Virus record (IMG/VR): IMGVR_UViG_3300032675_000001
Coordinates: 62,001-126,000 of that record
Length of the DNA stretch: 64,000 nt
Direction: 5' to 3' (one strand)
Shown: one piece after another, positions 1-64,000 of the stretch
How positions within the stretch are numbered: the stretch's first letter is position 1
Layout of the letters: each line of letters starts with the position of its first letter
The notes under the pieces: model-generated
Seen by the model: the letters and a program-made list of their open reading frames with translations, nothing else
The model's database searches: none
What the model was told of the DNA's origin: nothing
Position numbers and translations under genes: made by a program

Positions 1-1
1 C

Positions 2-262
2 GGTGGTAGTATACAAAGTAAAAGCAATCAACGTAGACTAGCAAATGGTTCGCATCATTTATTAAGAGAAAATAGCCCACAAATACAAAATAAAACGCAT
101 CATTTTTTCGGAGGTGATGTTCAGCGAAATAACAATTTTACGAGATTGGCAAATGGGACTCATCCATCGCAGACTGTTTGGAAATGTGAACATTGCGGCA
201 AAACTGGACGAGGCAAAACTAATTATAATAGATATCACGGCGATTCGTGTAAAAATATTTAA
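2..262 (+). CDS. C-terminal part of an HNH-family homing endonuclease (5' end outside window)
   Basis: Not in the ORF track. Frame 2 reads ...RLANGSHH...HHFFGGDVQR...LANGTHPSQTVWKCEHCGKTGRGKTNYNRYHGDSCKNI*. It has the same NGTH repeats and CxxC...RYHG..C tail as the HNH at 50660..51175. Confidence 0.8.
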   Translation, partial: GGSIQSKSNQRRLANGSHHLLRENSPQIQNKTHHFFGGDVQRNNNFTRLANGTHPSQTVWKCEHCGKTGRGKTNYNRYHGDSCKNI

Positions 263-627
263 TTATTTTTTCTGTAATCGCCAACTTTTCTTGTTGGACT
301 TACCTTGTTGGTATCTTCGCGTTCGGTGCTTTTAGATTTTGCCCATTTGCGACCACTTTTGTCCCCTACTTGTTTTGCAGCAAAGTCAAGCATCTTTTGT
401 TCCGCATCAGTATAGGCATGGAACATCGGATTGCCTCCGATAAAGTTTTCAGATGGAGTCGGAAACTCAGGAGCACCCGCCAAAGCAATACCCATTCTCC
501 AATGCATATATGAGTTACCATTACTGATATTCTGGTCATCATATGTGTTCACAGCACCCATTTCATTACCGAAGGATTCTGCATCCAACTTATGACTAGA
601 TTCAGTAATGAACTCGTGTGCTCGCAT
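259..627 (-). CDS. Putative virion/internal head protein, paralog of 627..1007
   Basis: Starts MRAHEFITE. Shares Y..WR.GIA.AGAP..PTP and N.VSP.RKV with its neighbour. Confidence 0.75.
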   Translation of the reverse strand: MRAHEFITESSHKLDAESFGNEMGAVNTYDDQNISNGNSYMHWRMGIALAGAPEFPTPSENFIGGNPMFHAYTDAEQKMLDFAAKQVGDKSGRKWAKSKSTEREDTNKVSPTRKVGDYRKNN

Positions 628-1007
628 TATTTTTTGTAGCCTTTGACTTTTCTAACTGGACTTACTGTATTAGTATTTGACATTTCTGTGCTGCGATTAT
701 CGCTTACCTTTTTCACTTTTCCGGCACCAACAGTCTTTGCAGCAATATTGATAATTTCAAGTTCTTCATCTGTATAAGTGGAAAGAAGCGGATCACCTGC
801 CATTGGTCCTACTGGTGGCGTGGGATAATCTGGAGCACCAGCCATCGCAATACCAAATCTCCATGCGAGATAAGGAGAACCATTTGATTTGTTGATACTC
901 AAATCGGGCATACTGATTGCGCCCTTTATAGCATCAAGTTGCCCTGCTGCAAAATCTTTAGGTTGAACCGGGGAATCAGCCTCTGTAATGAATTCTCTTG
1001 CTCTCAT
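627..1007 (-). CDS. Putative virion/internal head protein, paralog of 259..627
   Basis: Starts MRAREFITE. TAATG overlap with the next gene; late-promoter motif at 1034..1040. Confidence 0.75.
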   Translation of the reverse strand: MRAREFITEADSPVQPKDFAAGQLDAIKGAISMPDLSINKSNGSPYLAWRFGIAMAGAPDYPTPPVGPMAGDPLLSTYTDEELEIINIAAKTVGAGKVKKVSDNRSTEMSNTNTVSPVRKVKGYKK

Positions 1008-1032
1008 ATTAATATTCTTTCAGTTGCAATAC

Positions 1033-1911
1033 TTATTTATCAGAAGTGTGCTTCATTCCGTTGGAACTGAATGGTGGTTCACCATTGGTATCCTGCCACA
1101 ATGCTCTGTTACTAAGGATTTCCACCCAACAGTTTGTTTTTGGATGGTTAAGTGCCCAGAAATCAAACGATATATGACTTGAGATTGGGCGACAATAAAA
1201 CGTCTTTTCACTTGGAATGATCATTTCCTGTGCAGTGGTTCGCATCTTTTTACGTTCTGTGCTTGTTCTCATTACATTAAGCTGCGGACTATCAACATAG
1301 ATTCGGCACATTCCATTTACCATATCATCTTCATTTTCTGAAGTCATTACTATGCCCTGTGCCTGTAACATTCTGGATTCGCTGCTTATTCGGCTGAGAG
1401 TTTGTGATTCGTCATCTGGTGTTCTCTGATAACCGGCCCACGGCAACCATACACCGTGGTTAGTTCTTGCCACAACCTCATCATGCGGAATCTTTTTGCA
1501 AACGTAATGGTATTCATCATCTCTTTTGCAAGCTTCAAGTAAAAACAGAGTATCTTGATCATAGATAATCGTGTTCCCGGTCAACTCGTTTTCTATAGCA
1601 CGTTTTGCTGCACTGGTTGCATCTTTTTGAAGCAATGCGTCTGAAATCTTTTTACCATCTGGACTATGTTTAGTGGAAGTTTTGGTAACTTCCTTTTCAT
1701 CATCCTGAACCATCAAGCTTGCACTGAGGATTGCAACCCCACTGCTATTAAATCCTTCTTTATATCCAGTAACTTTGTCACAGAACATAAGTCTTTCAAG
1801 ACCATCTTTTTGAGAAACTTCAAATCCAATTTCTGGCACATAGTTTCTATCTCGGTTTTTTACTCCGACCCAGCCTTTATCTTCAAAGTATTTGGCAATG
1901 ATAACACACAT
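1033..1911 (-). CDS. Ntn-hydrolase-like protein (NRDE/TANGO2- or C45-like)
   Basis: N-terminal M-C nucleophile, KNRDR, G.N..GV.I and RTNH motifs. Confidence 0.6.
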   Translation of the reverse strand: MCVIIAKYFEDKGWVGVKNRDRNYVPEIGFEVSQKDGLERLMFCDKVTGYKEGFNSSGVAILSASLMVQDDEKEVTKTSTKHSPDGKKISDALLQKDATSAAKRAIENELTGNTIIYDQDTLFLLEACKRDDEYHYVCKKIPHDEVVARTNHGVWLPWAGYQRTPDDESQTLSRISSESRMLQAQGIVMTSENEDDMVNGMCRIYVDSPQLNVMRTSTERKKMRTTAQEMIIPSEKTFYCRPISSHISFDFWALNHPKTNCWVEILSNRALWQDTNGEPPFSSNGMKHTSDK

Positions 1912-1917
1912 TAAGTA

Positions 1918-2469
1918 TTAACTTCCTGACTGGTTAGTAGTAATGTCTCTTGAATCTTCGGTTTCCATTGCCGAGTTTGCATAACCATCAAGTGCTATAT
2001 CAAGACCGGGAGGATTTTCACCGATCCACATAATTTGTGATGAAATAAAATGTTCTAAAATGGTAGTACCATTAACCAATGGGTTGGCTAATATTTGCAC
2101 ATTTCCACCGTTTAAGTTCATATCATATCTTGATACCGCATTACCAAAGAATGTAGTTCCATAACCGGTAAATGATACTTGAGTTCCATCATTGCTTAGT
2201 TGTGCGGACAGTTGTATGTTCTGAGAATCTGATGTGGCGGGGTTGCTTGAACGAATGATAAACTGACCCTGAGTAAACGTATTGGCGGCAGTTTGAAATA
2301 TTACTTGGTTGGCAGTGTTACCTGTTGTAGTGGTGTTGCTAGTGTTTACGAAAGTAGCAAAAAGATTGGAAAAGTTATTGTTTACTTTTCCGAATGCTGT
2401 ACGTAATGGATCACCTTGTTGATCATTTGGTGCAGTTCCAATATTGATGATTTGTTGGGTAGCAGTCAT
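1918..2469 (-). CDS. Virion structural protein with a T4 gp9/gp10-like N-terminal motif
   Basis: QQIINIGTAPNDQQGDPLRTAFGKVNNNF. Late-promoter motif at 2492..2498. Confidence 0.7.
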   Translation of the reverse strand: MTATQQIINIGTAPNDQQGDPLRTAFGKVNNNFSNLFATFVNTSNTTTTGNTANQVIFQTAANTFTQGQFIIRSSNPATSDSQNIQLSAQLSNDGTQVSFTGYGTTFFGNAVSRYDMNLNGGNVQILANPLVNGTTILEHFISSQIMWIGENPPGLDIALDGYANSAMETEDSRDITTNQSGS

Positions 2470-2508
2470 TTAAATCTTCCACGTTATAGACTATTTATCT
2501 ATGGGAGA

Positions 2509-2781
2509 TTATTTAGAAGCGTTATCAAAAAGTTCTTTTTGGGTCTTGTACCATTCGTTCCAAGCATCCACTTTGGTAGAGCAATCGTGATACTTTACAT
2601 AGTTGTTAGTAACAGTGGTCATCATATCACTAAGTTTAGGATCATCCTTTTTTAGTGTATCCAACTGAGGACATGGCTGCTTTAAGACATCGGGTGCTAC
2701 AGGAAACTTTACTGTGATTGGAACTGCGGTTGTACAGGCAGAAGCTAATAACAGTAATGGAAGTACTAGCAACTTTTTCAC
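2509..2781 (-). CDS. o-spanin (Rz1-like outer-membrane lipoprotein)
   Basis: Signal peptide with lipobox LASAC, Pro-rich segment and two further Cys. 4-nt overlap with the upstream membrane protein. Confidence 0.75.
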   Translation of the reverse strand: MKKLLVLPLLLLASACTTAVPITVKFPVAPDVLKQPCPQLDTLKKDDPKLSDMMTTVTNNYVKYHDCSTKVDAWNEWYKTQKELFDNASK

Positions 2782-3221
2782 TTTTTGTCTCCTGTAATAA
2801 GTGCTGCTTGATTGTGTAAGTCAACTGCCTCGGGTGGAATTTTACAATCTTTATCAAGTATAGGAGCATCTTGCTGGATAGTTGTAACTATAGCTTGTCC
2901 CTTCTCATGAATGACTTGAGTTTTGGTTAAAACCTTGGTTACAATCTGGGTGTTTACTTGAGCCGATTGCGCTTCTGCATTTGCCAACTTTGCTTTAAGA
3001 TTGGCAGCTTCGGCATCAATCTTCTTTTGCTGCGCTTGCTCTCCAGAAAAATAAATGGCAAATCCCAGAGCCACTGATCCTAAAATACTAACCGGTAACT
3101 TAAAAAACTTTGCAGTTCGCAGAAAACCCATTATGAGTGCCATGATATGAAGTCCAACACCCACTACAATGAGCATGTGGATTAACCATTTCATCATGAG
3201 TCCGAATAAAAATGAAAACAT
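2778..3221 (-). CDS. i-spanin (Rz-like inner-membrane protein)
   Basis: N-terminal TM helices, coiled coil and C-terminal C.IP motif. Coupled to the lipoprotein gene; TATAAATA at 3230..3237. Confidence 0.7.
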   Translation of the reverse strand: MFSFLFGLMMKWLIHMLIVVGVGLHIMALIMGFLRTAKFFKLPVSILGSVALGFAIYFSGEQAQQKKIDAEAANLKAKLANAEAQSAQVNTQIVTKVLTKTQVIHEKGQAIVTTIQQDAPILDKDCKIPPEAVDLHNQAALITGDKK

Positions 3222-3232
3222 AGCACAAGTAT

Positions 3233-4318
3233 TTATACTTTGCTTTTATAATATCCCTTTATGGCATCAATCACATATTCTACATCACCATCAACCATTT
3301 CTGGATAAATGGGCAAACTGATCAATCCTCTAACAAGATGTATACTTGTACTCATCATATCAGGCTTTGACAATATTTTGTGGCTTCTGGATATTGGAAG
3401 CTCGCTCAATGTACGTGGATAGTGAATCTTTACTTCAATACCATGATTAATCAGATAGGCAAATAGACGGTCACGATCCTCTACATAGATAACGAACTTT
3501 TGGTCTGCATGTAGCATGAAATCCTTTGATAGACATCTGATCGGCAAGTTCTCAAACTCCTTGATATACTGTCGTTTGATTTGCTTTCGGCGGGCTTGCC
3601 ACTCACCAAGATACTTTGTTCTGACTAAAAGATGAGCACAATCTAGTTCACTCATCTTGGAGTTAGTCCCGTGCCACTCGTGTATCGGTTTACCGTTGTT
3701 TTTTACTGCATCAACATATCGGTATAGGTCTTCATCATTAGTTACAACTGCTCCACCATTACCAGAAGCAGGCAAGTTTTTGGTTGGGTCAAAACTGATC
3801 GCCATCCCTGCACCAATATTATCTACAGCCGCCAACCAATGTTGGGCACCATCTACGATGGTTTTGCTATCATGATAGTTAAAGTTTTTGCCTGCGGCAC
3901 CGTAAAGACCGACGAAACATTGATAGTCATTATCAGATACTTCTTCTTGTTGTTCCATAATTCCCCATTTGTCAGTGTCAACGAGATGAACACGCCACCC
4001 ATTATTCAGAAAAGCATTGAGCGTAGCAGGATAGGTGATATTGGGGATTCTGATTACAGGATTCTGATCGTTGCCATTTATAAAATCTTGGTCACTGACA
4101 TATTGTGCAATAAACTCAAGTGCATGAGTACCACTATGAACCACACTGGCATACTTGGCTCCAGTCCTATCGGTCAGCCATCGCTCAAACTCTAAGGTGA
4201 ACTGACCACCAATCAACTGTCCACTTTTTAGGACAAGATCAGTTGCTTCTAACAGTTCTTCCTTGAGATTATCGTATTGCTTTGCTAGACCAAAATGGGG
4301 AACTTTGTAGATACTCAT
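3233..4318 (-). CDS. DegT/DnrJ/EryC1/StrS family PLP-dependent sugar aminotransferase
   Basis: SGTHAL, DGAQ, SFDPTKNL (PLP Lys) and ISLPIYP motifs. Start moved to MSIYKV. Confidence 0.9.
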   Translation of the reverse strand: MSIYKVPHFGLAKQYDNLKEELLEATDLVLKSGQLIGGQFTLEFERWLTDRTGAKYASVVHSGTHALEFIAQYVSDQDFINGNDQNPVIRIPNITYPATLNAFLNNGWRVHLVDTDKWGIMEQQEEVSDNDYQCFVGLYGAAGKNFNYHDSKTIVDGAQHWLAAVDNIGAGMAISFDPTKNLPASGNGGAVVTNDEDLYRYVDAVKNNGKPIHEWHGTNSKMSELDCAHLLVRTKYLGEWQARRKQIKRQYIKEFENLPIRCLSKDFMLHADQKFVIYVEDRDRLFAYLINHGIEVKIHYPRTLSELPISRSHKILSKPDMMSTSIHLVRGLISLPIYPEMVDGDVEYVIDAIKGYYKSKV

Positions 4319-5234
4319 AGTATCGCTGAAATCCTTCTTCAATATCAATCTTGGGGTCAAAACCCAAGTCACGACTAATCTCATGAATGGAAAGCGTTCC
4401 CCGACTGGGATAGTCTACGCTTTTATGACCAATGTGAATATCCCCTTTACCGACAATATTAACAACAAGCTGCGCTGCTTCCAAAAGTGTTCTTGACTTT
4501 CCTCTAGCTACGTTGTACGTTTTGAAGTTTGTCCTCGGAGACAATGCAGCCAGAATAATGCCATCTACCGTGTCATCCACATAGGTGAAATCCAAGCGTT
4601 CATTTGCTCCATTCACTTTCAATGTTTCTCCTCGCATAGCAGCAAGAAAGAACTTTGAAACAACACGATCTTCAACATCACGAGGTCCGTATACTGCACT
4701 TGGACGAACGATTGTATAATCAAAGCAGCTACGGTAAGCATAATCTTTTACCAGCCATTCGCCAGCAAGCTTCATGATGCCATACTGGCCCTGAGCAGCA
4801 CAAGCAGAATACTCATTGTTAATGCCATCAAAATCGCCGTATACCATACTGCTGCTTACATAGACGAACTTCTTAACCTTGTATTTGCAACTCAGTTCAC
4901 ATAGGTTGAGAAGTCCCTCAATCATAGTCCTTGATCCAAGCATTGGATCAGCGTTCACTACTTTTTGACGAGGGAAACTTGCCAGATGGATTACCATTTC
5001 TGGCTCAAACGTTTTAAAGACAGTCTCCACTTCCGGCCACCCAATATCATACATGTGACATATGGATGAAATATGTGAACTACGTTCTTCAATCAATGCG
5101 TTCAACTCGTCTTCTGGAATGATCCCATAATGCGTGATTTTGTCAAGGATTTCAACATCATGTCCCATATCTTCAAGACGAGAAACTACGTTGTGGCCAA
5201 TGAAGCCCATACCTCCAGTAACAAGTATCCTCAC
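4269..5234 (-). CDS. NAD-dependent nucleotide-sugar epimerase/dehydratase
   Basis: GGMGFIG, SSSMVYG, YGIMK (YxxxK) and VYGP motifs. Confidence 0.92.
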   Translation of the reverse strand: MRILVTGGMGFIGHNVVSRLEDMGHDVEILDKITHYGIIPEDELNALIEERSSHISSICHMYDIGWPEVETVFKTFEPEMVIHLASFPRQKVVNADPMLGSRTMIEGLLNLCELSCKYKVKKFVYVSSSMVYGDFDGINNEYSACAAQGQYGIMKLAGEWLVKDYAYRSCFDYTIVRPSAVYGPRDVEDRVVSKFFLAAMRGETLKVNGANERLDFTYVDDTVDGIILAALSPRTNFKTYNVARGKSRTLLEAAQLVVNIVGKGDIHIGHKSVDYPSRGTLSIHEISRDLGFDPKIDIEEGFQRYYEYLQSSPFWSSKAIR

Positions 5235-5521
5235 TTGTTGTTATCCAGATAATGCTGACCGACCAAAACCATAGCCCTAGCTTGTTCGTCGTTGTTGGGA
5301 AGCTGAATGTGCGTTCCTGATTCATAACGATTAGCATTTTCCAGCAAAGGTGCAATATCGTTGTCAAAGATTTGAGCCATGTTATTAAACAGCATTTTTC
5401 TCTCAGATTCGGTCATTCCTGACATTAGGGAATACATGCGATCATCTTCACTGATTTCAAGTCCATAATCATGTCTCCACGTAAAGCACATAGCAGTGAT
5501 AATTTCTTCTCTAGTTTTCAT
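5231..5521 (-). CDS. Hypothetical protein
   Basis: Coupled ORF in the operon. Confidence 0.7.
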   Translation of the reverse strand: MKTREEIITAMCFTWRHDYGLEISEDDRMYSLMSGMTESERKMLFNNMAQIFDNDIAPLLENANRYESGTHIQLPNNDEQARAMVLVGQHYLDNNK

Positions 5522-5685
5522 TTCAATGAGTCCAATTGATTTTTTAATGAGTCAAGTCTAGTAGAATGATAGTTAAGAACGACATGATCCAGATAGGTCC
5601 CGTTTTCGGATAGATTCATCATTTGCTTTTGCAATTCAAGAAACTCGGAAATTATCTGACTTCGTTTCTCTGCTCTAGATTTCAT
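5518..5685 (-). CDS. Small hypothetical protein (55 aa)
   Basis: Not in the track. MKSRAEKRSQIISEFLELQK...LDSLK*; ATGA overlaps at both ends fill the gap exactly. Confidence 0.65.
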   Translation of the reverse strand: MKSRAEKRSQIISEFLELQKQMMNLSENGTYLDHVVLNYHSTRLDSLKNQLDSLK

Positions 5686-6503
5686 ACTTCAATCTTTCTA
5701 ACAATATGGTTTTTAAATACGCTTTTAGTGGGCATCTTTCCTTCAGCCATTCTTTTAACAGTAGCATGGACATTAGCTATACTCACTCCAAACTCATTTG
5801 CAATGGTTTTTAATCCTGCTACTGTTTTCGTTTCTCCAGAAGGGTAAGTTATTTCATACCATGTTACATAAGATAGTTCAGCAGGGTCAACTCCCTTTAT
5901 CCAACTATTCTCTAATTGATACTCCTTCAATCGTTGTTTAGTATCATCAGTATGGGAACGTCTATAGAACGGATTGTTTTCACCGGTCCTATCACGACAT
6001 TCACCGCAGGTGTTAGCAGTCGGTTCGATCTTATTTTTTGAGCAACAAGGGCATAATTTCATTCTTCCACCGTTCTTCCAATTCGGGTTTTGTGATCCCG
6101 GTTTGCTAAACCGAGCAACCTTTTCCTCTGAGGACAACGAATTCATCCAATCTCTAAACTTGGTTGTGCGATTCTCTATAATTTGTTCGCGGTTCGGATG
6201 ATTTAATAATGTATCGCCACCGTTAGCCGGGGCGATGTTATATCCTCCTGCATTGTTATCAATATACCACTGCTCTCTGTAGTGAAGTTCTTCTTCAGAA
6301 GGGTCACCCATATCTTCTACTAGAGTAAAATGGAAGTTTTCCATACCATGCTTATTATAAGCCCGCTGTAGGAACACATTAATGTGATGGCCTTTGCGTA
6401 GGCCGCGACGGTGTTGCTCTAATCTCCATTCTACCTTCATAGAGCTTCCATAGTATTTCTTTCCATCTATCACATTTTCAATACAGTATATACCCTTCAT
6501 CAT
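5682..6503 (-). CDS. Free-standing GIY-YIG homing endonuclease
   Basis: GIYCIEN...YYGSS...R..QH, E and GYN catalytic motifs. NPNWK/NNPFY NUMOD-like repeats and CxxC pairs. Confidence 0.92.
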   Translation of the reverse strand: MMKGIYCIENVIDGKKYYGSSMKVEWRLEQHRRGLRKGHHINVFLQRAYNKHGMENFHFTLVEDMGDPSEEELHYREQWYIDNNAGGYNIAPANGGDTLLNHPNREQIIENRTTKFRDWMNSLSSEEKVARFSKPGSQNPNWKNGGRMKLCPCCSKNKIEPTANTCGECRDRTGENNPFYRRSHTDDTKQRLKEYQLENSWIKGVDPAELSYVTWYEITYPSGETKTVAGLKTIANEFGVSIANVHATVKRMAEGKMPTKSVFKNHIVRKIEV

Positions 6504-6524
6504 AATCTCCTATGATGTATTTAG
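6498..6524 (-). promoter_or_regulatory. Late promoter (CTAAATA) plus hairpin enclosing the RBS/start of the GIY-YIG gene
   Basis: Minus strand reads CTAAATA CATCATA GGAGAT TATGATG; CATCATA pairs with TATGATG. Confidence 0.6.
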
Positions 6525-6545
6525 TCCTAGCTCTACCTTTTCACA

Positions 6546-7376
6546 TTACACCGCCATCGGGGCAGGTAATGCGGAATGACTTTCATACCCGATTAATTTC
6601 ACATCTGCCATAGTAAACTTATCTATGTCAGTAATTTCTGGGTTAATCCACAGTCCGGGCAGTGGGTAAGGCTCTCGTGATAGTTGTTCTTTAACCTGAT
6701 CAATGTGATTAGTATAAATATGAGTGTCCCCCGTTGATATGATCAGTTCACCTACATCAAGATTACAAACTTGTGCAATCATATGCGTAAGCAATGCATA
6801 ACTGGCGATATTAAAGGGACTTCCTAAGTATACATCGCAACTGCGCTGGTACATGTGACAGCTTAGCTTACCGTTGCTAACATAGAACTGACTCATTACA
6901 TGGCATGGAGGAAGCGCCATTTGATCGAGTTCGTCTACGTTCCATGCAGTAATGATGTGCCTGCGACCGTTAGGATCGTTCTTTAATCCGTCGATAAGTC
7001 TTTCAACTTGATCGACTCCACCCCAGTCTCTCCATTGAACACCGTATACTCGGCCCAAATCCCCGGAGAATTTTGCTCTAGGTTGCCAATAAGCTGCCTC
7101 AGCATTTCCTGTCCAGATCGTATTACGGCCTGAGTCTGACCGTCCGTATAAAATTTCAGCAAGTCTTCTCTCATCGTTGCTCCCTTCTAAAAACCAAAGC
7201 AGTTCACTGACTACTGCTTTCCATGCGAGTTTCTTTGTAGTAACAGCGGGGAACCCTTTTGTCAAGTCAAACCTTAGTTGGCGACCAAAGACACTGATTG
7301 TTCCTACTCCGGTTCTGTCACTTTTTTGTTCGCCGTTATTTAGTATGTCTTGTAATAAATCTAGATATTGATTCAT
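6546..7376 (-). CDS. thyA: Thymidylate synthase
   Basis: DRTGVGT, ELLWFL, MALPPCH, YQRSCD.YLG.PFNIASY and HIY motifs. Uninterrupted. Confidence 0.98.
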   Translation of the reverse strand: MNQYLDLLQDILNNGEQKSDRTGVGTISVFGRQLRFDLTKGFPAVTTKKLAWKAVVSELLWFLEGSNDERRLAEILYGRSDSGRNTIWTGNAEAAYWQPRAKFSGDLGRVYGVQWRDWGGVDQVERLIDGLKNDPNGRRHIITAWNVDELDQMALPPCHVMSQFYVSNGKLSCHMYQRSCDVYLGSPFNIASYALLTHMIAQVCNLDVGELIISTGDTHIYTNHIDQVKEQLSREPYPLPGLWINPEITDIDKFTMADVKLIGYESHSALPAPMAV

Positions 7377-7390
7377 GTGTTTTACCTATT

Positions 7391-8380
7391 TTATAAACTA
7401 TAAAGATATTTCCAGTTATCACATTGCCATTCGTGACGTTTTTGCGCAAAATATTTCATGAAAAATGGTATAGAGACAAACAAGCCTAGCATAAACCATC
7501 CTTCTGTTAGTTCCCATGCCATCCAAGCGGCAATGAAGGGAAACAGAAAAATAAAAATACCGATCAGTTTGTCAGTACTTTTTGCTTGGGCTGCTTTATG
7601 TCTCTCACGTTTAATTTCGGCTACTTCGTTGAGTAGACGAGACTCCTTGAGTTCTTCCGTGTTAACTTCCCAATATACTTCACTGGCCCCATTAGAAAAT
7701 GCTTCGTTAAGCTCTTCATCTTTGAATGGCTTTTGCCATCCCATTTTTAGTTCACCTGTCTTTTCATCAATGGTGGAAGAAAAATGACTATCAAACGTAT
7801 CTGTTCTAATAGTTTTTCCGTTAATGGTGATTCCTGTATATAGACTAAATCGTGAAGACAGAGTGCCTTCCGCTATTTGTCTACCTGCTCTGTAAGCACT
7901 ATCCAGCAGGGATTCTCTAGCATAAATCTGAAGTCCATTTATGCGATCCCTCAACCCTTTTCGGAATTCTTCCTGTAATGTAGGAGTAACAAATGGATGA
8001 TCATATGTCCATTTTGTAATGCCACTTTCCTGTACAAGAATGTTTAGATTTTGCTGATTGCCATCAACAAACTCATCATCAATATAGTTATACCCTTTAT
8101 TATAGGCGTCTTTGGGACGTATGGCAATTTCAAATATTGCCTGAGTCTGGGATGCAATCGCTGCAATGCGCTGTTGTTCTGCATTTATTATCGCTTGTGC
8201 ACGGTTTGCGGCAGCAATATCATTCTGGCGCTGCATTTCGTAATCGTGTTGGCGGTTTAAATCTACTTGACGCTGATGCTGTTTTGTTATAGCTTCAGTT
8301 TGAATACATACTGGACATCTTGTTGCGCCAAGATCAGTGTAAAATATTGATCCACATCCCCAGCAATTTCTTTGACTCAT
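7391..8380 (-). CDS. Hypothetical protein: N-terminal Zn ribbon, coiled coil, two C-terminal TM helices
   Basis: CWGC...CPVC; hydrophobic C-terminus; ATGA overlap with dfr. Confidence 0.75.
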   Translation of the reverse strand: MSQRNCWGCGSIFYTDLGATRCPVCIQTEAITKQHQRQVDLNRQHDYEMQRQNDIAAANRAQAIINAEQQRIAAIASQTQAIFEIAIRPKDAYNKGYNYIDDEFVDGNQQNLNILVQESGITKWTYDHPFVTPTLQEEFRKGLRDRINGLQIYARESLLDSAYRAGRQIAEGTLSSRFSLYTGITINGKTIRTDTFDSHFSSTIDEKTGELKMGWQKPFKDEELNEAFSNGASEVYWEVNTEELKESRLLNEVAEIKRERHKAAQAKSTDKLIGIFIFLFPFIAAWMAWELTEGWFMLGLFVSIPFFMKYFAQKRHEWQCDNWKYLYSL

Positions 8381-8835
8381 TTTCTCTTCCAAATTTGATA
8401 TTCGTGGTCGGAGAACACCTCGTTGTAAGTCCTCTCAAACATATGTTCCAAGTATATCAAACTTATGAAAGTATCGCAAGTATAATGGGTAAACGTCTTA
8501 CTCAAATGCACTTCGTCTATATAATCCCAACATGTCTCGATGAGTTTTGCTCCACCTATCAGCCAATATTTTTCACCAGCGGTGGAGAAATCAGTGTTCA
8601 TCGTTACAACATGTGGGTTTCCAGTGATGTTAGATATACTAGTCGTAACAACTACATTTATTCGGTTAGGCAACGGCTTGTTATTCAAGCTATCCCATGT
8701 GTTTCTTCCCATGACTATGATGCCATTTGAAGTTAACCTCTTGAATCTTGGCAAATCGCCTTGGATTTTACTCCAAGGCAATCTGTTTTGATAACCAATA
8801 CCGCCATTTGGATCGCAGGCTAATATCAGTTTCAT
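8377..8835 (-). CDS. dfr: Dihydrofolate reductase
   Basis: IG..N.LPW, D...FK, MGRNTWDS, PLPNR.N.V and IGG motifs. Confidence 0.95.
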   Translation of the reverse strand: MKLILACDPNGGIGYQNRLPWSKIQGDLPRFKRLTSNGIIVMGRNTWDSLNNKPLPNRINVVVTTSISNITGNPHVVTMNTDFSTAGEKYWLIGGAKLIETCWDYIDEVHLSKTFTHYTCDTFISLIYLEHMFERTYNEVFSDHEYQIWKRK

Positions 8836-9132
8836 TTATAATCCACTTAATAACTTATCTGTTTCTGGTTGCACTACCTCTGCGATACTTTCCACGTCGA
8901 GAATGAACTCAATCCCAATTACCATATCATCTAGATCAATAAGTTTACGACTAATGAACTCTTCTATTTGATCTGGTTCAAGCCCTTGGTTAAGCAGCCG
9001 CCCGATGTTGATAGTATGCTGACGGCGACCTTCAAGCCTCAAGATCAACTTCTTGATAAACTCTACAGGAATCTTCTGCTTATCAACGTCTTCTAGCAGC
9101 CGCTCCCATTTCTGAATGAACTCAGGCGACAT
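8836..9132 (-). CDS. Hypothetical protein
   Basis: Abutting ORF in the operon. Confidence 0.75.
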   Translation of the reverse strand: MSPEFIQKWERLLEDVDKQKIPVEFIKKLILRLEGRRQHTINIGRLLNQGLEPDQIEEFISRKLIDLDDMVIGIEFILDVESIAEVVQPETDKLLSGL

Positions 9133-9146
9133 ATATTATATGCGCC

Positions 9147-9821
9147 TTATGCCGCTACAGGGGTTTTCTTTGGACGGCCACGGCTCTTCTTTACTGGCAC
9201 ATCAATGACTGCTGGCTTCGCGGGGTCAATTGAAGATGCTTCGTTTAAAAGGCGCTGTGCTTCTGCCAATAGCCCTTGTGCTTCACGGCTCATACGTTCC
9301 GCTTGTGCACGTAGATTATTCGCAAGAGCAGAATCACCTAGGGCATCATTGGATGATGCTGCAATAGGCGTTGAAGGTGGGTCACCGCGCATTCTACGGG
9401 CAACTTCGGCAGGGTCTTGCATCCCACGTTGGCTATCAAGTTCTGCCATTCTCTTGACAGCATCTTCACCCAACTTCATTTCATCAAGAATCTTGTTGAG
9501 TTCACTCAACTTGATCTTCACGTTTGGTGCAGGGGTCATTACGATGTTTTCCGTGTTGACCTTCTTGAGCATACCTTCACTGTGAAGGCGCTGTAGAATG
9601 AAATGACCATCCTTAGTATACGAACGATTTAATGCGTCGGCAAGGTTTTCACTGTTCTGACCGATATCGCTTTCAATGCACCTTATAAGTGGATCGTGAA
9701 TATTCTGTCCGAGAATCTCAGTGTAAACTACCAAGCACATATGAGGCTCACCGGGAACTTCACGAAATACTACCGCTACCTTACGGTCTCCGTGCTTGCC
9801 CACATGTCTCAAAAAACTCAT
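9147..9821 (-). CDS. Hypothetical protein with C-terminal AT-hook-like KKSRGRPKK
   Basis: AGGAG RBS; basic GRP tail. Confidence 0.75.
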   Translation of the reverse strand: MSFLRHVGKHGDRKVAVVFREVPGEPHMCLVVYTEILGQNIHDPLIRCIESDIGQNSENLADALNRSYTKDGHFILQRLHSEGMLKKVNTENIVMTPAPNVKIKLSELNKILDEMKLGEDAVKRMAELDSQRGMQDPAEVARRMRGDPPSTPIAASSNDALGDSALANNLRAQAERMSREAQGLLAEAQRLLNEASSIDPAKPAVIDVPVKKSRGRPKKTPVAA

Positions 9822-9879
9822 ATTGTGTCTCCTTATTATGACTATTGTATTTAATAAGGATTTTCACATTTGAATATTT

Positions 9880-10203
9880 TTAAGACCACCTCGTTAGAAA
9901 CCAAGTTTCTAACTCAGGACTCAGAACGTAGTTCAACGTGTAACCATTGTAACTCGCGTTCCCGTGATTCCACATATGAGGAGGCTGAGACTCTATCCAG
10001 TCTGAAATATTTCCTGTTTTGATAGTATATACGTTCCAGCCAGTTGGACCATGCGTTCCAGACTTTAACCATGGTAGAACCAAAGACTCTAGGATTTCCT
10101 CGTCAATAGTCTTTTGCAATTCTTGTGCCATAATAACTGCAAGTTCGTCTAATTCTTTCCGAGAAAGCCGCGAAAGCTGCACGTTAACTCCAAGTAAGCT
10201 CAT
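9880..10203 (-). CDS. Short protein of the F-x-L-R-W-S family
   Basis: Ends PELETWFLTRWS. Start moved to MSLLGV. Confidence 0.65.
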   Translation of the reverse strand: MSLLGVNVQLSRLSRKELDELAVIMAQELQKTIDEEILESLVLPWLKSGTHGPTGWNVYTIKTGNISDWIESQPPHMWNHGNASYNGYTLNYVLSPELETWFLTRWS

Positions 10204-10435
10204 AAAACAACGCCTCTTTAGGGTCTTCAAATGCAGGGAACTTTTTACCGAACAAATCGCTTGAAACAAGGCCATATCGTCCGATAAGCTTTTCTCTTAT
10301 CCATTCATCCGATTCTTGGGTTGTAGGCGTCTTAGTTCTAACGAAGTGCGCAGGAACGTGCTTCACCTCTCGTTCCATAAACCATTGATGTAGGTTTAAG
10401 TCATTCACGTTCTTCATTGTCTTTGACCAGTTCAT
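10184..10435 (-). CDS. Short protein of the F-x-L-R-W-S family
   Basis: Ends FEDPKEALFYELTWS. Confidence 0.7.
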   Translation of the reverse strand: MNWSKTMKNVNDLNLHQWFMEREVKHVPAHFVRTKTPTTQESDEWIREKLIGRYGLVSSDLFGKKFPAFEDPKEALFYELTWS

Positions 10436-10688
10436 AAAGCATTTCCAACTTATTCAGTGCATCATTTAGAGTTGGATTAGTTTCTGCAAGCCGAATTATA
10501 CGCATCATTCGCTGAGAACGTATAGCGAGTTCCTGTTGCTTAAGCACTTCCGGGTCTTCCCAATGTAGTTCACGAGTTAGAGAACCAAAAGATCGCTTGT
10601 AAATGGTTTTCCCCCCGTCAGGTGACTCAAATATCACCCGACGAGAGGTATCCACCATCATGATTTCCGGCTTACTTCCGGTGGTCAT
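10401..10688 (-). CDS. Hypothetical protein (FESPDGGKT motif)
   Basis: IFESPDGGKTIYKR; start uncertain. Confidence 0.65.
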   Translation of the reverse strand: MTTGSKPEIMMVDTSRRVIFESPDGGKTIYKRSFGSLTRELHWEDPEVLKQQELAIRSQRMMRIIRLAETNPTLNDALNKLEMLYELVKDNEERE

Positions 10689-11973
10689 CATAGATTGCCC
10701 AAGCACCGAACGGCGGGTTCGGATCAGGATCACCGTGAATGATCCACGTGGTGTCACAGTAATCTGCATCACCCCACGAACCAAACGGATAACCGTCAGT
10801 GAAAACGATCAGCCGTTCGGGCACGATTGCTTCTTCCTTGAGAAATTTGAAAATGCAATCAAAGTCAGTGCCACCACCACCATGGATTTGATATTCATCA
10901 ACAGTGTCAAGGTTCTCAGAAGTGAACTCCTGCATGTTGTAGACCTGAGTATCAAAGCAAGCAACACGGATACGGAAACCGTCAAACGCTTCCATCATAC
11001 CGGCAACTTCCGAGAGGAATGCCTGACCCTGCTTCATGGAAATGGAACCCGACATGTCAATCATGACAACAACGTCGATTTCTTCACCGGGGTTCATACC
11101 GGGCATGACAGCATCCATGTGCCAGCCGCGACGAGAAGGACGCATCCAGCTATAATCCGACTTGATAGCAGAGGTCAGATTGGTCTGGATCAGTTCGCGC
11201 CAAGGCATGACCGGATCAGTAAGCTGCTTGATCATGCGTTCAACGCCCTTCGGAATCGAACCAGCTTCGGCAGTAGACGCAGCGTTCAGGATAGCCTGCT
11301 TCACTTCCTGACGAATCTGTTCCTTTTCAGCCTCAGACAGTTGAGGACGGCCCTTGCCCCTACGACCTTCGCCATCCTTGCCATCTTCGCCTTCGCCTTC
11401 GCTATCACCATCACCGTCGATGTGATCGTCCAGCATCTTGTCCAGAAGGTCTTGAACGTTGATGTACTGGACATTCTTCATGAGGTCATCATAGATAGCC
11501 TCAGCAGCCCAGTTTTCATACTTGGCATCGTACAAGCAAGGAACAGTGGTGATGAACTCACCAACCTTGTGACGCTTCAAGTCAGCATTCACAGCATAGT
11601 CATCAGCAATGTTCCAGATTTCAGGATCGCGATTGTCACGACGACCGAGGTGATCGTAGACAACATGCAGAACTTCGTGACCGACGAGGAATTCAACTTC
11701 CTTCGTCTTGAGCATGTTGATGAAGCGCGAGTTGTAATAGAAACGCTGACCATCAGTAGCAGCAGTAGTCAGCCATTCGTCAGCGTTGACAAGCGTGAGA
11801 CGAGTAGCAAGATTGCCGAAAAACGAATGACGAAGCAAAAGACCGATACGAGCAGTAACCAGACGCTCACGGGCAATATGATCAACCTTCGGATCGGTGG
11901 GTCCAACAAGGTTTTCAAACTTCTTGCTGCGCGAACGCTTGGACTTCTTGGGGGCAGTGGTATTGGTAGTCAT
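10672..11973 (-). CDS. Metallopeptidase-like + VWA domain protein (DUF2201 type)
   Basis: TAATDG, HEVLH (HExxH), DMSGS (MIDAS DxSxS), GGGGTDF and VFTDGY motifs. Confidence 0.9.
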   Translation of the reverse strand: MTTNTTAPKKSKRSRSKKFENLVGPTDPKVDHIARERLVTARIGLLLRHSFFGNLATRLTLVNADEWLTTAATDGQRFYYNSRFINMLKTKEVEFLVGHEVLHVVYDHLGRRDNRDPEIWNIADDYAVNADLKRHKVGEFITTVPCLYDAKYENWAAEAIYDDLMKNVQYINVQDLLDKMLDDHIDGDGDSEGEGEDGKDGEGRRGKGRPQLSEAEKEQIRQEVKQAILNAASTAEAGSIPKGVERMIKQLTDPVMPWRELIQTNLTSAIKSDYSWMRPSRRGWHMDAVMPGMNPGEEIDVVVMIDMSGSISMKQGQAFLSEVAGMMEAFDGFRIRVACFDTQVYNMQEFTSENLDTVDEYQIHGGGGTDFDCIFKFLKEEAIVPERLIVFTDGYPFGSWGDADYCDTTWIIHGDPDPNPPFGAWAIYDDHRK

Positions 11974-12002
11974 TGTGGTTACCTTTCGTTGTTGATGAAG
12001 TG

Positions 12003-12031
12003 ACATTACGCTATACACGGAGCGATGTCAA
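12003..12031 (-). promoter_or_regulatory. Sigma70-type promoter for the VWA gene
   Basis: TTGACA-17nt-TAATGT with an upstream T-tract. Confidence 0.6.
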
Positions 12032-12048
12032 CTCAAAAAATGATTTTT

Positions 12049-12147
12049 CTATTGCCCATATAACAAACTTCGCCAGAGCAGCACCAGTGCTACTCCAGCG
12101 ATGAGTATGGCAAGAAATGTTAAAATAGATAGTAGCATATTTGCCAT
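12049..12147 (-). CDS. Small single-TM peptide (32 aa)
   Basis: Not in the track. MANMLLSILTFLAILIAGVALVLLWRSLLYGQ*. Confidence 0.4.
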   Translation of the reverse strand: MANMLLSILTFLAILIAGVALVLLWRSLLYGQ

Positions 12148-12150
12148 TCC

Positions 12151-12183
12151 AAAAAAGTGGGGAGGGTGTCTCTACCCTCCCCA
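12151..12183 (-). terminator. Rho-independent terminator after the AAA+ gene
   Basis: TGGGGAGGGT-AGAGAC-ACCCTCCCCA followed by C and TTTTTT. Confidence 0.85.
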
Positions 12184-12196
12184 TGGAGCCGCTGGA

Positions 12197-13294
12197 TTAG
12201 TTACCAGCTTCCACGATGTACTTGCCGTACTTCTTGTGGAACTCGTCAAAGTTGCTCAACTGAGAAGGCTCAATCGGCAGCTTGTAGGTCTTGAGGGCAA
12301 TCTTGGCACCCATCACGACCAACTCCGTTTCAAAGTTCTTCATGATGTACTCAAAGAAGTTGTCAGCCATTTCGTGGAACTTCTTGTTGTCAGCCGTCTT
12401 GTTCTGGAGGGCATCACGCAGTTCATAGCACATGGAAATGGTCAGCGAGTACATGGCCGAGATTTCCTTGACCTGCAGGTCCTTCACCTTGCCCGAGAGA
12501 ATGTCGGCAGGGTTCGGCATACGACCAGCAACCTTGCGGTGAGCCATGAACTTGGTGGCGAGACCATCACCAATGGAACCAGCGACCAGGTTGAACAGCG
12601 TATCATTGTCAACGTCTTCATCGTTGAGCAGATCGCTGACAAAGCACCACGAACGCGGAGTAGCGAACGCACGGCTGGACGACTTGGCTTCAAAGTCATA
12701 ACCATCCTGCTTGGAGAACGAGAGATAACCAACAACGTCCTTGTGGATACCCTTGTTCACGGCCCACTGCTGCCAAGCATTGAAGTCATAGCGCATTTCA
12801 ATGTGAACGAAACGGTTGGCCAGCGGCATCGGCATACGATAGGTGACACCCTTGTCGCTGTCACGGTTACCGGCAGCAACGATCACCACGTTGTCAGGCA
12901 GCTTGTACTTGCCGATGCGACGGTTCAGGATCAACTGATAACCAGCAGCCTGCACGGCAGGCGGAGCCGAGTTCATTTCGTCAAGGAACAGAACGACGAT
13001 GGGATAGTTCTTGCAGACTTCTTCGCTCGGAAGGTCAACAGGTTCAGCCCAGTCCATCTTGCCGATGTCCTTGTTGAAGAAGGGGATACCGCGAACGTCA
13101 GTCGGTTCCATCTGCGCCATACGCATATCGTACATATAGCCGCCGAGGTCGTCGGTGATTTCCTGCACGACTTCCGACTTGCCGATGCCCGGAGGACCCC
13201 AGAGGAAGACAGGACGCTTTGCCTTGAAAGCAGTGAGGAGGGCCTTGCGGGCCTGAATCGAGGTAACGGTAAGGGTGTCAGATACTTGAGACAT
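12197..13294 (-). CDS. MoxR-like AAA+ ATPase
   Basis: GPPGIGKS (Walker A), LFLDEMN (Walker B), AAGN, LANRF and TPRSW motifs. GGAG RBS before MSQVSD. Confidence 0.92.
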   Translation of the reverse strand: MSQVSDTLTVTSIQARKALLTAFKAKRPVFLWGPPGIGKSEVVQEITDDLGGYMYDMRMAQMEPTDVRGIPFFNKDIGKMDWAEPVDLPSEEVCKNYPIVVLFLDEMNSAPPAVQAAGYQLILNRRIGKYKLPDNVVIVAAGNRDSDKGVTYRMPMPLANRFVHIEMRYDFNAWQQWAVNKGIHKDVVGYLSFSKQDGYDFEAKSSSRAFATPRSWCFVSDLLNDEDVDNDTLFNLVAGSIGDGLATKFMAHRKVAGRMPNPADILSGKVKDLQVKEISAMYSLTISMCYELRDALQNKTADNKKFHEMADNFFEYIMKNFETELVVMGAKIALKTYKLPIEPSQLSNFDEFHKKYGKYIVEAGN

Positions 13295-13359
13295 GGTATT
13301 AAGCTCCATTAGGTTAAAAGTGATAGAGAGTGTTTTCCTTTGTTGCTCCCTATGAACCC

Positions 13360-13388
13360 CGTATAGCGATGGTTCCGATTCGAGTCAA
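13360..13388 (-). promoter_or_regulatory. Sigma70-type promoter for the AAA+ gene
   Basis: TTGACT-17nt-TATACG. Confidence 0.6.
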
Positions 13389-13416
13389 CAACTATTTTCA
13401 CATTTTTTGAAGCTTT

Positions 13417-13704
13417 TTATGCCATCAGTTGAGCGATGAGGATAAGCTGATCCAAGTGATTGATTGCATTGATGATTTCGTTGAGTTTCTTATCTGAGGC
13501 AATGATATGCTGATTGCTGCGAAGATTGCGCGCAGTCCTTGGCACACTACGAGATTTTACCTCAAGTTTGCTGAGTTCAGTGATCATCCGCTTGATGTTG
13601 CCATGCATCTTATACAAGTCTGGATTATACTCCAGCTTGAAAAGCTTTAACAGCCTTTTGTCAAGGTGTGACTGAGCCGAAATCGCACTATGAATGTTTT
13701 CCAT
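13417..13704 (-). CDS. Hypothetical protein
   Basis: 95-aa ORF preceded by TTGACT-17nt-TAAAGG (13711..13739). Confidence 0.65.
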   Translation of the reverse strand: MENIHSAISAQSHLDKRLLKLFKLEYNPDLYKMHGNIKRMITELSKLEVKSRSVPRTARNLRSNQHIIASDKKLNEIINAINHLDQLILIAQLMA

Positions 13705-13735
13705 GGTCTACCTTTACGATAGCATCGGGAATAAG

Positions 13736-15799
13736 TCAACGTGTTTCTTTCATCATATTGGGATCGTTTGGAGAAAAAGAGCCACGATTTCCGACCGCTG
13801 ATTTAACCTGATTTGGATTAAAAACTACCCAAACTTCACCAGACTTTGCATTGCTATTGTTCGGTATTGATTCATTGATAATAGCACCATCAAAGCCAAG
13901 CTTCTGTAAGGTTTTTACAAAGTGGTCACCTTCTGGTCCGTCAAACAGTTCCCAGCGTTCAAACTCATCAACATAATAATATATTGACCTCAAGTCAATA
14001 CCATTGTCTTTAAATCCTTGCACGGTTTCTTCGTTATCTAACATATGTGAAAGATTGTTATCTCTTAGATCAATGGGATTCTGTACTGAAAGATATACAG
14101 GCAAGATTCGTCCACCTGGCTTATATTCACCGGGGTAATCTGGTCTTTCAATGAAGAGTTCAGCAAACTTTGGGTCAACCGCAAAGAATGATCCATGACG
14201 ATCTACTTCAAATGTCATACCCAGTGCACTTGCAAATCCCGTTCCATGTGTGTTGAATGTATCAAAGTCTTTAGTAGTTGCATGGTAGAATACTATTGGC
14301 TTATGTCCATCCCATGCGTGAGTATGCTGTAACCAGTCATCCATTCTCTTTTGACGATGTTGCTGATCGTATCCTGGGAAGAGTTCTTGTTGTTCTTCTG
14401 CTTCCGATAACATTCTTGACAACTGCTGAATGAAACTTTCAGCTATCTTACCGTTTGGATTAGCTTGGGGAGGGATACCTGCTCGTGAAACTTTAGACCC
14501 AAGCCTTTTTGCATTGTCTTTAATGGAATCTGGTTTCACATCTACAGTAAGAGCAGTCTTAAAACGAGGATCGTTCTTTTCTTTTGCAGATGGAATGTAA
14601 CCTGAGGCTTCATCAATATACGGAAGACGAACATTCTTGTATTGTTCTGGATCATATGGTTTGATTTCTGCTGGTTTCTTAGGCTTTGGACCTCTCCAAC
14701 CGCGTTCCCATGCTGCTGCACCCTTTCGTGCTGCTATATTAACGTCCTCACCGCGATACTTTGCTGATCTGACAAAGTGATCAATCACTTGCTGCTTAGT
14801 GGTATAGGCTTCGTCAAGTTCTTCATCCTCAGCAAAGATACCACGCTTGAAGCGTTCCCATTCACCTTTCATTGCAGCAGCAGCCATTTGCTTTTCATAC
14901 GCTGCTTTAGCTAACTTAGCCTTGAATGGATCAACGGGCTGTTGCTGACCAATTTCTTCTGGTTTGATATTATACTGCTTCATCATTTTATCAATGATTC
15001 GCTTTATACTTTCAATCTCAGATGGAGTTCTTCCGGCAGTGTTTTGTAGCTTTTTGATCTTTAGTAGAGCATCATCGCGAGTACCTGCTTCTTCAATGCT
15101 TAATGCTTGACTATGCAGCTTGTCGCTTAGATCATAAAGTTTATCAATGCCACCTTGTGTTCTAATAGCCTTATAGGCAAGATTTTCTGGACTGAACTCG
15201 CCGCCTTTTGACAGTCCTGCTTTACGGTAGCGTTTGATCAGACCGATAACATCATCTATTCTTTTTACACTTTTGGTCTTTAGTGCAAGATCAATCAAAT
15301 CTGACAATTTATTGTATTTTGCTTGGGTTGCATTCTGATCAAAGTTGGCTTTACGTTTAACTGGATGCCTAATCCATTTGTTATGAAGAATACTATATTC
15401 ACCAAGCGATACTACAGGAAGATTAGAATCCTGAACATACACTTCAATCGGAACTCCATGAACTGTGATATCATGTGAGTCGTTGTATAGGGTTTTCTTT
15501 GCGTTGAACAGTTCCTGATAAACTTCATTGTCAGGAAGTTTGGACATGTCTACAATGATGTGAAGATCAAGGTCACTGTGTGGAGTATATGAATAGGCAG
15601 CGTTTGAACCTGATATTCTCACATCTTCTACGTTGACATCTTTGATGCCAAGCGCCGAAATGAAGTCTTCTGCTATATCTAACAGCGCATTTCTAACGTC
15701 TGGATCAAGCTTGTTGTTTACCCATAGCTTTGGGTTAAGTTCATCATGAAACTTAACAGCGTCAGATAATTTAAATGAATGAAGTTCTTTAATGTCCAT
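13736..15799 (-). CDS. Polyvalent protein: Pol-beta-like nucleotidyltransferase + DUF2786-like helix + ADP-ribosyltransferase-like (ART-PolyVal-type) domain
   Basis: GSNAAYSY...SDLDLH; LLKIKKLQ...IIDKMMKQYNI; FYHAT, GSFFA, YLS..NP, GFDG.I and VVFNPNQVKSA.GN.G.F motifs. Late-promoter motif at 15805..15811. Confidence 0.75.
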   Translation of the reverse strand: MDIKELHSFKLSDAVKFHDELNPKLWVNNKLDPDVRNALLDIAEDFISALGIKDVNVEDVRISGSNAAYSYTPHSDLDLHIIVDMSKLPDNEVYQELFNAKKTLYNDSHDITVHGVPIEVYVQDSNLPVVSLGEYSILHNKWIRHPVKRKANFDQNATQAKYNKLSDLIDLALKTKSVKRIDDVIGLIKRYRKAGLSKGGEFSPENLAYKAIRTQGGIDKLYDLSDKLHSQALSIEEAGTRDDALLKIKKLQNTAGRTPSEIESIKRIIDKMMKQYNIKPEEIGQQQPVDPFKAKLAKAAYEKQMAAAAMKGEWERFKRGIFAEDEELDEAYTTKQQVIDHFVRSAKYRGEDVNIAARKGAAAWERGWRGPKPKKPAEIKPYDPEQYKNVRLPYIDEASGYIPSAKEKNDPRFKTALTVDVKPDSIKDNAKRLGSKVSRAGIPPQANPNGKIAESFIQQLSRMLSEAEEQQELFPGYDQQHRQKRMDDWLQHTHAWDGHKPIVFYHATTKDFDTFNTHGTGFASALGMTFEVDRHGSFFAVDPKFAELFIERPDYPGEYKPGGRILPVYLSVQNPIDLRDNNLSHMLDNEETVQGFKDNGIDLRSIYYYVDEFERWELFDGPEGDHFVKTLQKLGFDGAIINESIPNNSNAKSGEVWVVFNPNQVKSAVGNRGSFSPNDPNMMKETR

Positions 15800-15813
15800 A
15801 CAAGTATTTATTG

Positions 15814-16206
15814 TTATGGACGAGCGTTTCTCAATCTTGTAGCAACGTTCTTTGATTTTTTAGGATTTGGAGGATTACCAAAACCAAGCTCATCATGACC
15901 GAATATACCATCTAATACTATGTAAGTTGGATTTCTCCCAGACACTTCATATATAATACTAAAGTTATGCGTTAAGTGGGCTTTTCTTGCCTTTGGTAAA
16001 ATAGTATCAAATGGAGTTCCACTTACCATAGGTTTATCGTTAGCCCCATATGACTGAATGGGGTTATCTGCTTTAGTTTTAAGAAAGTCTTTTAGTTTAT
16101 CCCGAACAGAAGGATTACTAGCAGCAGCACTTGCTAAACTGCTATTAAACAGATCACCATACCTAAAAATGACTTCTGATGTTGCAGGCTTATTATTTTT
16201 GGACAT
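15814..16206 (-). CDS. RelE/YafQ-like ribonuclease-fold protein
   Basis: D.P....., KAHL...SIIY and L.GIFGHDEL resemble the YafQ H...LIY...GSHSEL pattern. Confidence 0.55.
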   Translation of the reverse strand: MSKNNKPATSEVIFRYGDLFNSSLASAAASNPSVRDKLKDFLKTKADNPIQSYGANDKPMVSGTPFDTILPKARKAHLTHNFSIIYEVSGRNPTYIVLDGIFGHDELGFGNPPNPKKSKNVATRLRNARP

Positions 16207-16381
16207 TTACTACCCTATCAACATGCTCAAGCAACTGGTCAATCGTGGCTTCCTGAAAGGAACCACGGCGACCCTTGATCACATTCACAAGGTCTTCGGT
16301 AAGAATGTCGGTATTGTTTTCGGCATCAATAGCCTCAAAGAGAGCCTGTTCGCTGGGTTGGGTAACTTCGGTGATCTTCAT
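16193..16381 (-). CDS. Small acidic protein with MKITE N-terminus (possible antitoxin/head protein)
   Basis: 62 aa and acidic; overlaps the start of the RelE-like gene. Late-promoter motif at 16387..16393. Confidence 0.65.
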   Translation of the reverse strand: MKITEVTQPSEQALFEAIDAENNTDILTEDLVNVIKGRRGSFQEATIDQLLEHVDRVVNVQK

Positions 16382-16422
16382 GGTATTATTTATCCTTGAA
16401 AAAGATATTTGACGTTGGCCTA

Positions 16423-16944
16423 TTAAATCGTCAGACCCAACATGTCAAGACCTTTTTTATGGAAACATTTGGTATTCTCAATCGCTTCTTCTGTACTCAA
16501 TGCGGCGAAACCCTTAGAATGCATTTCTTCATCCGGTAGAATTTTGGAAAACACCTCACGAATGTCTTCGTCAATCTCATTGTCTGCGGCCAATGCACGA
16601 ATGCGAACAAGACGCATTGCTTCGGCATGATGACCTGCTGCGGTTACTTCTTCAAAAGTCTGGACATTTCCTAGGATTTCACTCCAATAACGGTCATGTT
16701 CATATGTTGGGGTTGGCAGTTCAATGTTACGAGCGGCGAGAAGTTCTCCTACCCAGTCGCGGTGCTTAGCTTCATCAGAAGCAATCTTTTCCAAAAGTAC
16801 TTTGCCTTTTCCTTCTGTCGTTTTGGCGAGTGATTCAATTCGTTCTGCGGCAAGAGCTTCACCGATATATTGACGCTGCAACCAGTGATTAAGCTTTTCA
16901 GGAGATGCTTTTACCTCGTTGAGCCACTGTTCGGTAGTTTTCAT
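16423..16944 (-). CDS. Ferritin-like di-iron protein
   Basis: Two E...DExxH units (DEAKH, DEEMH). AGGAG RBS before MKTTEQ; the track start at 17007 lies inside the tmRNA. Confidence 0.8.
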   Translation of the reverse strand: MKTTEQWLNEVKASPEKLNHWLQRQYIGEALAAERIESLAKTTEGKGKVLLEKIASDEAKHRDWVGELLAARNIELPTPTYEHDRYWSEILGNVQTFEEVTAAGHHAEAMRLVRIRALAADNEIDEDIREVFSKILPDEEMHSKGFAALSTEEAIENTKCFHKKGLDMLGLTI

Positions 16945-16961
16945 GATTAATCTCCTATGTA

Positions 16962-17268
16962 AAGTGGCCCGTTCTGTTTCTAGGTGGAGCCGTACCCAGG
17001 AAATCATGCCGCTAGGGCAATATCCATAGTTGAGTTATCGTTTGCAGATAATTCTATTTAGTCTATAATGCGACTAACCAACCAGTCTACTCTCACCTTC
17101 AACTCGTAGTCGAATCCTAAATACGCCCCCATCAACTACTCTGAATCGCTGTGTTTCCGCCAGACAGCTTTTCACCCTTTATAGCGGCGGGTTATCAGAG
17201 TAGATGGTGGAGGCGAGGGGAGTCGCACCCCTGTCCTACGCAGCATTCAGTTTGTATCAACAACTGAT
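16962..17268 (-). ncRNA. ssrA: Circularly permuted (two-piece) tmRNA; outer ends approximate
   Basis: Acceptor piece ...GACAGGGGTGCGACTCCCCTCGCCTCCACCA ends at 17205. A 74-nt intervening segment (17131..17204) is closed by CTACTCTGA/TCAGAGTAG. The coding piece starts GGGGGCGTATTTAGGATTCGAC at 17130. Tag frame 17045..17004 = ANDNSTMDIALAA*. Confidence 0.95.
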
Positions 17269-17299
17269 AACTTACTTATACACTATTCACAGAAACATG

Positions 17300-17491
17300 T
17301 CAAGAAATAACTTGAACCATGTAGTTTTTAGATTTTTCCTCAAACTCTGCTCGTTTGCGATCCATATCAATCTTGCGAAGGAGCAAAGGATCGTTGGGCT
17401 TGATCACATATCTGTTTTTTTCAAGAACAGCCCGAAGACGTTTTTGATCATCCGTGAAAGTTTCACGGTCGCTGTTTATTTTTCTAGCCAT
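17300..17491 (-). CDS. Hypothetical basic protein
   Basis: Short ORF in operon orientation. Confidence 0.55.
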   Translation of the reverse strand: MARKINSDRETFTDDQKRLRAVLEKNRYVIKPNDPLLLRKIDMDRKRAEFEEKSKNYMVQVIS

Positions 17492-17533
17492 TAAAGTTGT
17501 CCTTTGAACCACAATATTTAACATTACCCATCG

Positions 17534-18658
17534 TTAGTCTCTATCAAGTCCCACATACTCATGAGAAAAGCAAACACGCTTGATGTGCTTATCTTTATGG
17601 TTCTTTTCCTTGACGGCGCGGTTGGTTATATAATCTTTTCTACCCTTACCGTTCTTTGACGTTCCTCTCCACCGTGGGGAAGAGTTTCTGTATTCACCCA
17701 AACGTGGATGTGCAGTTTTAGAAAAAAACCTACAACCTCTTGCTAAGAAGATTTCACCAATCGCATCACTTAAACGGGTTCCAAATCCAAGACCCTGATA
17801 CTCTGGTAGAATAACGGTTCTATGACCTCTCCATGCATTCTTGAAGTTGCCATTTGGAAATGGAAGAGCAGCAGAAAATCCTACTATTTCACCATCCCAA
17901 ATAGCTAACCAGCATTGTGCAGTTCTATTAAGGTTTCCGTCAAGATAGTGATGGTGGCGGAAGATTGGCCAAACTTCGGTTGAACAAGGTATGATTTCCA
18001 GTTTGATTTCAGGTCTTGGCCGAAGTGACCCCCTTCCGGTCATCTGACCGGTCATAGTGTCATATACCCAATCGGGCTGTAACCATTCAATCACATCATA
18101 ATGGCATGTTGCGAGAACAATGTTCTTTAGGTTATGTTTGTCAACATATCTACGAATGGCAACAGAACACGATTTAGCTACATTCCTGTCAATAACAGAT
18201 GTGAACTCATCAAATACCATACCTGACACCAATGACCTTGCGAGATTAGCGCGAAACTGTTCTCCATTTGAAAGAACATGATATGGCCTGAGCCAAGATG
18301 GAATGGTGTTTAATCCCACAGCAGACAGTCGTTCTGCAGCTTGATCTGCCGATTCAAAGTGTGAGCAGATTGCTTTAGTTTCATCCCATTCAGGTTGTTC
18401 AGTAGAACCAAACGATTTCAGCAGAGATGACTTACCTGATCCAGATGGACCAACAATCAACCCGATACCATAATCTTCCGGAATACTTGGAACATTTGGA
18501 ACAGTAAATGTGGTAGTCCCGTTGAACTCATAGTCAAACATAGATGATACTGCTTTAGTGATATCATCTTGAAATACAGATACCGATATATCTCTACTCG
18601 GTATCTTATCGTTCTCAAACTCAAATAGAGATGCTATACTATCGTGCATATTATTCAT
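17534..18658 (-). CDS. ABC-type ATPase fused to GNAT acetyltransferase
   Basis: GPSGSGKS, LSNGEQFR, DEFTS and TCHYD; C-terminal R.VILPEYQGLGFG acetyl-CoA motif. Confidence 0.88.
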   Translation of the reverse strand: MNNMHDSIASLFEFENDKIPSRDISVSVFQDDITKAVSSMFDYEFNGTTTFTVPNVPSIPEDYGIGLIVGPSGSGKSSLLKSFGSTEQPEWDETKAICSHFESADQAAERLSAVGLNTIPSWLRPYHVLSNGEQFRANLARSLVSGMVFDEFTSVIDRNVAKSCSVAIRRYVDKHNLKNIVLATCHYDVIEWLQPDWVYDTMTGQMTGRGSLRPRPEIKLEIIPCSTEVWPIFRHHHYLDGNLNRTAQCWLAIWDGEIVGFSAALPFPNGNFKNAWRGHRTVILPEYQGLGFGTRLSDAIGEIFLARGCRFFSKTAHPRLGEYRNSSPRWRGTSKNGKGRKDYITNRAVKEKNHKDKHIKRVCFSHEYVGLDRD

Positions 18659-19001
18659 CTGCTATTTCAAACAGGTCCCCATATGGGTTCTGTTCTTTTT
18701 CGTATTGCTCTTTTGCATTCTGAATACGTGCTTGTGAAATCTTGATATAATCTGGATCAAGATCAATGCCAATATAGTTGAAGCCTTCAAGCATCGCAGC
18801 CTTACCTGTTGAACCAGAACCATTGAATGGATCAAGAACAGTCCCACCCTTTGGTGTTACTAAACGACACAGATACTTCATCAAGTCAGTTGGTTTTACC
18901 GCCTACGTGGGGTGAGTATTTAAATACTCACCCCGAACCTCCTTTACATATATCTTCAACTCATTTGGTAGCGAGTCGAAGTCTTTCTTTGATAATTCCA
19001 T
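18651..19001 (-). CDS. C-terminal fragment of the N6/N4 DNA methyltransferase, with an in-frame TAG at 18903..18905
   Basis: MELSKKDFDSLPNELKIYVKEVRGEYLNTHPT*AVKPTDLMKYLCRLVTPKGGTVLDPFNGSGSTG... carries the SAM-binding DPFxGSG motif that 19712..22267 lacks. Confidence 0.8.
18909..18934. repeat. Perfect 26-bp palindrome
   Basis: GGGGTGAGTATTTAAATACTCACCCC. Confidence 0.95.
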
Positions 19002-19734
19002 TGTTATTTTTCATTTCCTCTATGACTTCATGCTCCCAGAATCTCAAAACAGTAAATCCACATTTCCTCAAATATGCATCTTGTGATTTGTCTAAGTTCA
19101 TTCTTTTTTGCTGCCTAAGGTCCGGAATTCCATTTTTCAATTTTGATGGATGTCCGTGCCAGTAATCACCATCCCATTGAATGATGATTTTTTTATCCGG
19201 TATTAGAACGTCAACTGATATTTTGTCTGCTATTAGTATTTGTTCTTCAAATATAATATCCTCGTTCAATAATATCTGCCTTCCGAGTAACTCTAATTTG
19301 TTTGGTCCTTTTTTTCTATTCTGTGCCATGTTTCCATTAGTAGATGCTCTCCTGATCCATTCTTCATCTGTATTTCTGCATTCTATGGTGCAGTAAGTTG
19401 GGTTATTATCTTTCAGTCGGCTTTTACTCCAATAGAAAGTATTATGACACATTTTACATTCAAATGCAACTTTATTTTTTGCCTGAAAATCATTAGCACA
19501 CTTATGACTGCAGAAATGATTAGCATGTGCCTCTAATGTCGCCAGACTCCTATACACTTGATTACCACACATAGCACATTCAACGATTCGTCCAGTTTTT
19601 CTTTGTGGTTTAGGGCTGGTCCTGCTACAATATGCACTGCAATATTGCCTATTTGCTGGCATATCTGCAGTATGAGGTTTTCCGCATCCCTTACATATTA
19701 TCGTTCTCGTTTTATATTTGTTTTTTCTGTACAT
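18961..19734 (-). mobile_element. Free-standing Vsr/DUF559-like endonuclease with N-terminal zinc-ribbon repeats, inserted in the methyltransferase gene
   Basis: Three CxxC...YCS/FCS/YCT..C units; VD..I...IIIQWDGDYWH and D....D..L...G.TVLRFWE motifs. Confidence 0.85.
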
Positions 19735-22267
19735 TTAATACTCCATTACTTTCGTTTGAAGTATTTATATGTTTTTTGATTTTTTCAATAATATCTGGTG
19801 GCGTATTTTCATCAATCAGATAACGCGAAACTTTATCCAATCCGCTGTTACGATCTGATCTGCTGGCTTTAGCAGCATAATACATTCTCTGAACATTCTC
19901 ATAATCCAGTGTGTCTTCCTCTGTGAATTCACAAGACTTAAAAAATCTTGCTGCTGATCCTGTGTCGCCTCGTTTCGCTGATGGAACTCTTTGATATTCA
20001 CCATAACAGTTGGTATTATCATCTCCTGTATGTGATGGTTCTGTTCCCTTTACATCGCCTTGTTGACCCTTACTTTCAGGAAACAATGCGACAACTTCAT
20101 CACTGCCATCATGAATGATATTAGCGGGGAATCTTCCTTTTAGTTCTGGTCGGTCAAACTCAGTTCTAGGTCTATGATCAGATTTTCTATAGTAACAGTT
20201 TGTGCAAATATCTTGATCTTCTTCTACTGGATTTAGTGTATCAGGAGCATAATCATCGCATCCCATATATTCCGAAGAGCCAGCAAGTGATCCTGACTTC
20301 GCCGTGCATTTTCCTTGCGGCGTTGCACTTAGCTTATCCTCTTCCGACATATAATCAACCCGACAATCATCAATATTGATTCCACCAGTTCCATGCTTTA
20401 GAACATTCTTCGCTACAGTCTTTTCAGATAGTGGCTTCCTAGCAACGCAAATAGGCTCCCACGCTGGCTTCAGTGCCGTGCCCCAGCCATCCCATTGTTT
20501 TGCTTCTTCTGTTGCTGGTGCAGTAACGTCCCAAGTTTCATAAACAGTTGTTCCACCAACAGTTGGCAATGCGGATTTTCCACTAGTGCTTCTAGCTTTA
20601 ATCTGCTGACCAATTACCCTTCGTTCAATATTATTATAAATGCCGGTCAATCTTTCAGAAGTTTCTTCATCCGGATTGAGCACTTCCTTCATGCGTTTCC
20701 ATTTTTCCTGTGGTGGCAACAAATTAACCCATGGGTCAAACTTTTTTCCATCTGCTGGTAGTGTTAGATAGTTACTTGCTCTGAACCCACACTCAGTGTC
20801 AATCTGCTTTCGCGTTTTCCCACTTTTTTTAAATATATTAGTCAGGATATTCTTTAGTTCAATTACTTCTTCATCATCGGCAGGATTTTCCATATGCTTA
20901 TCAATAGCCTTACCGATGTTCATAGACTTAGGAAAGCCAGAGTTTCCAGTAGTGAATGCTTTACCATCCCTTACTGCGACGAATGCGCCAGTAGGAACCT
21001 TAACACACCAAATCTTACCTTCATATTCAATCGGAGTTACAGTTGCCAGAGTGGTTTTATGTCCTTTCCAGCCTCGTATAACTTGTGATCCGAGTTGTTG
21101 GCAAATAACATCAGATTCTCCGCCCGATTGTCCAATGGATCGTGGTTTATATGATGCACTACTTCCGTGCGAGTAAGCATTCTGTTTAAATGCTTCGCTA
21201 CTATTAGACGGTGCTCCATGACATACCCGTCTCTCCTCGCCATAGGCAGGAAGTCCACTGGACAACGAACATACTTCGCTCCTTTGTAGTTTCCATGTGA
21301 GCGACGGTATGTTACTCCACCCTTCCAAGCAGGGTTGGTTTCTCCAGTCATGCGGTCCACCAAATCTTGTTCCGACTTCTCGGACCAGTTGGCTCTCCCC
21401 TTGTGTGCGTGAGCTTTCCATTCTATTCCCCGCAAAACTCCGTTGCATGTTTTTGAACACACAGGAGTTTTCACTCGTTGTAAATGTTTTATATTTCTGT
21501 AGAACGTTATCCCACATACTTGACAAGTATGTTGTTGTTTTCCAATATGTTCGTTTATAGGTGGCGATCCAGTATTGGAACGACCTATTGACTTGTTGGA
21601 ACATTGTTTGCTGCAAGTTTTGTTTCTTATAGCCTGTTCTTTGGTATGAGTCTGATAAGGATTGTTGCAAACCAGACAGGTTTTCCAAAAAGGGTATATT
21701 CTCTTGCGAACTAAGTTCTTCTGCAAAAGCGAATATTTCTCTTCCGCCTCGTTCAACAATGCAACGATGGTTTCGGCTGACGATTTGGTCTGTATGATCA
21801 GATTGTATTCTGTAAGCGGTATCCTTGATGTCATATTCATAAACTTCCTCAACTGGCATATAACTATATGTTTGAGTATATTTATCATAACACAAGACTA
21901 AATCGTTTGGTTTTATTGCTGTGTATGGTTTTATGCCGTTTGGCGTCACAATCTCTGTGTCATCAGATAGACAGCCATAGACCCACCCAATCTGATCGCG
22001 AATATCAAATCCAGCGTCTTCAATCGCTACCACCATTCTATGATATGTGCGAGTACCAGAGAATGCCAACAGGTGTCCGCCTGGCTTCAATACACGCATC
22101 ACCTCTGACCACATCTCAACACTATATGCGATGCCAGAACTGTCCCACGACTTACCCATGAAACCAAGTTCATATGGCGGATCAGTTACCACAGAATCAA
22201 CAGAGTTTTCTTCCATGGTTTTTAATACGTCAACACAGTTGCCGTTATGTAATACAAAGCTACTCAT
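19712..22267 (-). CDS. N6-adenine/N4-cytosine DNA methyltransferase (beta-type motif order), N-terminal fragment, intein-containing
   Basis: DPPY, W.YG|SGFPKS after intein removal, LKPAWEPI..ARKP, GRFPAN, SAARFF and AKASRSDRN motifs. Confidence 0.92.
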   Translation of the reverse strand: MSSFVLHNGNCVDVLKTMEENSVDSVVTDPPYELGFMGKSWDSSGIAYSVEMWSEVMRVLKPGGHLLAFSGTRTYHRMVVAIEDAGFDIRDQIGWVYGCLSDDTEIVTPNGIKPYTAIKPNDLVLCYDKYTQTYSYMPVEEVYEYDIKDTAYRIQSDHTDQIVSRNHRCIVERGGREIFAFAEELSSQENIPFLENLSGLQQSLSDSYQRTGYKKQNLQQTMFQQVNRSFQYWIATYKRTYWKTTTYLSSMWDNVLQKYKTFTTSENSCVFKNMQRSFAGNRMESSRTQGESQLVREVGTRFGGPHDWRNQPCLEGWSNIPSLTWKLQRSEVCSLSSGLPAYGEERRVCHGAPSNSSEAFKQNAYSHGSSASYKPRSIGQSGGESDVICQQLGSQVIRGWKGHKTTLATVTPIEYEGKIWCVKVPTGAFVAVRDGKAFTTGNSGFPKSMNIGKAIDKHMENPADDEEVIELKNILTNIFKKSGKTRKQIDTECGFRASNYLTLPADGKKFDPWVNLLPPQEKWKRMKEVLNPDEETSERLTGIYNNIERRVIGQQIKARSTSGKSALPTVGGTTVYETWDVTAPATEEAKQWDGWGTALKPAWEPICVARKPLSEKTVAKNVLKHGTGGINIDDCRVDYMSEEDKLSATPQGKCTAKSGSLAGSSEYMGCDDYAPDTLNPVEEDQDICTNCYYRKSDHRPRTEFDRPELKGRFPANIIHDGSDEVVALFPESKGQQGDVKGTEPSHTGDDNTNCYGEYQRVPSAKRGDTGSAARFFKSCEFTEEDTLDYENVQRMYYAAKASRSDRNSGLDKVSRYLIDENTPPDIIEKIKKHINTSNESNGVLNVQKKQI
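19732..19769 (-). promoter_or_regulatory. TATAAATA late promoter plus RBS-sequestering hairpin for the Vsr-like endonuclease
   Basis: TATAAATA at 19762..19769. AATACTTCA pairs with TGGAGTATT, which contains the GGAG RBS. Confidence 0.7.
20942..21973 (-). mobile_element. Intein (344 aa) in the DNA methyltransferase
   Basis: Begins CLSDDTEIVT; block B SRNHR; block F/G YEGKIWCVKVPTGAFVAVRDGKAFTTGN followed by Ser. Removal restores YG-SGFPKS. Confidence 0.93.
21037..21840 (-). CDS. HNH homing endonuclease encoded in the +1 frame inside the intein
   Basis: CxxC zinc repeats, NPAWKGG, and GYVMEHRLIVAKHL...EVVHHINHDPLDNRAENL. GAGGA RBS 5 nt before ATG 21840; ATAAATA at 21879..21885. Confidence 0.9.
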   Translation of the reverse strand: MNMTSRIPLTEYNLIIQTKSSAETIVALLNEAEEKYSLLQKNLVRKRIYPFWKTCLVCNNPYQTHTKEQAIRNKTCSKQCSNKSIGRSNTGSPPINEHIGKQQHTCQVCGITFYRNIKHLQRVKTPVCSKTCNGVLRGIEWKAHAHKGRANWSEKSEQDLVDRMTGETNPAWKGGVTYRRSHGNYKGAKYVRCPVDFLPMARRDGYVMEHRLIVAKHLNRMLTRTEVVHHINHDPLDNRAENLMLFANNSDHKLYEAGKDIKPLWQL

Positions 22268-22321
22268 GAAATCATCATTCCTTATAGATGGATGTAATAT
22301 AGCGCAATATGGAGTTAATGT

Positions 22322-22795
22322 CTATTGTTTTGGGCAAACCGATGAGGTTGACATAAGATACCAGCCATCTTTGAACTCACTGCTTATGCTAAAGCCCAAC
22401 TTTGTATAAAAGTCAGGAATATCAGTGGATAAAACCACCTCTTGCCCTTTTGCCTTGCTAAAATATATAGCTTCTCTGGTTATTCGTTTTGCTATTCCTT
22501 GGCCTCTATGGGATTCGGCAACTGCAACCCACGATAGGGCAAAGAAATGTTGAATAGCTAACATGTTCAGTGCAGCGAAACCAACAAGCTCCTCGCCATC
22601 TTCTACGAGGATATAATACTTGGTTGCATTCTGCAGCGAAACCAAAAAGTCAATCTGTTCTAACTTGATCTTTTTCTGTTTCGGGTCTTGTATTAAAATA
22701 GCATCATCTACATGAAAGAATGGATAACATTGATACAGTAATCCAGTTACCTTTTCAATGTTATCCAGTTCTTCAACTATTCTTAGTCGGATCAT
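22322..22795 (-). CDS. GNAT acetyltransferase
   Basis: VAV.ESHRGQGIA and FYTKLGF motifs. Confidence 0.88.
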   Translation of the reverse strand: MIRLRIVEELDNIEKVTGLLYQCYPFFHVDDAILIQDPKQKKIKLEQIDFLVSLQNATKYYILVEDGEELVGFAALNMLAIQHFFALSWVAVAESHRGQGIAKRITREAIYFSKAKGQEVVLSTDIPDFYTKLGFSISSEFKDGWYLMSTSSVCPKQ

Positions 22796-23106
22796 TCGCC
22801 GTAGCAAATGGTCTGACGAGTTACAAAGTTATTATACTGATCGTAAGTATCACGGACTTCACATGTGCCACGGAAATGATCGTAGTAGCGATATGCAATA
22901 ATCGTATGATACACTGGATAAGTAGGTGCAACTACTACCGTGTGTGGCTGAGTTGATTCAACGATGACACCACCGATGATTCCCCCAATAACCAAAGGAG
23001 CAACCCATCTTCCTCCACCACCATGCCAGTGACCGGGGCGAGCGTCCGCCATTGCTGGTGCAGTTAGAAGTGCCAATCCCGCTAATGCTGATACAAGTTT
23101 CTTCAT
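22792..23106 (-). CDS. Exported Gly-rich protein
   Basis: Signal peptide ending AMA/ADA, HGGGG and hydrophobic IGGIIGG. Upstream TTGACA-17nt-TATATT promoter. Confidence 0.7.
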   Translation of the reverse strand: MKKLVSALAGLALLTAPAMADARPGHWHGGGGRWVAPLVIGGIIGGVIVESTQPHTVVVAPTYPVYHTIIAYRYYDHFRGTCEVRDTYDQYNNFVTRQTICYGE

Positions 23107-23166
23107 AGTTTTTCTCCTTACTTGCTAATATATTTACTTTTTGATCAAATGTCAAGAGTTAATGTG

Positions 23167-26100
23167 TTAAAGTTGCTCAAAACGCTCACGAAGCCATGCC
23201 CATTCGTAACTTAGCTTCAGCTTATCAAACTCACCGTTTACATCGTCATAGTATTCATCAGCGTCTAATGCACCCTTGATACTATATTCCGAGAACTCCC
23301 CTTGACCCTTGTTTAACCATGCTTCCAGCCTTTCTCGCGAAATGTCAGTATCATCAGCCTTTAGCTTCAACACTTCACGAAATGCCGTTCTCCACGTGGA
23401 GAATGGATCGGTATTGTACTGTGCAATACCTGATAGCAGTGGCACTACTTCATGTTCATCATCCAACGTAAAGTCAAGCCCATTTCCTACATTAGCTAAT
23501 GTAAGTTTCTTATTGTAACAAATGAGGCCCTGGTGGCCGTATATCAAACCATTTACTGGATTTTTGGCATGGAAAATATAATGCTTCGGAACCTGCATTC
23601 TATCTGGTTGCCAGTTGAAGTCAAACTTTAAACTGACTTTCAGCTTAGCAAATACAGTAAAGCACCATGGAGTGTCACTTGCCTCAACGGCGGCATGATA
23701 CGCGGCTACACGACCATTTACACCATCAACTCTAACAACACGATTCTTCAAGTTTTTGGTTGCTTGAAGTAGATGTTCCCAGTTTTCTTCTGCACCAGTT
23801 TCACCATTGCTCAAATATACAATGTCCAGTGGCCTTGACATCGCAAGTTTAGGTGCACGTTTGATGTAAGGATAGTCATACAGTTCCTTCTTAACGTGAT
23901 CCTTTACTTCCTTGGGAACAGTGATTCGGGTTGCGCCCGTGCTGGTGATAATGATATTCTTGTTCTCTGGTGCCCACAAGCACATAGGCTCAACATCTTG
24001 AACATTGACGCTAGCATTATCTTCCGTAATGATGGTAGCATATGGAAAACCATCAACCTTTTTAATGGCATTAACATGCGTATCATCGCTTGTAACGATG
24101 ATTGGCTCCGGAAGTCTATTGGTCTTGATGGTCCCATTGTAGTTTACCTTATGGTAATCTTCCAACACTTGCATATCGTCAATGATTTCACGAGTCTTGT
24201 TTACGTCAATAAAAAATGTATCGCCAAACTTAAGCTTACCGCTCGGGAAGACATGAAGATGATCACGAGCAAATGGATCAACCGTATATGAGAAATCAAA
24301 GTTGGAATAATCACATACGCTACTGCATATCCAAAGATAATGCTCTTTCTTCTGATGCTGCCTAGAGATAATATTTCTCAACGTGTTAAGATAGCTTTCG
24401 TCATACGGAATAGTGGTTACATGTTTTCCGCTTGCTTTGCTTTTTAATAGTTCAACTACCTTTTCCGTTTCTTTATTACCATGATCAATAACCACAATGT
24501 CATGGACACACTGTGTTGCAGTTGCACGAATGTTCTTGACAAAGTTGAGGTTACTTAGATGCTCAATGATCTTAATCCACTTGGTATCTTCGCCAAATGT
24601 CTCACGGTTAACCAAGAATGTGCTACCCCAATGTGACCACTGAGTTCCGAACACATGGACCATTTTCATCTGCCATGGGTTAGGATAATATTCAAAGTCA
24701 AAATTGGTGTAATCCAGTTCTGAGTTTAGTACCCAAAACAGATCGGTAGTAGATCGGTTGGAACACCGATTTATAGTATCAACCCAAGAGTTAAGATAAC
24801 GTGTCTTTTGTATGTTAGGGTACTTTGCCTTTAACTCGTCAAATCTTGCAAGAGACTCTGGGTTGCCCTTATCAACATAGAACATATCAGACTTTTTGAA
24901 TAACTTAAACAATGTTTTGTCATCAAGCTTTTCATCAACTACCCAATTGATTTCTCTGTGGCCCTTTAACCACATATTGGCATTGATCAAGTATGTCTGT
25001 GTCAACTCACTGTCAGATGATCCAAATGCATGAACATACTCTGCTTGTTCAATGGTCGGTCTCCATGAGAAATCAAAATCAGTGTAATCAAGATCAGAAT
25101 TTAGTGCCCAAAAAATCTCACCATGGTGTTCTTCAACAAGATCACTCAGAGTGGTCTTAACGTAATACCGAGGGTAATCAGAAACCACATTCTCATCAAT
25201 ACTAAGCCATTCCATTTTAACGATTTCACCGTTTGTATTTGGCGAAACATATCGTGGACCATCTTCTGGATTTTCAATGGTTCCAAACTGATAGATATAT
25301 GGAGGAGACAACTCATCAGGATGCCATGAAAAGTCAAACGTGTCAACATTTATTCCATCAGGAATGACCCAGTTTTCTTTTGATGGAAGACGCATTGCCG
25401 TTGGATTCCCAACATAAAAGTTATCTGTTGCGCCCGGAACAATATACATTGGACCACCGGTTTTCTGATGCTGAGTACCGAAGATGTAGATATATGGATC
25501 ATTGGTATCATCAGGATGCCATGAATAATCAAAATCTCCGATTACTGTTGGATCGGTAATGGTCCATTTAGACTTGTCTGGTTTACGAATGGCTTTAATG
25601 ATACGAGTATCAATATACTTTAACGGAGAACTTTCTGTTGCACCCGGAGCAATATATCTTGGACCGCCTGTCTTTTGCCACTGAGTTCCGAACTGATAGA
25701 TATATGGCTGATCGTCCAAATATGGATGCCAAGAGAAATCAAATGCATCAACATCAATCTCATCGGGATTGTATTCCCAGTTGTCTCTATTAGGAAGCAC
25801 TTTGGCAGTTTGACATTCTTCATACTTGACTGCGACACCACCCGGAACAGTATATGTAGGACCACCAGTCAATGCCCACTGTGTAGGGAACTGATAGATA
25901 TAGGGTGGTGCAGTATCATCAGGATGCCAAGAAAAGTCAAAACCTTCCATGTCCACATTATCCGGAATGGTCCAGTTTTTCATGCTTGGATGACGAATGG
26001 CTTTCACATCATCAACATATTTTACTTCAGTGGCATTAGGCATTACATAACGTGGACCGCCTGTCTTCTGCCACTGAGTTCCAAACTGATAGATATATTT

Positions 26101-28104
26101 TGGCTCACCGGGATTTGGCTTCCAAGAGAAATCAAACTTGCTAGCATCAATGTTGTCTGGAACTTCCCAGTACTGCATATCATTATCAAGAGTTGCAATA
26201 ACATCTGTAACATACTTGACCTGAGTTGCACCTTCCACTCTATATTCAATAGTCGGCATTACTTCTGCTGGATGCCACTGATTACCAAACACATAGATAT
26301 ATGGTTCATCAGTTTCATCAGGATGCCATGACCAATCAAAGTCTTTTATTTTCAGATTTCTCAGAATAGTAAAATTTTGTTCATTTGGCAAACGAGTTGC
26401 CTTGATGATAGATGTATCAATATACTTGACGGGGCTGTTCTTATCGCAACCGGGCGTCATATATGTGGGGCCACCGGTTTTTTGATGCTGAGTCCCAAAT
26501 TTATAGATATATGGTTGATCTTCCGCATATGGGTGCCACGAGAAATCAAACGTTGATTCGTCAATAAGTTCATGATCATAAACCCAGTTTGTTTTGTCAG
26601 GCATTGCTATAGCAACCTGACCCTCTACGTACTGAACTTTTATGGCACCGGGAACGGTGTAGACAGGACCTCCACTAAATGCCCATTGAGTACCAAACAC
26701 GTAAATATAATCAGGGCTAGTAGCATCTGGATGCCAAGAGAAATCAAAACCGTTAACGTCCACGCTTTGAGGGGATGTCCAATGCTCCATGCTAGGCAGT
26801 CTTTTAACTTTTTGTACATCAACATATTTTCTTTCTGTTGCACCCGGAACAATATACATTGGTCCACCGGTTTTCTGCCATTGCGTCCCGAACTCATAGA
26901 TGTAGGGAGGATCGTGTGGATTTGGTTCCCATGAGTAGTCAAAACCCCTATCATCAACGTTATCAGGGATAATCCAGTTTGTCAAGCTTGGATTACGTGT
27001 GGCACGTTCATCCATATATTTGTATTCAGTGGCACCTTCTACCACATATTGAATTGATACCTTGTCTTCTGGCTTGTTCCATTGATTGCCCCAAGCATAT
27101 ATATACGGCGGGGATGTTGGATCAGGAACCCAGCTATAATCAATACCATATGAGTCTTCCAAGTGTTGAAAATTATTGGGCTGAGGCAGCAACTTTGCTG
27201 AACTTGGTATATGCTTTTCATCTATTGCACCTTCCATAAGATACCGAATTGTAGGCATCTTTGTGCTATCATACTGATTGTTACCAAATACATAATTTAG
27301 AGTTGGTTCACGTGGATCAGGTCTCCATGAGAAATCAAAACTGTTTATGTCAATAGGATATAATATTTCCCACTTATTCCATTCAGGTAGAACCGGAATC
27401 TTTTCTGGCATATATTTTTTATCAGTTGCTCCGGGGGCATGATACTCTAACGTGGACTTGAGGGTGCCCTCAATATACTTGTTTCCCCATATATAAATGA
27501 AGGGAGGGTCCATAGGATCAGGACGCCAAGACATATCAAATCTTGACTTATCAACTTCCTGAACTTCTACCCAACAATCATTGGGTAATAGTTCAACAAT
27601 GTTGTTCATATACTTCACGTTCACAGCACCGGGAACATGATACTCTAAAACAGACTTAATCTGTACGGGGAAGTATTTGCATCCCCACTTATAGATATAA
27701 GGAGGGTCAGATGGATCAGGGTGCCACGAGAAATCAAACTTGGTATGATCTACGGTGTCAAGTTCAACCCAGCAATCGTTGCTAAGGTTTCTGCGTTTTA
27801 CCGGATCAACATCGGAGCGATATATGATGACATCGCTATGTTCTTTGGGGCAAAGCCAAGTTCCAGAATCCTTTTGATGTTGGCTTGGCCACACATTATT
27901 ATGTTCTTCCGCCCACACATCTTCATCGGGAAGGAACTCAAAGTCAAAGTCCCAGTCAAACCCACGATAGTCACAGAACTCATTAATGATCCAGAAATGT
28001 TCAGTCGTTGACTGGCTTCTGGCATCCTCTAATGATTCTGCAAACTTTTCTCTTGGGTGAACGTTTGGTTTTTTACCGTAATAAAAAACATCTCTAATTG
28101 CCAT
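23167..28104 (-). CDS. 1645-aa protein: 13 tandem FDFSWHPD repeats plus several glycosyltransferase-A-like modules
   Basis: Repeat consensus FDFSWHPDxxxPPYIYxFGTQWQKTGGPxYxVPGAxxxKY. The last module aligns by eye with 51179..52126. Confidence 0.85.
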   Translation of the reverse strand: MAIRDVFYYGKKPNVHPREKFAESLEDARSQSTTEHFWIINEFCDYRGFDWDFDFEFLPDEDVWAEEHNNVWPSQHQKDSGTWLCPKEHSDVIIYRSDVDPVKRRNLSNDCWVELDTVDHTKFDFSWHPDPSDPPYIYKWGCKYFPVQIKSVLEYHVPGAVNVKYMNNIVELLPNDCWVEVQEVDKSRFDMSWRPDPMDPPFIYIWGNKYIEGTLKSTLEYHAPGATDKKYMPEKIPVLPEWNKWEILYPIDINSFDFSWRPDPREPTLNYVFGNNQYDSTKMPTIRYLMEGAIDEKHIPSSAKLLPQPNNFQHLEDSYGIDYSWVPDPTSPPYIYAWGNQWNKPEDKVSIQYVVEGATEYKYMDERATRNPSLTNWIIPDNVDDRGFDYSWEPNPHDPPYIYEFGTQWQKTGGPMYIVPGATERKYVDVQKVKRLPSMEHWTSPQSVDVNGFDFSWHPDATSPDYIYVFGTQWAFSGGPVYTVPGAIKVQYVEGQVAIAMPDKTNWVYDHELIDESTFDFSWHPYAEDQPYIYKFGTQHQKTGGPTYMTPGCDKNSPVKYIDTSIIKATRLPNEQNFTILRNLKIKDFDWSWHPDETDEPYIYVFGNQWHPAEVMPTIEYRVEGATQVKYVTDVIATLDNDMQYWEVPDNIDASKFDFSWKPNPGEPKYIYQFGTQWQKTGGPRYVMPNATEVKYVDDVKAIRHPSMKNWTIPDNVDMEGFDFSWHPDDTAPPYIYQFPTQWALTGGPTYTVPGGVAVKYEECQTAKVLPNRDNWEYNPDEIDVDAFDFSWHPYLDDQPYIYQFGTQWQKTGGPRYIAPGATESSPLKYIDTRIIKAIRKPDKSKWTITDPTVIGDFDYSWHPDDTNDPYIYIFGTQHQKTGGPMYIVPGATDNFYVGNPTAMRLPSKENWVIPDGINVDTFDFSWHPDELSPPYIYQFGTIENPEDGPRYVSPNTNGEIVKMEWLSIDENVVSDYPRYYVKTTLSDLVEEHHGEIFWALNSDLDYTDFDFSWRPTIEQAEYVHAFGSSDSELTQTYLINANMWLKGHREINWVVDEKLDDKTLFKLFKKSDMFYVDKGNPESLARFDELKAKYPNIQKTRYLNSWVDTINRCSNRSTTDLFWVLNSELDYTNFDFEYYPNPWQMKMVHVFGTQWSHWGSTFLVNRETFGEDTKWIKIIEHLSNLNFVKNIRATATQCVHDIVVIDHGNKETEKVVELLKSKASGKHVTTIPYDESYLNTLRNIISRQHQKKEHYLWICSSVCDYSNFDFSYTVDPFARDHLHVFPSGKLKFGDTFFIDVNKTREIIDDMQVLEDYHKVNYNGTIKTNRLPEPIIVTSDDTHVNAIKKVDGFPYATIITEDNASVNVQDVEPMCLWAPENKNIIITSTGATRITVPKEVKDHVKKELYDYPYIKRAPKLAMSRPLDIVYLSNGETGAEENWEHLLQATKNLKNRVVRVDGVNGRVAAYHAAVEASDTPWCFTVFAKLKVSLKFDFNWQPDRMQVPKHYIFHAKNPVNGLIYGHQGLICYNKKLTLANVGNGLDFTLDDEHEVVPLLSGIAQYNTDPFSTWRTAFREVLKLKADDTDISRERLEAWLNKGQGEFSEYSIKGALDADEYYDDVNGEFDKLKLSYEWAWLRERFEQL
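25230..27790 (-). repeat. 13 degenerate ~60-codon coding repeats; boundaries approximate
   Basis: Recurring (+)-strand words such as ggatgcca.gagaaatcaaa and ccaccggtttt; the protein repeat was counted by eye. Confidence 0.85.
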
Positions 28105-28136
28105 AACAATATTTACTCAACGCCAACCAGTTGTCT

Positions 28137-28229
28137 TTATTTTATATACCTACACGGGTCTTTAGTAGTCTTACCAAGATACATCAATCCGGTTTTGTTA
28201 TGGGTTTTCTTGTACAAATAAATAATCAT
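28137..28229 (-). pseudogene. Truncated GIY-YIG-like (Seg-like) endonuclease remnant
   Basis: MIIYLYKKTHNKTGLMYLGKTTKDPCRYIK*: the YLY...YLG motif, then a stop after 30 aa. Confidence 0.7.
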
Positions 28230-28296
28230 ATGCTGATGCTCCTTAATAGCGTTAGAGTGAGTGGGGGCGCAATCCCGCGACTCACAACTATTTATA
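28227..28296 (-). promoter_or_regulatory. Late promoter + conserved structured leader, copy B
   Basis: TATAAATA gtt GTGAGT cgc GGGATTGCGCCCC c ACTCAC tctaac GCT attaagg AGC atcagcat ATG. Confidence 0.8.
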
Positions 28297-28297
28297 T

Positions 28298-29776
28298 TTA
28301 AGAGCAAACTTTGACACCGTATAGCAACTCGAAACGATCCGCATCGGCGCGACCATTTACCATAGGTTCGCCACGAATGTTTAATGATGTGTTGAGGAGC
28401 ATAGGACAACCTGTCTCCTCATACCAACGCTCTAGCAGTCTTCTGATTCCTGATCCATCATTCGGAACGCTCTGAACACGGCTAGTCCCGTCAGCATGAA
28501 CGATAGCAGGGAATAGGTCAGGATGCCTACAAGGAGCGACGACTTGCATATACCTACTGTTATTCCAGCCGTAAGGCATATCAAAATAGTCAGACAAATG
28601 CTCCTCCAAAATGACTGGAGCAAACGGTCTGAACTTTTGTCTGCGCTTGATTTCATTTACTTTGTCCTTAATCTCTGGTCCTCTAGGATCGGCAAGTAGA
28701 GAACGATTCCCCAATGCTCTTGGTCCGAACTCTGCTCTTCCACTTGCTACTCCTACAATCTTGTGTGTATACAACTCTTTTACGATATTGTCAACAGGAT
28801 AATCACCTTTGATTTCATGACCGAGGAATGCATCCTTCCATGCTAATCTTTTACCATATCCAAGAGCGGCTGCACCAAGAGAGTTTCCTGCATCACCGGG
28901 ATTTGGCATGATCCATATGTTATTAAAGAATGCACCAAGTTTACGATTGGCAGAACAGTTCAATGCAACGCCACCGCCAAACACAAGATTGCGACTCTTC
29001 GCAAAGATTCGAGCTTTAATCATGACTGTAGAAATCAACGATTCAGTGAGAACCTGAGTTGATGCTGCAATGTCCATCTCATTCGCATCTTTACCCAAAT
29101 ATTCGTCTTGTAATCCTGTGTGAAGATTAACGGCAAAATCTAGGGTTGATCTATCCTCTATCAAATCTTCAAGCTTGTTAACATGAATTGGATTACCATA
29201 TGCAGCCATTCCCATAAGGATATACTCTTCATCTAATGGACGCAATCCTACATAGGCAGTCATGGCAGAATACATCAATCCTATTGAATCTGGATATTTC
29301 TTGCCCCACAGACGTTTATATACTGCTCGTCCATTTTTGTCATATGATGCATCCCATATAGACATAGTATCAAGTTCACCAATAGCATCAATGATGACTA
29401 CCGTAGCATTATCATACGGGCTAGTTTGAAATCCAGCAGCAGCATGTGACAGGTGATGGCTGTGAGTACTCAGGGTAGTAAAATCAAACCGATCATAGAT
29501 ATCATGACCCATGATCTTGGAAATGCTTAGAGGACCAATCGGCTGTTTAGCCTTGAACTGCCTGATAGCTTTTAGCCACGGCTTTTCATAGTAGTGAAGT
29601 TCATACTCACCATTGGTATATTTTAGAGCATCATCCACCAATGCATGACATAGATTGGCATCATGTTTATTCTTACTGTAACGCTCACTGTGCCCTGCAA
29701 ACTTGATTTCACCATGATCATCCACAACAGTTATGGCAGCATCATGGAATCCGCAACTAATACCAATATAGTTCAT
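28298..29776 (-). CDS. Carbamoyltransferase (NodU/CmcH family)
   Basis: HDAA, HHLSHA, DAIGE, GGVALNC, GRAEFGPRALGNRS, FRPFAP, HADGTSRVQ and LLNTSLN motifs. Confidence 0.95.
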   Translation of the reverse strand: MNYIGISCGFHDAAITVVDDHGEIKFAGHSERYSKNKHDANLCHALVDDALKYTNGEYELHYYEKPWLKAIRQFKAKQPIGPLSISKIMGHDIYDRFDFTTLSTHSHHLSHAAAGFQTSPYDNATVVIIDAIGELDTMSIWDASYDKNGRAVYKRLWGKKYPDSIGLMYSAMTAYVGLRPLDEEYILMGMAAYGNPIHVNKLEDLIEDRSTLDFAVNLHTGLQDEYLGKDANEMDIAASTQVLTESLISTVMIKARIFAKSRNLVFGGGVALNCSANRKLGAFFNNIWIMPNPGDAGNSLGAAALGYGKRLAWKDAFLGHEIKGDYPVDNIVKELYTHKIVGVASGRAEFGPRALGNRSLLADPRGPEIKDKVNEIKRRQKFRPFAPVILEEHLSDYFDMPYGWNNSRYMQVVAPCRHPDLFPAIVHADGTSRVQSVPNDGSGIRRLLERWYEETGCPMLLNTSLNIRGEPMVNGRADADRFELLYGVKVCS

Positions 29777-29792
29777 ACAACATATCACCCGA

Positions 29793-29812
29793 TAAATATC
29801 ATATGATATTTA
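29793..29812. promoter_or_regulatory. Perfect 20-bp palindrome carrying TAAATA on both strands between divergent genes
   Basis: TAAATATCATATGATATTTA. Confidence 0.6.
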
Positions 29813-29828
29813 ACGAAACATTTATTCA

Positions 29829-31052
29829 ATGAATAAATCCTTATGCCCATATCCTTTTATACATTCACATGTTAGCGCAACATATGAAAGAAAGCTTTGC
29901 TGTGTCGCAAATAGAAGTATAACGGAGTTGCACAAAACTACCGATGAGTACTGGAACTCAGATTATATCAAAAAAACTAGACTTGATATGATATCCGGTA
30001 TTCCAATACCTGACTGCAGCTTTTGTTATGATCATGAAAACAATGGCGTAAAATCACTTAGACAAACTCTTAATGAACAGTTTCCCATACAGCATTTAGT
30101 TGATCAGACCAAAGAAGATGGATCATTGGAAGTTCCGCCATCCTTTTTTGACTATCGTTCCACGACATGTAATCTGCATTGCACTACCTGTGACCACAAT
30201 CATAGTTCTAAATATGCAAAAATTTCCAATAAGCTATTGGGTAAAGAAACGATCCATAAAGTTGACATTGCCTATGAAAACAGCTTGGGAGAAGAAATCA
30301 TCACTGGACTGAGGAACAAAACGGTTAATACCATCTATTGGGCAGGCGGCGAACCAATGATAATGAAAATGCATTGGGATGTGATTGGCGAAATGGAAAA
30401 GTTATATGATGATGCCGAATATTGCTCCTACATAAAGAGCATAAAGCTATACTATAACACGAATATGACCAAGTTATACTGGAAGGGGCGTCTAATACCA
30501 GAAATACTATCCAAGTTTGATGTTACGTTATGGGCCAGTATAGATGGAGTAGAAGAAACGTTTGAGTACTGTAGAGACGGAGCAAGCTGGGAAACGGTCA
30601 AGAACAACTGGCTAATATATAAAAAATACGTTCCAAAGACTTGGGTTACATCCGTTCTATCTGCCCCAGTATTGATGGATATAGATCGCTTTCTTAGCTT
30701 TTTTGAAGCGACTGATTCCACAACCGACTTTTTCAATCACCAGTATGTGCCAAATGCGTTCTTGAACTTGCTGGATATCAGGCAGTACCCATCGGAAATA
30801 TTCAACGATATCATTGACAATGCCATAGCCAGAGTTGAGAAGTCTCCTTTAGGTGGCAAAGAATACACGCTATCTATTCTAAGAAAGTATAAAGCAGAAA
30901 ACCAACACATTGACTCAGTTGGTTATTCCGAAATAAAAAAACAAATCATTCAAAGAGACAAGTTTCTAATATCCGGATTATCATTTGAGCAATTACTTGA
31001 ACAGATTAATCCTGACGCTCACCGATGGTATAAGTCTATAACAGTTGATTAG
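29829..31052 (+). CDS. Radical SAM protein with N-terminal Twitch/SPASM-like Cys cluster
   Basis: CPYPF..H...CC, C..CY, CNLHCTTC, AGGEP and SIDG motifs. Confidence 0.9.
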   Translation: MNKSLCPYPFIHSHVSATYERKLCCVANRSITELHKTTDEYWNSDYIKKTRLDMISGIPIPDCSFCYDHENNGVKSLRQTLNEQFPIQHLVDQTKEDGSLEVPPSFFDYRSTTCNLHCTTCDHNHSSKYAKISNKLLGKETIHKVDIAYENSLGEEIITGLRNKTVNTIYWAGGEPMIMKMHWDVIGEMEKLYDDAEYCSYIKSIKLYYNTNMTKLYWKGRLIPEILSKFDVTLWASIDGVEETFEYCRDGASWETVKNNWLIYKKYVPKTWVTSVLSAPVLMDIDRFLSFFEATDSTTDFFNHQYVPNAFLNLLDIRQYPSEIFNDIIDNAIARVEKSPLGGKEYTLSILRKYKAENQHIDSVGYSEIKKQIIQRDKFLISGLSFEQLLEQINPDAHRWYKSITVD

Positions 31053-31809
31053 ATAGTTCTATTAACTTTGGATAAAAATCCTCAAAGACCTTCTTGACTT
31101 CATCAGCATTGACAATCTGATCATATGGATCAATTGATAACTGCTTTTCCCTGTAGATACCAAAAGCCTTTTCTCGCTCAGCATCACTCAGATTATCAGA
31201 TTTAGCAATCAGAGTATCATACTCCACAGTATCATAAGTGATCATTGAATCAATGATCTTTTTGTGTTGCTGTTCTATCAGATAACGAGAAACGATGAAA
31301 GACTTTAGTTCATCAATATCTACGTTTAGCATCATGGTATTACGATATGTGCTAAAGATAAAACTCTTTTTCGCAAACATGGCGCTGATTACCTTGTGCT
31401 CAAAGCTTCGTTCAACATACAAAAACTTAAACCCAAGATTAGTCAGATAATTTATTCCGTCAGCAAATCCAATTGATGCCATTCTGTCATCAAGAAACAC
31501 TCTGCATGTTAGAGCCTGAGACATATTCGCTTTGGATATGATATCAAGCCGTTCCTTGGCAACGTCTGACATTGTATTAAAGGTTGCTGCTGGCTTATTG
31601 TAAATCTTTAATTTACCATTTTCCAATGCTATAGTGTGAACTAGGCCAGCCTGAACCGTGAAGATTTCTTGCAGAGATACCACATCGTTGTATTTATTAC
31701 TAAGAGAGTAATTAACAAATGCTTCTGTTAACTGCGTTCCTGATCTTGGAACGCCCAAAATCACATAACGGTGATGTTCTAAATCCCACGGAAGATTGCT
31801 GTTAAACAT
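31036..31809 (-). CDS. Sulfotransferase-like (P-loop) protein
   Basis: ILGVPRSGT (PAPS 5'-PSB-like), R......S and YD motifs. Start moved to MFNSNL. Confidence 0.55.
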   Translation of the reverse strand: MFNSNLPWDLEHHRYVILGVPRSGTQLTEAFVNYSLSNKYNDVVSLQEIFTVQAGLVHTIALENGKLKIYNKPAATFNTMSDVAKERLDIISKANMSQALTCRVFLDDRMASIGFADGINYLTNLGFKFLYVERSFEHKVISAMFAKKSFIFSTYRNTMMLNVDIDELKSFIVSRYLIEQQHKKIIDSMITYDTVEYDTLIAKSDNLSDAEREKAFGIYREKQLSIDPYDQIVNADEVKKVFEDFYPKLIELSNQLL

Positions 31810-31813
31810 TCTA

Positions 31814-31918
31814 TTACTTATAGATGAATGGATCGCGCTTGCGAAGTTCCTTGATGCGCTTTTTGTATGCGCGATCACGTTTTATATTATTGATAATCTT
31901 TTTAATCCACTTGAACAT
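31814..31918 (-). CDS. Small basic protein (34 aa)
   Basis: Not in the track. MFKWIKKIINNIKRDRAYKKRIKELRKRDPFIYK*, with AGGA upstream. Confidence 0.65.
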   Translation of the reverse strand: MFKWIKKIINNIKRDRAYKKRIKELRKRDPFIYK

Positions 31919-32678
31919 TATTGTTATCCTTTATAAAATTGTACAGTTCTTCAGCATACAGACGATGTGGTTCCTCACTATGATGCCAGTACTGTGCCTT
32001 GTCATTGGTGTATCCCATGTGTCTGTATTTCCAGTAGAATGCTTGACTTTCATCTGTACCAACATTGTAATATCTGGTCTTGTCTATCTTGTTGACAAGG
32101 TAACTGGTAAAATGTTCATTCGGAGCAAACATATGCATGGTGTCACACATGACATAATCAATACCCAAAGACTTTAAATAATACTGTGTCATTAATACAT
32201 CAGTGGCTGACCAGTTTTCCAATATCGTTTCATTTTCTGCCATGAACTGATGATATGGAGGAATCATTTCCTTTTCATCGTCTGTATTACCATGCCATCC
32301 AAAGTTTATACGAAAGAAACTATTGCTTGAAGAATCAAACCATGGACTTGCAGAATTTCCCTCATTATAATAACATGCTCGTTTTTTTGCTGGAACTTCC
32401 ATGCGTGTGCTTTCAGTCCATCCTATTATAACAAACACGTCCATTGTATCGGGATTATATTCTTCATGAAACCAACTAAGAATGCTACGAGCAATACCAG
32501 AATTGGTGGCACCATTCAATGAAATATTAAGTGGACGATAGCCCATTTTCTTAGCTAGTACAGCACCATATGCGTTGTCACGGTTGTAGTGGCTATCTTC
32601 TGTTCCATCAATTTCTGATCCGGCAGAATGGCTACATCCGGATATTAAGGCGATCTTTTCTTTTGGCATATTGGTCAT
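31902..32678 (-). CDS. SGNH-hydrolase-like protein
   Basis: GCSHSAG, G..N..I and terminal HH...H motifs. Confidence 0.6.
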   Translation of the reverse strand: MTNMPKEKIALISGCSHSAGSEIDGTEDSHYNRDNAYGAVLAKKMGYRPLNISLNGATNSGIARSILSWFHEEYNPDTMDVFVIIGWTESTRMEVPAKKRACYYNEGNSASPWFDSSSNSFFRINFGWHGNTDDEKEMIPPYHQFMAENETILENWSATDVLMTQYYLKSLGIDYVMCDTMHMFAPNEHFTSYLVNKIDKTRYYNVGTDESQAFYWKYRHMGYTNDKAQYWHHSEEPHRLYAEELYNFIKDNNNVQVD

Positions 32679-34891
32679 GGTAAATTTGCCGTCTTTCTTC
32701 TATTAACTAGTGACTGAAACTCTGTACCATTGTCAACTTTCTTTTCAGGAATGGTGTCTCTTTTATTGGATGATACCTCTACGATATAATCTTTCCAGTT
32801 GCTCCAATCGCCAGTATTCTTATATTTTAACTCAAATGAGAAATCAATCGTTGCATTGAGAGCCGCTTCTTCGTTTAATAAATCAGCGAAATCTTGACCT
32901 GATCTTCCTTCATCCTTATCCCAATCGGGCTTGGCAAGCTTTCGTGCACGTTTAGCTGTATTAGCCTGAATGCGCGAATAATCCTGTGCATAAAATGGTC
33001 CCTTACGACCCTCAGGAGGCGGTGCACGATCATCAAATGGATTGTCAATCTGATCAAACTTAATGTCAAAGTCTGCTTCCCATAATCCTTCATCAGTAAT
33101 CTTGAACTTATAGACAGCATTATACATGCCGGGACCAAACTGTGATCCGAACTCTTTCAAGTCTATTTCAGGATTAAATCTGACTTCGGCTTCGTATCCA
33201 CCTCGTGCACGCCACAGGTTTCGGAAGAAAGGCCACATTTCATTAACAAGGGTATTAGCAAAAGGGTTGCTAGGATCAACGGGAGGAATAATATTATAAT
33301 CAAATTTCTCATAGAACATTTCTTTCTGGCAATCAGGGTTATTTAACTTAATATCATAATGATCTTTTGCCAGTGCATAACGAATAGGATAAGTTATTGG
33401 CTCACCGTCTTTACAGTGTGAAATAAAGTCTGCCCATATGTGAATGCACTTGACACGAGTCATGACATGTGTGCCACCCTTTGCTAAATCGTTGGATATC
33501 CAATGTCCCTGATATTTGTGCCATGATACATTGAACTTGTGGGGATTTTGTCCTACGATAGTTTCTGGTCCTACAGCAAATCCTACACCAAGACCCATAT
33601 TACCAATGGCATCACGCATACGCCATTGTAGAGTCATCGTGTCAGAATAATCTTGAAAGTCCTCAGTGCTGAATCCTACAATCCAGTTAGTATCGCACCC
33701 AATACCTACCTTCTTACAGTCAATGAAGTTTTGCTCAATCTCAGCAATGGTAACTCCCTTGTGCATATCATCAAGAACCTTTTGGCTTCCTGATTCAGTG
33801 CCAAAATTAAATCGTAGACATCCACCGTCCGCCAAGTCCTGTAGATATTCCAAATCCATTCTCTCATCATGGCGAGCATACCCAGTGAACTTTACCTTTA
33901 AGTCTTTAGCTTTAAGTGCTAGCGCAAATGCACGAAGTTCTTTTATGTTACCATTAATAAGAGAATCAATAAACCAAATAACATCTGTGCCCTTATTATA
34001 ATAGAGCCATTCTATTTCAGTGATTAAATCTACAGCCTGACGTTGACGATATTTCCAGAAATGTGTCTCTTCACAAAAAGAACACTTGGCAGTACATCCT
34101 CGTGATATTTCAGAGTTAATACCATTGGGAAGTTCATAATGACTAAAATCAATACTTTCATAGTCGGGCATTGGAAGGTTATTAATATTGATACGTTGAT
34201 TTTCTGGTTGTGATAGGATTTGTGTTTCTGTAGGTCTCCATCCTTCTTCAATCTCATCCAACATTACCAATAGATTTTGCTCGCCTTCACCAATAACAAC
34301 ATAGTCATAATATGGCTGAATCTCAAACCATGATTTATGAACGTTTGGTCCACCCACAGCAATAAGAATGTCTGGCTTACGGCGCTTTAGTTCTTTGCAC
34401 ATCCACTTTGTAGGCTCTTCGGAAATATAGTAGACGCTGAATCCAACAACATCTGGATTCATTGCAATAATATCATCTACGGCCTGTGATAGAATAGGTT
34501 CCAGAACAGGATGGATGTCGTTCATATATGTTTCACCCAGCCAGTGCCATGATGCACTCGGGTCCCAAAGCCTAAATGGAAGTTTATTATTTGGATGCCA
34601 ATCATTACGATAAGCATTGTATGCCTTGACATTTAAATCCATAATATGAGTTTCATATCCAGCCGCCTTGGCAATGCCAGATAGCTTAGCTAGAGAGAAT
34701 GGAGGCATATATGGCGACCATTCAGGACATAGAACAAGAACCATTTTGGTTTGTCTCGTTTTATAATCCACATATACCGGCGTCAAGTTTTTTTCATTGA
34801 CGACCGCAGGCTTGGCATATGGCGCAATAGCGTCCATCATAGCCTGATGGCGCAAATCGGATATATCCTGTGTAGGTCTTTCTCTTGTCAA
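32675..34891 (-). CDS. Cobalamin-binding (class B) radical SAM enzyme
   Basis: B12-binding domain (DVVGFS...VGGP), SRGCTAKCSFC and G.ESGSQKVL motifs. Confidence 0.9.
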   Translation of the reverse strand: MTRERPTQDISDLRHQAMMDAIAPYAKPAVVNEKNLTPVYVDYKTRQTKMVLVLCPEWSPYMPPFSLAKLSGIAKAAGYETHIMDLNVKAYNAYRNDWHPNNKLPFRLWDPSASWHWLGETYMNDIHPVLEPILSQAVDDIIAMNPDVVGFSVYYISEEPTKWMCKELKRRKPDILIAVGGPNVHKSWFEIQPYYDYVVIGEGEQNLLVMLDEIEEGWRPTETQILSQPENQRININNLPMPDYESIDFSHYELPNGINSEISRGCTAKCSFCEETHFWKYRQRQAVDLITEIEWLYYNKGTDVIWFIDSLINGNIKELRAFALALKAKDLKVKFTGYARHDERMDLEYLQDLADGGCLRFNFGTESGSQKVLDDMHKGVTIAEIEQNFIDCKKVGIGCDTNWIVGFSTEDFQDYSDTMTLQWRMRDAIGNMGLGVGFAVGPETIVGQNPHKFNVSWHKYQGHWISNDLAKGGTHVMTRVKCIHIWADFISHCKDGEPITYPIRYALAKDHYDIKLNNPDCQKEMFYEKFDYNIIPPVDPSNPFANTLVNEMWPFFRNLWRARGGYEAEVRFNPEIDLKEFGSQFGPGMYNAVYKFKITDEGLWEADFDIKFDQIDNPFDDRAPPPEGRKGPFYAQDYSRIQANTAKRARKLAKPDWDKDEGRSGQDFADLLNEEAALNATIDFSFELKYKNTGDWSNWKDYIVEVSSNKRDTIPEKKVDNGTEFQSLVNRRKTANLP

Positions 34892-34901
34892 CTTAGGTTC
34901 C

Positions 34902-35987
34902 TTATTCAGACATATTTAGAGCATCGCTGACAGTGAAATATTTAATAAGGTCTTTTGTTACGGTAAAATCAGTCTGATTGTTCAGTATATCAGCATTGTG
35001 TTCTACTATGGGTTTAATATTGTGTGTCCACTGAATCATCTCATCGTCAGAAAGGCTGCACAATCGTTTTATTTCATTTACTATCGCATCCATTCTTTCT
35101 CTAGGGTCAGTGATCAGATCATATGATTCATCAATATAAGGAGCAAAGGTTTTGTATCCTCGGGAGCGCAATGTAGCGAGAAAGCCTACAGTTCCAACCA
35201 CAATGAATGGATGTTTCATTGCCAGCGGCTTGAATATCTTCTCAGAGAAGAAACAACCCGGAGATATTATTTGACCATCTGGATAATACCTATACATGGT
35301 TTCAGTTACTACCGAGAAATAAGAATTGCTGAAATACGACCAATCATCTGGTGTGATGTCCACTGGATTCTCATCATAGCTATTAATATTCAGTTTTAAT
35401 GGTAGCCTGTTTATATTCTGCACACAGTATGGAAAGTTGTCCTTGTATTCAATAATATTGTCAATAAAAGATGGCTCGCTTCCTTGAAATGAATAGTAAG
35501 CCTGATCAACAAGTCCTGCCTTAAACATTTCCTCTAGTAGTTCTATTCTATGTTGACGATGAACTTTATTAAAGCAAAGAAACTTTTTATCCCTCAGACC
35601 CGGTACATATTCATGAGGCGTGTGGATTCCATAGGATGACTTAAACATCGCTTCAAAATAAGACATTGATGCTATTTTGAGTAATGATTCTTCGTGGTTC
35701 ATTTCCAAGAACGTATTATAGGCTTGCTCACCCTTAAGATCACCAGTCAGGAAAAAGAACTGAGCATTAGGAACACTGTCTTTTACGTACTTAACTATTG
35801 AATGAACTCTAGAGATAACATCGTACCAAAATGATTCAGACAGGCAATCAAACATGATGTTTGTTTTGCCTTCTGAATAAGCTAATCGTATATCGTTAAC
35901 TACGGTAAAGAAATCTCTGTGAATAATACTGTGATCACTATGCAGCCCAGCATATATGGGATGCATAGTGTCTTTAAAAGGAATCAA
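34902..35987 (-). CDS. Putative GT-B glycosyltransferase (TET/SEK family), paralog 1
   Basis: FLCFN..HR.HR; SVVTET...SEKIFKP...HPF...GYKTF..DESYD, reminiscent of the GT10 TEK motif. Confidence 0.6.
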   Translation of the reverse strand: MIPFKDTMHPIYAGLHSDHSIIHRDFFTVVNDIRLAYSEGKTNIMFDCLSESFWYDVISRVHSIVKYVKDSVPNAQFFFLTGDLKGEQAYNTFLEMNHEESLLKIASMSYFEAMFKSSYGIHTPHEYVPGLRDKKFLCFNKVHRQHRIELLEEMFKAGLVDQAYYSFQGSEPSFIDNIIEYKDNFPYCVQNINRLPLKLNINSYDENPVDITPDDWSYFSNSYFSVVTETMYRYYPDGQIISPGCFFSEKIFKPLAMKHPFIVVGTVGFLATLRSRGYKTFAPYIDESYDLITDPRERMDAIVNEIKRLCSLSDDEMIQWTHNIKPIVEHNADILNNQTDFTVTKDLIKYFTVSDALNMSE

Positions 35988-36013
35988 ATCATTCCAGTTT
36001 TCAAGTATTTGTG

Positions 36014-37237
36014 TTAGAGTCCACTGTCCTGCTTCAGGGTGTGGCTCAAATCTTTTTTTTGGCGTGTGTTGCCATAGTGGACAATTGGTCCACTATGTTG
36101 ATATGTATTAATACGTCTCCAAGGATCAACTACCGTGCAGCGATCGGGAAACTTTAGATCAGCAACATAATGTTCCCAATATCCGATTAAATAAACATCA
36201 GTCGTATCAGCAGCAAGATCGGTATCACCAGTATGAATGTCATAGTAGTTTACATTTCCACCATGCTGTTCAACATAATATCCGACCAACATTGAAGAAG
36301 AACCATTCGTATAGTGCACTCCGGGCTTATATGCCTTACCGACGATGGTTACATTATTGCCATACTCAAGACACTTCTTGGCCATGTTTTCAGCCTGCAC
36401 TTCACGTGCTCGCATAATAGCGTCAAAAAGGTCATATCCAAGACCAAGATTTTCTGCCATATAACGCAGAGCAATATTGTCACGTGGATGACATGCCCCA
36501 CCATCACCCATTCCAGCCATCATATATGCTGGACCTGTGATGCGATAGTTTGATCTTGCAAGAGCGCCTGTTACCACATCAACGTCAATATTGCCATTCT
36601 TTTCGGCAACGTCCTGAATCATGTTAACGATACCAACCTTTGCTGAAATAAAAGTGTTGTAGAAAATCTTAATGGATTCTGCTTCATCCCATGTACCAAC
36701 TTCATAACGTGGATCATTCTGCATGAATACCTTGTAGAAATCAATCAACTCAGCAGCATCACCAGTAATAGAGCCATCCTCTGTACCAATAATGACCATT
36801 TCTGGATTAACCATATCCCACTTGATTGTTCCCATTGCAATAAGATATGGATTGTAAATAAACCGTGCATTAGTGATGCAAGGACGTAATTGACTACGAA
36901 CTGTTCCCGGAAGCACTGTGCTAATGAGCACTACCAACTGGTCTTGGCTTACCCATTTATTAACTTCTTTGAGAATATCAGTTACGATAGTGTAATCAAA
37001 GTCCTTATTAGGAAGATGACTTGTTGGAGTTTCTCCACCATAGATAGGATCATGTGGAGTAGGAGCAGCAATAAAGATAATATCTCTATCTGCTACTGCA
37101 TCCTGAATGGTATTGCACATTGGGAATAATGGAGTTCTTGGTTCAACATCATATCCAACTACATCATAGTGTTCTGACATAACTTCGGCACAGTCTTGCC
37201 CGAGTTTGCCGCATCCGATCATTGCTACTTTTTTCAT
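36014..37237 (-). CDS. UDP-glucose/GDP-mannose 6-dehydrogenase family protein
   Basis: GCGKLG, STVLPGT, K...N, GGACHPRD and G.AYK motifs. TATAAATA at 37243..37250. Confidence 0.92.
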   Translation of the reverse strand: MKKVAMIGCGKLGQDCAEVMSEHYDVVGYDVEPRTPLFPMCNTIQDAVADRDIIFIAAPTPHDPIYGGETPTSHLPNKDFDYTIVTDILKEVNKWVSQDQLVVLISTVLPGTVRSQLRPCITNARFIYNPYLIAMGTIKWDMVNPEMVIIGTEDGSITGDAAELIDFYKVFMQNDPRYEVGTWDEAESIKIFYNTFISAKVGIVNMIQDVAEKNGNIDVDVVTGALARSNYRITGPAYMMAGMGDGGACHPRDNIALRYMAENLGLGYDLFDAIMRAREVQAENMAKKCLEYGNNVTIVGKAYKPGVHYTNGSSSMLVGYYVEQHGGNVNYYDIHTGDTDLAADTTDVYLIGYWEHYVADLKFPDRCTVVDPWRRINTYQHSGPIVHYGNTRQKKDLSHTLKQDSGL

Positions 37238-37325
37238 GAAAATATTTATAGTCCCTGTTGGTGTGTAATAAATTTTATCTGATATTCCATTATACCATGG
37301 TATAATGCGCCGCGTTATTTAATAC

Positions 37326-38456
37326 TCAAATCAGCTTAGTGATAAAATTGGTTTGGTTCATGAGTGCGTTGTAGTTGAACTCGCATATTTCTCTTGCCTT
37401 ACTTAGAAAATCAGATAATTGGTCTTGATTTAACTCGCATAATCGTTTTGTTTCATTCAGTATCATCATGAGACGCTTATCGTCATTTTCTTCCGTGTCA
37501 TAGCTTTCATCAATGATGTCATCAAAGGTTTTATAACCAATACTACGCAATGCTCTTAGTGTATGAGGACGAGTAATAACAATGAACGGATGCTTTTTCA
37601 GTATGGGCTTGAATATCTTCTCCGATACAAACACACCTTCTCCTCTGTGCTTGAAAAAGTTTGTCTCAGATACAATGCTGAAATAGCTATTTGCATAGTA
37701 ATAATCGGTTGAATCTGTCATTGTTGCCTGATTGATGTGCAGGTCTTTTGTGTCCAAATACATGGGCGGAAGGCTTTCATATTCTTCACGTCTAGTATAA
37801 AGCGTGTTTAATAGTTCTTCATCGTTTATACACCATAGAAAGGAATCTGCTGCTCTTTCCCATGATGCGCCGTCCACACCAGCAGCCAAACTCACAAATC
37901 CCTGATTTAATAATCCATGTAGCTGCAACAATGCCACAAACATTATGCGATGTTCTCTCCATCGTCTATTGAGATTGAGAAACTTTTTCTCATAGTGTTT
38001 GTCTTCAAGAGTAGCCAACTGTTGGTGCTGTGTCTGTTTAAGATTGTATTCAAACATTCTCAGCCATTCCACATTGATCGTGTCCTGATTGTATAGCGAG
38101 GCAACTCTCTTGACTTCCTGATCAATAATTGCCGATTCACTGAGTAATACTATATGCTTTGGTGGTATTCCCAATCCTATGACATAATGCTGATATATGC
38201 TGTCTACAACATCATGAAACGCTTCATGTGAATTATTTAAACACAGTGTTATTCTACCATTACGCATGTCTTCTATGGCAGTCTTGTCCATACGTGCTAT
38301 AGATTGATTCAAATATTCCCCATGGTGGAAATCAATATACCAATAATCAGTGTCGTTAAAGTCTCTTATATAGAATAGAGAACTGTTTGGACGAAGTTCT
38401 GGACCAGTACTACTATAATAATATATGGTATTGACAATAGACACTATTTCATCCAT
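37326..38456 (-). CDS. Putative GT-B glycosyltransferase (TET/SEK family), paralog 2
   Basis: SIVSET...SEKIFKP...HPF...GYKTF..DESYD. Confidence 0.6.
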   Translation of the reverse strand: MDEIVSIVNTIYYYSSTGPELRPNSSLFYIRDFNDTDYWYIDFHHGEYLNQSIARMDKTAIEDMRNGRITLCLNNSHEAFHDVVDSIYQHYVIGLGIPPKHIVLLSESAIIDQEVKRVASLYNQDTINVEWLRMFEYNLKQTQHQQLATLEDKHYEKKFLNLNRRWREHRIMFVALLQLHGLLNQGFVSLAAGVDGASWERAADSFLWCINDEELLNTLYTRREEYESLPPMYLDTKDLHINQATMTDSTDYYYANSYFSIVSETNFFKHRGEGVFVSEKIFKPILKKHPFIVITRPHTLRALRSIGYKTFDDIIDESYDTEENDDKRLMMILNETKRLCELNQDQLSDFLSKAREICEFNYNALMNQTNFITKLI

Positions 38457-39511
38457 CCCATTTTTCTGTAGTACTGCAATGTATATTCTGTTAGTTTTTT
38501 AACATGACCATGCATCGTATAATCGGTTCCATCAGTGAGGAACTTAAGAGATGTTGGTACCATCTTGTCTTTGTTCAAACCAAAGTCAATCATGCGCTGT
38601 CTATTACGTATCATTTTTGGTAACAAGGTTTCATGCATTTGATCACGATAATCATTATTGTATATCTGGACTATGCGTTCAATGTTGTCTACTAACCCAT
38701 TGATTCTATCCTTTACGTTCGGCATCGTGTCAAAACTATAATCAAACAGTTCATCATACAGTTCCAGACCGTACATGTTTGCCAAGTAGTCTGTGTGGTA
38801 ACCAGCACTACATAGAGCGATAAACGGCTTCAACTGTGCGATACTTTTTATTGTTTTCTCAGTTAGAAAGAACTCTTCTGGTTCAACATGACTTTCAGAT
38901 ACTAGATCAATAAATCCTCTGGTAAAGCTTGCGGGAATGGAACCGGCGTTAAACTCTGGTTTGGAATTCAACTCAAAATCTTGCTCATCCAACAATCGTG
39001 AACCATCGTGATATTTCCATCCCAGAAACGGTTCACTTTTCATTGAAAATGATACTCTCTCGGGATATATAAAGGTCACAATCCCATGTTGAAGGAGGCT
39101 TCTTTTTACTAGCTCATCAACCAGTAATGCTCTTTCATACTTTGGATTGTTATTATAACTAGTGAATACTTTATCCGCTTTAAGATGAGTATTCAGTGTG
39201 TCAGGTGCTGATATGCCCTTGTACAGTAAATCAACAAAGAATATATAGATACCAGAGGTAGATTCTGTTACGATATTTGGAGTAATTTGCAAGTTATTTG
39301 GATTTGGAACTAGCACAGTTACGGTTTTATTATTTTCTTCTAACCATGGTTGTATATTATTAAAGAAGTGTTTGAAAATAAATCTAAAGTCATATTCTTC
39401 CAAACACAAACAAAGAATTCTGTCTGGGTTGAGTTCTTTGATTTCATTTATTTCCTGTTCCCATTGATAGTTATTGGCATGATACAAATGGTGAACAATA
39501 TATACGTTCAT
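38444..39511 (-). CDS. Putative GT-B glycosyltransferase (TET/SEK family), paralog 3
   Basis: LVSES...LTEKTIK...PF...DYSFD. ATGA-coupled start. Confidence 0.55.
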   Translation of the reverse strand: MNVYIVHHLYHANNYQWEQEINEIKELNPDRILCLCLEEYDFRFIFKHFFNNIQPWLEENNKTVTVLVPNPNNLQITPNIVTESTSGIYIFFVDLLYKGISAPDTLNTHLKADKVFTSYNNNPKYERALLVDELVKRSLLQHGIVTFIYPERVSFSMKSEPFLGWKYHDGSRLLDEQDFELNSKPEFNAGSIPASFTRGFIDLVSESHVEPEEFFLTEKTIKSIAQLKPFIALCSAGYHTDYLANMYGLELYDELFDYSFDTMPNVKDRINGLVDNIERIVQIYNNDYRDQMHETLLPKMIRNRQRMIDFGLNKDKMVPTSLKFLTDGTDYTMHGHVKKLTEYTLQYYRKMGWMK

Positions 39512-40488
39512 TGATCTTCGTTCCCCTGTACTATTTGTTGTGAAATCCATTGATAGGTTTTGATCAAACCTGTTTCTAAATCTTCGTCAGGACTCCATCC
39601 CAATACTTCTTGAATAAGCTTATTATCAGAGTTGCGTCCCATCACTCCTACAGGACCGTCTATATTCTTGACTGTGACTGACTTATTAGTGAGACTTGCA
39701 ATCAGCATGACAAGATCATTTATACTAATCATGCGTTCGGAGCCTAGGTTTAATGGCTTGTCATATTCTCCGTCCATGATGCGATGAATGCCCTCAATGC
39801 ACTCATCGATGTACAGAAACGATCTTGTTTGTGTTCCCGGTCCCCATACTTCAATCTCGCCATTGTGGTCGCACAATGCGACCTTACGACATAATGCGGC
39901 TGGTGCCTTTTCCTTACCGTTATTCCATGATCCTTGAGGACCAAATATATTGTGAAATCTTGCGATACGAACGTCTATATTATAGTTCTTTGCATATGTC
40001 ATATACAGGCGTTCACTGAATAGTTTCTCCCATCCATATTCAGAATCTGGATTGGCAGGATATGCGCTGTCTTCAGATAGTAGAGGATTATTAGGATCAA
40101 TCTGATTATGTTCCGGATAGATACATGCAGACGAAGAATAAAAAACTTTCTTAACACAGTGTTCTTTCATTGCATCAAGGATGTTCAGATTAATACTTAC
40201 AGAGTTGTGCATAATATCAGCATCATGTTCGCCTGTAAAGATGTATCCTGCTCCACCCATATCTGCGGCAAGCTGGTAGACTTCATCAAACTGATATAAT
40301 CTAAAGATTGTATTAACACTGTTAATGTCACGTAAGTCTATAATGTGAAAATTGTCACACGATGTTTCAGAATAAAGTGGATGTTTTAAATCAACTCCTA
40401 TTACTTTGTGTCCCTGTGCCTTGAGACTTGCAGCCAAATGTGAACCAATAAATCCGCCTGCACCACAGACTAATACTTTTTTAGTCAT
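39508..40488 (-). CDS. NAD-dependent epimerase, GDP-mannose 3,5-epimerase-like
   Basis: GAGGFIG, LAADMGG.G, SSACIYP, YGWEK, EKAPAA.CRK and QTRSFLY motifs. Confidence 0.9.
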   Translation of the reverse strand: MTKKVLVCGAGGFIGSHLAASLKAQGHKVIGVDLKHPLYSETSCDNFHIIDLRDINSVNTIFRLYQFDEVYQLAADMGGAGYIFTGEHDADIMHNSVSINLNILDAMKEHCVKKVFYSSSACIYPEHNQIDPNNPLLSEDSAYPANPDSEYGWEKLFSERLYMTYAKNYNIDVRIARFHNIFGPQGSWNNGKEKAPAALCRKVALCDHNGEIEVWGPGTQTRSFLYIDECIEGIHRIMDGEYDKPLNLGSERMISINDLVMLIASLTNKSVTVKNIDGPVGVMGRNSDNKLIQEVLGWSPDEDLETGLIKTYQWISQQIVQGNEDQ

Positions 40489-41810
40489 GGTATATTCTTT
40501 CTGAATATGTTTGTCATTTTATCTACGATTAACTTTGGACTTGCATTCTTTACCAGATGATAGTTATGCTCTAAGATGGGCTTCACTCTGCGTCTAAAGT
40601 CAATAATCTGTTCTGGCGTCCATTGCCCAATCTGAGCCGTCACAGCAGCAAGTCTGCGCATTCTTTCATGTGGATCATGGCAGGTGTCATAGCTTTCATC
40701 CCAGAACTCTGAGAACGTTTTAAACCCCAAATCTTGCAATCCTCTAAGAGCGCCATTAACACCCACTGTGATAAATGGATGCTTTTCTTTTGCTGGTTTA
40801 AATGACTTTTCGGTTAATGTTACTTCTGCTTCATAGAAGTTTGTTTCTGTTACAATACTAACAAGACTGCTTTGATAGTATGGGCGAGATGCATTTGCAC
40901 GATCTTCACACATTCTATTAATATCAGTTTCGTTATCAAGTATTAATGGAAGCCTAGACTGAAACCTGTTAATATCGTCTATCTTGATTCCGTACTGGTT
41001 ATCCAGTAACGTCTGATCAACCCTATGATGGAACTTAATAGATGGTGTTTCAATGTCATGTCCACTAAAGCTTATTAGGCTTCGGTCAATCAGATTATTC
41101 TTTTCCAGATTTAATGCCATCTCAACACGATGCTGGCGAAATCTTCTATTCCACATTAGAAACAGCTTCTCAGGAACAGTGTCAGTATTATACTCTGGTT
41201 CCTCATTGTTTTCAGAATATTCTGTGCTGAACACATGCATTGCAGATGCATATGGAACTATAGTCAGACGATGTTCTGGTGTATTTGGTATATTGTTTCT
41301 AGAACAGTAACTGTCGTATATTTCCTGCCCATTAATACAGCCTGTCAAATATAATATCTTATGCAGAGGAATATTGTGAATATCTTTAAAGTAACCATGC
41401 ATTGCAGTAATGTGATTATCTTGAATAAATGCCTCGGCAAAATGATTAATCAGAATGTAACCATTGGCATTTCTTACTCTTTCAACCAAATGCCATGGAA
41501 TATGAGCAAACTCCAATATTCCAGTATTGCCTAGAAAATAATGTTCAAACTGTATGCGCCATACTAGCGTGAACGGTATAACAAATGGTCTGGTATCATT
41601 ATTGGCGATGGAGACGGCTGGATAGATTTCATAATCATCTTGAGCATAACGGAACATTCTTGTCCATGCATCATCTCCCCACCATTTTAGAGAACTGATT
41701 TCTTTAACACCCTCAGCCACTCCTGCAAGGCTTAATACATTTGGTAACTCGGTATTCCAAATAGGACCTCTTGGGCCTATCCAGCTATAAACAACTTTGA
41801 TTTTTTCCAT
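40485..41810 (-). CDS. Putative GT-B glycosyltransferase (TET/SEK family), paralog 4
   Basis: SIVTET...LTEKSFKP...HPF...GFKTF..DESYD. Confidence 0.6.
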   Translation of the reverse strand: MEKIKVVYSWIGPRGPIWNTELPNVLSLAGVAEGVKEISSLKWWGDDAWTRMFRYAQDDYEIYPAVSIANNDTRPFVIPFTLVWRIQFEHYFLGNTGILEFAHIPWHLVERVRNANGYILINHFAEAFIQDNHITAMHGYFKDIHNIPLHKILYLTGCINGQEIYDSYCSRNNIPNTPEHRLTIVPYASAMHVFSTEYSENNEEPEYNTDTVPEKLFLMWNRRFRQHRVEMALNLEKNNLIDRSLISFSGHDIETPSIKFHHRVDQTLLDNQYGIKIDDINRFQSRLPLILDNETDINRMCEDRANASRPYYQSSLVSIVTETNFYEAEVTLTEKSFKPAKEKHPFITVGVNGALRGLQDLGFKTFSEFWDESYDTCHDPHERMRRLAAVTAQIGQWTPEQIIDFRRRVKPILEHNYHLVKNASPKLIVDKMTNIFRKNIP

Positions 41811-41814
41811 GCCA

Positions 41815-42792
41815 TTATTTATCGACCTTATATTTAGGTATGATAATATCTGTGCCACAGTGGCAATGATCTTTAAAGCATGTGATTTCTTGTGGACCCA
41901 CTTTGCTTACATCTTCCAATATATGACCAACGCGGTCTCCTTGTCCACAACTTGCCAGACTAATCTCTCCCACAGGATTAATAAAAATGGCGTCTCCTAC
42001 TTGACACTTCCAATGTTTAAAAAAGTTCTGACCATTCACAATAATGTCATTTGAGTTGGTGGGATAAGAGAATGATTCGTTATCTCCACGATAACGATTA
42101 TAACTGACAGTTCTATGTGTGCGTTTATTTGGCTTTGGTTTTGTCTGTTGGATTTCAATATTGTGCTGTTTTAGAAAGTCAGACTTCTTTTGGTCTTTAT
42201 ATTCCCATGGGCTTGCATTAATACTGAGTTCATCAAAAAGTGGTGTCCATTCTAAGAAATAGTTAGGCATTACCTTTTTTAATTCTTCTGCATACTCTAC
42301 GATTTCCCAGAATCGTTCCTCGTGCATGAGCATCTTAGTAGAAAGGTAGTTTACCTTTTCGCATAGATAAATGGAATTCTCCTTGTAGCGTTCCTTGTTA
42401 GTGAACTCTACATGAAAGGACGCAACGATGTCATCAAACAGATAGGCATGTTTTTCCCACCATGCCAGTGGGCGAGAAAGATTCGTATTCACGGCCAAAG
42501 TAGCAAATGGAAGTTCCTTGTAAATCCATTCACAGATGGGAATAAAGTTACGCCATGCTGTAGGCTCACCACCAGAGAAAAAGAACTTGAAGTTTTTGTA
42601 ACCCTTTTCCTTGTATTTGTTGATGATTGTCTCTAGGTTGGCAAGATAGATATCTAGATTGCCATTGTTTGGGCTTGTGCCACCCCAGTTGCCGGGGTTG
42701 CAATAACTGCATCGGAAGTTACAGAAGTTAGAGACTTGCCATGTGATCGCAAGATATGGTTCTGGTGCTTCAATGGCAATAAGTTCTCTCAT
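41815..42792 (-). CDS. Radical SAM protein with C-terminal Twitch/SPASM
   Basis: CNFRCSYC, SGGEP and C-terminal C...C...C.C motifs. Confidence 0.9.
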   Translation of the reverse strand: MRELIAIEAPEPYLAITWQVSNFCNFRCSYCNPGNWGGTSPNNGNLDIYLANLETIINKYKEKGYKNFKFFFSGGEPTAWRNFIPICEWIYKELPFATLAVNTNLSRPLAWWEKHAYLFDDIVASFHVEFTNKERYKENSIYLCEKVNYLSTKMLMHEERFWEIVEYAEELKKVMPNYFLEWTPLFDELSINASPWEYKDQKKSDFLKQHNIEIQQTKPKPNKRTHRTVSYNRYRGDNESFSYPTNSNDIIVNGQNFFKHWKCQVGDAIFINPVGEISLASCGQGDRVGHILEDVSKVGPQEITCFKDHCHCGTDIIIPKYKVDK

Positions 42793-43094
42793 AATGTCTC
42801 TTCTATATATTTCTTTAGTTCTTTTAAAGTGGTATCGTAATCTTCTACTACACCGATCATGCTGTTTTTGACTTTAGGTTCAATGACTACAGTATAACAA
42901 CAGTTGTTATTGGTGGTCCATCTGAATACTCGGTTATAAATCCATCGTTCACTGTAAGTTGGTTCACCGAAAAAGCCTTTATATCCCGAAATGAAACCAT
43001 ATGACTTGTAATCATTAGCATTAGGATGAAAATCAAGCTGCTCCAGCTTTTTGAGATTATATAACTTCTTCAAGAAATATAACATGTCAGACAT
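42789..43094 (-). CDS. Hypothetical protein
   Basis: Coupled ORF; start uncertain. Confidence 0.6.
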   Translation of the reverse strand: MSDMLYFLKKLYNLKKLEQLDFHPNANDYKSYGFISGYKGFFGEPTYSERWIYNRVFRWTTNNNCCYTVVIEPKVKNSMIGVVEDYDTTLKELKKYIEETL

Positions 43095-44368
43095 TAACTT
43101 GCTGCCCATTCATAGACTTCTTTAATCTCTGGTACAATGTCTTCAAACTTCTCGTTACGAAACTGATCCAACTCATCATTGAACTGCTTGAACTCCAAAA
43201 TGCCGCCCTTGTTCTCATCACCTACGTTGAGGTTATAGATGATCATCTTGAAGCCGTTAAAGATGTCTACATTGTCCTTATACTTTTCCTGATACACACG
43301 GTAAAGTTCAGTGAGCCTACGCTTTACGTGGTTTGGCAGAATCATGATATTTGCATACCATGGATTAGTAGCCAGATTAAATCTAGGACTGGTCTTGGTA
43401 TCAATAAAACCATTGTCAATCATATAATCAAAAAAGTCTGCAAAGTGAAAGATGTTCCATATGGAAATAGTAGGTGTAATCTGAAACTGAACGTGTGGCA
43501 GTTCTTCCTTCAACTTCTTCATATTCTTGATAGTGCGGTCCCAGTCAGTTCCTTTACGCATACATTCAGCAAGAGCACCATGAGCATCAAGTGATGCCCA
43601 TACCTGAATGTTCTTGAACTTCTTCCAGTATTCAATCAAGTCTTTGTTCTTATAGCCATGTAGCGTAGAGAAGTTTGTAGTATAGTTTAACTCAATACTA
43701 TCTGCTTGACCCGATTCAATCCAATAATCAAGACATTCATAGTGTTCTGGTGTAATAATGATTTCACCACCAGCAAAATATACTTCCGTAACATCAGCAA
43801 GATATGGCTTTAACTTGACCATGAACTGTTGGTCTTCGTTATTATTAACAACTACTTTCTGACCGGGGAAATATTCATCCCACATTTCCTTGCCACGCTT
43901 GTCCAGAAACTCTTGTGCCCACTGTGATGAGCATGATGGACCACATGAGCGGCACTTCATGTTACAGAGGTTACTGAACCGAATATCCATATACTTCATT
44001 TCAAACTCAGATAGCGAACCATCTTCGTTTGTGTTTTCTGCAATATAGTTAACGTAGTCAAGACCTCTGCGACGATTATGAGACTGTCTCATCGTCCATG
44101 TGCCCATAAGTTCCAAGTCAAAGCAACGCTTACACTCTGGAACTTCCTCATCATTAAGCATTGCCTTACGAATCTCATTGTAACGATCACTGTTCATCAT
44201 TTCAATGATAGACTGATCTGGATCAATCTGTGCCACTGGCATATTACTATCAGCAACACAGCAAGGCATTACTCTTGAATCAGGCCATGCATGAAAGTGC
44301 ACCCATGGCAGAACACAAAAGTGCTTACCGTTGCATACCAGATTCTCAACTACGTTTTTATCAGCCAT
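43094..44368 (-). CDS. Radical SAM protein with N-terminal Twitch-like cluster
   Basis: FCVLPW.H...PCC, CNMKCRSC and AGGE motifs. Confidence 0.92.
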   Translation of the reverse strand: MADKNVVENLVCNGKHFCVLPWVHFHAWPDSRVMPCCVADSNMPVAQIDPDQSIIEMMNSDRYNEIRKAMLNDEEVPECKRCFDLELMGTWTMRQSHNRRRGLDYVNYIAENTNEDGSLSEFEMKYMDIRFSNLCNMKCRSCGPSCSSQWAQEFLDKRGKEMWDEYFPGQKVVVNNNEDQQFMVKLKPYLADVTEVYFAGGEIIITPEHYECLDYWIESGQADSIELNYTTNFSTLHGYKNKDLIEYWKKFKNIQVWASLDAHGALAECMRKGTDWDRTIKNMKKLKEELPHVQFQITPTISIWNIFHFADFFDYMIDNGFIDTKTSPRFNLATNPWYANIMILPNHVKRRLTELYRVYQEKYKDNVDIFNGFKMIIYNLNVGDENKGGILEFKQFNDELDQFRNEKFEDIVPEIKEVYEWAAS

Positions 44369-44612
44369 TTGCTTCTTCTGTTTCCGAAACTCTTTTATAA
44401 GTTACAATATTATTGAGAATATTCTTAATCTTGATTTCAATGCTGTTGTCTTCATCATCAAGAGTTACTTGTGCAGCAGCATCACTGCCAAATGATCTGA
44501 TAATATCACTCATTACCGCATCACATGTTTCCTGAGTTAGAGGCTCAAACATATACTTGTCAAGAATAGCGTTAATCTCTTTATCCATTGCTTCATTAAT
44601 ATCAAATGTCAT
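44361..44612 (-). CDS. Hypothetical protein
   Basis: Coupled ORF. Confidence 0.65.
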   Translation of the reverse strand: MTFDINEAMDKEINAILDKYMFEPLTQETCDAVMSDIIRSFGSDAAAQVTLDDEDNSIEIKIKNILNNIVTYKRVSETEEANG

Positions 44613-44613
44613 A

Positions 44614-45153
44614 TTACTTTCCCTGTTTCAACTTTTGAATTTCACTCAGTAACTGTTTATATTCTGCTTCTTTCTTTGCATGTTCTTTTGCCATAACAGT
44701 CAACTCGTCACGAAGTTTTTTAGATTTTTTTAAGAAGCTGTTATCATCTGTTGTTTTGCTCGTTGGAAGCTTAACTACACACGGTGTGCTAATCTTCATG
44801 GCATGATTGCGAATACGTGCTGCCAGATGTTCTAGTTTTGTTGCCAGCCAATCATAAAAACGCACACGCAAGCAATCATTCTTTTCGGTAATTTGTTGCA
44901 AACGATCAATCAAAGTGCGATTGTCCTTTGCATCTTTTAAGATTTTAATTTTGTCACGAAGACGCTGAATGGCATTAGCCGATGCTATTACACTTTTAAG
45001 TGCGGCTGCTCGTTCATCTGTATCTGGATTGTCCTGACCATCAATTTCTTTTACAATTGCACAGTATTTGTTATGGACCGATACTGCCGCCTGTAATTCT
45101 TCTTCAAGAACTGGCAAATCAGATACATTGTATTCTTCTATTAATATTCCCAT
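44614..45153 (-). CDS. Hypothetical coiled-coil protein
   Basis: Abutting ORF. Confidence 0.7.
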   Translation of the reverse strand: MGILIEEYNVSDLPVLEEELQAAVSVHNKYCAIVKEIDGQDNPDTDERAAALKSVIASANAIQRLRDKIKILKDAKDNRTLIDRLQQITEKNDCLRVRFYDWLATKLEHLAARIRNHAMKISTPCVVKLPTSKTTDDNSFLKKSKKLRDELTVMAKEHAKKEAEYKQLLSEIQKLKQGK

Positions 45154-45154
45154 A

Positions 45155-46387
45155 TCATTTCTCCAAATCTCTCAGTTTACTTAGTTCAGGGAAGACAGAC
45201 CAAAAGTTTTCGTCTCTGATTCTATCTATAGAACGAGTGTGCTGTAGGAACGTTTCCTTTACTTTAGCCCAATCATCACTGTCTGATGCAAAGTTGACAG
45301 CATCGGTAATAAGTCTTGACAATGATGTTCCATCACCTTCGTTGGCTGTTGCCCATGCCAATGCTTTCTTGGCGGCTTCATCCTTAAGTTCACGAGGTAA
45401 TGATTTGGCACAGTAATAGTTAGGATGAACTGCAAGATAGAGTGAGTGATACCAATCTTCTCTACGAACTATTCCCTTGTCCTTTAGGTATTGATAAAAC
45501 TCACCAATGGTGCTATAGTTAAAAATGCTAAACACCGTGTTCATTTGAAATACTACCTGCTCAAGGTCACGAAAAATGAGGAGGTTTTCCTCTACTTTAC
45601 CCCAATCAGTTCCCTTGCGCAACCATTCTGCACGTTCGCCATAATGATCTATTGAGCAAGATAGTTCCACTCTCTTAAAGTGTTTCCACAGTTCAAGGAC
45701 ATCATGCTTTTTATACTTGATATTGCTTGCGTTTGTGTTGTATCTTAATGTGATATCGGTGCGACCTTTGCGAATCATTTCCTCAAGCATCGTATAATGC
45801 TCGTCGGTGATCAGTGGTTCGCCGCCTGCAAAATATGCAAGGTCAATATTTTCCACTTGATCAAGTGCTTCTTGCAGTAGATTACCCTTGGGATCAGCAT
45901 GAATAACAATAGGATGATTTGGGTCATAGTTCTTCTGCATCTCTGCACCCCACTGTGAGCTAAACTCTGAGCCACAGGTTCTGCATTTAAAGTTACATAT
46001 GTTGGAGAAACGAATGTCAAAATAGTGCATCTTAAAATCAGGCACGGTGCCATCATCCAGAGTGGTCGGAACGATTTCGTCAAACCGTGATGCAAACTGC
46101 TCTTTACTGTAGTTTCTGAATGAGTGTGGTCCAGCTTCCTCATGCTTATAGCAAAAGTCGCAAATCTTAGATTTGCGACCATTAAGCATATCAAGGCGAA
46201 GCGCCTTCATCTTCTCATTATTGAATGCTTCTTTGAGGGAAGTCTCTTTGGTATTACCAAATGGTTCAGTATAGTTGTTTGAACAGCAAGGATAGATATC
46301 ACCTTTAGGCGTCACGTTTAAGTGAAGCCATGGAAACATGCAGAACTCTTTGCTTTCGTTTAACAGGTAATCTTTATCTAAATCCAT
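45155..46387 (-). CDS. Radical SAM protein with N-terminal Twitch-like cluster
   Basis: FCMFPWLH...PCC, CNFKCRTC and AGGEP motifs. Paralog of 43094..44368. Confidence 0.92.
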   Translation of the reverse strand: MDLDKDYLLNESKEFCMFPWLHLNVTPKGDIYPCCSNNYTEPFGNTKETSLKEAFNNEKMKALRLDMLNGRKSKICDFCYKHEEAGPHSFRNYSKEQFASRFDEIVPTTLDDGTVPDFKMHYFDIRFSNICNFKCRTCGSEFSSQWGAEMQKNYDPNHPIVIHADPKGNLLQEALDQVENIDLAYFAGGEPLITDEHYTMLEEMIRKGRTDITLRYNTNASNIKYKKHDVLELWKHFKRVELSCSIDHYGERAEWLRKGTDWGKVEENLLIFRDLEQVVFQMNTVFSIFNYSTIGEFYQYLKDKGIVRREDWYHSLYLAVHPNYYCAKSLPRELKDEAAKKALAWATANEGDGTSLSRLITDAVNFASDSDDWAKVKETFLQHTRSIDRIRDENFWSVFPELSKLRDLEK

Positions 46388-46446
46388 TAACTTTCCCTTA
46401 TAAGACTATATTATATAGCACGATAAAAGGGAGTGCCAATGTTTTA

Positions 46447-46644
46447 TTACGATTCCCGAATCACATCAAATATGTCACCCCATTCAATGACAATCTCGTA
46501 CTGTGCGTGTTGATATTTCCGCACTACCCTACAATATGATGGTTTAAACGGGTAGACAATCTTTCCGCTTACAGTACGATGGAACCACTTTGGCTTCATG
46601 GGCATCCAATCCTGAATGACTACCGGATCAAAAAAGTTTTTCAT
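46447..46644 (-). CDS. Hypothetical protein
   Basis: Short ORF loosely similar to 47634..47855. Confidence 0.55.
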   Translation of the reverse strand: MKNFFDPVVIQDWMPMKPKWFHRTVSGKIVYPFKPSYCRVVRKYQHAQYEIVIEWGDIFDVIRES

Positions 46645-46690
46645 AAAATTTCGCGCTAATCTACTTAGGTGTGTAAGTCATAAAAATCAG

Positions 46691-46734
46691 CATCTTAGTC
46701 CCCCATCATAAATACGTGATAGGAGACTAAGATG
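46691..46734. promoter_or_regulatory. Long hairpin with late-promoter motif at the loop and RBS/ATG in the 3' arm
   Basis: CATCTTAGTCCCCCATCA-TAAATACG-TGATAGGAGACTAAGATG. Confidence 0.7.
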
Positions 46735-46890
46735 ACACTTGATGAATTTAATGAAGAATGGCGCGCGCTGACAGAGGATGAAATTGAAGCGCTTGGTGGG
46801 CTACGGAAGCGGATATTCATTCTGGACCCCGCAATATACCTTCAACAAACTCTTCGTATTCTTGCAGATCATGGAATTGATATACATTGA
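46732..46890 (+). CDS. Small antisense-oriented protein (52 aa)
   Basis: Not in the track. ATAAATA at 46708..46714 and AGGAG RBS precede MTLDEFNEEWRALTEDEIEALGGLRKRIFILDPAIYLQQTLRILADHGIDIH*. Confidence 0.6.
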   Translation: MTLDEFNEEWRALTEDEIEALGGLRKRIFILDPAIYLQQTLRILADHGIDIH

Positions 46891-46983
46891 CAATGGATTG
46901 CTTTTCCATTTGATGTCTTCGTTTAACGCCCTACCACCAAAAACAAACATTAAATCATCAGAAATACTAGTCGGAATGTTCAT
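46801..46983 (-). CDS. Hypothetical protein
   Basis: ATGA-coupled to the upstream LRWS gene; overlaps the + strand ORF. Confidence 0.4.
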   Translation of the reverse strand: MNIPTSISDDLMFVFGGRALNEDIKWKSNPLSMYINSMICKNTKSLLKVYCGVQNEYPLP

Positions 46984-47180
46984 GACCACCTCAACGTAAA
47001 CAGAGTGGCATCTTTTGGATCACCGAACCAAAACTCATAGATTATGTCTATTGACAGGCTGACATCAGACATATCTGTTTCTCTGTACCGACTATAACTG
47101 ACACAATGTTTTTTAGCCCAAAAAATCAACTCTAGAGTGGTAGCATCCGGATCAAACAGTTCTACTTTTGTTAACTCCAT
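46980..47180 (-). CDS. F-x-L-R-W-S family protein
   Basis: Ends FGDPKDATLFTLRWS. Confidence 0.75.
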   Translation of the reverse strand: MELTKVELFDPDATTLELIFWAKKHCVSYSRYRETDMSDVSLSIDIIYEFWFGDPKDATLFTLRWS

Positions 47181-47641
47181 CTTAGACTAAACCACGTATA
47201 GTCAGACTCTTCCTTGAAGGCGAAAAACATTACATCGCCGCCGCCGATTTCATTAAACTCAAAGTTATCTTGGTTATCCCACAGCCCACGAAGCCAATCG
47301 TTTCTCCACTTACCTTGACAATTCTGTTCGCACCAGTCTGCCATTTGGTCTATGACATCAAAATTAAAGGCAGTATTTGTAATACGCGGAACGTTTAATG
47401 CATGATTAGCAGTGCTAGGACGCAGTTGTGTAAAGCTATAGTAGATATAGTGTTTATCAGGTACTGACCATATGAACTTATAACCGTGATAGTATGTGTG
47501 TGCCCAACGAGCCATTGGGCCAATATCAGAGTCATATCTGCGCTCATATTCACGCCAAGTTTTACAGCCATGAGTTTCTAGAAAGCGTTTTTCACGCCAT
47601 CCTGTCCATCGCGTTTTTAATTCTTTTATAGGATTATTCAT
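47171..47641 (-). CDS. F-x-L-R-W-S family protein
   Basis: WCEQN; ends FKEESDYTWFSLRWS. Confidence 0.8.
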   Translation of the reverse strand: MNNPIKELKTRWTGWREKRFLETHGCKTWREYERRYDSDIGPMARWAHTYYHGYKFIWSVPDKHYIYYSFTQLRPSTANHALNVPRITNTAFNFDVIDQMADWCEQNCQGKWRNDWLRGLWDNQDNFEFNEIGGGDVMFFAFKEESDYTWFSLRWS

Positions 47642-47855
47642 CTCGTAAAACTTTCAGCATGTATTCTTTTTGAGAGAGCCATATATTGCCAATATACCCG
47701 TAATCAGTGCTACGTATCCCTTTGTAGGCTGTTCTTAGGAACAACAACTTGTTACTACGATTGCATCTGGTAAAGAGCCATAAAACTCTGCGTTTCACCC
47801 AAGTCCATCTCACTCTCATAGAACGGTCAATATCTTTATCCCAGTAAAAAGCCAT
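47634..47855 (-). CDS. Hypothetical protein in the LRWS array
   Basis: Ends WLSQKEYMLKVLRDE. Confidence 0.65.
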   Translation of the reverse strand: MAFYWDKDIDRSMRVRWTWVKRRVLWLFTRCNRSNKLLFLRTAYKGIRSTDYGYIGNIWLSQKEYMLKVLRDE

Positions 47856-47858
47856 TAG

Positions 47859-48047
47859 TTATCCCCACCTCAACTTAAACCATATTGCATCTTCTTCGCT
47901 CTGAAACCGTATGCCTTCTCTACCGTCTATACTACTTCCAACAGTCCATCGTTGTGGTTCCGGCAACGGTGGGTTTGGCATCTTTTCATCTAACCAGTCG
48001 CCAGCTTCTACTAACACTTTTAAGGGGACTTCAATATCAATACTCAC
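47859..48047 (-). CDS. F-x-L-R-W-S family protein
   Basis: GTGA-coupled start; ends FQSEEDAIWFKLRWG. Confidence 0.75.
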   Translation of the reverse strand: MSIDIEVPLKVLVEAGDWLDEKMPNPPLPEPQRWTVGSSIDGREGIRFQSEEDAIWFKLRWG

Positions 48048-48403
48048 GACCACCTCAACATAAACCAAGAAACATCCTTCTCATTCTTGAGAAAGACATA
48101 GTATACTCCCGTATACCAATCGCCCTGTTTTAAGTTCTGTTCGCACCATTCACGTATTACGTAATAGTCCTGTGGATCAATCTCAGAATACCATCCTCCG
48201 TCTCGTTCTTCTACCCACTGATTCTTGTCAAGAATGATACCAAGATCATCGGTCCAGCGCGACCAATGCCACGCTGGATTGCCACGTTCGTAGCGAAACT
48301 TTGGCTTGATCCTTTCTGGTGAAACTATATGCCATGCAGCATTCAGTTTTCTAGTTTTAGCAGTCACTGTTGTCTTTATAATATCAAACTTAATATCAGT
48401 CAT
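48044..48403 (-). CDS. F-x-L-R-W-S family protein
   Basis: WCEQN; ends NEKDVSWFMLRWS. Confidence 0.8.
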   Translation of the reverse strand: MTDIKFDIIKTTVTAKTRKLNAAWHIVSPERIKPKFRYERGNPAWHWSRWTDDLGIILDKNQWVEERDGGWYSEIDPQDYYVIREWCEQNLKQGDWYTGVYYVFLKNEKDVSWFMLRWS

Positions 48404-48618
48404 GTTTCCCTCAAGATAAACCAAACATAATCTTCTTCACGATCAAAAACAATGTGTACTTGACCTTCCCGAATCGTGATCTTTTGATCATACGTATCGT
48501 TCCAATGACATACCCATGCACGGTAAAAAACCCCCTCCGTATTAATAATCTTGTCGAACCTATTACGGAACCATTCAGGTTGCTGATTATGATCCTTCGG
48601 GACTTTGTAGTAATACAT
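48400..48618 (-). CDS. F-x-L-R-W-S family protein
   Basis: TAATG-coupled; ends FDREEDYVWFILRET. Confidence 0.75.
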   Translation of the reverse strand: MYYYKVPKDHNQQPEWFRNRFDKIINTEGVFYRAWVCHWNDTYDQKITIREGQVHIVFDREEDYVWFILRET

Positions 48619-48935
48619 TATGACCACCTCAATGTCAAATAGACCCAAGCCTTTTCAGCATCAGCATATCGTTTGAATATCATAGAACGATGCCCATAGT
48701 CTTCTCCACCAAACGATTTCATGATTGCCAGTGCATCATTTAGTACCTCAGTAAAATCAATGCTAAATTTAACAGCAATAACCCACTTGTTCTTGTGGCC
48801 ACCTGTCTTGCGTTGCACCCTCTTACGATAGAGCATAAAATGATTGTTTTGTAGCTCTACTGGTCTATAAATGTCAAGCGTCACATTCTTCAACAGACGG
48901 GAAAGCATTTCTTGCCCTGAAATAGTTTTAGTCAT
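48618..48935 (-). CDS. F-x-L-R-W-S family protein
   Basis: ATGA-coupled; ends DAEKAWVYLTLRWS. Confidence 0.75.
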   Translation of the reverse strand: MTKTISGQEMLSRLLKNVTLDIYRPVELQNNHFMLYRKRVQRKTGGHKNKWVIAVKFSIDFTEVLNDALAIMKSFGGEDYGHRSMIFKRYADAEKAWVYLTLRWS

Positions 48936-49213
48936 GACCACCTCAACAGAAACAAAATCATGTCGCGTTCATCGGTGAACTCGTAATAGTCATCCCAGTT
49001 GTTGTATGTCGCATTGTATTTTGATGCCATATCTGCGTTCCACTTAACCCAATGCATATATACACTACGACTGTCAGTTGGAGCAATGGCTTGATGCTCT
49101 TTGGAGATGTTATAAAACCATTGCTTCCGCACCGTGCGGCTGGCATCATCATGGACATATAGACGCAGATTATCCCTTGTTACATGGGATTCATTAGGTT
49201 CACTTCTTGACAT
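48932..49213 (-). CDS. F-x-L-R-W-S family protein
   Basis: Ends FTDERDMILFLLRWS. Confidence 0.75.
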   Translation of the reverse strand: MSRSEPNESHVTRDNLRLYVHDDASRTVRKQWFYNISKEHQAIAPTDSRSVYMHWVKWNADMASKYNATYNNWDDYYEFTDERDMILFLLRWS

Positions 49214-50577
49214 AAGCGGTAGAAATCCAACATCTCAGGGTACACGGTTAACAAGTCCGTCTCACGACGATCATCAATCTCATTGAACCAGTTGTAGAAA
49301 TCTCTACGTCCTTCAATGAGCTTCTGATCGCTATACACCGTTTCCGCCATATAGTCAACAACTCTTTTGAACTTTTCATACTCGATAGTAGAGAAAGCAT
49401 CGGCGCGGTCATCATCAAGGTTGTCTTCCATAAACTTCAATGACTCGCACATATATGGCATGAACTCATCCTTGGGAAGAATGTTCATGTCATACTGAAT
49501 CGGATCACGAAGATATGGAGTGTCAAAACGAATGATGTGCTGCTTGCGCTCTTCATCCCATCCATACTGCTTACGCCATTCAAGAAACTTCTCTAGAAGA
49601 CTCTTGAAGCTTGTCACACTGAAAATATTAAATGTGATCATGAATGTGATAGGAGACTGTGCCTTGCTTACATAGGTGTGGAAGTTCTTTTCCCACACAT
49701 CTAGGTCTAGTCCAGTGCGAATATACTCCGCACGTTCTCCCCATGTATCCATTGAAGTGAACAGCTTGAATGCTCTGATTTTACCTTCATCCTGTAGCTT
49801 TCGGACTTTGGTTGCAAGGCGATCAATCAGAATATTCTTCGTGCCTAGGTTTGAGTTAATGTTTAGTTCCAACCATGGCATTGGGTCTTCATCAATCTTG
49901 TCTAGCAGTTGCCATGTAGACTTGTGAAGAGTTGGTTCTCCGCCTGTGACACGCATGATGTTTAATGTTTGTCTCAGTTCAGGCCACCATTCCCAGAATG
50001 CATCAACATATGGGTTTTCTTCTTCACGTTGATAAAGTTTCATCCAGTCAATATCGCAGCGATGGTTCTTGACACTTGTTACCGGACCAAAATCTTCAAT
50101 CTCTTTGAAGTAGCGAGTTGAGTATTTTGGATGACAGTATCCGCATTTGAAATTGCATTCGTTGCCAAAGTTTATTTCCAAGTATTCCGGATTGATATTC
50201 TGATTCCAAGCACCCTTTGCTGTCTGTTCGTAACGTTCTTCTGTGAAGATAGAACTGTTGCGAATGTGTCGGTCAGAGATATAATCCTTACCCATTGCTT
50301 CCACGTTCCAGCAGTATTGACACCCTTTTGGCTTTTCTCCATTGAGCATCTGCTGACGCTCTAACTTCTTTTCAGTTGTATTGTGGAGAGCCGATGGATT
50401 ATCTTTTAGTTCACTCAATGGAATCTTGTGAGGAGCCGGGTGATAGCATGAATGCGTTTCCCCTGTCTGCAAGTAGATAGTCGTATGCATCCATTTTGCT
50501 AAACAGAAAGTCTTAGTAGAGTCAACGTCTATATAATCACGTATGCGTTTAATTCTGTCAACTTCGGATTCTTGCAT
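49180..50577 (-). CDS. Radical SAM protein with N-terminal Twitch-like cluster
   Basis: FCLAKW...SCYHP, C.YCW, CNFKCGYC and TGGEP motifs. Start moved to MQESEV. Confidence 0.92.
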   Translation of the reverse strand: MQESEVDRIKRIRDYIDVDSTKTFCLAKWMHTTIYLQTGETHSCYHPAPHKIPLSELKDNPSALHNTTEKKLERQQMLNGEKPKGCQYCWNVEAMGKDYISDRHIRNSSIFTEERYEQTAKGAWNQNINPEYLEINFGNECNFKCGYCHPKYSTRYFKEIEDFGPVTSVKNHRCDIDWMKLYQREEENPYVDAFWEWWPELRQTLNIMRVTGGEPTLHKSTWQLLDKIDEDPMPWLELNINSNLGTKNILIDRLATKVRKLQDEGKIRAFKLFTSMDTWGERAEYIRTGLDLDVWEKNFHTYVSKAQSPITFMITFNIFSVTSFKSLLEKFLEWRKQYGWDEERKQHIIRFDTPYLRDPIQYDMNILPKDEFMPYMCESLKFMEDNLDDDRADAFSTIEYEKFKRVVDYMAETVYSDQKLIEGRRDFYNWFNEIDDRRETDLLTVYPEMLDFYRLCQEVNLMNPM

Positions 50578-50594
50578 GGGCTTCTTTTCTGATG

Positions 50595-50662
50595 ATAAAT
50601 AGCTGTGAGTCGCGGAACAGACATTCCCACTCACTCTAACGCTATTAAGGAGCATCAGCATG
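50595..50662 (+). promoter_or_regulatory. Late promoter + conserved structured leader, copy A
   Basis: ATAAATA gct GTGAGT cgc GGAA cagaca TTCC c ACTCAC tctaac GCT attaagg AGC atcagc ATG. Confidence 0.8.
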
Positions 50663-51175
50663 ACTATTTACACTGGCAATAACTATCGGAAAATTTATAA
50701 ACAACACCATGGTCCTATCCCAAAAGATGAAAACGGGCGACGATACGACATTCATCATATTGATGGTGATCATACCAACAATCTCCCGGACAATCTGATT
50801 GCCATTCCAATTCAAGAACATTATGATATTCATTATGCCCAAAAAGATTATGGTGCATGTTTTCTCATAGCACCACGCCTAAAAATGTCAGCAAACGTAC
50901 TATCAGAACTAGCATCAAAACGCAATAAACAACAACTTGAAAATGGGACGCACGTTTTTCAAAGTGGTATGCAGACAAAAAACAATCTGATACGAAGTCA
51001 AAACGGAACTCATCCTTTTCTTGGCGGAAATGTTCAGCGTGATATGCACAGAAAAAATTTAGAAAACGGTACACATTTCGGTAAAATGGTGTGGACATGT
51101 CCACACTGCGGCAAGAACGGTAGGAATAAATCTAACTATACCAGATATCATGGCAGTAACTGTAAATCGCTGTAG
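50660..51175 (+). CDS. HNH homing endonuclease
   Basis: DIHHIDGDHTNNLPDNL...EHYDIH, NGTH repeats and a C-terminal CPHC..RYHG..C. Confidence 0.9.
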   Translation: MTIYTGNNYRKIYKQHHGPIPKDENGRRYDIHHIDGDHTNNLPDNLIAIPIQEHYDIHYAQKDYGACFLIAPRLKMSANVLSELASKRNKQQLENGTHVFQSGMQTKNNLIRSQNGTHPFLGGNVQRDMHRKNLENGTHFGKMVWTCPHCGKNGRNKSNYTRYHGSNCKSL

Positions 51176-51178
51176 TTT

Positions 51179-52126
51179 TCACCAGCCTTCTATCTTTCTA
51201 ATGACATCCATCTCTTTTACCAATGGACCCACGTTGTATTTGTCTGCGTTGTAGTGACGCTTGAAGAACTTGCTTTGTTCTTCTAAAAACATGCACATTG
51301 GTAGACCTAACTTATCTGCTAAGATATCTCCTACTATTTCCGCAGCGATGGTTGGATGCTTGTCTTTGTGAGATTCCCAAAGATTGTGAAAAGTATCAAA
51401 GTCGGATACTTCACGATAATCCCAGTCAGTGAGCATAGTCATCCATGTACCTAATCTTGCACCGTAAATAGCCCAGATACCATTCTCCACATCGGCACCA
51501 ACATTGTGCCAAATAGTGAGATTGTTCAGATTGCGTGATGCTACTCGCTCCTTAAAATCATCTATACTAGGCTTTGCACCACGATCCAGCACCATCTTGA
51601 CGCCTTCACGAAATCCTGCTCTCCACGCCTGAAAGGGAGTATAGTTAGGATATGTAGTAGAGTAGCAGTTCCACAAAGCCCAGTATAGACTATTGGTAGA
51701 ATCCATACAGAAGTCTACCGATGTTGAATCACTTCCATCAGTGTTTTCGTGGGTTTGCATAGTTGAAACATATGATTTTGTCCATGACGATATTCCTCCA
51801 TTTCCATAACGGAGACCATTGATATGATTAATGGCCTTCCACCTAAATTGTGCTAGTTTATACGAAGGGTCCAAATCAGTGAAGTCCAATTGGACATTAA
51901 AAAACTCCTCATGTGGCAAGTTATCCCCATCTATTACGAAAAAACGTTCGGTGTCGCTAGCTTCTCCTGCTGCTTTGTGGGCAGCGTCAGAACCCTTCAC
52001 ACCATCAACCCTCTTGGCCCATGGGCACATATTTTTTATCTTAAGCCAAAATTCTTCCTTAGATGGTTCATCATATGAAAGATAAATTACGTCACAATCT
52101 GCAACGTCTAAAATGTCTATACTCAT
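51179..52126 (-). CDS. Glycosyltransferase-A-like protein
   Basis: D.IYLSYDE, RVDGVKG..AAH.AA, VIDGD (DxD), NGLRYGNGG and AWRAGFREG motifs. Confidence 0.65.
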   Translation of the reverse strand: MSIDILDVADCDVIYLSYDEPSKEEFWLKIKNMCPWAKRVDGVKGSDAAHKAAGEASDTERFFVIDGDNLPHEEFFNVQLDFTDLDPSYKLAQFRWKAINHINGLRYGNGGISSWTKSYVSTMQTHENTDGSDSTSVDFCMDSTNSLYWALWNCYSTTYPNYTPFQAWRAGFREGVKMVLDRGAKPSIDDFKERVASRNLNNLTIWHNVGADVENGIWAIYGARLGTWMTMLTDWDYREVSDFDTFHNLWESHKDKHPTIAAEIVGDILADKLGLPMCMFLEEQSKFFKRHYNADKYNVGPLVKEMDVIRKIEGW

Positions 52127-52713
52127 GTAATATTCCTATTCTTACAACGAACGCCGTGCCATCTACTATACATCGGACTACTTACTGTCATGGAGCAATG
52201 CTCACATGTTTTCATTATTTTAGACGGATGCGTACCATCTTTTAATTGTTTTTTCGTTACGGCTCCACCTACTAAATTGTGCCTGTTCTCTTCAATTCTT
52301 TTTAAATTTTTCTGTTTAGCGTTTTCTGAGTTTTGCCACGGGTGCTTCCCTTCCATCACCTGTTTTAACGCTTTTTCTCGTTGGTGGTCACTATTCTGCC
52401 ATGGGTGAATGCCTCTTGCAACTTGACTTGCTGCATTCCTTTTTGCCAACTCTGACTTCTTTTCCTGAGATATATCCATACGCTTTGACAGGCTAAGACA
52501 TGCTGCCCAGTCTCCTTGAGAATAATGAATGTCATAATGTTCTTGTATGGATACTGCAATTAAATTTTCCGGAGAATTATTATGACTGTTTCCATCACGG
52601 TGATGAATATCATATGACCTTCCGTAATCATCCAGTGGAATAGGGCCATGAAACTTTTCGTATAATCGTCTGTAAAAGGTTGAAGATGTTCGTTTTCTAG
52701 AGTAAATAGACAT
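52123..52713 (-). CDS. HNH homing endonuclease, paralog of 50660..51175
   Basis: HGPIP.D..GRSYDIHHRDGNSHNNSPENL...QEHYDIHY, G.HPW repeats and CEHC..RWHG..C. Start moved to MSIYSR. Confidence 0.9.
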   Translation of the reverse strand: MSIYSRKRTSSTFYRRLYEKFHGPIPLDDYGRSYDIHHRDGNSHNNSPENLIAVSIQEHYDIHYSQGDWAACLSLSKRMDISQEKKSELAKRNAASQVARGIHPWQNSDHQREKALKQVMEGKHPWQNSENAKQKNLKRIEENRHNLVGGAVTKKQLKDGTHPSKIMKTCEHCSMTVSSPMYSRWHGVRCKNRNIT

Positions 52714-52779
52714 ACTGATGCTCTCCCAAGCGTTAGAGTAGTTGGGGATTCCAGTCCCGCGAACTACATCTTTATTTAT
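52711..52779 (-). promoter_or_regulatory. Late promoter + conserved structured leader, copy C
   Basis: ATAAATA aagat GTAGTT cgc GGGA ctggaa TCCC c AACTAC tctaac GCTT ggga GAGC atcagt ATG. Confidence 0.8.
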
Positions 52780-52799
52780 GTCTGACATCAACTATTTCA

Positions 52800-53126
52800 T
52801 CAGAGTGCATAAGTCTTTAAATCCCAATATTGTCCATCGTCATCAGTAAGAATACTGATGTCTTCTTTTTCACACAGTGCGCCTTTTGTATCTGGTACCA
52901 AGCGTGATATAACTGCGTTTGTGTTTATCTTTATCAACTTGCCATCAACTACACGAACGTCTGGACGGCCTTCTGCGTATGTTTGAGCATCAATGACAAT
53001 GTAGTTACCATCGTGCTTTTCACAAGAGTATGAGACTACACAACCCCTTTCATCATAGTAGAGCCTGAACTCTGGCTTTACTATGATAGGTGCTTCCCAG
53101 ATGATTACCTCTTCGTTATCCATCAT
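52800..53126 (-). CDS. Hypothetical protein
   Basis: Coupled ORF. Confidence 0.7.
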   Translation of the reverse strand: MMDNEEVIIWEAPIIVKPEFRLYYDERGCVVSYSCEKHDGNYIVIDAQTYAEGRPDVRVVDGKLIKINTNAVISRLVPDTKGALCEKEDISILTDDDGQYWDLKTYAL

Positions 53127-53383
53127 TTCAACTCAAAATAATCTGCGATGACCTCAGATGGAAGCATATGTTCCCATTTGTCGCTCCCGTTGAGCGGCAA
53201 ATCAGCGACTCTCATGCATTCTCTGACAACCAGTTCAGCATACATTTCCAGAAACTTGGTAGTATAACCGATGCTACTGTTAACCCTGAATATAGAGTCG
53301 TAACCAGCAGATTCGGCACTTTGCGACCATCGCATTGCTCCCTCTAGGATTTCTTGACATGCGTGGCGAGAAATATTTGACAT
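53123..53383 (-). CDS. Hypothetical protein
   Basis: Coupled ORF; AELVVREC motif. Confidence 0.65.
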   Translation of the reverse strand: MSNISRHACQEILEGAMRWSQSAESAGYDSIFRVNSSIGYTTKFLEMYAELVVRECMRVADLPLNGSDKWEHMLPSEVIADYFELK

Positions 53384-54135
53384 TAAGTGTTTTCCTGTAT
53401 TTTGTTGGCGAATGATTTAATATGGTAGTGAATGGGATAGCGTTGTGGTATCGTATTGATTCTAAAAGTGTGTGGGAGAATCTCATAAACAAAAGTGTCA
53501 GTCCAGTCTTCTGTCGGCAGACCATTGATGAACTGTTTCATATGTACCATGGACAGAAACTCTGAATGAGGCAATGTGGTGTTCTCAACTCCTAACATAT
53601 GACAAGCGAGTGCATATACCCAATCTGTGGTAGCAGTTTCATCAAGGTTGCACTTTAATGTACTACGAAACTCTCCCCAGTTTTCAAAGATGGTTTTCAC
53701 TATCTCAAAAAACTGTTTGGCAAAATCTGATTTACGAAAATAAGTTATTCCATTGTATACGTCTGGAAGATCATTGTCAACAATAAACTTGCGATAAGCC
53801 TTGATATCGGATACATCTTGCTTGAAGTTACGAATGTGTGTAGACACAACCAGATCGCGGTCCTTTAGCGCATCCCACCAGTATTCAATAGTTTGTGGCA
53901 CATACATGTCCGCTTCAAGCTTGATAGTATATTCATATGGACTGGCTTCATATATCTGCCAATCGTTTTGCAGCTTCCAGTTAGTATCAGGAGCCTGATC
54001 ACCATATGGAAGCATATCAGTGGTAATAATAGTCACGTTGGCGTCTGGCATTACTCGCTTGATGCTTGCTTCTAATACTTCAGCACACCTGACGTAATCA
54101 TCGCCCTGTGCCATTATGACAAAACCCTTATCCAT
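53383..54135 (-). CDS. Nucleotide-diphospho-sugar transferase-like (GT-A) protein
   Basis: YEASPYEYTIKLEADM. Paralog of 54384..55196. Confidence 0.65.
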   Translation of the reverse strand: MDKGFVIMAQGDDYVRCAEVLEASIKRVMPDANVTIITTDMLPYGDQAPDTNWKLQNDWQIYEASPYEYTIKLEADMYVPQTIEYWWDALKDRDLVVSTHIRNFKQDVSDIKAYRKFIVDNDLPDVYNGITYFRKSDFAKQFFEIVKTIFENWGEFRSTLKCNLDETATTDWVYALACHMLGVENTTLPHSEFLSMVHMKQFINGLPTEDWTDTFVYEILPHTFRINTIPQRYPIHYHIKSFANKIQENT

Positions 54136-54397
54136 ATTTTAACCTATGCCACATTTCATCTTCGCTATTGTTGAACTTGATAGATACCCCGTTCATAGGC
54201 CATTTATCACCACAGACTTTCCAAACTAGATCATAGTCTCCCGGAAACACTTCCTTAAATGCCTTCATCACTGCCGATGTGTTAATGTTTAATAGTTGAT
54301 TGCTACTAAAATGTCCGGGAAGAGCATCAAATGGTAATGCGTTTCCACTAATGAAGGGCAAGCCATCTACCCACATTATTCTATCAGTCATGCCCAT
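54128..54397 (-). CDS. Divergent F-x-L-R-W-S family protein
   Basis: Ends FNNSEDEMWHRLKYG. Confidence 0.6.
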   Translation of the reverse strand: MGMTDRIMWVDGLPFISGNALPFDALPGHFSSNQLLNINTSAVMKAFKEVFPGDYDLVWKVCGDKWPMNGVSIKFNNSEDEMWHRLKYG

Positions 54398-55196
54398 TTA
54401 TCATCTCCACGAACAAATCTTTATTCATGACATGGAAGTCCATATCCTTTATTGTGATATACTCTTTGCGAATCTTACCACGTTGCCAGTTGTCAAACAT
54501 CACGGTATATTCTGTGTTGAACTCTTCACCATTGTTGCGATAAACTTGCGTATTTTTACCAACATGTAGCAAATCCCACGGAATAAAATTATTGGAATCA
54601 GAAAAATGACCGTCAGCAATGCGGAGAGCAAGAGTAAGAGCATAATCGTTACGATAAACACCCCCAATGAAGTTATGAATGTTGGCGTAGTGTTCATAGT
54701 TTTTTTGTACCATTTCTAAGCATTGGAATATCTGCTCTGCTCTTTTTGTTTTTCTAAACATCACCACTGTTGCCCATAGTGTGTCATAACTGTATACTGA
54801 CAAAGACTCTTGTGGAACCCCCGGATGCATGAGGAAACTAGTTCTATTGTGACAGCAGAAATCATAACCAAGATCAAACGTTTTTAGTAGCTTGTCCGAG
54901 TTTACAATGTAATCAACGTCAAGAAGAATGGTTTCATCATATGGACTTAATTCATATGCTAGATATCTGCCCTTATTAATCCACATGCCCCAATCACGGA
55001 AGTTATTTTTATCCGGTTCAATCTTGATGATGTGATCCCATTCATAGGTTTCTTCATAAGGATATGATTCGCTGTCAGTAACGATTGTAACTGGCAATCC
55101 CAAGAAATGATTTACACGTTTGGCAGTATGAAGTGCCATGTCGTAGTAGTTATACTTGGGGGAGTTAAAGGCAAATAGGATTACACCGCGAGTCAT
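54384..55196 (-). CDS. Nucleotide-diphospho-sugar transferase-like (GT-A) protein
   Basis: YELSPYDETILLDVDY (DxD), RND and HVMNK motifs. Confidence 0.7.
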   Translation of the reverse strand: MTRGVILFAFNSPKYNYYDMALHTAKRVNHFLGLPVTIVTDSESYPYEETYEWDHIIKIEPDKNNFRDWGMWINKGRYLAYELSPYDETILLDVDYIVNSDKLLKTFDLGYDFCCHNRTSFLMHPGVPQESLSVYSYDTLWATVVMFRKTKRAEQIFQCLEMVQKNYEHYANIHNFIGGVYRNDYALTLALRIADGHFSDSNNFIPWDLLHVGKNTQVYRNNGEEFNTEYTVMFDNWQRGKIRKEYITIKDMDFHVMNKDLFVEMINGHD

Positions 55197-55501
55197 CTCT
55201 TGCCTTCTAGTTCAGACCATTCTGCATACCATTCTTTCATGACTTCCCAATATGTATCGGTAAGCTTGTCAAGTAACTCTTGACGGACAACTTTTACGGG
55301 ATTATCAAATGTATCGATAAGGATTATTTCTTCGTTTCCAGAAACAGAAAGAAATGCAATGGTTTGTTGATCGGCTCGCCATAATCCACCCTGTTCAGCA
55401 ACAAGCAGTTTGCTGTTGTATTTCTCTGCGAGATACGCTTTTGCTGAATTGTGATTAAATCTTGCCTTGGCATCGGCAATTAAAGTCTTTGTATCCATCA
55501 T
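55193..55501 (-). CDS. Hypothetical protein
   Basis: AGGAG RBS; late-promoter motif at 55514..55520. Confidence 0.7.
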   Translation of the reverse strand: MMDTKTLIADAKARFNHNSAKAYLAEKYNSKLLVAEQGGLWRADQQTIAFLSVSGNEEIILIDTFDNPVKVVRQELLDKLTDTYWEVMKEWYAEWSELEGKR

Positions 55502-55528
55502 ATACTCCTTGGGTATTTAGATGGATAC
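55491..55528 (-). promoter_or_regulatory. Hairpin with late promoter at the loop, sequestering the start codon
   Basis: Minus strand reads GTATCCATC-TAAATACCCAAGGAGTATAT-GATGGATAC. Confidence 0.65.
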
Positions 55529-55545
55529 TAAGAGGTGAGTAAAAA

Positions 55546-56499
55546 TTATGATCCAGTTACAGTTCCCGCAAGAGTGATTGTTCCCCACGAGTTTGCGATG
55601 TTGGTTGTTTCTGGTGGTACGACTGTAAGTGTGGTTGCCGAGCCAGAGTTTGCAGCTAGACCGGTTGGAATTTCATTCCAAGTTACATATGTTGTTATTA
55701 CGCTTCCGTTATCTGCGTTTGTTCCTTGTGTACCGTTAGTTTTGGCGACAACAGAAATATTAGTACTTAAATAACCAGAAGGACCGGTTGATGCAGTCTG
55801 CGTAAATACAGTAGTATTTGTGGTTGTTAGCCCATAATAACCACTATTGGTGGAAATAGTCGGAGAATTTCCGCCTCCACCTACTTTAGTGATGCCATTA
55901 TATGATGTGCCAACTACAGTCACAGCACCAGATGATGGTGCAGAAAGAACTATAGTCCCTACGTTTGATGCCAAGTTATTAAGAAGTAGGTTTATCCCAG
56001 TTCCAGTAGGTGAAGAACATGTAATTTTCAACTGTCCTCCTGCATTGAAAAAATAACGTGCTGCATCGCCATTAGCAAAAGTAGTAGTGAACGTAAACGT
56101 CAATGAATGTGACCACGATGAACCGTAAGTTTGTGTATTAGAGGTAGTTGATCCCTGTGACGCAGCATTTAATCTGCTACTGTAAATGCTAGAAAGGTTA
56201 GTTGGTATACTTGAAAGATATGTAATGACGCCACCAGAAGTAGGTGCAGTTACTGCAGAAATGGAAGTACCTTGGTGAGTTGCAGCACTTGCAGTATTTG
56301 ATACCAATGCGTTCCAATAACTAGTTGCAACTACAGTTTGCCCAGAAGCAACATTTGCAATTGCAGGTTGTCCGTATCCTGCACTTCCTCCTCCAGTTGC
56401 CCAAGTAGCATTGAGTGTATTGGCAGTAGTTGTCGGGTTTCCACCAACGAATGTGTTGAAATCGGCTGCCTGAATCGTACCAAATTGTGCGTAACTCAT
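55546..56499 (-). CDS. Virion structural protein (T/S/G/N-rich)
   Basis: GYGQ and ARYFFNAGG motifs; lies in the tail module. Confidence 0.7.
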   Translation of the reverse strand: MSYAQFGTIQAADFNTFVGGNPTTTANTLNATWATGGGSAGYGQPAIANVASGQTVVATSYWNALVSNTASAATHQGTSISAVTAPTSGGVITYLSSIPTNLSSIYSSRLNAASQGSTTSNTQTYGSSWSHSLTFTFTTTFANGDAARYFFNAGGQLKITCSSPTGTGINLLLNNLASNVGTIVLSAPSSGAVTVVGTSYNGITKVGGGGNSPTISTNSGYYGLTTTNTTVFTQTASTGPSGYLSTNISVVAKTNGTQGTNADNGSVITTYVTWNEIPTGLAANSGSATTLTVVPPETTNIANSWGTITLAGTVTGS

Positions 56500-56511
56500 T
56501 ATTAATCCCTA

Positions 56512-57729
56512 TTACTTAATAGAAACAAACGCCAGCACAAAGCCCGCGCCATCATCTAATTTATCTTCAAGTGCTCTGCCTATCACATTAAATGGAGTGG
56601 CTTCTCCTTCGGCGGCAGCACGAGCTACACCCGAACCTGCACTAACTAGACGTTGACCTTTAAGGACTATTCCAGAAACCTTTACTGGTACGCGACCAGA
56701 AACAGCCACAGGAGGGTGAGTTGCGTCACTACCTGCTCCAGCATTCATCAAATATGCGGCAGTATCAGAGATAACGCCAAATACATCTTCGGATAGTTCA
56801 TACTGAACTGCTGTAATTTCGTCTTCTCCACCAAGCTGAACAACCGTACCCGGATCGTATACATTATCGGCAGCAAATCGTTCTGCCAAGTCAGCGTAAG
56901 TAGCTTGTAGTCTTGAACCAGCAGAAAGTGTCCAGTTACCTGTGATTGTGCCAGCCGTTGTATTTGCTCCGGTTGTCAGAGTGGTTGCAGTAGTTTGTAC
57001 TGTGGAAATGTTACCACCATAGGTCGGCAGATATGCCGCCACATTTGAGTTAGAATAAGTGCCTCCAAGAGGGATAGAAGCACCATTTGCATACATGTAG
57101 TTGTCGCATTTAATGCCATAAGTTCCACCAGCAGGAAGTTGAATACCACCTGATACGAAATTCAGTGCTGTTGCGCCCGATCCTCCGGGTCCCCCGGTGA
57201 TATTCCACACACCAGTTAATGTTCCGGACGTAGTGGCGGCTCCAGTACTAATAGCAGTAGTAAAAAGTGTTCCAATAGTCCCGGTAGTTGCATTTAAATT
57301 AGCTATAGCCGCATTGGATGTTACTGTGATATTATTGAATATTCCAGAAGTAGCAGTGACACTTCCACTGGCATTTACATTAGAAGCAGAAATGTTTCCA
57401 GTAACAGTAACAGCACCAAAAGTCGTTGAACCACCAGATGATGTGGAAGTCAATGACAACCAATTTGATGCATTGGTAGTGCCAGTAATTGGACAAACAT
57501 ACAATGTGTTATTATTTGTATTGAACCAAAGTTGTCCTTGGAGAGGATTAGCTGGAGGAGTAGATGAAGCGAAGTTTTCAAGCATTTGTACCATGTTGGT
57601 ATCTAAAACTTGACCGTATCCGGCATAGTTACGACCTGGCAAACCAAGAGAAGTACTAGTTGTATTAATAGTACCATCTTGAATGGTAGTCAAAACTGTA
57701 CCATTACTGTTAAGAATTGTATACGCCAT
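56512..57729 (-). CDS. Tail fibre/baseplate-associated protein with C-terminal YADLAE (peptidase G2/chaperone-like) domain
   Basis: N-terminal GRNYAGYG...LENFA...P.NPL.GQLW; C-terminal YADLAERF...PGTVV...GRVPVKV. Confidence 0.75.
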   Translation of the reverse strand: MAYTILNSNGTVLTTIQDGTINTTSTSLGLPGRNYAGYGQVLDTNMVQMLENFASSTPPANPLQGQLWFNTNNNTLYVCPITGTTNASNWLSLTSTSSGGSTTFGAVTVTGNISASNVNASGSVTATSGIFNNITVTSNAAIANLNATTGTIGTLFTTAISTGAATTSGTLTGVWNITGGPGGSGATALNFVSGGIQLPAGGTYGIKCDNYMYANGASIPLGGTYSNSNVAAYLPTYGGNISTVQTTATTLTTGANTTAGTITGNWTLSAGSRLQATYADLAERFAADNVYDPGTVVQLGGEDEITAVQYELSEDVFGVISDTAAYLMNAGAGSDATHPPVAVSGRVPVKVSGIVLKGQRLVSAGSGVARAAAEGEATPFNVIGRALEDKLDDGAGFVLAFVSIK

Positions 57730-57761
57730 CTATAATTACTCCAATACTCTTATTTATCTTT

Positions 57762-58715
57762 TTAGCAAATATAGGTTGGGAAACTGCTCAGCCCAATACC
57801 AACTATATAAAAACATGTTACGGTAACAGTTGCTCCTGCTGCCACTGTTCCTATGTTCCATGCATTATATATTGCATAGTCACCTATTCCTACTGGTCCA
57901 CCGCCTGTTAATACGGTGCCCGCATTATAAATAGGCCAGTTAGTTGCTATCAATGTGTTGGTAGTAAAACCATTGCCCGGAGTGTAAGATGATATTGTCT
58001 TATCAGTTAGCTGACCAGATGCATAAACGGTATTTGTTACTGGAACCGGTGACGTTCCTCTTCCATTGTTGGTTGGATATTCATCCCAATCCGGGTCCCC
58101 ACCTCGCTGAATTTGTACAGTGTGGCTTGTTGCAGTCGTATTTGTATAAGACATCTGCATACGTACAATTGATTCTCCCGGATAAGAGAAATACTGAAAC
58201 ACTGCATGTCCATAAGTAGATGCATTGCCCATCAAAACAACTATTTCACCATTCTCTAGCTGCCACGAACGAACAGTTCCGTTTGCCGAACCTGTGGGTC
58301 CACCCGGTTCATTACCACCACCAAGTGCCAGAACACCATCAACATAAATGGCACCCATTTCATGTGGAGTTCCGGGTTGAAATACGTCATTCCACTGATT
58401 TGAATAGTCATAATTTCCAGTTCCGGTTGGATCATATATTAACATATACAAACTGGGACTAGTAGCTCCAGACTGCCCCATACCAAAAACACCTTTTCCT
58501 TGCCCGTTGATCAAATATTTAATATAACCAGTGTTAATGCTCCATGAATGGGCACCAGTCTGTGCTGTGCCCAACTGAGACAACGTGTATCCATCAGATG
58601 AACTTGGTATTAAGGTTGGGAATGTATATCCAGAGTTAGCGCAATGAGGATTATGTTGCTGCGTGGATACCCATGCTCTATAACTTGCTGCACTAAATGT
58701 TGCTAATCTAGGCAT
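57762..58715 (-). CDS. Putative virion/receptor-binding protein
   Basis: G/T/Y-rich beta-type composition; located between fibre genes. Confidence 0.6.
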   Translation of the reverse strand: MPRLATFSAASYRAWVSTQQHNPHCANSGYTFPTLIPSSSDGYTLSQLGTAQTGAHSWSINTGYIKYLINGQGKGVFGMGQSGATSPSLYMLIYDPTGTGNYDYSNQWNDVFQPGTPHEMGAIYVDGVLALGGGNEPGGPTGSANGTVRSWQLENGEIVVLMGNASTYGHAVFQYFSYPGESIVRMQMSYTNTTATSHTVQIQRGGDPDWDEYPTNNGRGTSPVPVTNTVYASGQLTDKTISSYTPGNGFTTNTLIATNWPIYNAGTVLTGGGPVGIGDYAIYNAWNIGTVAAGATVTVTCFYIVGIGLSSFPTYIC

Positions 58716-58723
58716 TAATCACC

Positions 58724-61285
58724 TTACGCATATTTCGAGACAGAAGCAAACACTGTATATGTTGCAGAAGCTGTCTTCACTATAGTGAATGTATACGCAT
58801 CAATGCTATTAGTATCACCCGATGCCGGTGGTGCTCCCCCTAACCACTTAGGTGTTACTGAGACGCTATCAACACTAAATCCAGTAGGATAGTATGCGGA
58901 TGAACCTTGTGTTACAAGAACCGTGGTGGTTGATGACTGACCTGAACTCAAATATGAATTAGCAGTAACTGTTGAGTTTCCTTGAAAATTAAATGTCCAG
59001 TTAGACGAAGAGTTGGCAGTATAATAGGTAATTGCATCACCTATTAAATTTACGTTTGTTGTTGATGATGGTGCAGATGCAACAACATTTACTTGTTCAA
59101 CAACATCACGAATTTGCTGAGTTCCAGACGAGAAGGAGGTGTTTCCTCCTCCTTGTATTGCGCCAGTAACATTAAGTGATGTTAATGTTCCAACAGATGT
59201 GATGTTTGGTTGAGCATTGGTTGTTACGGTATTAGCAGTTCCAGAAATATTAATACTATAATTTCCAGTAAGATAGCCGTTTCCAATCGTTCCAGAAGTG
59301 ATATTACTTGCATTCAGTGAGGATAACCCTGCGCCTGAGCCATAATGATTACTCGTTATATTACCTGCAGTTATATTACCGGTGACTGCTAGTGAAGTCA
59401 GCGTACCAACAGATGTGATGTTTGGCTGCGCGCTATATGTTATGTTGCCTGCACTAACTGCATAAATTGCATTAGCTACTGCCCCGGTCACATTCATACC
59501 AGCCACGGTTCCTGCACTCGTTGCATAATTCGCGTTTGCTACGGTACCGGTTACGTTAGCTCCGGATACGGCGTTGGCAATATTTGCCACGTTTGAAAAT
59601 GCTACTGTACCGACAATATTTGCCGCAGCTACAGAATTTGCCACGTTTGCTATATTAGCTTGAGAAACAGAGCCAGTTACGTTAGCGCCCGCAACCGAGT
59701 TAGCAGTTCCGGCCACGCTTGCAGATGCAACAGGTCCAATAACGTTAGCCCCACTTACTGAATTTGCAACAGCAGCATAAGACACCGTTCCCGTTACGTT
59801 AGCACCTGCTACTGAGTTTGCAGTTGTTGCATATGCCACAGGACCACTTACGTTAGCACCTGCTACTGAGTTTGCAGTTGTTGCATAAGTAACTGCACCG
59901 ATGACATTGGCACCTGCTACTGAGTTTGCAGTTGTTGCATAAGTAACTGCACCGATGACATTGGCACCAGGAATAGATGTAAGACCGGCACCATTACCAA
60001 AATGATTTGCGATAATATTTGCACTGGTTATGTTTCCAGTTACAGATAAGTTTGCAAGTGTTCCAACCGATGTGATGTTTGGTTGAGCACTAGCTGTTAC
60101 TGTACCTGCCGTGTTTGCATTAAGTGCCGCTGTTGCGGTACCAGTAATGGAGCCAGAAACAATCAGGTTTCCTACCGTTAATGTGTTACTACTTGGTACA
60201 TAATAAAATGCAGTATCCAATCCTAATCCTGCATTGGTTGTTGCTGATGCAGCAAAAGTAGGATAATATGTTGGGTTTAAAGTACTGTCATCTGTTACAG
60301 TTACTGTAGCCGATTGACCTGCGTTTGCAGCATATGATGCATTTGCAATTGTTCCGTTTATATTAGCAGCAGTAATGTTAGACAGATTGCCACCATCACC
60401 ATAATGGATGGCTGTTACGTTTGCTCCAATAATATTTCCGGTTGCTCTAATATTTCCAGTAACATCCAAGGTGTAACTTGGACTAGTCTGCCCAATGCCA
60501 ACGTTTCCACCCGATGTTATACGCATCCTTTCATTTGTGGATAATGTTCCCCCAGTGAAGAATTGAATATTGGAGGCATTTGCAGTACCGATGCCTAAAT
60601 TGGTATTTCCAGTGTATATATAACCATCCGAGGGACCAGTTATCGTCCAATTGCTGTTGCTCCAAGAATTGCTGAGAATGCCAATATCAATAAAATTATT
60701 GCTTGCGCTTGTTGGTCCATTGGTATCATAAATGGAAAAGTCAGCAGACGCATTTGGTGTTGCGCTCTGATTCCATAACCACACCTGTAGATAATTTGGC
60801 ACATTGCCTTGAAACCCGCCGATTGCACTATTACCGCTATCATAAAAAATTTGTGCATTGGCCGTAGCATTAGTGGTATAAAAGCCGCCTGTCACATAGA
60901 TATTGGCCGCATTTGCATAACCAGATATCAAAGAGTTATTTGCAGAAATATTTCCAGATAGTGATATTGCATTTGCTGTCAAGTTTCCGTTGTTATCTGT
61001 AGTAGCAATTATTACCCACTGATTCGCTGAAGACGCGCCATCAACCGGACATACACGAAGTACCGCGTTTCCAATATCATACCAAAGCTGACCTCTAAGT
61101 GGATTAGCCGGTGGGGTGTTGTTTGCAAAGTTTTCCAGTAGGTAAACGTAATTGGTATCAAATACCTGTCCGTATCCCGGATACAGTCTACCCGGAAGAC
61201 CAAGCGACGATGCTGTGGTATTGATTGTACCATCTTGAATGGTGCATAATGTTGCGCCGTCACTTTTAATAATTACGTATGACAT
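58724..61285 (-). CDS. Tail fibre protein with internal repeats
   Basis: Same N-terminal domain as 56512..57729; ERMRITSGGNVGIG; three QPNITSVGTL; 18-aa GANV repeats. Confidence 0.85.
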   Translation of the reverse strand: MSYVIIKSDGATLCTIQDGTINTTASSLGLPGRLYPGYGQVFDTNYVYLLENFANNTPPANPLRGQLWYDIGNAVLRVCPVDGASSANQWVIIATTDNNGNLTANAISLSGNISANNSLISGYANAANIYVTGGFYTTNATANAQIFYDSGNSAIGGFQGNVPNYLQVWLWNQSATPNASADFSIYDTNGPTSASNNFIDIGILSNSWSNSNWTITGPSDGYIYTGNTNLGIGTANASNIQFFTGGTLSTNERMRITSGGNVGIGQTSPSYTLDVTGNIRATGNIIGANVTAIHYGDGGNLSNITAANINGTIANASYAANAGQSATVTVTDDSTLNPTYYPTFAASATTNAGLGLDTAFYYVPSSNTLTVGNLIVSGSITGTATAALNANTAGTVTASAQPNITSVGTLANLSVTGNITSANIIANHFGNGAGLTSIPGANVIGAVTYATTANSVAGANVIGAVTYATTANSVAGANVSGPVAYATTANSVAGANVTGTVSYAAVANSVSGANVIGPVASASVAGTANSVAGANVTGSVSQANIANVANSVAAANIVGTVAFSNVANIANAVSGANVTGTVANANYATSAGTVAGMNVTGAVANAIYAVSAGNITYSAQPNITSVGTLTSLAVTGNITAGNITSNHYGSGAGLSSLNASNITSGTIGNGYLTGNYSINISGTANTVTTNAQPNITSVGTLTSLNVTGAIQGGGNTSFSSGTQQIRDVVEQVNVVASAPSSTTNVNLIGDAITYYTANSSSNWTFNFQGNSTVTANSYLSSGQSSTTTVLVTQGSSAYYPTGFSVDSVSVTPKWLGGAPPASGDTNSIDAYTFTIVKTASATYTVFASVSKYA
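59802..59968. repeat. 54-bp tandem coding repeat
   Basis: gcacc recurs at 59802, 59856, 59910 and 59964. The units at 59856 and 59910 are identical. Confidence 0.9.
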
Positions 61286-61301
61286 CTACTCATCCTGTTA
61301 T

Positions 61302-61922
61302 TTAAATAGTCACCAAGTTAGTAAGTGCCTGAATGCGAACAGTATAATCAATTTGAATCTGTCTGTTCAAAGACTTCTGCACTGGGTGGAATACCACGTG
61401 TGTTAATAGTTGCGTAATAGGATTACCGCTACTGTCGGTCCCGTAGTTAGCCAGTAGACCGAGTTCATCAAAAGTGTATGTTGATGTTAGATCGGTGCTA
61501 TTATCAAACGCCTGTTGACCAGAAGGTTCACCGTAGTCAAGCAAACACTGAACAAGGATATCAGTATATAAATTTCCAGTGGTATGATATACAGTCATTT
61601 TATTTCTAGTTGGGTCCAGATTAAACACGCTGGTGTCATCTACAATCTTCGCATAGGTCTGATTATAAAGAGCAGCATTCAATCCAGTTGTGTTTGGTGG
61701 CAAATAGGTAATAACACCAGTTTCATCAACTGATGCTGCACCATTACCAAACGCCATTTGGTAGATTTCTCCATATCCACGATCACTAAGGGTATTTGCG
61801 ATGGCCAAAGACATCGTTTCGTAATTTATGGCATTTTTCTTATCCACAAAAACTTCACCCGAATTGGGATCAAAGATTTTAATAAATCCTTCAACCTTAT
61901 ATGATAAGTTGATAGTAGACAT
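61302..61922 (-). CDS. Virion structural (baseplate/tail) protein
   Basis: FDELGL and THVVFHPVQKSLNR motifs; tail module context. Confidence 0.7.
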   Translation of the reverse strand: MSTINLSYKVEGFIKIFDPNSGEVFVDKKNAINYETMSLAIANTLSDRGYGEIYQMAFGNGAASVDETGVITYLPPNTTGLNAALYNQTYAKIVDDTSVFNLDPTRNKMTVYHTTGNLYTDILVQCLLDYGEPSGQQAFDNSTDLTSTYTFDELGLLANYGTDSSGNPITQLLTHVVFHPVQKSLNRQIQIDYTVRIQALTNLVTI

Positions 61923-62068
61923 TAATCATCACCTCTTTTTTGCACGATAACTTCCTGTGAATTTGGGTCAAAAATCTTTACGCTGGAGGAAAAATATATT
62001 CCTCCGACTTCATTCGGTTTGCCAGTTGGGCGACGATTACCTTGTTTCTCTGAGTTATACTTGTTCAT
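61922..62068 (-). CDS. Small protein (48 aa)
   Basis: Not in the track. MNKYNSEK...VKIFDPNSQEVIVQKRGDD*; TAATG-coupled; ATAAATA at 62074..62080. Confidence 0.65.
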   Translation of the reverse strand: MNKYNSEKQGNRRPTGKPNEVGGIYFSSSVKIFDPNSQEVIVQKRGDD

Positions 62069-62083
62069 TTGTATATTTATCAT

Positions 62084-64000
62084 TTAGGTTACATCCACTT
62101 CCAAGAACTTGGCTGGAATAGTCTGACTGATTTGCAACGGATCGCCCAATGTAGAGTTGTAAACATATGAATTCCAAGTCTGGTTATAGTAGGCACTTGG
62201 AAGTTCATTATTAGATGTCAAACTGAAGGCTTCTGTATATTGCGGAATATAGAGTTGTGCGCCAGTTCCATTTGCTCCACGCTGCAAGCCACCCAAAGTA
62301 TTATTAGTCAAGTTCACAATATTGAACTTGATTTGTTCACCATTTACGTAAATGGTATTACCTACCAGTGTATTAATGGTTAACGAATCACCAACAGTAA
62401 TGTAACTTCCGACATTAATTTCTAATACAGGAGCTAGATCAACTATTACTACTTGATACGATGATGTAGGAATATATTGGTTAGTTCTATTATTGTAAAC
62501 AGTAATTCCCGTAATCAGCGTCTTATCAACATTGTTTAACCCAATGCTATATACATTGTCGCCAAACTCATTGAGTGCAGCTTCTGGTGTCACAGAAGTT
62601 TGTATTACATTGTTAGTCACAGATGTTACATCCTGAACGTAGATCAAGTCGCTTTCAAGTGACAGTGGCTGTGTTAGCCAAGTTCTTGTTCCAGTGTTTG
62701 CTCTGTATACCGTAGCTTCTCCTGTCTGATTTACAAAGTTCATGTAAATTTCTTCTGACGGAGTTGCTGTTGGAATCATGTTAGTAATGATAACAGTATC
62801 ACCAGACGAGATAGGAGCAAGTATGCTCAATTCATTTGACGAGTTCATACGTAGGCATGAAGATGGAACACGATAACCATTAATGGTTACCCACAAACGA
62901 TCAACATTAGTCTGCTCCCATTGAGTTACATTTACAGTTCCACTTGCATTACTTAAAGCAACAACACTACCATATTGTGAAGAAGCCACATTAAATGTAG
63001 TTGGACTTAGGATTTCGTTAACATAATATGTTGTTCCCTGAATCAATCCTCCGAGAATGTTAGTGCCATCCAATGATCCAAGTTTACTGAATAATACCGG
63101 AGTATTGACATCCAACATAGCAGTGCTTGATACCGTTATGGCATTGTTGATTGATGCAGTTGCTGAGGCAGTAGTATCTACCAAATAATAGGAACCCTGA
63201 ATCCAAGTATATCCGCCGCCCGTGTATGCAGAAATAGCGGTTACTGGATAATTAACAGCATTAAGAGAAGAACTATATGCTTGAGTATATAAATCAAACT
63301 GTGTTGAAGATATTACTCTTACATAATAGTAGTTTCCATTAAGTTGTGTTGAACCCGCTGTTCCATCTATTCTGACTATTTCACCGGTTGTGAAACCATT
63401 GGTTCCGTTAGTGGTTACACGAACTGCTGGCTGTCCTCCTACTGTTACCAACATATTACCGCTGGCAGTCGTCAAAGATAGTGCTGATCCGCCTTGAGTG
63501 GCAGAAATCGTAAACGTGGTTGAGTTTACGATGCTTTTGACAAAATATACGGTTCCGCTAGTTGAAATTCCACCAAACCCAGTTCCTTCAAAGAATACAG
63601 TCTGATTGACCACAAAACCAGAAGTACTTGCAACGGTAATGTAGTTAGTACCAGAAGCAGTTGCTGTAGCGGTTGTGTTGGCAAGCGGTGCAGTAATATT
63701 ATTTGAAATAGTACTAATAGCATACACAGAATTAGAACCACTTGCCGTTATGGTTTGTGTATTCAAATATTGTTGTGTAGTATCGTTGTACGTTGTAACA
63801 GCAATAGGAGCATTCAATGCTGGTGCGGAATTGAACGTTATCGTGTTATTGGCTGGCGCGATTGTATACGTAGATGGTTTTTGACGCAATCCACTTACTT
63901 CTACCACTGCGCTGGCTGGATTTACAAGACCTTGGACATTATTTGAGAGATCAAATACTGTTTGTGAACCTGTTCCCGTAAACCATTGTGTTTCAGGAAT
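62084..64000 (-). CDS. C-terminal part of a large virion structural protein (5' end outside window)
   Basis: The frame appears to continue upstream of the track's 63907 start. T/S/N-rich with repeated YYV...S.TTF units and GEQI...L.RG..GT. Confidence 0.8.
   Translation of the reverse strand: MPETQWFTGTGSQTVFDLSNNVQGLVNPASAVVEVSGLRQKPSTYTIAPANNTITFNSAPALNAPIAVTTYNDTTQQYLNTQTITASGSNSVYAISTISNNITAPLANTTATATASGTNYITVASTSGFVVNQTVFFEGTGFGGISTSGTVYFVKSIVNSTTFTISATQGGSALSLTTASGNMLVTVGGQPAVRVTTNGTNGFTTGEIVRIDGTAGSTQLNGNYYYVRVISSTQFDLYTQAYSSSLNAVNYPVTAISAYTGGGYTWIQGSYYLVDTTASATASINNAITVSSTAMLDVNTPVLFSKLGSLDGTNILGGLIQGTTYYVNEILSPTTFNVASSQYGSVVALSNASGTVNVTQWEQTNVDRLWVTINGYRVPSSCLRMNSSNELSILAPISSGDTVIITNMIPTATPSEEIYMNFVNQTGEATVYRANTGTRTWLTQPLSLESDLIYVQDVTSVTNNVIQTSVTPEAALNEFGDNVYSIGLNNVDKTLITGITVYNNRTNQYIPTSSYQVVIVDLAPVLEINVGSYITVGDSLTINTLVGNTIYVNGEQIKFNIVNLTNNTLGGLQRGANGTGAQLYIPQYTEAFSLTSNNELPSAYYNQTWNSYVYNSTLGDPLQISQTIPAKFLEVDVT

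What the first reader, a model, noticed from the sequence alone, without database searches (positions are those of the whole stretch)
20942..21973. Intein whose homing endonuclease is a separate overprinted gene in the +1 frame, with promoter and RBS hidden in intein codons
Seen: the 344-aa intein has intact splicing blocks but no nuclease motif in its own frame; its middle reads like off-frame sequence. The +1 frame (21840..21037, 267 aa) is a complete zinc-finger/HNH nuclease, so about 800 nt are stop-free in two frames, including intein block B. A late-promoter motif ATAAATA (21879..21885) is spelled by intein D-K-Y codons, and the GAGGA RBS by E-E codons. Inference: splicing and homing are decoupled, so the nuclease is made late and independently of the host protein. 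I recall out-of-frame nucleases being reported for some actinobacteriophage inteins (unverified here), so the architecture may not be wholly new, but the embedded expression signals are notable.
Basis: partly seen in the sequence, partly recalled or inferred. Interest (0 to 1): 0.85.

Follow-up and report, generated by a model that had tools for sequence, protein, structure and literature searches.

The report
Methylase intein with overprinted HNH nuclease

Summary
Window 20942..21973 (-) is a 344-aa class-1 intein inserted at GWVYG|SGFPKS of an N6_N4 DNA methylase. ORF 21840..21037 (-), in the +1 frame, encodes a 267-aa nuclease with two zinc fingers and an HNH domain. The intein frame has 0 stops across the HNH codons, against about 28 expected (P about 6e-13).

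It is not a sequencing artefact. The same +1 arrangement occurs in 70 of the 71 intein loci from IMG/VR that I classified (one of them the window's own contig), in the huge phage LR756508.1 and in an Azotobacter vinelandii prophage. HNH identity across these falls to about 40%. The nuclease is never in frame with the intein.

Selection acts on the HNH frame in the centre and on the intein frame at the two ends. The centre of the intein-frame product is predicted to be disordered.

A start ATG is conserved. The Shine-Dalgarno (SD) motif is present in only about half of the relatives. The ATAAATA motif is associated with gene starts in this window, but it is shared only with the closest relative, and "late" timing is untested.

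Out-of-frame intein nucleases and an intein-less out-of-frame HNH in the same methylase family were published in 2025-2026. I therefore file this as a new, very abundant member of a known kind.

Separately, the same gene is split downstream by a second nuclease cassette whose junction looks like a short translational hop.

The parts
19712..22267 (-). Precursor ORF (851 aa) for the N-terminal piece of the N6_N4 DNA methylase, including the intein
   Evidence: ORF list. Pfam PF01555, E 7.8e-10. Homologous methylases in phages.
21974..22267 (-). N-extein (98 aa), ending ...GWVYG
   Evidence: The boundary is the same in 24 aligned loci. Intein-less alleles read YGSGFPKS.
20942..21973 (-). Class-1 intein, 344 aa: Cys1 ... 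Gly-Asn344, followed by Ser+1
   Evidence: Invariant C1, H69 and N344. The profile hits the solved intein 6zgq at E 3.5e-9. The AF2 model plus Foldseek matches many inteins and Hint domains. Mycobacteriophages Bobi and Lilac carry a homologous intein at the same site.
21683..21973 (-). N-terminal splicing region (residues 1-97; block A CLSDDTEI, block B SRNH with His69 at 21769..21767)
   Evidence: pLDDT above 90. Conserved in 22 sequences. Intein-frame amino-acid identity is 67% in the part overlapped by the HNH start.
21077..21682 (-). Intein-frame spacer (residues about 98-299): stop-free but otherwise unconstrained read-through of the HNH gene
   Evidence: pLDDT below 50 for residues 110-295. 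Amino-acid identity is 29%, equal to the non-coding third frame. No Pfam hit.
20942..21076 (-). C-terminal splicing region (blocks F/G, ...WCVKVPTGAFVAVRDGKAFTTGN)
   Evidence: pLDDT 88-96. Nearly invariant across loci.
21037..21840 (-). Overprinted +1 ORF: a 267-aa nuclease with two zinc fingers and an HNH domain (alternative start ATG 21834; stop TAA 21039..21037)
   Evidence: Pfam HNH_3. 820 homologues in the protein search. Eight invariant Cys and H229/H230/N238/N242/H252. AF2 mean pLDDT 87. The third codon position is the most variable.
21832..21840 (-). Two candidate start codons, ATG-AAT-ATG. The second (21834) aligns with the ATG conserved in relatives.
   Evidence: 36 of 57 loci have an ATG at this exact position, and 56 of 57 have an ATG in the open +1 stretch.
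21846..21850 (-). GAGGA, a Shine-Dalgarno-like motif 5 nt upstream of ATG 21840, spelled by intein codons Glu-Glu
   Evidence: Sequence. SD-like motifs occur in about half of the relatives.
21879..21886 (-). GATAAATA, a candidate promoter-like motif 38 nt upstream of ATG 21840, spelled by Asp-Lys-Tyr codons
   Evidence: The 7-mer is associated with gene starts in the window. The intein copy is shared only with L005.
19713..20941 (-). C-extein part of the N-terminal methylase piece. It ends in a cassette-derived tail after ...RNSGLD.
   Evidence: Comparison with uninterrupted homologues.
18961..19734 (-). Second, free-standing nuclease gene (DUF559/Vsr-like, N-terminal zinc fingers) that splits the methylase gene. 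This is context, not part of the intein.
   Evidence: Pfam DUF559. TATAAATA lies 28 nt upstream of its ATG. The methylase motif-I piece follows at 18651..18902.

Best explanation
The window carries a bona fide class-1 intein at the GWVYG|SGFPKS site of a phage N6_N4 DNA methylase. The region where an intein usually holds its endonuclease is instead occupied by an independent gene for a zinc-finger/HNH nuclease, read in the +1 frame.

**Shown**
- Ribosomes translating the methylase would read through about 200 codons of stop-free, unconstrained and probably disordered spacer.
- The conserved N-terminal (about 97 aa) and C-terminal (about 45 aa) halves form a Hint domain with Cys1, the block-B His, the terminal Asn and Ser+1 all intact.
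- The HNH ORF has a conserved ATG start and is under purifying selection in its own frame.
- The intein frame is kept open by never placing T at HNH third codon positions before AA/AG/GA codons.

**Inferred**
- The Hint domain excises the whole insert and religates the methylase.
- The nuclease is made by internal initiation at ATG 21840 or 21834. The template is either the methylase mRNA (using the GAGGA motif) or a transcript from an internal GATAAATA promoter-like motif.
- The nuclease cuts intein-less methylase alleles, so that repair copies intein plus nuclease into them (homing).
- The arrangement arose when a free-standing HNH gene replaced or invaded the endonuclease region of a pre-existing methylase intein. 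Relatives of that intein in mycobacteriophages still carry an in-frame LAGLIDADG domain.
For: - **Dual-frame openness far beyond chance.** 0 stops observed against 28 expected, P about 6e-13. 0 of 76 at-risk third positions are T.
- **Same +1 layout in relatives.** 24 aligned viral loci have 0 intein-frame stops, against 3-20 expected from permuting each ORF's own synonymous codons. 70 of 71 classified IMG/VR loci of this intein family, one of them the window's own contig, have the HNH in +1 and never in frame. LR756508.1 and an Azotobacter vinelandii prophage show the same layout.
- **Frame-specific selection.** In the centre, nucleotide diversity at HNH codon positions 1/2/3 is 0.378/0.322/0.579. 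Amino-acid identity there is 54% in the HNH frame and 29% in the intein frame, equal to the third frame. In the block-B overlap, identity is 67% in the intein frame.
- **Intein identity.** Invariant C1, H69 and N344. PDB intein hit at 3.5e-9. AF2 gives pLDDT above 88 for residues 1-105 and 300-344 and below 50 for 110-295. Foldseek matches inteins and Hint domains at probability 1.0. Bobi gp73 and Lilac gp101 carry a homologous intein at the identical site with an in-frame LAGLIDADG.
- **HNH identity.** Pfam HNH_3, conserved zinc-finger Cys and His/Asn/His residues, AF2 pLDDT 87.
- **Start codon.** 56 of 57 loci have an ATG in the open +1 stretch.
- **Mobility.** HNH identity tracks the splicing domain (r 0.79) rather than the extein (r 0.45). 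For L006 against L007, the N-extein is 61% identical but the intein is 94% and the HNH 91%.
Against: - No expression, splicing or cleavage data exist. Everything rests on sequence and models.
- The penultimate intein residue is Gly, not the usual His.
- Whole-model Foldseek of the HNH protein gave no significant PDB match, so the nuclease call rests on Pfam and conserved residues.
- SD-like motifs are absent upstream of the ATG in about half of the relatives.
- The promoter-like motif is not conserved beyond L005.
- The host methylase in this phage is also split downstream by a second nuclease cassette, so its activity is not assured.
- The first 40 HNH codons show no clear selection in the HNH frame beyond what the intein frame imposes: 59% identity against 55% for the third frame.
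Confidence: 0.85

Rival explanations
1. Artefact or decay: two compensating indels, either sequencing errors or recent mutations, moved an originally in-frame HNH domain out of the intein frame. On this reading the +1 ORF is not a separate gene.
For: The HNH ORF ends exactly where the C-terminal splicing region begins, as an in-frame domain would.
Against: The +1 offset and full openness of both frames recur in 70 of 71 classified loci, with HNH identity falling to about 40% and locus GC of 33-68%. No locus has the HNH in frame. Two contigs carry the identical sequence. Stop avoidance in the intein frame requires long-term selection.
Confidence: 0.01
2. The nuclease is not initiated independently. 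Instead it is made by programmed +1 ribosomal frameshifting from the intein frame, giving a fusion of N-extein, N-terminal intein and HNH.
For: In the window the +1 frame is open for 19 codons upstream of ATG 21840. SD-like motifs are missing before the ATG in about half of the relatives.
Against: An ATG is conserved at a homologous position in nearly all loci. In L016 and L022 the +1 frame opens only one codon before that ATG. I noticed no shared slippery motif in the start-region sequences listed, though I made no dedicated search. Such a fusion would terminate before the C-extein and waste the host protein.
Confidence: 0.05
3. The insert does not splice. Like the ShiLan domain, it stays in the methylase as a tolerated loop, and only the HNH gene matters.
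For: The same HNH lineage occurs without any intein, inserted out of frame in a variable loop of related methylases (group B loci; Mantra gp64; PMC11855218). The penultimate His is missing.
Against: Splicing residues and blocks A, B, F and G are strongly conserved across 22 sequences while the middle is free to vary. The confident Hint fold matches solved inteins. The insert sits inside a highly conserved methylase motif rather than a loop.
Confidence: 0.05
4. The HNH protein is not a homing enzyme. It has another role tied to the methylase, such as a restriction-like partner or a DNA-packaging HNH.
For: The HNH lineage is found with this methylase family in two different insertion contexts.
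Against: Its similarity pattern follows the intein and not the extein, and close intein/HNH pairs sit in divergent methylases. Shortened derivatives with partial HNH ORFs exist, as expected for a homing cycle (L137, L140, L130-133). Free-standing relatives are ordinary phage HNH genes.
Confidence: 0.05

Closest known systems
Mycobacteriophage N6_N4 methylase inteins (DNMT inteins of Kelley et al. 2016, PMC5050341; e.g. Bobi gp73, Lilac gp101)
   Same: Same host protein family, identical insertion site (WxYG|SGFPKS) and clearly homologous splicing blocks, including the unusual ...TGN C-terminus.
   Different: They carry an in-frame LAGLIDADG endonuclease domain. The window's intein instead has a disordered spacer in frame and an HNH gene in the +1 frame.
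ShiLan domain: an out-of-frame 'hidden' HNH inserted in mycobacteriophage methylases (Arsenault, Gosselin & Gogarten 2025, PMC11855218)
   Same: The same methylase family carries an out-of-frame zinc-finger/HNH ORF and stays stop-free in the host frame. The HNH is homologous: 32% identity to the Mantra gp64 insert, E 7e-10.
   Different: The ShiLan insert has no splicing blocks and sits at another site, in a variable loop further downstream. The window's HNH lies inside a complete intein. Seven environmental loci in my set (group B) are of the ShiLan type.
[quoted passage not shown]
   Same: The nuclease is encoded between the splicing halves in another reading frame, and the intein-frame translation of that stretch is unstructured. 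Invasion of an intein by a free-standing nuclease gene is the proposed origin.
   Different: Different nuclease family (HNH), frame (+1 rather than frame 3 or antisense) and host protein; methylase is not among their four host proteins for non-canonical inteins. Here the nuclease ORF begins inside the splicing domain, over block B.
Cyanobacterial dnaX intein with a +2-frame LAGLIDADG (Phillips et al., bioRxiv 10.64898/2026.09.14.751524; first noted by Gorbalenya 1998, as cited there)
   Same: Same-strand overprinted nuclease, an SD-like motif before its start, and frame-dependent selection with low constraint on the intein frame in the overlap.
   Different: That case is a bacterial chromosomal gene with a LAGLIDADG nuclease in the +2 frame.
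Inteins with in-frame HNH domains (Dalgaard et al. 1997, as cited)
   Same: An HNH nuclease is associated with an intein.
   Different: In those the HNH is part of the intein polypeptide. Here it was never in frame in any of the 70 HNH-bearing loci examined.

Membership tests
Intein (class 1, Hint-domain protein-splicing element) | In-frame insertion at a conserved site of a host protein that also exists without the insert | tested here: met
   The insert lies between GWVYG and SGFPKS. Intein-less alleles read YGSGFPKS (Mantra gp64; group B loci).
Intein (class 1, Hint-domain protein-splicing element) | N-terminal Cys/Ser nucleophile, block B His, C-terminal Asn and +1 Ser/Thr/Cys | tested here: met
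   C1, H69 and N344 are invariant in 22 sequences, and Ser+1 follows the Asn in every boundary examined. The block B Thr is replaced by Ser (SRNH). The penultimate His is replaced by Gly, as in the homologous mycobacteriophage inteins.
Intein (class 1, Hint-domain protein-splicing element) | Hint fold | tested here: met
   AF2 gives pLDDT above 88 for residues 1-105 and 300-344. Foldseek matches 6zgq, 1at0, 9hth, 6frg and others at probability 1.0 and rmsd 2-3 A. Profile hit to 6zgq at E 3.5e-9.
Intein (class 1, Hint-domain protein-splicing element) | Protein-splicing activity | not testable with these tools
   Needs expression of the precursor.
HNH endonuclease (Pfam HNH_3, PF13392) | Profile match above the curated cut-off | tested here: met
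   28.7 bits against a cut-off of 24.8, E 1e-6, residues 226-264. Most homologues carry PF13392 in precomputed annotation.
HNH endonuclease (Pfam HNH_3, PF13392) | Conserved His...Asn...His catalytic residues on a beta-beta-alpha element | tested here: met
   H229, H230, N238, N242 and H252 are invariant in 33 sequences. The model has strands 227-230 and 243-246 followed by helix 249-256. Whole-model Foldseek was uninformative.
HNH endonuclease (Pfam HNH_3, PF13392) | DNA cleavage, and site specificity for the empty allele | not testable with these tools
   Needs purified protein and an intein-less target.
Non-canonical intein with out-of-frame homing endonuclease | Nuclease ORF in another frame between the splicing halves, while the host frame stays open | tested here: met
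Non-canonical intein with out-of-frame homing endonuclease | Purifying selection on the nuclease frame and relaxed constraint on the intein frame in the overlap | tested here: met
   (20 loci, 177 ungapped codons).
Non-canonical intein with out-of-frame homing endonuclease | Distribution discordant with the host gene (mobility) | tested here: met
   (pairwise identities). No formal tree-topology test was run.
ShiLan-type out-of-frame HNH insertion (no splicing element) | Absence of intein splicing blocks | tested here: not met
   The window's insert has complete splicing blocks, so it is not of this type.
T4-type late promoter | TATAAATA consensus used upstream of genes in this genome | tested here: inconclusive
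   The site reads GATAAATA. The exact 8-mer TATAAATA is not enriched. The 7-mer ATAAATA lies within 70 nt upstream of predicted starts in 10 of 20 cases, and three copies precede a shared leader. No transcript data exist, and no late sigma factor was sought.

The most novel reading that the evidence does not exclude
This locus would represent a large, so far undescribed clade of methylase inteins: at least 70 loci in IMG/VR and hundreds of 90%-identity protein clusters. Three things would have to hold.

- The nuclease has been locked in the +1 frame since the clade's origin.
- About 120 nt encode both intein block B and a folded N-terminal segment of the nuclease, which would be true dual coding.
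- In this giant phage the nuclease has its own promoter written in intein codons, so homing is timed independently of the host methylase.

A further possibility concerns the same gene's second nuclease cassette. It may restore the conserved HPTVKP motif by a 6-7 nt translational hop over a stop codon, in the manner of T4 gene 60.
Probability: 0.3. Interest if true: 0.65.

Novelty: new member of a known kind. Interest (0 to 1): 0.45.

Why it matters
- **Annotation.** Out-of-frame intein nucleases are common outside actinobacteriophages, and automatic annotation gets them wrong. In Azotobacter vinelandii the HNH is called as a separate gene and the methylase is truncated.
- **Overlapping genes.** The family is a clean natural dataset of more than 70 diverged copies. 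One frame is selected for protein function while the other is selected only to stay open.
- **Intein evolution.** The data support the "splicing element first, nuclease invades later" view, because the same splicing domain carries LAGLIDADG in frame in mycobacteriophages and HNH out of frame here.
- **Practical use.** Several cultured carriers make direct tests of dual-frame translation feasible.

Tried and rejected
- **Megablast of the locus against GenBank phages:** no match. The window is an uncultured 360-kb IMG/VR contig.
- **Pfam on the intein-frame translation:** no hit.
- **Foldseek of the whole HNH model against the PDB:** nothing significant, only weak YacG zinc-finger similarity. 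The multi-domain model has pTM 0.42.
- **PDB sequence search with the HNH profile:** only weak zinc-finger hits.
- **TATAAATA as an enriched late promoter:** rejected, 6 matches against 4.4 expected.
- **Generic sigma-70 and terminator scan around the locus:** not above shuffles.
- **PHROGs on ten large neighbouring proteins:** no T4-like hallmark, so this gave no handle on promoter type.
- **Group I intron as the cause of the second interruption:** no Rfam match in the window or in Bobi. This does not exclude an intron whose loop holds an ORF.
- **Split intein at the second interruption:** considered and rejected, because there are no Cys/Ser or Asn boundary residues.
- **Exact-motif scans of IMG/VR for the junction hairpin:** mostly chance or unrelated hits.
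Full report
**1. Observation**

The minus-strand ORF 19712..22267 (851 aa) starts as an N6_N4 DNA methylase (Pfam PF01555). After ...GWVYG it holds a 344-aa insert that begins CLSDDTEI and ends ...FTTGN. The insert is followed by SGFPKS.

The insert has no stop in its own frame. The +1 frame is open from 21897 to 21040. From ATG 21840 it encodes 267 aa with an HNH_3 domain. The third frame has 33 stops and the reverse frames have 11-15.

- ATAAATA at 21885..21879, within Asp-Lys-Tyr codons.
- GAGGA at 21850..21846, within Glu-Glu codons, 5 nt before the ATG.

**2. Is it more than chance?**

I recoded the HNH protein with the window's own codon usage. This gives a mean of 28.2 stops in the intein frame, and the minimum in 20,000 trials was 13. 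The Poisson P(0) is about 6e-13.

The mechanism is visible in the codons. A stop in the intein frame needs T at an HNH third position before a codon starting AA, AG or GA. Of the 76 such positions none is T, whereas 62 of 190 other third positions are T (p=3e-11).

**3. Is it an assembly artefact?**

No. The evidence from relatives is as follows.
- tblastn found the same arrangement in LR756508.1, a 484-kb uncultured phage. Its methylase is 783 aa, the intein sits at the same site, and a 294-aa HNH ORF lies in the +1 frame with 42% identity.
- A scan of IMG/VR with the HNH protein returned 70 loci. The window itself is IMGVR_UViG_3300032675_000001, 360,683 bp.
- In 36 loci (35 of the 70 plus LR756508.1), the frame corresponding to the intein frame is open across the whole HNH match, within ORFs of 440-1190 aa.
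- For 24 aligned loci (locus GC 33-68%) the HNH is always +1 relative to the intein. The intein frame has 0 stops, against a mean of 3-20 when each ORF's own synonymous codons are merely permuted. The third frame has 6-27 stops.
- A second scan with the intein alignment gave 78 loci. I classified 71, and 70 have the HNH in +1 and none has it in frame. Shortened inteins of 178-287 aa with partial HNH ORFs also occur.
- The protein database holds 820 homologues at 90% clustering. All thirteen that I aligned carry the N-terminal segment that overlaps intein block B.
- One homologue is in an Azotobacter vinelandii prophage. There NCBI annotates the HNH as a separate gene and truncates the methylase, yet a single ORF with the intein spans the region.
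- A scan of species-representative genomes found 19 loci, mostly metagenome-assembled contigs from many phyla. The cultured carriers are Plastorhodobacter daqingensis and a Cupriavidus strain.

**4. What the two frames encode**

*Intein frame.*
- An alignment of 22 inteins shows strong conservation of residues 1-97 and of the last 45 or so, with C1, H69 and N344 invariant. The middle is unalignable.
- The profile hits the solved AceL NrdHF intein at E 3.5e-9.
- AlphaFold2 gives pLDDT above 88 for residues 1-105 and 300-344, and below 50 for 110-295.
- Foldseek matches dozens of inteins and Hint domains.
- Mycobacteriophages Bobi (gp73) and Lilac (gp101) carry a clearly homologous intein at the identical site, with an in-frame LAGLIDADG domain. 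These are the DNMT inteins catalogued in 2016 (PMC5050341).

*HNH frame.*
- Thirty-three proteins share eight invariant cysteines, consistent with two zinc fingers.
- They also share the HNH residues H229, H230, N238, N242 and H252.
- The AF2 model has mean pLDDT 87.

**5. Selection by frame**

I used a codon alignment of 20 loci.
- In the central 177 ungapped codons, nucleotide diversity at HNH positions 1/2/3 is 0.378/0.322/0.579. Amino-acid identity is 54% in the HNH frame. In the intein frame it is 29%, the same as the non-coding third frame.
- In the first 40 HNH codons, which overlap block B, all positions are less variable. The intein frame is the better conserved there: 67% against 59%.

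So the centre is an HNH gene that must merely stay open in the intein frame. The 5' end of the HNH ORF is dominated by the intein's constraint. Whether the nuclease's first 40 residues are themselves selected is not resolved.

**6. Expression signals**

*Start codon.* An ATG lies in the open +1 stretch upstream of block B in 56 of 57 non-redundant loci. In 36 of them it is at the exact position of window ATG 21834. A subfamily starts 14-19 codons earlier. In the intein frame this ATG is formed by a Tyr codon TAT followed by a G-starting codon. Several GC-rich carriers also use TAT there.

*Shine-Dalgarno motif.* SD-like motifs precede the ATG in about half of the loci.

*Promoter claim.*
- TATAAATA is not enriched in the window.
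- Ten of the 20 copies of ATAAATA lie within 70 nt upstream of predicted gene starts in sense orientation. Position alone predicts 3.8%, and same-composition 7-mers give 11% (Fisher 4.7e-5).
- Three copies precede a shared leader of about 60 nt.
- The intein copy (GATAAATA) lies 38 nt before ATG 21840. Among relatives it is found only in L005.

I regard an internal promoter as possible, internal initiation on the methylase mRNA as equally possible, and "late" as untested.

**7. Mobility**

HNH identity correlates with the splicing domain (r 0.79) much more than with the N-extein (r 0.45). Some pairs have near-identical intein and HNH in divergent methylases. For L006 against L007 the values are 94% and 91% against 61%. 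For L018 against L020 they are 75% and 71% against 39%. Together with the truncated derivatives, this fits a homing cycle. I did not run a formal topology test.

**8. Comparison with the literature**

Out-of-frame or antisense nucleases in inteins are documented:
- Gorbalenya 1998, as cited.
- Actinobacteriophage inteins with an endonuclease VII-like ORF in frame 3, or with antisense LAGLIDADG/VSR ORFs (bioRxiv 10.1101/2025.01.02.630785).
- The cyanobacterial dnaX intein with a +2 LAGLIDADG, an SD motif and frame-dependent dN/dS (bioRxiv 10.64898/2026.09.14.751524).

The same methylase family is also known to carry an out-of-frame HNH without any intein, the ShiLan domain (PMC11855218). Mantra gp64 is an example, and its HNH is homologous to ours. 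Seven environmental loci in my set are of that intein-less type, inserted further downstream before GWGTALKP.

I found no report of an HNH overprinted inside a complete intein, nor of this methylase clade.

I therefore file the locus as a new and very abundant member of a known kind. It is not a new kind.

**9. Context seen in passing**

The methylase ORF of the window lacks the C-terminal SAM-binding motif. After ...RNSGLD it runs into a tail and stops. A DUF559/Vsr-like nuclease gene follows (18961..19734). Then comes a 32-codon ORF (19001..18903) ending ...HPT-TAG. Three bases later the frame continues AVKPTDLMKYLCRLVTP...DPFNGSGST. Uninterrupted homologues read HPTVKP at this point.

Bobi has the same three-piece layout and an identical 14-nt stretch before a covarying hairpin. 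Two further junction variants show the same layout: L175/L204, also apparently of mycobacteriophage type, and a Solirubrobacterales metagenome-assembled contig.

In all four variants, skipping 6 or 7 nt restores HPTVKP. The skipped stretch begins with the stop. It ends with a codon that shares its last two bases with the preceding Thr codon, or is itself a Thr codon. The pairs are ACG..GCG, ACC..GCC, ACC..GCC and ACT..ACC. In L020 a homologous head is fused to the C-terminal piece without any gap.

This looks like a nuclease cassette that splits the gene, as mobA splits T4 genes 39 and 60. It may come with a short translational hop. Independent initiation of the last piece is the alternative. 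In the three actinobacterial-type variants a GTG after a Shine-Dalgarno motif is in frame with the last piece. In the window it is not. This remains unresolved.

**10. Verdict**

The core interpretation is supported by comparative and structural evidence. The expression-signal part is only partly supported. The architecture is already known in kind.

Noticed in passing
window 18651..19840 (-): The same methylase gene is interrupted a second time. After ...RNSGLD the ORF runs into a 40-aa tail and stops at 19712. A DUF559/Vsr-like nuclease gene with N-terminal zinc fingers follows (18961..19734, with TATAAATA 28 nt upstream of its ATG). The methylase motif-I part (..VKPTDLMKYLCRLVTP..DPFNGSGST) resumes at 18902..18651. 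Related methylases in L020 and L022 are likewise cut into pieces by free-standing HNH genes, with similar tail and head peptides at each break.
   Followed up: partly
window 18880..19001 (-); L073 2710..2830; L175 3881..3935; L284 4020..4080: This is a candidate short translational bypass. A small ORF ends ...HPT-TAG (TAG at 18905..18903) directly after a strong hairpin (18934..18909). Six nt later (7 nt in mycobacteriophages and in a Solirubrobacterales MAG) the frame continues VKP.... Skipping the gap would restore the conserved HPTVKP. The codon before Val shares its last two bases with the Thr take-off codon or is itself a Thr codon (ACG/GCG, ACC/GCC, ACC/GCC, ACT/ACC), and the hairpin stem covaries. 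The alternative is independent initiation of the last piece: GGAGG-N6-GTG is in frame in the three actinobacterial-type variants but not in the window. No Rfam match.
   Followed up: partly
window 50594..50662 (+), 52780..52715 (-), 28296..28228 (-): Three genes share a conserved leader of about 60 nt directly after an xATAAATA motif. It contains a GTGAGT...ACTCAC hairpin and then ...CTCTAACGCT.. up to an AGCATCAG-type stretch before the ATG. This may be a repeated regulatory 5' UTR.
   Followed up: no
window, 20 copies of ATAAATA (e.g. 41823, 37250, 16394, 15812, 3237, all on the - strand): Several copies lie only 0-9 nt before an ATG with no Shine-Dalgarno motif. This suggests very short or leaderless 5' ends, or that some predicted starts are wrong. 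The motif ranks first among all 21 same-composition 7-mers for lying upstream of genes.
   Followed up: partly
L027, L028, L029, L032, L034, L036, L037 (IMG/VR loci): These are environmental methylases without the intein. They carry a homologue of the C-terminal half of the same HNH, out of frame (+1), in the variable region before GWGTALKP. This is the ShiLan-domain arrangement outside actinobacteriophages.
   Followed up: partly
L075 (Azotobacter vinelandii CP092752.2, 4117898..4126827): The public annotation calls the overprinted HNH as a stand-alone gene and starts the methylase inside the intein. A single 860-codon ORF with the intein spans the region, so this looks like a systematic mis-annotation of the architecture.
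   Followed up: yes
window 23167..28104 (-): This is a 1645-aa ORF built of many repeats of a motif of the form FDFSWHPD....PPYIY.FGTQW. I did not examine it further.
   Followed up: no
L020 5218..5664 (+): A further HNH-like ORF lies in an alternative frame inside another piece of the L020 methylase. That one gene therefore appears to host at least four nuclease genes.
   Followed up: no

What the first reader, a model, noticed from the sequence alone, without database searches (positions are those of the whole stretch)
23167..28104. 1645-aa protein built by amplifying a subdomain of a glycosyltransferase-like module
Seen: 13 tandem ~60-aa FDFSWHPD...PYIY.FG repeats. The same FDF.(W/Y).P...(H/Y).F element also ends each GT-A-like module (one N-terminal, four C-terminal). 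The last module matches 51179..52126 (RVDGV.G..AA..AA.EASDT; NGL.YG; WR..FRE), but DGD is replaced by FAK. Inference: a catalytically degenerate, aromatic-rich, multivalent glycan-binding scaffold or chain-length ruler that partners the active GT.
Basis: partly seen in the sequence, partly recalled or inferred. Interest (0 to 1): 0.7.

Follow-up and report, generated by a model that had tools for sequence, protein, structure and literature searches.

The report
Giant phage protein from glycosyltransferase half-domains
A freshwater jumbo phage encodes a 1,645-residue protein built entirely from whole, shortened and half copies of one glycosyltransferase-type domain, and it is probably a non-catalytic scaffold partner of a small active glycosyltransferase; the half-domain repeat has no described counterpart, but its function is untested.

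Summary
ORF 23167..28104 (-) is intact, and independent lake-metagenome contigs reproduce it with zero differences.

**Architecture**
- It holds 13 tandem 65-70-aa repeats (aa 110-975).
- These lie between a partial N-terminal module and four C-terminal modules (A-D).
- Reciprocal HMM tests show the repeat's first ~35-40 residues are the element found in every module.
- AlphaFold2 models are confident: framework pLDDT 88.6, repeats pLDDT 93.
- One repeat equals the GT-A half that starts at the DxD strand, without the nucleotide-binding half.
- The array has no significant neighbour in PDB.

**Link to the 315-aa ORF**
- Module D is homologous to ORF 51179..52126 (profile E 7.9e-24).
- Module D has lost the DxD (FAK) and several other family-invariant residues.
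- A tree places module D inside a shorter "type-2" paralog class. That class is fused behind the canonical "type-1" GT in other metagenomic proteins and lies in one cassette with it in Ralstonia phage RsoM2USA.

**Family and context**
- In 150 sampled members, repeat number runs 11-38 on a constant framework.
- The gene sits in a conserved sugar-modification operon.

**What remains inference**
- Glycan binding, a ruler role and physical pairing are untested; the complex prediction gave no answer.

Verdict: a new variant of a known kind. Interest 0.62.

The parts
23167..28104 (-). Whole gene for the 1645-aa protein (P0001). It is acidic (pI 4.95) and has no predicted transmembrane segment.
   Evidence: assembly verified.
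27778..28104 (-). N-terminal partial module (aa 1-109). It carries the DxD-position strand (FWIINEF) and a degenerate FDW/FDF element.
   Evidence: Module-end HMM gives 24.4 bits at aa 34-82. Module A, B and C HMMs give 19-25 bits, against 9.1 or less for shuffles. The region is more than 90% conserved in the family.
25180..27777 (-). Array of 13 tandem repeats of 65-70 aa (aa 110-975). Each repeat is a GT-A half-domain: a remnant of the DxD strand, the FDFSW.P loop, a beta-hairpin and a long strand.
   Evidence: AF2 model of aa 375-708 has pLDDT 93 and pTM 0.78.
24910..25179 (-). Module A (aa 976-1065), a shortened module that carries the FDFSWRP element.
   Evidence: Repeat HMM gives 22.5-24 bits. 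The module B HMM cross-hits it at 41.9 bits.
24514..24909 (-). Module B (aa 1066-1197), a compact domain of the GT-A / nucleotide-diphospho-sugar-transferase fold. It has N-S-E at the DxD position.
24109..24513 (-). Module C (aa 1198-1332), a compact GT-A-type domain. It has S-S-V at the DxD position.
23836..24108 (-). Beta-rich connector (aa 1333-1423) leading into module D.
   Evidence: DSSP of the model. The B4GALNT1 alignment covers model 365-587. No sequence relatives were found outside the family.
23170..23835 (-). Module D (aa 1424-1645), a type-2 paralog of the 315-aa GT. It has lost D47, D66xD68, N109, G110, K113 and H126-E127 of the family (numbering of the 315-aa ORF).
23644..23652 (-). 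F1485-A1486-K1487, the residues that replace the DxD (DGD) of the family.
   Evidence: The motif is present in 138 of 150 family members.
51179..52126 (-). 315-aa type-1 GT-A-like protein that keeps every family-invariant residue, including D66-G-D68. It is the presumed catalytic partner.
   Evidence: Distant relatives fuse this domain behind a GT-B domain.
49180..50661 (-). Radical-SAM enzyme, ortholog of RsoM2USA_349, which lies between the type-1 and type-2 genes in that phage.
   Evidence: 36% identity, E 3e-100.
28298..29788 (-). NodU/Nol-like carbamoyltransferase immediately upstream of the giant gene. In relatives it ends 8 bp before the giant gene.
28137..28297 (-). Spacer holding one copy of a dispersed ~80-nt leader element plus a 30-codon stump with GIY...YLG spacing. 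It is an insertion relative to related phages.
29829..46387 (.). Upstream sugar-modification island. It includes a B12-radical-SAM methyltransferase-like gene (32675..34891), an NDP-sugar dehydrogenase (36014..37237), an SDR epimerase/dehydratase (39508..40488) and further radical-SAM/SPASM genes.
   Evidence: Partly syntenic in L006 and L007.
22322..22807 (-). GNAT acetyltransferase downstream of the giant gene.

Best explanation
The giant protein is best read as the non-catalytic scaffold subunit of a two-part, phage-encoded glycosyltransferase system that works on a glycan made by the surrounding sugar-modification island.

What is shown:
- The protein is an iterated GT-A-type domain at four levels of truncation: one full type-2 domain (D), two compact domains (B, C), two shortened ones (N-terminal, A) and 13 half-domains.
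- The half-domains keep only the part of the GT-A domain that follows the DxD strand. They have no nucleotide-binding half.
- Module D has lost the DxD and the other polar residues that are invariant in the family, yet its replacement residues are themselves conserved.
- Module D descends from a type-2 paralog class that is recurrently fused to, or encoded beside, the canonical type-1 enzyme. In this phage the type-1 enzyme is the separate 315-aa ORF.

What is inferred:
- Module D docks the 315-aa catalytic subunit.
- The rigid, acidic, aromatic-rich array of 13 half-domains (11-38 in relatives) provides a long multivalent surface. In GT-A enzymes, from my own knowledge, the half after the DxD strand is the acceptor side. 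The array could therefore hold or space a long periodic acceptor, either a polysaccharide chain or a repetitive glycoprotein or virion surface.
- Repeat number would then tune reach or chain length.
For: - Architecture and homology.
- Strand order: the repeat's order (strand, loop, hairpin, long strand) equals model residues 147-220 of module B.
- Degeneracy under selection: D47V, D66F, D68K, N109H, G110Q and K113I, with H126-E127 deleted. The replacements are 87-100% conserved in the giant family.
- Partner logic: type-1 plus type-2 fusions exist. In the tree the giant-family modules nest in type 2 with 100/100 and 100/96 support. The two halves of the fused protein P0244 are the nearest sampled relatives of the window's two proteins. 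RsoM2USA has the cassette type-1 (350), radical SAM (349), type-2 (348), and its radical-SAM gene is orthologous to the one beside the window's type-1 gene.
- Type 1 looks like a real enzyme: all invariant residues are kept, identity is ~80% across thousands of clusters, and distant relatives fuse it to GT-B domains.
- Context: a carbamoyltransferase lies directly upstream in three genomes, with NDP-sugar dehydrogenase, epimerase, GNAT and B12-radical-SAM genes nearby.
- Labile array on a fixed framework: 11-38 repeats, length = 734 + 66.2n with r 0.98. A 95%-identical relative differs by exactly two repeats.
Against: - No direct evidence of binding between the two proteins. The complex job gave no answer.
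- No evidence that the repeats bind carbohydrate. The conserved aromatics may simply form the inter-repeat core.
- Model coordinates could not be inspected, so the rod geometry and surface exposure are unknown.
- Modules B and C might still be catalytic, since metal-independent GT-A enzymes exist.
- The acceptor is unknown.
- The two genes lie 23 kb apart in this phage.
- Rosetta-stone logic shows functional linkage, not a physical complex.
Confidence: 0.45

Rival explanations
1. The giant protein is itself an active multi-domain glycosyltransferase or polymerase, in the manner of K4CP, LARGE or PmHAS. Module B and/or C would catalyse transfer without a canonical DxD, and the repeat array would act as a processivity or product-guiding track.
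For: The best Foldseek matches are bifunctional two-GT-A polymerases. Modules B and C are well-folded GT-A-type domains with many invariant residues; module B keeps an acidic residue in N-S-E-L-D-Y. The operon supplies modified nucleotide sugars.
Against: No module keeps a DxD. No Pfam GT model matches even at E of 1 or less. Modules B and C are only ~130 aa, which is minimal for a GT-A. Their VIA neighbours are as often nucleotidyltransferases as glycosyltransferases.
Confidence: 0.2
2. It is a virion-associated or secreted fibre or adhesin. The repeat array would be a structural rod of variable length, and the degenerate GT-like modules would act as lectin-like receptor-binding or attachment domains.
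For: Repeat number is highly variable (11-38) and changes between near-identical strains, as is common in host-interaction proteins. The array is modelled as rigid (pTM 0.78). In RsoM2USA the type-1 and type-2 genes border the structural module (PMC8504454). A gene with a virion structural protein family match lies near the window's type-1 gene.
Against: There are no PHROG structural hits for the giant protein. The gene lies in an enzyme operon, not among tail genes. No trimerisation or fibre-type motifs were found. RsoM2USA virion proteomics list neither 348 nor 350, although only the major bands were analysed.
Confidence: 0.15
3. The system hypermodifies phage DNA with sugars, and the giant protein organises that reaction.
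For: Phage GT-A enzymes commonly glycosylate DNA (own knowledge). A weak language-model lead points to TET-associated glycosyltransferases (score 0.82). A DNA methyltransferase gene lies nearby.
Against: The repeat array is strongly acidic (pI 4.6). The phage's ThyA-family gene is a true thymidylate synthase, scoring 363 bits against an equivalog cut-off of 327. No TET/JBP was detected, though the control genomes were silent as well.
Confidence: 0.06
4. The giant protein is the substrate. It would be a repetitive carrier whose conserved Ser/Thr, for example in FDFSW and G-T-Q-W, are glycosylated by the 315-aa enzyme, like glycosylated fibril proteins of giant viruses.
For: There is one invariant Ser per repeat. 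The gene is co-located with sugar enzymes.
Against: The conserved Ser sits in a motif that is also conserved in the non-repeat modules, which suggests a structural role. There is no precedent and no test.
Confidence: 0.06

Closest known systems
Two-GT-A-domain polymerases: E. coli K4 chondroitin polymerase K4CP (PDB 2z86), LARGE1, heparosan synthase PmHS2
   Same: Several GT-A-type domains in tandem on one chain. These are the best Foldseek matches: E 8.5e-6 with probability 0.99 for K4CP. They are likewise encoded with nucleotide-sugar-supplying enzymes.
   Different: From my own knowledge, those enzymes have two complete, DxD-bearing active sites. Here no module keeps a DxD, two modules are shortened, and 13 units are half-domains. 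Sequence identity is 8-10%, and no Pfam GT model matches.
Catalytic plus pseudo-glycosyltransferase pairs: CHSY3-CHPF chondroitin synthase complex, and the LH3 GT domain with its accessory GT-like domain
   Same: A GT-A-fold paralog that has lost catalytic residues accompanies an active one. These are structural matches. The relationship parallels type 1 (315 aa) with type 2 (module D).
   Different: Physical pairing is not demonstrated here (one search gave no answer). The degenerate partner carries a 13-38-unit half-domain array that those systems lack.
Ralstonia phage RsoM2USA gp350 / gp349 / gp348 (all annotated hypothetical)
   Same: True homologs. gp350 is type 1 (40% identity to the 315-aa ORF over 96% of its length). 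gp348 is type 2 and is the best match of module D. gp349 is orthologous to the radical-SAM gene beside the window's type-1 gene.
   Different: gp348 is a free-standing 233-aa protein that still has DGD. RsoM2USA has no repeat array and no modules A-C.
Fused type-1 + type-2 proteins from metagenomes (for example P0244, 544 aa; P0242, 876 aa)
   Same: They carry the same two paralog classes on one chain. The two halves of P0244 are the nearest sampled relatives of the window's 315-aa ORF and of the giant family's module D.
   Different: Their type-2 halves keep the DxD and have no FDFSW repeats.

Membership tests
GT-A fold (nucleotide-diphospho-sugar transferase superfamily) | Rossmann-like alpha/beta/alpha domain with the characteristic mixed sheet | tested here: met
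GT-A fold (nucleotide-diphospho-sugar transferase superfamily) | DxD (or equivalent) metal / nucleotide-sugar-binding motif at the end of the central strand | tested here: not met
   The position reads FAK in module D, N-S-E in B, S-S-V in C, N-x-x in A and N-E-F in the N-terminal unit. The repeats lack the entire nucleotide-binding half.
CAZy GT2 / Pfam Glycos_transf_2 and relatives | Significant match to the family HMM | tested here: not met
   The giant protein and the 315-aa ORF give no Pfam family at E of 1 or less. Among 74 diverse type-1 relatives only three single weak hits appear, E 1e-3 to 4e-3.
CAZy GT2 / Pfam Glycos_transf_2 and relatives | D, DxD, catalytic acid (TED-like) and QxxRW-like signature of inverting and processive GT2 enzymes | tested here: inconclusive
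   The type-1 family conserves D47, D66xD68, T-H126-E127 and Q166-x-x-R169 with suggestive spacing. Equivalence to the GT2 signature rests on my memory of those motifs and was not aligned here. Module D lacks all four.
Uncharacterised phage type-1 / type-2 GT-like family (alignment A3) | Profile match and phylogenetic placement | tested here: met
   Module D matches at E 7.9e-24 and the 315-aa ORF at E 6.7e-117. Module D nests within type 2 and the 315-aa ORF within type 1.
Bifunctional two-site GT polymerases (K4CP / LARGE type) | Two complete active sites, each with its own DxD | tested here: not met
   No intact DxD occurs in any module of the giant protein.
Pseudo-glycosyltransferase scaffold partner (CHPF-like) | GT-A fold with the catalytic motif lost but the sequence under purifying selection | tested here: met
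   The replacement residues are 87-100% conserved in 53 family members.
Pseudo-glycosyltransferase scaffold partner (CHPF-like) | Stable complex with the active paralog | tested here: inconclusive
   Complex prediction returned no answer. The only support is indirect, from domain fusions and cassette evidence.
Known carbohydrate-binding modules or lectin repeats | Match to a described CBM or lectin family, or demonstrated sugar binding | tested here: not met
   No Pfam hit. No PDB or AFDB fold neighbour of that kind. Actual binding cannot be tested with these tools.
Phage virion fibre or structural proteins | Match to structural PHROGs or solved fibre folds, or presence in virions | tested here: not met
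   The only PHROG hits are two sub-threshold matches to families of unknown function. There are no fibre folds. Presence in virions cannot be tested here.

The most novel reading that the evidence does not exclude
The half-domain array is a new kind of protein ruler or track. It would be a rigid rod of GT-A acceptor-side half-domains along which a growing, carbamoylated, acetylated or methylated glycan is laid while the docked 315-aa enzyme extends it. The genetically labile repeat number (11-38) would then set the polymer length, or the reach of the enzyme over a virion or cell-surface lattice.
Probability: 0.12. Interest if true: 0.85.

Novelty: new variant of a known kind. Interest (0 to 1): 0.62.

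Why it matters
Glycosyltransferase folds are normally treated as indivisible catalytic units. Here half of a GT-A domain has become an independent repeat that tiles into a long, confidently modelled array with no solved structural neighbour.

The protein family is abundant in freshwater jumbo phages. There are at least 1,282 clusters at 90% identity within the length range searched, and none has a name or a Pfam model.

If the scaffold and partner reading is right, three things follow:
- It gives a phage example of a catalytic plus pseudo-glycosyltransferase pair.
- It offers a handle on what the large sugar-modification islands of jumbo phages make.
- It offers a natural series of 11-38 repeats for testing whether repeat number sets glycan length or reach.

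It also defines two paralog classes, type 1 and type 2, that could be turned into annotation models.

Tried and rejected
- Pfam and PHROGs on the giant protein and the 315-aa ORF gave nothing usable.
- Megablast of the gene against 50,697 phage records found no match. tblastn found only RsoM2USA.
- PDB sequence searches, single and profile, gave only chance-level hits.
- Foldseek PDB and AFDB-cluster searches on the repeat model found no significant named neighbour. The Atlas fold search returned only viral hypothetical clusters. The Atlas feature search restricted to named clusters found nothing for the repeats.
- Tandem Repeats Finder sees no DNA-level repeat.
- Complex prediction of the 315-aa ORF with module D returned no answer. 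This is not evidence either way.
- The repeat HMM found no repeats in 150 diverse relatives of the 315-aa family, nor anywhere else in the 360-kb genome.
- DNA-hypermodification leads did not hold up. ThyA is a true thymidylate synthase. The TET/JBP search was empty, but its controls were silent too.
- Searching the contigs behind L006 and L007 for the type-1 gene failed because those records are not held.
- Literature searches for the motif, for RsoM2USA and for jumbo-phage glycosyltransferases found no description of this family.
- I first read the spacer element as leading only GIY-YIG genes. The intact copy at 50660..51175 is an HNH_3 protein, so that reading was corrected.
Full report
**The object.** Window 23167..28104 (-) is one uninterrupted ORF of 1645 aa. 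The window lies in a 360,683-bp virus record with direct terminal repeats, so this is a jumbo phage. At least 16 lake-water runs hold the gene word for word, and an independent freshwater study holds it at 0.93. A 15,050-nt contig from two of those runs spans 22900-28259 with no differences. Contigs of the independent study tile the gene with no differences. The repeat array is therefore not an assembly artefact.

**The repeats.**
- Thirteen copies of a 65-70-aa unit occupy aa 110-975. Their consensus is W..P D..D...FDFSWHPD...PPYIY.FGTQW...GGP.Y.VPGA...KY.
- Each copy scores 75-107 bits against the repeat HMM.
- Copies are 25-64% identical. Identity is higher at an offset of four units: R5/R9 63%, R6/R10 58%, R7/R11 64%.
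- No DNA-level tandem repeat is detectable. The array is old and has diverged under selection.
- It is acidic (pI 4.6), 15.6% aromatic and 10.3% proline. The protein has no hydrophobic segment of transmembrane strength.
- In the 360-kb genome the element occurs only in this gene.

**The modules share the element.**
- An HMM built from the 13 repeats alone finds the first ~35-40 positions at aa 998-1047, 1123-1180 and 1481-1530, and weakly at 1258-1288. The region E-value is 3e-15, and no shuffle exceeded 9.6 bits.
- An HMM built only from the corresponding segments of the four C-terminal modules across the family contains no repeat. It still recovers all 13 repeats (E 4.8e-85) and the N-terminal element at aa 34-82 (24.4 bits; shuffles 5.6 or less).
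- Modules A, B and C are homologous to one another, with cross-hits of 42-52 bits. Module B's HMM also detects module D and the type-2 domains described below.
- The N-terminal 109 residues match the second half of the module HMMs at 19-25 bits.
- The whole protein is therefore built from one ancestral domain at different degrees of truncation.

**Fold.**
- AlphaFold2 on a 53-sequence family alignment gives a confident model of aa 976-1645 (pLDDT 88.6, pTM 0.75).
- Foldseek ranks multi-GT-A enzymes first: K4CP chondroitin polymerase (E 8.5e-6), LH3, Mimivirus R699, LARGE1, CHSY3-CHPF and heparosan synthase. The reviewed AlphaFold set gives the same picture.
- A five-repeat model (aa 375-708, 121-row alignment) is also confident (pLDDT 93, pTM 0.78). 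It is all-beta.
- That model has no significant neighbour in PDB by Foldseek (best E 1.8). AFDB clusters give only marginal, unnamed matches, and the ESM Atlas gives only viral hypothetical proteins.
- The secondary-structure strings agree. Module B runs strand, helix, strand, helix, DxD-position strand, FDF loop, hairpin, short helix, long strand. The repeat keeps everything from the DxD-position strand onward.
- A repeat is therefore a GT-A half-domain without the nucleotide-binding half. By itself it cannot be a glycosyltransferase.

**The small paralog and the loss of the active-site motif.**
- ORF 51179..52126 (-) encodes 315 aa. It matches module D by BLASTP (E 6e-14), and its family profile matches module D at E 7.9e-24.
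- Its family is large and conserved. More than 8000 clusters at 90% identity are about 80% identical to it, and 1185 representatives remain at 50% clustering.
- No Pfam model matches it. Three of 74 diverse members give weak GT2-type hits, and an Atlas cluster is auto-named 'Glycosyltransferase 2-like'.
- The family conserves E20, G45, D47, D66-x-D68, N100, N103, Y107-G-N-G-G111, K113, W115, H126-E127, Q166, R169, R173-E174 and K177.
- In the giant family these become D47V, D66F, D68K, N109H, G110Q and K113I, with H126-E127 deleted and Q166S. The replacements are themselves 87-100% conserved, and F[TS]VFAKL is present in 138 of 150 members. This is a repurposed domain, not a decaying one.
- The pattern D...DxD...(T)HE...Q..R in the small enzyme recalls the D, DxD, TED, QxxRW signature of inverting GT2 enzymes. 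That is a lead from memory, not a test made here.

**Two paralog classes and the partner argument.**
- Among the 150 best representatives, many proteins of 440-880 aa carry a canonical domain (about 300-400 bits) followed directly by a shorter, divergent one (65-200 bits).
- The second class (type 2) lacks D47, N109, W115 and H126-E127 but usually keeps the DxD.
- RsoM2USA encodes type 1 as gp350 and type 2 as gp348.
- In a maximum-likelihood tree, type 1 separates from type 2 plus the giant-family modules with 100/100 support. The giant-family modules nest within type 2 as sister to P0244_d2 (100/96). The nearest row to the window's 315-aa ORF is P0244_d1.
- One fused protein therefore unites the nearest sampled relatives of the window's two separate proteins.
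- In RsoM2USA the gene between 350 and 348 is a radical-SAM enzyme. It is orthologous (36% identity, E 3e-100) to the gene that follows the window's type-1 gene.
- Distant relatives of about 740 aa fuse type 1 behind a GT-B glycosyltransferase domain. That fits type 1 being a working sugar-transfer enzyme.
- This is functional-linkage evidence. The direct complex prediction gave no answer and is not used.

**Family and context.**
- At least 1282 clusters of 905-2879 aa match the whole protein. All are unnamed and many come from contigs of 320-360 kb.
- The C-terminal 670 aa are collinear and 56-95% identical in 120 homologs. Length differences lie in the array.
- In 150 sampled proteins the array has 11-38 repeats. 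Length = 734 + 66.2 x repeats, with r 0.98.
- The nearest relative is about 95% identical and lacks aa 383-513, which is exactly two units.
- Gene order is conserved. A NodU/Nol-like carbamoyltransferase ends 8 bp before the giant gene in two related contigs of about 340 kb, preceded by a B12-radical-SAM gene; an NDP-sugar dehydrogenase lies upstream in one of the two.
- The window adds GNATs, an SDR epimerase/dehydratase and several radical-SAM/SPASM genes.

**Interpretation.**
- The most economical function is a non-catalytic scaffold that carries the type-2 docking module for the 315-aa enzyme. It would present a long multivalent array of acceptor-side half-domains to a periodic substrate made or modified by the island (confidence 0.45).
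- The rivals are an active polymerase using modules B or C (0.20), a virion fibre or adhesin (0.15), DNA hypermodification (0.06) and self-glycosylation (0.06).
- DNA work is disfavoured by the acidity of the array and by a genuine thymidylate synthase in place of a hydroxymethylase.
- I found no paper describing the family.

**Limits.**
- Both structures are predictions from family alignments.
- Coordinates could not be inspected, so I could not measure the rod's geometry or the exposure of the aromatic residues.
- The host, the acceptor and the expression timing are unknown.

Noticed in passing
window 28137..28297 (-); other copies at window ~50595..50670 and at genome positions C1:40498, 47776, 160689 and 284171: A dispersed ~80-nt element has six copies in the genome. 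It consists of a stem-loop, an AAGGAG Shine-Dalgarno, an ATG and the first codons M(T/I)IY. Upstream of the giant gene it leads only a 30-codon stump with GIY...YLG spacing, in a spacer that is 8 bp long in related phages. The copy at ~50,600 leads an intact HNH_3 endonuclease ORF (50660..51175, + strand). Logan contigs break at this element and depth doubles there.
   Followed up: partly
window 50660..51175 (+) and 52123..52791 (-): The 315-aa type-1 GT gene is flanked on both sides by free-standing HNH endonuclease genes. One of them separates it from its conserved radical-SAM neighbour, which suggests homing-endonuclease invasion of the cassette.
   Followed up: partly
window 10600..13320: This block has 47.5% GC against ~40% elsewhere, with long ORFs on both strands. 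The minus-strand ORFs are the real genes: 10672..12018 matches phrog_1314 (labelled HNH endonuclease, 362 bits) and 12197..13309 matches phrog_1297 (ATPase, 329 bits). The plus-strand ORFs are shadows with no family match. No Rfam family matches.
   Followed up: partly
window 13736..15799 (-): A 687-aa protein has a C-terminal ART-PolyVal domain (ADP-ribosyltransferase of polyvalent proteins, E 2.7e-19). A related 833-aa protein lies downstream of the giant gene in contig L007.
   Followed up: no
window 29829..50661: There is an unusually dense set of radical-SAM genes: 29829..31052 (+), 32675..34891 (B12-binding), 41815..42792, 43094..44368 and 45155..46387 (both with an N-terminal SPASM domain), and 49180..50661. 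They are interleaved with sugar-nucleotide enzymes and with ORFs that have no family (34902..35987, 37326..38456, 38444..39550, 40485..41858).
   Followed up: no
window 3233..5234 (-) and 5682..6503 (-): A second sugar set (a DegT/DnrJ/EryC1 aminotransferase and an NAD epimerase/dehydratase) lies about 20 kb from the giant gene. Next to it are an I-TevI-like GIY-YIG endonuclease and a genuine thymidylate synthase (6546..7376).
   Followed up: no
window 19712..22267 (-): An 851-aa protein has only an N-terminal N6/N4 DNA methylase match (aa 1-147). The remaining ~700 aa are unassigned.
   Followed up: no

What the first reader, a model, noticed from the sequence alone, without database searches (positions are those of the whole stretch)
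23167..55501. ~32-kb phage-encoded glycan synthesis and tailoring island adjoining the tail-fibre genes
Seen: a nucleotide-sugar dehydrogenase, a GME-like epimerase (plus epimerase and DegT at 3233..5234), four TET/SEK GT-B-like paralogs, four GT-A-like genes, a carbamoyltransferase, sulfotransferase-like and SGNH-like genes, and six radical SAM enzymes. Several have late-promoter motifs. The block follows fibre genes that are very rich in S/T/N and N-x-S/T. Inference: a self-contained pathway that builds a carbamoylated/methylated/sulfated glycan, most plausibly on the virion. DNA hypermodification or host-surface remodelling are alternatives; no base hydroxymethylase is visible in this window.
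Basis: partly seen in the sequence, partly recalled or inferred. Interest (0 to 1): 0.75.

Follow-up and report, generated by a model that had tools for sequence, protein, structure and literature searches.

The report
Phage sugar-building genes beside tail fibres
A giant T4-like lake-water phage carries a conserved ~32-kb block of soluble sugar-making, sugar-transferring and radical-SAM enzymes directly behind its tail-fibre genes; it most likely builds an unusual glycan inside the infected cell, perhaps on the fibres, but the target has not been shown.

Summary
Window 23167-55501 encodes a GDP-mannose 3,5-epimerase, a nucleotide-sugar dehydrogenase and a NodU/TobZ-type carbamoyltransferase. 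It also encodes six radical SAM enzymes with intact CX3CX2C motifs: four N-terminal-twitch paralogs (NF033640), one B12-binding, one small. There are four paralogs of a virus-only family that AlphaFold models as GT-B, and three GT-A-like genes (one modelled; two weakly GT8/glycogenin-like). A 1645-aa protein has 13 repeats of ~66 aa and degenerate GT-A modules. The sulfotransferase-like and SGNH-like calls are weak.

The genome is a complete 360.7-kb T4-like phage from lake metagenomes. No island protein has a membrane segment. The genome has no sugar nucleotidyltransferase, no second ThyA-family gene and no TET/JBP. In 80 related viral contigs, the order fibre genes, 102-aa gene, GT8b, GT8a, GT-A, twitch rSAM is kept in 73-80, often behind a late-promoter-like CTAAATAC.

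Best reading: a cytoplasmic, carrier-independent glycan pathway coupled to the fibre module and fed by host GDP-mannose. Glycan synthesis is well supported; the virion target is only inferred. The closest known kind is the glycosyltransferase- and rSAM-bearing "host recognition cluster" of pelagi- and cyanomyophages. I rate this a new variant of that kind.

The parts
55546..63907 (-). Tail-fibre/spike-like genes (62084-63907, 61302-61922, 58724-61285, 57762-58715, 56512-57729, 55546-56499) immediately upstream of the enzyme block
   Evidence: 26-41% S/T/N. Peptidase_G2 intramolecular-chaperone domain and a PHROG 'virion structural protein' hit in 56512-57729. 56512-57729 and 58724-61285 share their first 117 aa at 57%. 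Homologs lie upstream of the GT-A gene in 74-78 of 80 related loci.
55193..55501 (-). Conserved 102-aa gene that heads the enzyme block, with the late-promoter-like motif CTAAATAC 11 nt upstream
   Evidence: Present in 79 of 80 related loci. CTAAATAC lies about 12 nt upstream in 27 of 78 loci, and any NTAAATAN in 37 of 78, against 3.6% of random 80-nt windows. The motif family is enriched upstream of genes genome-wide and in the head module.
54384..55196 (-). GT8-like GT-A glycosyltransferase b (LDVDY motif)
   Evidence: Present in 80 of 80 related loci. The profile of this family has glycogenin-1 as its 17 best PDB matches, but only at E 0.017. No Pfam hit.
53383..54135 (-). GT8-like GT-A glycosyltransferase a (LEADMY motif)
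   Evidence: Present in 80 of 80 related loci. phrog_1903, E 5e-11. Same weak glycogenin match.
52800..53126 (-). Conserved 108-aa gene of unknown function
   Evidence: Present in 73 of 80 related loci. No family hit.
52123..52791 (-). HNH homing endonuclease (an insertion, not part of the pathway)
   Evidence: HNH_3, E 1.3e-9. Found in only 2 of 80 related loci.
51179..52126 (-). GT-A (GT2-like) glycosyltransferase with a DGD motif; a highly conserved core gene
   Evidence: AlphaFold model with pLDDT 92.9. The best PDB fold match is the PBCV-1 A64R capsid glycosyltransferase, followed by ArnC, TarP, RmlT and BcsA; AlphaFold DB matches are GT2 clusters. D66 and D68 are nearly invariant. Homologs are about 80% identical across more than 8000 metagenome proteins. 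The family has 1185 representatives at 50% clustering.
50660..51175 (+). HNH homing endonuclease (an insertion)
   Evidence: HNH_3, E 7e-10. Paralog of 52123-52791. Found in 2 of 80 related loci.
49180..50661 (-). N-terminal-twitch radical SAM enzyme, paralog 4
   Evidence: NF033640, 314.6 bits against a cut-off of 170. CNFKCGYC motif. Lies directly downstream of the GT-A gene in 75 of 80 loci.
46388..49179 (-). Run of small ORFs (65-156 aa) not conserved in relatives
   Evidence: No homologs in L001-L005 or in the 80 viral loci. No family hits.
45155..46387 (-). N-terminal-twitch radical SAM enzyme, paralog 3
   Evidence: NF033640, 377.9 bits. 75-88% identical to homologs across the clade. 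Four invariant N-terminal Cys plus CX3CX2C.
43094..44368 (-). N-terminal-twitch radical SAM enzyme, paralog 2
   Evidence: NF033640, 362 bits. 30% identical to paralog 3.
41815..42792 (-). Small radical SAM enzyme (MoaA/viperin-like core only)
   Evidence: Radical_SAM, 34.8 bits. CNFRCSYC motif. 68-70% identical in relatives.
40485..41858 (-). GT-B-like paralog 4
   Evidence: blastp to the other three paralogs. Only 32-57% identical in syntenic relatives.
39508..40488 (-). GDP-mannose 3,5-epimerase
   Evidence: PDB 2c59, E 1.5e-92 over residues 4-320; the next family matches at 6.6e-26. 77-78% identical in relatives.
38444..39550 (-). GT-B-like paralog 3 (the most divergent)
   Evidence: blastp E 1e-6 to 1e-7 to the others.
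37326..38456 (-). GT-B-like paralog 2
   Evidence: 36% identical to paralog 1.
36014..37237 (-). Nucleotide-sugar 6-dehydrogenase (UGDH/GMD family, divergent)
   Evidence: Pfam UDPG_MGDP_dh N-terminal and central domains. PDB UGDH at 1.5e-18 and GDP-mannose dehydrogenase at 1e-13. 77-79% identical in relatives.
34902..35987 (-). GT-B-like paralog 1 (the one modelled)
   Evidence: AlphaFold model with pLDDT 89.2. All Foldseek and VIA-align matches are GT-B glycosyltransferases with Z up to 10.7. No Pfam family hit for any of 38 family members. More than 1272 metagenome homologs, with Atlas clusters 94-100% viral, some fused to an MTS methyltransferase or an epimerase.
32675..34891 (-). B12-binding radical SAM enzyme (class B, methyltransferase-like)
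   Evidence: Both the B12-binding and Radical_SAM domains score over the Pfam cut-offs. The nearest NCBIfam families are C- and P-methyltransferases, all below their cut-offs. 74-81% identical in relatives.
31902..32678 (-). SGNH-like/DUF6071-like protein (weak call)
   Evidence: DUF6071, E 0.0015, 18.7 bits against a cut-off of 27. Conserved at 50-67% next to the carbamoyltransferase in relatives.
31036..31878 (-). Sulfotransferase-like protein (weak call)
   Evidence: Sulfotransfer_1, E 0.037, over residues 38-99, which contain GVPRSGT. Not found in L001-L005.
29829..31052 (+). N-terminal-twitch radical SAM enzyme, paralog 1 (opposite strand)
   Evidence: NF033640, 248.5 bits. CNLHCTTC motif.
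28298..29788 (-). NodU/TobZ-type carbamoyltransferase
   Evidence: Carbam_trans_N at 129 bits and Carbam_trans_C at 164 bits. 60-70% identical in relatives and 44% in Ralstonia phage RsoM2USA.
23167..28104 (-). 1645-aa protein: 13 tandem ~66-aa 'FDFSWHPD..PYIYxFG..GGP' repeats, then 3-4 degenerate GT-A-like modules
   Evidence: Repeat anchors lie 65-70 residues apart. Residues 1426-1584 are 32% identical to the GT-A enzyme, but TVFAKL stands where the enzyme has VIDGDN. No Pfam or PDB match. A giant homolog follows the carbamoyltransferase in L003 and L004. A predicted contact with the GT-A enzyme has weak support only: 0.54 against a best control of 0.02.
3233..5234 (-). Separate DegT-type sugar aminotransferase and SDR epimerase/dehydratase pair
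   Evidence: Pfam hits. Best PDB matches are glutamine-scyllo-inositol transaminase and QdtB for the first, and UDP-glucose 4-epimerase or 4,6-dehydratase for the second.

Best explanation
The block is a phage-encoded, wholly cytoplasmic pathway that assembles and chemically tailors an unusual oligo- or polysaccharide without lipid-carrier or membrane steps. It is genetically coupled to the tail-fibre module.

Proposed steps:
1. Host GDP-mannose (and probably UDP-hexoses) is converted by the phage GME to GDP-L-galactose or GDP-L-gulose. A divergent 6-dehydrogenase makes a uronic acid. The separate DegT/SDR pair makes an amino sugar.
2. Three conserved GT-A enzymes (two GT8-like, one GT2-like) start the glycan. 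Four fast-evolving GT-B-like paralogs extend it.
3. The glycan is tailored by O-carbamoylation and by B12-dependent radical methylation. Four twitch-type radical SAM enzymes and one small one add further tailoring whose chemistry is unknown; epimerisation, oxidation or dehydration are candidates.
4. The 1645-aa repeat protein, with its catalytically degenerate GT-A modules, acts as a scaffold or as a glycan- or acceptor-binding partner.

Shown: the family and fold assignments, solubility, synteny and conservation pattern. Inferred: the order of steps, the sugar identities beyond the GME product, the radical SAM chemistry, and the acceptor. I take the acceptor to be the adjacent S/T/N-rich fibre proteins, made late in infection.
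For: Enzyme identities. GT-B and GT-A folds from confident models. The GT-B-like family is fused to epimerase or methyltransferase domains in other phages.

No hydrophobic segment occurs in any of the 34 island proteins.

The whole architecture, from the rSAM genes to the carbamoyltransferase and giant protein, recurs in 106-, 352- and 531-kb contigs. Sugar and rSAM enzymes are 70-82% identical, while the GT-B paralogs are only 30-57%.

In 80 IMG/VR loci the order fibre genes, 102-aa gene, GT8b, GT8a, 108-aa gene, GT-A, twitch rSAM is kept in 73-80. The same order is seen in marine contigs L018, L021 and L024 at 30-50% identity.

A late-promoter-like CTAAATAC heads the block here and in 27 of 78 relatives. 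The same motif class precedes head genes.

In the only cultured phage with homologs, RsoM2USA, the GT-A genes ORF348-350 lie 9-11 ORFs from the tail-sheath gene ORF359, whose product was confirmed in virions by mass spectrometry.

The best PDB fold match of the GT-A enzyme is the chlorovirus capsid-glycosylating A64R.
Against: No tool shows the acceptor. Synteny within one viral lineage may reflect descent rather than function.

The late motif sits only 11-12 nt from the annotated start codon and is absent from half of the relatives.

The N-x-S/T excess in the fibres is mostly explained by composition and internal repeats.

Soluble glycosyltransferases can also act on host undecaprenyl-linked intermediates. 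The published reading of similar clusters is host O-chain modification (PMC7029224).

Twitch/SPASM radical SAM enzymes more often modify peptides than sugars.

The metatranscriptome contigs that matched come from relatives and may be DNA carry-over.
Confidence: 0.45

Rival explanations
1. Host-envelope remodelling. The soluble phage glycosyltransferases and tailoring enzymes act on the host's own lipid-linked O-antigen, capsule or LPS intermediates during infection. This changes the cell surface, for example to block superinfection or to stop progeny re-adsorbing to lysed cells. Export relies on host Wzx/Wzy or ABC machinery.
For: This is the published interpretation of the tail-fibre-linked 'host recognition cluster' of pelagimyophages and cyanomyophages, which carries GT8 glycosyltransferases, UDP-glucose dehydrogenase and radical SAM cassettes (PMC7029224). 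Many O-antigen glycosyltransferases are peripheral proteins without membrane segments, so one search does not exclude it. The fast-evolving GT-B paralogs resemble serotype-determining transferases.
Against: The island has no initiating phosphoglycosyltransferase, flippase, polymerase or ligase, and no membrane protein at all. Both the GT-B-like and the GT-A families are 94-100% viral in the Atlas clusters. The GT-A and rSAM core is about 80% conserved over thousands of phage variants, which is odd for enzymes that must fit differing host glycans. The block appears to be late, behind a late-type motif shared with structural genes.
Confidence: 0.25
2. Two functions side by side. The glycosyltransferases and sugar enzymes build a glycan, while the twitch-type radical SAM paralogs modify proteins rather than sugars. 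Fibre or other virion proteins could be epimerised, cross-linked or oxidised.
For: Most characterised SPASM/twitch enzymes act on peptides or proteins; the weak NCBIfam side-hits are to anSME, PapB, CcpM and YydG. In a complete Bdellovibrionales chromosome, three tandem twitch rSAM genes stand without any recognisable sugar gene nearby.
Against: The small ORFs between the rSAM genes are not conserved, so there is no RiPP-type precursor. Twitch rSAM genes directly adjoin the GT-A gene in 75 of 80 loci, and they co-occur with GT-A, GT8-like or carbamoyltransferase genes in distant contigs and in RsoM2USA. BtrN and NeoN are twitch enzymes that act on sugars (my own knowledge).
Confidence: 0.15
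3. DNA hypermodification. The transferases glycosylate phage DNA bases, and the other enzymes tailor the attached sugars, to evade host restriction.
For: T4 beta- and alpha-glucosyltransferases are among the best structural matches of the GT-B-like model (Z 10.7 and 9.9). Diverse glycans on viral DNA have been reported in the literature (cited in PMC12619734). A large DNA methylase fusion lies 3 genes downstream.
Against: The genome has a single ThyA-family gene. It scores 355 bits, keeps the PCH and FNIAS motifs and sits next to DHFR, so it is a canonical thymidylate synthase. There is no TET/JBP and no credible C5-methylase. The T4 matches do not stand out from about 290 other GT-B chains with Z of 8 or more.
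Confidence: 0.07
4. A diffusible glycoside or aminoglycoside-like small molecule is made during infection.
For: The enzyme set echoes aminoglycoside clusters: a DegT whose best match is a scyllo-inositol transaminase, a TobZ-type carbamoyltransferase, a twitch rSAM like BtrN, a B12 rSAM like GenK, and a weak fold match to the BtrM glycosyltransferase.
Against: Seven or eight transferases is far more than such pathways need. There is no cyclitol synthase and no exporter. The block is tightly linked to the fibre genes.
Confidence: 0.05

Closest known systems
'Host recognition cluster' of pelagimyophages and cyanomyophages (Zaragoza-Solas et al. 2020, PMC7029224)
   Same: The phage is T4-like, with a gp23 major capsid protein. 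The region holds tail-fibre genes together with GT8-type glycosyltransferases, a UDP-glucose-dehydrogenase-type gene and radical SAM cassettes. Marine contigs L018, L021 and L024 show the same order of fibre, GT8b, GT8a, GT-A and twitch rSAM.
   Different: This genome is 360 kb, from a lake. The block is much larger: six rSAM genes, GME, a carbamoyltransferase and a 1645-aa repeat protein. Its proximal half is not hypervariable but a strongly conserved core. The published reading (host O-chain modification) was not tested either.
Chlorovirus PBCV-1 capsid glycosylation (A64R and partners)
   Same: The glycosyltransferases are virus-encoded, soluble and cytoplasmic, and they build an unusual, methylated glycan on a virion protein without the host's carrier machinery. 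A64R is the best PDB fold match of the GT-A enzyme.
   Different: The match is weak (E 2e-4, TM 0.28-0.40) and covers only the nucleotide-binding half. PBCV-1 is a eukaryotic virus with no radical SAM enzymes. No glycan has been demonstrated here.
Mycobacteriophage virion O-glycosylation (Freeman et al. 2023, as cited)
   Same: Phage-encoded glycosyltransferases modify capsid or tail proteins in the cytoplasm.
   Different: That system has only one to a few transferases and no sugar-nucleotide or radical SAM tailoring enzymes. The hosts and phage lineage are unrelated, and no sequence relationship was found.
Cytoplasmic protein glycosylation of beta-helical adhesins (HMW1C/NGT, GtfA-GtfB, SdgB)
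   Same: Soluble GT-B enzymes glycosylate S/T/N-rich fibrous proteins before export. These chains are among the fold matches. GtfB is a non-catalytic paralog that partners the active enzyme, as proposed here for the giant protein's dead GT-A domain (weak support).
   Different: The resemblance is at fold level only (Z about 9, as for hundreds of GT-B chains). There is no sequence similarity.
T4 DNA alpha- and beta-glucosyltransferases
   Same: They are phage GT-B enzymes and the top VIA-align match (Z 10.7).
   Different: They need hydroxymethylcytosine, and no enzyme that could make it is present.

Membership tests
GT-B glycosyltransferase superfamily (four paralogs) | Two Rossmann-like domains facing a cleft | tested here: met
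   AlphaFold model of 34902-35987 has pLDDT 89.2 and pTM 0.88. All 50 listed Foldseek PDB matches and the top 28 of 30 Swiss-Prot matches are named glycosyltransferases or lipid-A-disaccharide synthases, which have the GT-B fold by my own knowledge. VIA-align Z is up to 10.7, with 293 chains at Z of 8 or more.
GT-B glycosyltransferase superfamily (four paralogs) | Membership of a described sequence family (Pfam/CAZy) | tested here: not met
   No glycosyltransferase family is hit by any of 38 members, even at E up to 1. No PDB match by sequence or by profile.
GT10 alpha-1,3-fucosyltransferases | Pfam PF00852 match, and a closer structural match than to other GT-B families | tested here: not met
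   No PF00852 hit. The H. pylori FucT, FUT9 and FUT11 chains score Z 9.2-9.8, no better than unrelated GT-B chains. The Atlas feature score to GT10 clusters is only 0.78-0.79. The likeness of the invariant E249-K250 ('SEK') to the GT10 'TEK' motif is from memory and was not tested.
GT-A / GT2-like glycosyltransferases (51179-52126) | Single Rossmann-like nucleotide-binding fold with a DxD motif | tested here: met
   Model pLDDT 92.9. Fold matches are A64R, ArnC, TarP, RmlT and BcsA, plus GT2 clusters in AlphaFold DB. D66 and D68 (the DGD motif) are nearly invariant in 47 sequences.
GT-A / GT2-like glycosyltransferases (51179-52126) | Pfam Glycos_transf_2 score over the curated cut-off | tested here: not met
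   No hit for the window protein. 8 of 47 relatives hit GT2-type models only weakly, with best E 0.0018-0.019.
GT8 (glycogenin/LgtC-like) for 53383-54135 and 54384-55196 | Significant profile match to GT8 members | tested here: inconclusive
   The 12-sequence profile has glycogenin-1 as its 17 best PDB matches, but at E 0.017-0.039 and over the N-terminal 100 positions only. No structure was modelled.
N-terminal twitch radical SAM (NCBIfam NF033640) | Score over the curated cut-off of 170 bits, a CX3CX2C motif, and an N-terminal Cys cluster | tested here: met
   The four genes score 248-378 bits. The CX3CX2C motif is present in all four. C16, C35, C76 and C79 are invariant. The family's reaction is not known to me.
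GDP-mannose 3,5-epimerase | Full-length similarity that stands clear of other SDR epimerases | tested here: met
   E 1.5e-92 and 314 bits to Arabidopsis GME over 317 residues. The next family (UXS) matches at 6.6e-26. Catalytic residues were not checked one by one.
Class B (B12-binding) radical SAM enzymes | A B12-binding domain followed by a radical SAM domain, both over their Pfam cut-offs | tested here: met
   45.7 and 53.8 bits. CTAKCSFC motif. No NCBIfam equivalog cut-off is reached, so the substrate is unknown.
NodU/TobZ O-carbamoyltransferases | Carbam_trans_N and Carbam_trans_C domains | tested here: met
   129 and 164 bits. The NodU equivalog cut-off (1000 bits) is not reached, at 123 bits.
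Sulfotransferases (31036-31878) | Pfam Sulfotransfer match over the cut-off | tested here: not met
   13.9 bits against a cut-off of 22, E 0.037, covering the PAPS-loop region only.
T4-type DNA glycosylation system | An enzyme that makes a hydroxymethyl-pyrimidine handle (a second ThyA-family hydroxymethylase, or TET/JBP with a C5-methylase) | tested here: not met
   One canonical ThyA only. No TET/JBP. The best C5-methylase hit is 14.9 bits, below the cut-off.
Wzx/Wzy- or ABC-dependent surface-polysaccharide gene cluster | An initiating phosphoglycosyltransferase, flippase or polymerase, i.e. integral membrane proteins | tested here: not met
   No 19-residue window with mean hydropathy of 1.6 or more occurs in any island protein. 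No such Pfam family was found.
RiPP gene cluster | A conserved precursor-peptide gene next to the radical SAM maturase | tested here: not met
   The small ORFs at 46.4-49.2 kb have no homologs in syntenic relatives. The twitch rSAM genes are contiguous in L003.
Host recognition cluster of aquatic T4-like myophages | A T4-like phage in which tail-fibre genes are interleaved with glycosyltransferase, LPS-type and rSAM genes in a variable region | tested here: met
   gp23 at 326.7 bits. Gene content as listed under parts. Description in PMC7029224. Variability is met only for the GT-B paralogs and the distal genes, not for the GT-A and rSAM core.
Virion-glycosylating phage systems | A glycan demonstrated on a virion protein | not testable with these tools
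   This needs glycoproteomics or staining. No isolate of this lineage exists.

The most novel reading that the evidence does not exclude
A widespread lineage of freshwater and marine T4-like phages runs a carrier-independent cytoplasmic glycosylation system, comparable to that of chloroviruses. Two virus-only glycosyltransferase families and a pseudo-glycosyltransferase scaffold decorate the tail fibres with a glycan. A family of N-terminal-twitch radical SAM enzymes edits that glycan, which would be radical chemistry on a protein-linked or nascent glycan, not described for any virus.
Probability: 0.3. Interest if true: 0.85.

Novelty: new variant of a known kind. Interest (0 to 1): 0.6.

Why it matters
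If the glycan sits on the fibres, it would be the first virus-encoded glycosylation system in T4-like phages. It would bear on host recognition and on evasion of receptor-mimicking or proteolytic defences in very abundant aquatic phages: the same sequence is held by at least 16 lake-water runs.

Whatever the target, the block defines several families with no assigned reaction:
- A GT-B-fold family with more than 1272 members.
- A GT-A family with 1185 representatives at 50% clustering.
- A 66-aa repeat derived from a glycosyltransferase sub-domain.
- The twitch radical SAM family, here consistently linked to sugar enzymes.

That linkage gives the rSAM family a testable substrate class. The work also shows that part of what has been called a hypervariable 'host recognition cluster' is in fact a strongly conserved core.

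Tried and rejected
- Megablast of 20 kb against 50,697 phage records: no match.
- tblastn of a GT-B paralog and of the repeat region against phage records: no match. Only Ralstonia phage RsoM2USA holds homologs of the GT-A enzyme and of the giant protein's C-terminal domain, and its record and paper annotate them as hypothetical. Six Vibrio phage records and one marine virus record also hold weak twitch rSAM homologs, at 21-26% identity.
- Pfam, PHROGs and NCBIfam on the GT-B paralogs, the giant protein and the small ORFs: nothing.
- Sequence and profile searches of the PDB for the GT-B family: chance hits only.
- The 'moraphage' paper (PMC12619734) describes a different, smaller lineage.
- Searches for literature on N-terminal twitch enzymes found no functional study.
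- Cellular twitch rSAM homologs lie mostly in Bdellovibrionota and Bacteroidota MAGs. Several of those contigs are clearly mis-binned phage, and a true chromosomal locus gave no functional clue.
- Metatranscriptome contigs cover parts of 49180-55100 at 80-90% identity. They come from relatives and cannot prove transcription.
- TATAAATA itself is rare (23 in the genome); the phage uses [AC]TAAATA variants.
- The gene at G000:228883-229611 that co-occurs with the module in four loci looks like a small methyltransferase by eye; I did not follow it up.
- The predicted complex of the GT-A enzyme with the giant protein's C-terminal domain scored 0.54 against a best control of 0.02. That mark was reached by 51 of 78 solved complexes and 2 of 108 mismatched pairs, but scores of 0.60 or under count as weak. 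The two chains are paralogs, so this may only reflect a family dimer.

Full report
CONTEXT. The window is bases 62001-126000 of a single 360,683-bp contig with 41% G+C. IMG/VR classes it as a virus with direct terminal repeats, and CheckV rates it complete. It encodes a T4-type major capsid protein (gp23, 326.7 bits) and a gp9/10-like baseplate protein. It is therefore a jumbo T4-like myophage. It has no nucleotide-level relative among 50,697 deposited phage records. The same sequence is held in full by at least 16 lake-water metagenome runs. Almost all genes in the window lie on the minus strand.

THE OBSERVATION. Read in the direction of transcription (from 63907 downwards), the genes are:
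- Fibre or spike genes with 26-41% S/T/N. One has a Peptidase_G2 intramolecular-chaperone domain. Two share an N-terminal 117 residues.
- A 102-aa gene.
- Two GT8-like genes.
- A 108-aa gene.
- A GT-A gene, flanked by two HNH homing endonucleases.
- A twitch radical SAM gene, then a run of unconserved small ORFs, then two more twitch radical SAM genes.
- A small radical SAM gene.
- GT-B-like paralog 4, GME, GT-B-like paralogs 3 and 2, a nucleotide-sugar dehydrogenase, and GT-B-like paralog 1.
- A B12-binding radical SAM gene.
- An SGNH-like/DUF6071-like gene and a sulfotransferase-like gene.
- A fourth twitch radical SAM gene, on the plus strand.
- A carbamoyltransferase.
- A 1645-aa protein.

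All six radical SAM proteins keep the CX3CX2C motif. The four twitch paralogs score 248-378 bits on NF033640, whose cut-off is 170, and they keep four N-terminal cysteines.

The epimerase is a GDP-mannose 3,5-epimerase beyond reasonable doubt: E 1.5e-92 over its full length, with the next SDR family at 6.6e-26.

The sulfotransferase-like call (E 0.037) and the SGNH-like call (DUF6071, below cut-off) are leads only.

THE TRANSFERASES. The four paralogs hit no Pfam, NCBIfam, PHROG or PDB sequence family. They belong to a family with more than 1272 metagenome members, whose Atlas clusters are 94-100% viral. Some members are fused to an MTS methyltransferase or an SDR epimerase.

A confident AlphaFold model (pLDDT 89) matches glycosyltransferases almost exclusively, and I know these to be GT-B: SdgB, TarM, BshA, OtsA, T4 BGT and AGT, GT10 fucosyltransferases, HMW1C/NGT and LpxB. 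Z reaches 10.7, and no single family stands out.

The 315-aa protein at 51179-52126 models at pLDDT 93 as a GT-A fold. Its best PDB match is the chlorovirus capsid glycosyltransferase A64R, followed by GT2 enzymes. It has a nearly invariant DGD motif. Only 8 of 47 relatives touch GT2 Pfam models, and only weakly.

The two upstream genes give a marginal but consistent profile match to glycogenin, a GT8 enzyme (E 0.017).

THE GIANT PROTEIN. The 1645-aa protein has 13 tandem repeats of about 66 aa, with the pattern FDFSWHPD..PYIYxFG..GGP. Three larger modules follow, each with a W.LNS(D/E)LDY..FDF pattern. The C-terminal domain is 32% identical to the GT-A enzyme, but the enzyme's VIDGDN is replaced by TVFAKL. 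By eye, the repeats look like copies of the sub-domain that follows the DxD strand of that enzyme.

The protein has no family, PDB or cultured-phage match except in RsoM2USA. A predicted contact between the GT-A enzyme and this C-terminal domain scored 0.54 against a best control of 0.02. The tool grades this as weak support, and the two chains are paralogs.

WHAT IS CONSERVED. The architecture recurs in 106-, 352- and 531-kb metagenome contigs. There the carbamoyltransferase is again followed by a giant protein of 1996-2155 aa.
- GME, the dehydrogenase, the B12 rSAM, the twitch rSAMs and the small rSAM are 68-82% identical in those contigs.
- The four GT-B paralogs are only 28-57% identical.
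- The GT-A enzyme and twitch paralog 3 are about 75-88% identical over thousands of variants.

I then examined 80 IMG/VR loci picked by the GT-A gene. The counts are: GT8a and GT8b in 80, the 102-aa gene in 79, the fibre-like genes in 74-78, the 108-aa gene in 73, twitch rSAM genes in 75, and GT-B paralogs in 50. All lie at constant offsets. The HNH genes occur in only 2. The proximal half of the 'island' is therefore a conserved core tied to the fibre module, while the distal half varies. Other contigs add a sugar C-methyltransferase, a second B12 rSAM or an extra dehydratase.

EXPRESSION SIGNAL. The 8-mers most enriched upstream of genes are ATAAATAC, CTAAATAC and GATAAATA, which are variants of the T4 late promoter. 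They precede many head-module genes. In the island, the clear case is CTAAATAC 11 nt before the 102-aa gene. It is conserved at that place in 27 of 78 relatives, and any NTAAATAN occurs in 37 of 78 against a background of 3.6%. GT8b, GT8a and the GT-A gene have no motif of their own. This fits one late transcript that runs from the fibre genes into the enzyme block. The short distance to the start codon leaves room for doubt.

WHERE THE PRODUCT GOES. None of the 34 island proteins has a hydrophobic segment. No initiating transferase, flippase or polymerase is present. The genome has no sugar nucleotidyltransferase, so activated sugars must come from the host.

For DNA modification, the usual handles are missing. 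There is one ThyA-family gene only; it is canonical and sits next to DHFR. There is no TET/JBP and no real C5-methylase.

The N-x-S/T richness of the fibres is mostly explained by composition. Only the repeat-bearing 853-aa fibre exceeds shuffles (z 3.1).

In RsoM2USA, the single cultured phage with homologs, the GT-A genes lie 9-11 ORFs from the tail-sheath gene, whose product was confirmed by mass spectrometry. Its twitch rSAM and carbamoyltransferase genes are clustered elsewhere.

Taken together, these points favour a phage-intrinsic, cytoplasmic acceptor made late. The fibres are the obvious candidate. This is inference, not demonstration.

COMPARISON WITH WHAT IS KNOWN. Zaragoza-Solas et al. 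(PMC7029224) described in pelagimyophages and cyanomyophages a large 'host recognition cluster'. It holds tail fibres, GT8 glycosyltransferases, UDP-glucose dehydrogenase and radical SAM cassettes, and they proposed host O-chain modification. Marine contigs L018, L021 and L024 link that description to this block.

The present case is a larger variant, richer in rSAM genes. It shows that the GT-A and twitch rSAM part is conserved rather than hypervariable.

In mechanism, the nearest analogues are chlorovirus capsid glycosylation, mycobacteriophage virion glycosylation, and cytoplasmic glycosylation of bacterial fibrous adhesins. None is a sequence relative.

VERDICT.
- Observation: confirmed.
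- Interpretation: partly supported. The glycan pathway is supported. 'Self-contained' and 'sulfated' are not. The virion target is plausible but unproven.
- Novelty: a new variant of a known kind.
- Interest: 0.6.

Noticed in passing
window 16963-17307 (-): A two-piece (permuted) tmRNA of the alphaproteobacterial type. ARAGORN finds it with tag peptide ANDNSTMDIALAA, and Rfam gives RF04321 85.5 bits and RF01849 65.8 bits. It lies between the rubrerythrin-like gene and a probably spurious plus-strand ORF. It may hint at an alphaproteobacterial host, whereas mis-binned relatives sit in Bacteroidota MAGs.
   Followed up: partly
window 10672-13309 (-): A MoxR-type AAA ATPase (12197-13309) and a DUF2201 metallopeptidase-like/VWA protein (10672-12018) lie in a patch of 47.5% G+C, against about 40% elsewhere. 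Long antisense ORFs run on the plus strand.
   Followed up: partly
window 50660-51175 (+) and 52123-52791 (-): Two paralogous HNH homing endonucleases (39% identical) flank the roughly 80%-conserved GT-A gene. They occur in only 2 of 80 related loci, which fits recent homing into a conserved target.
   Followed up: partly
window 5682-6503 (-): A GIY-YIG/I-TevI-like homing endonuclease sits between the DegT/SDR pair and thymidylate synthase. Thymidylate synthase and DHFR are separated by an unknown 333-aa gene.
   Followed up: no
window 13736-15799 (-), 17534-18658 (-), 18961-22807 (-): A likely counter-defence or modification cluster lies just downstream of the island. It holds a 687-aa protein with an ART-PolyVal ADP-ribosyltransferase domain, a P-loop plus GNAT fusion, a DUF559 endonuclease-like protein, an 851-aa protein with an N6/N4 DNA methylase domain only at its N-terminus, and a GNAT.
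   Followed up: no
window 56512-57729 and 58724-61285 (-): Two fibre genes share their first 117 residues at 57% identity but have different distal parts. This looks like alternative fibres on one attachment domain.
   Followed up: no
L087 (Bdellovibrionales chromosome, 2.2 Mb) 7117-11275: Three tandem twitch-type radical SAM genes lie in a bacterial chromosome next to unknown 496- and 470-aa proteins. Among GTDB genomes, cellular homologs of the family are concentrated in Bdellovibrionota and Bacteroidota MAGs.
   Followed up: partly
G000:C1:228883-229611 (-), outside the window: The C-terminal ~184 residues of this ORF call (242 aa as called; from the internal Met at residue 59) carry motifs that look like a class I methyltransferase by eye. 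Homologs lie next to GT-A, giant-C-terminus-like and twitch rSAM genes in four GTDB contigs (L049, L056, L060, L083), although here it is far from the island.
   Followed up: partly
L029 and L075 (contigs of 148 and 183 kb binned as a Haliscomenobacter MAG): Both carry the carbamoyltransferase (62-64% identical), the GT-A gene (59-60%), GT8a and the GT-B paralogs. They are probably a related jumbo phage binned with a Bacteroidota genome.
   Followed up: no
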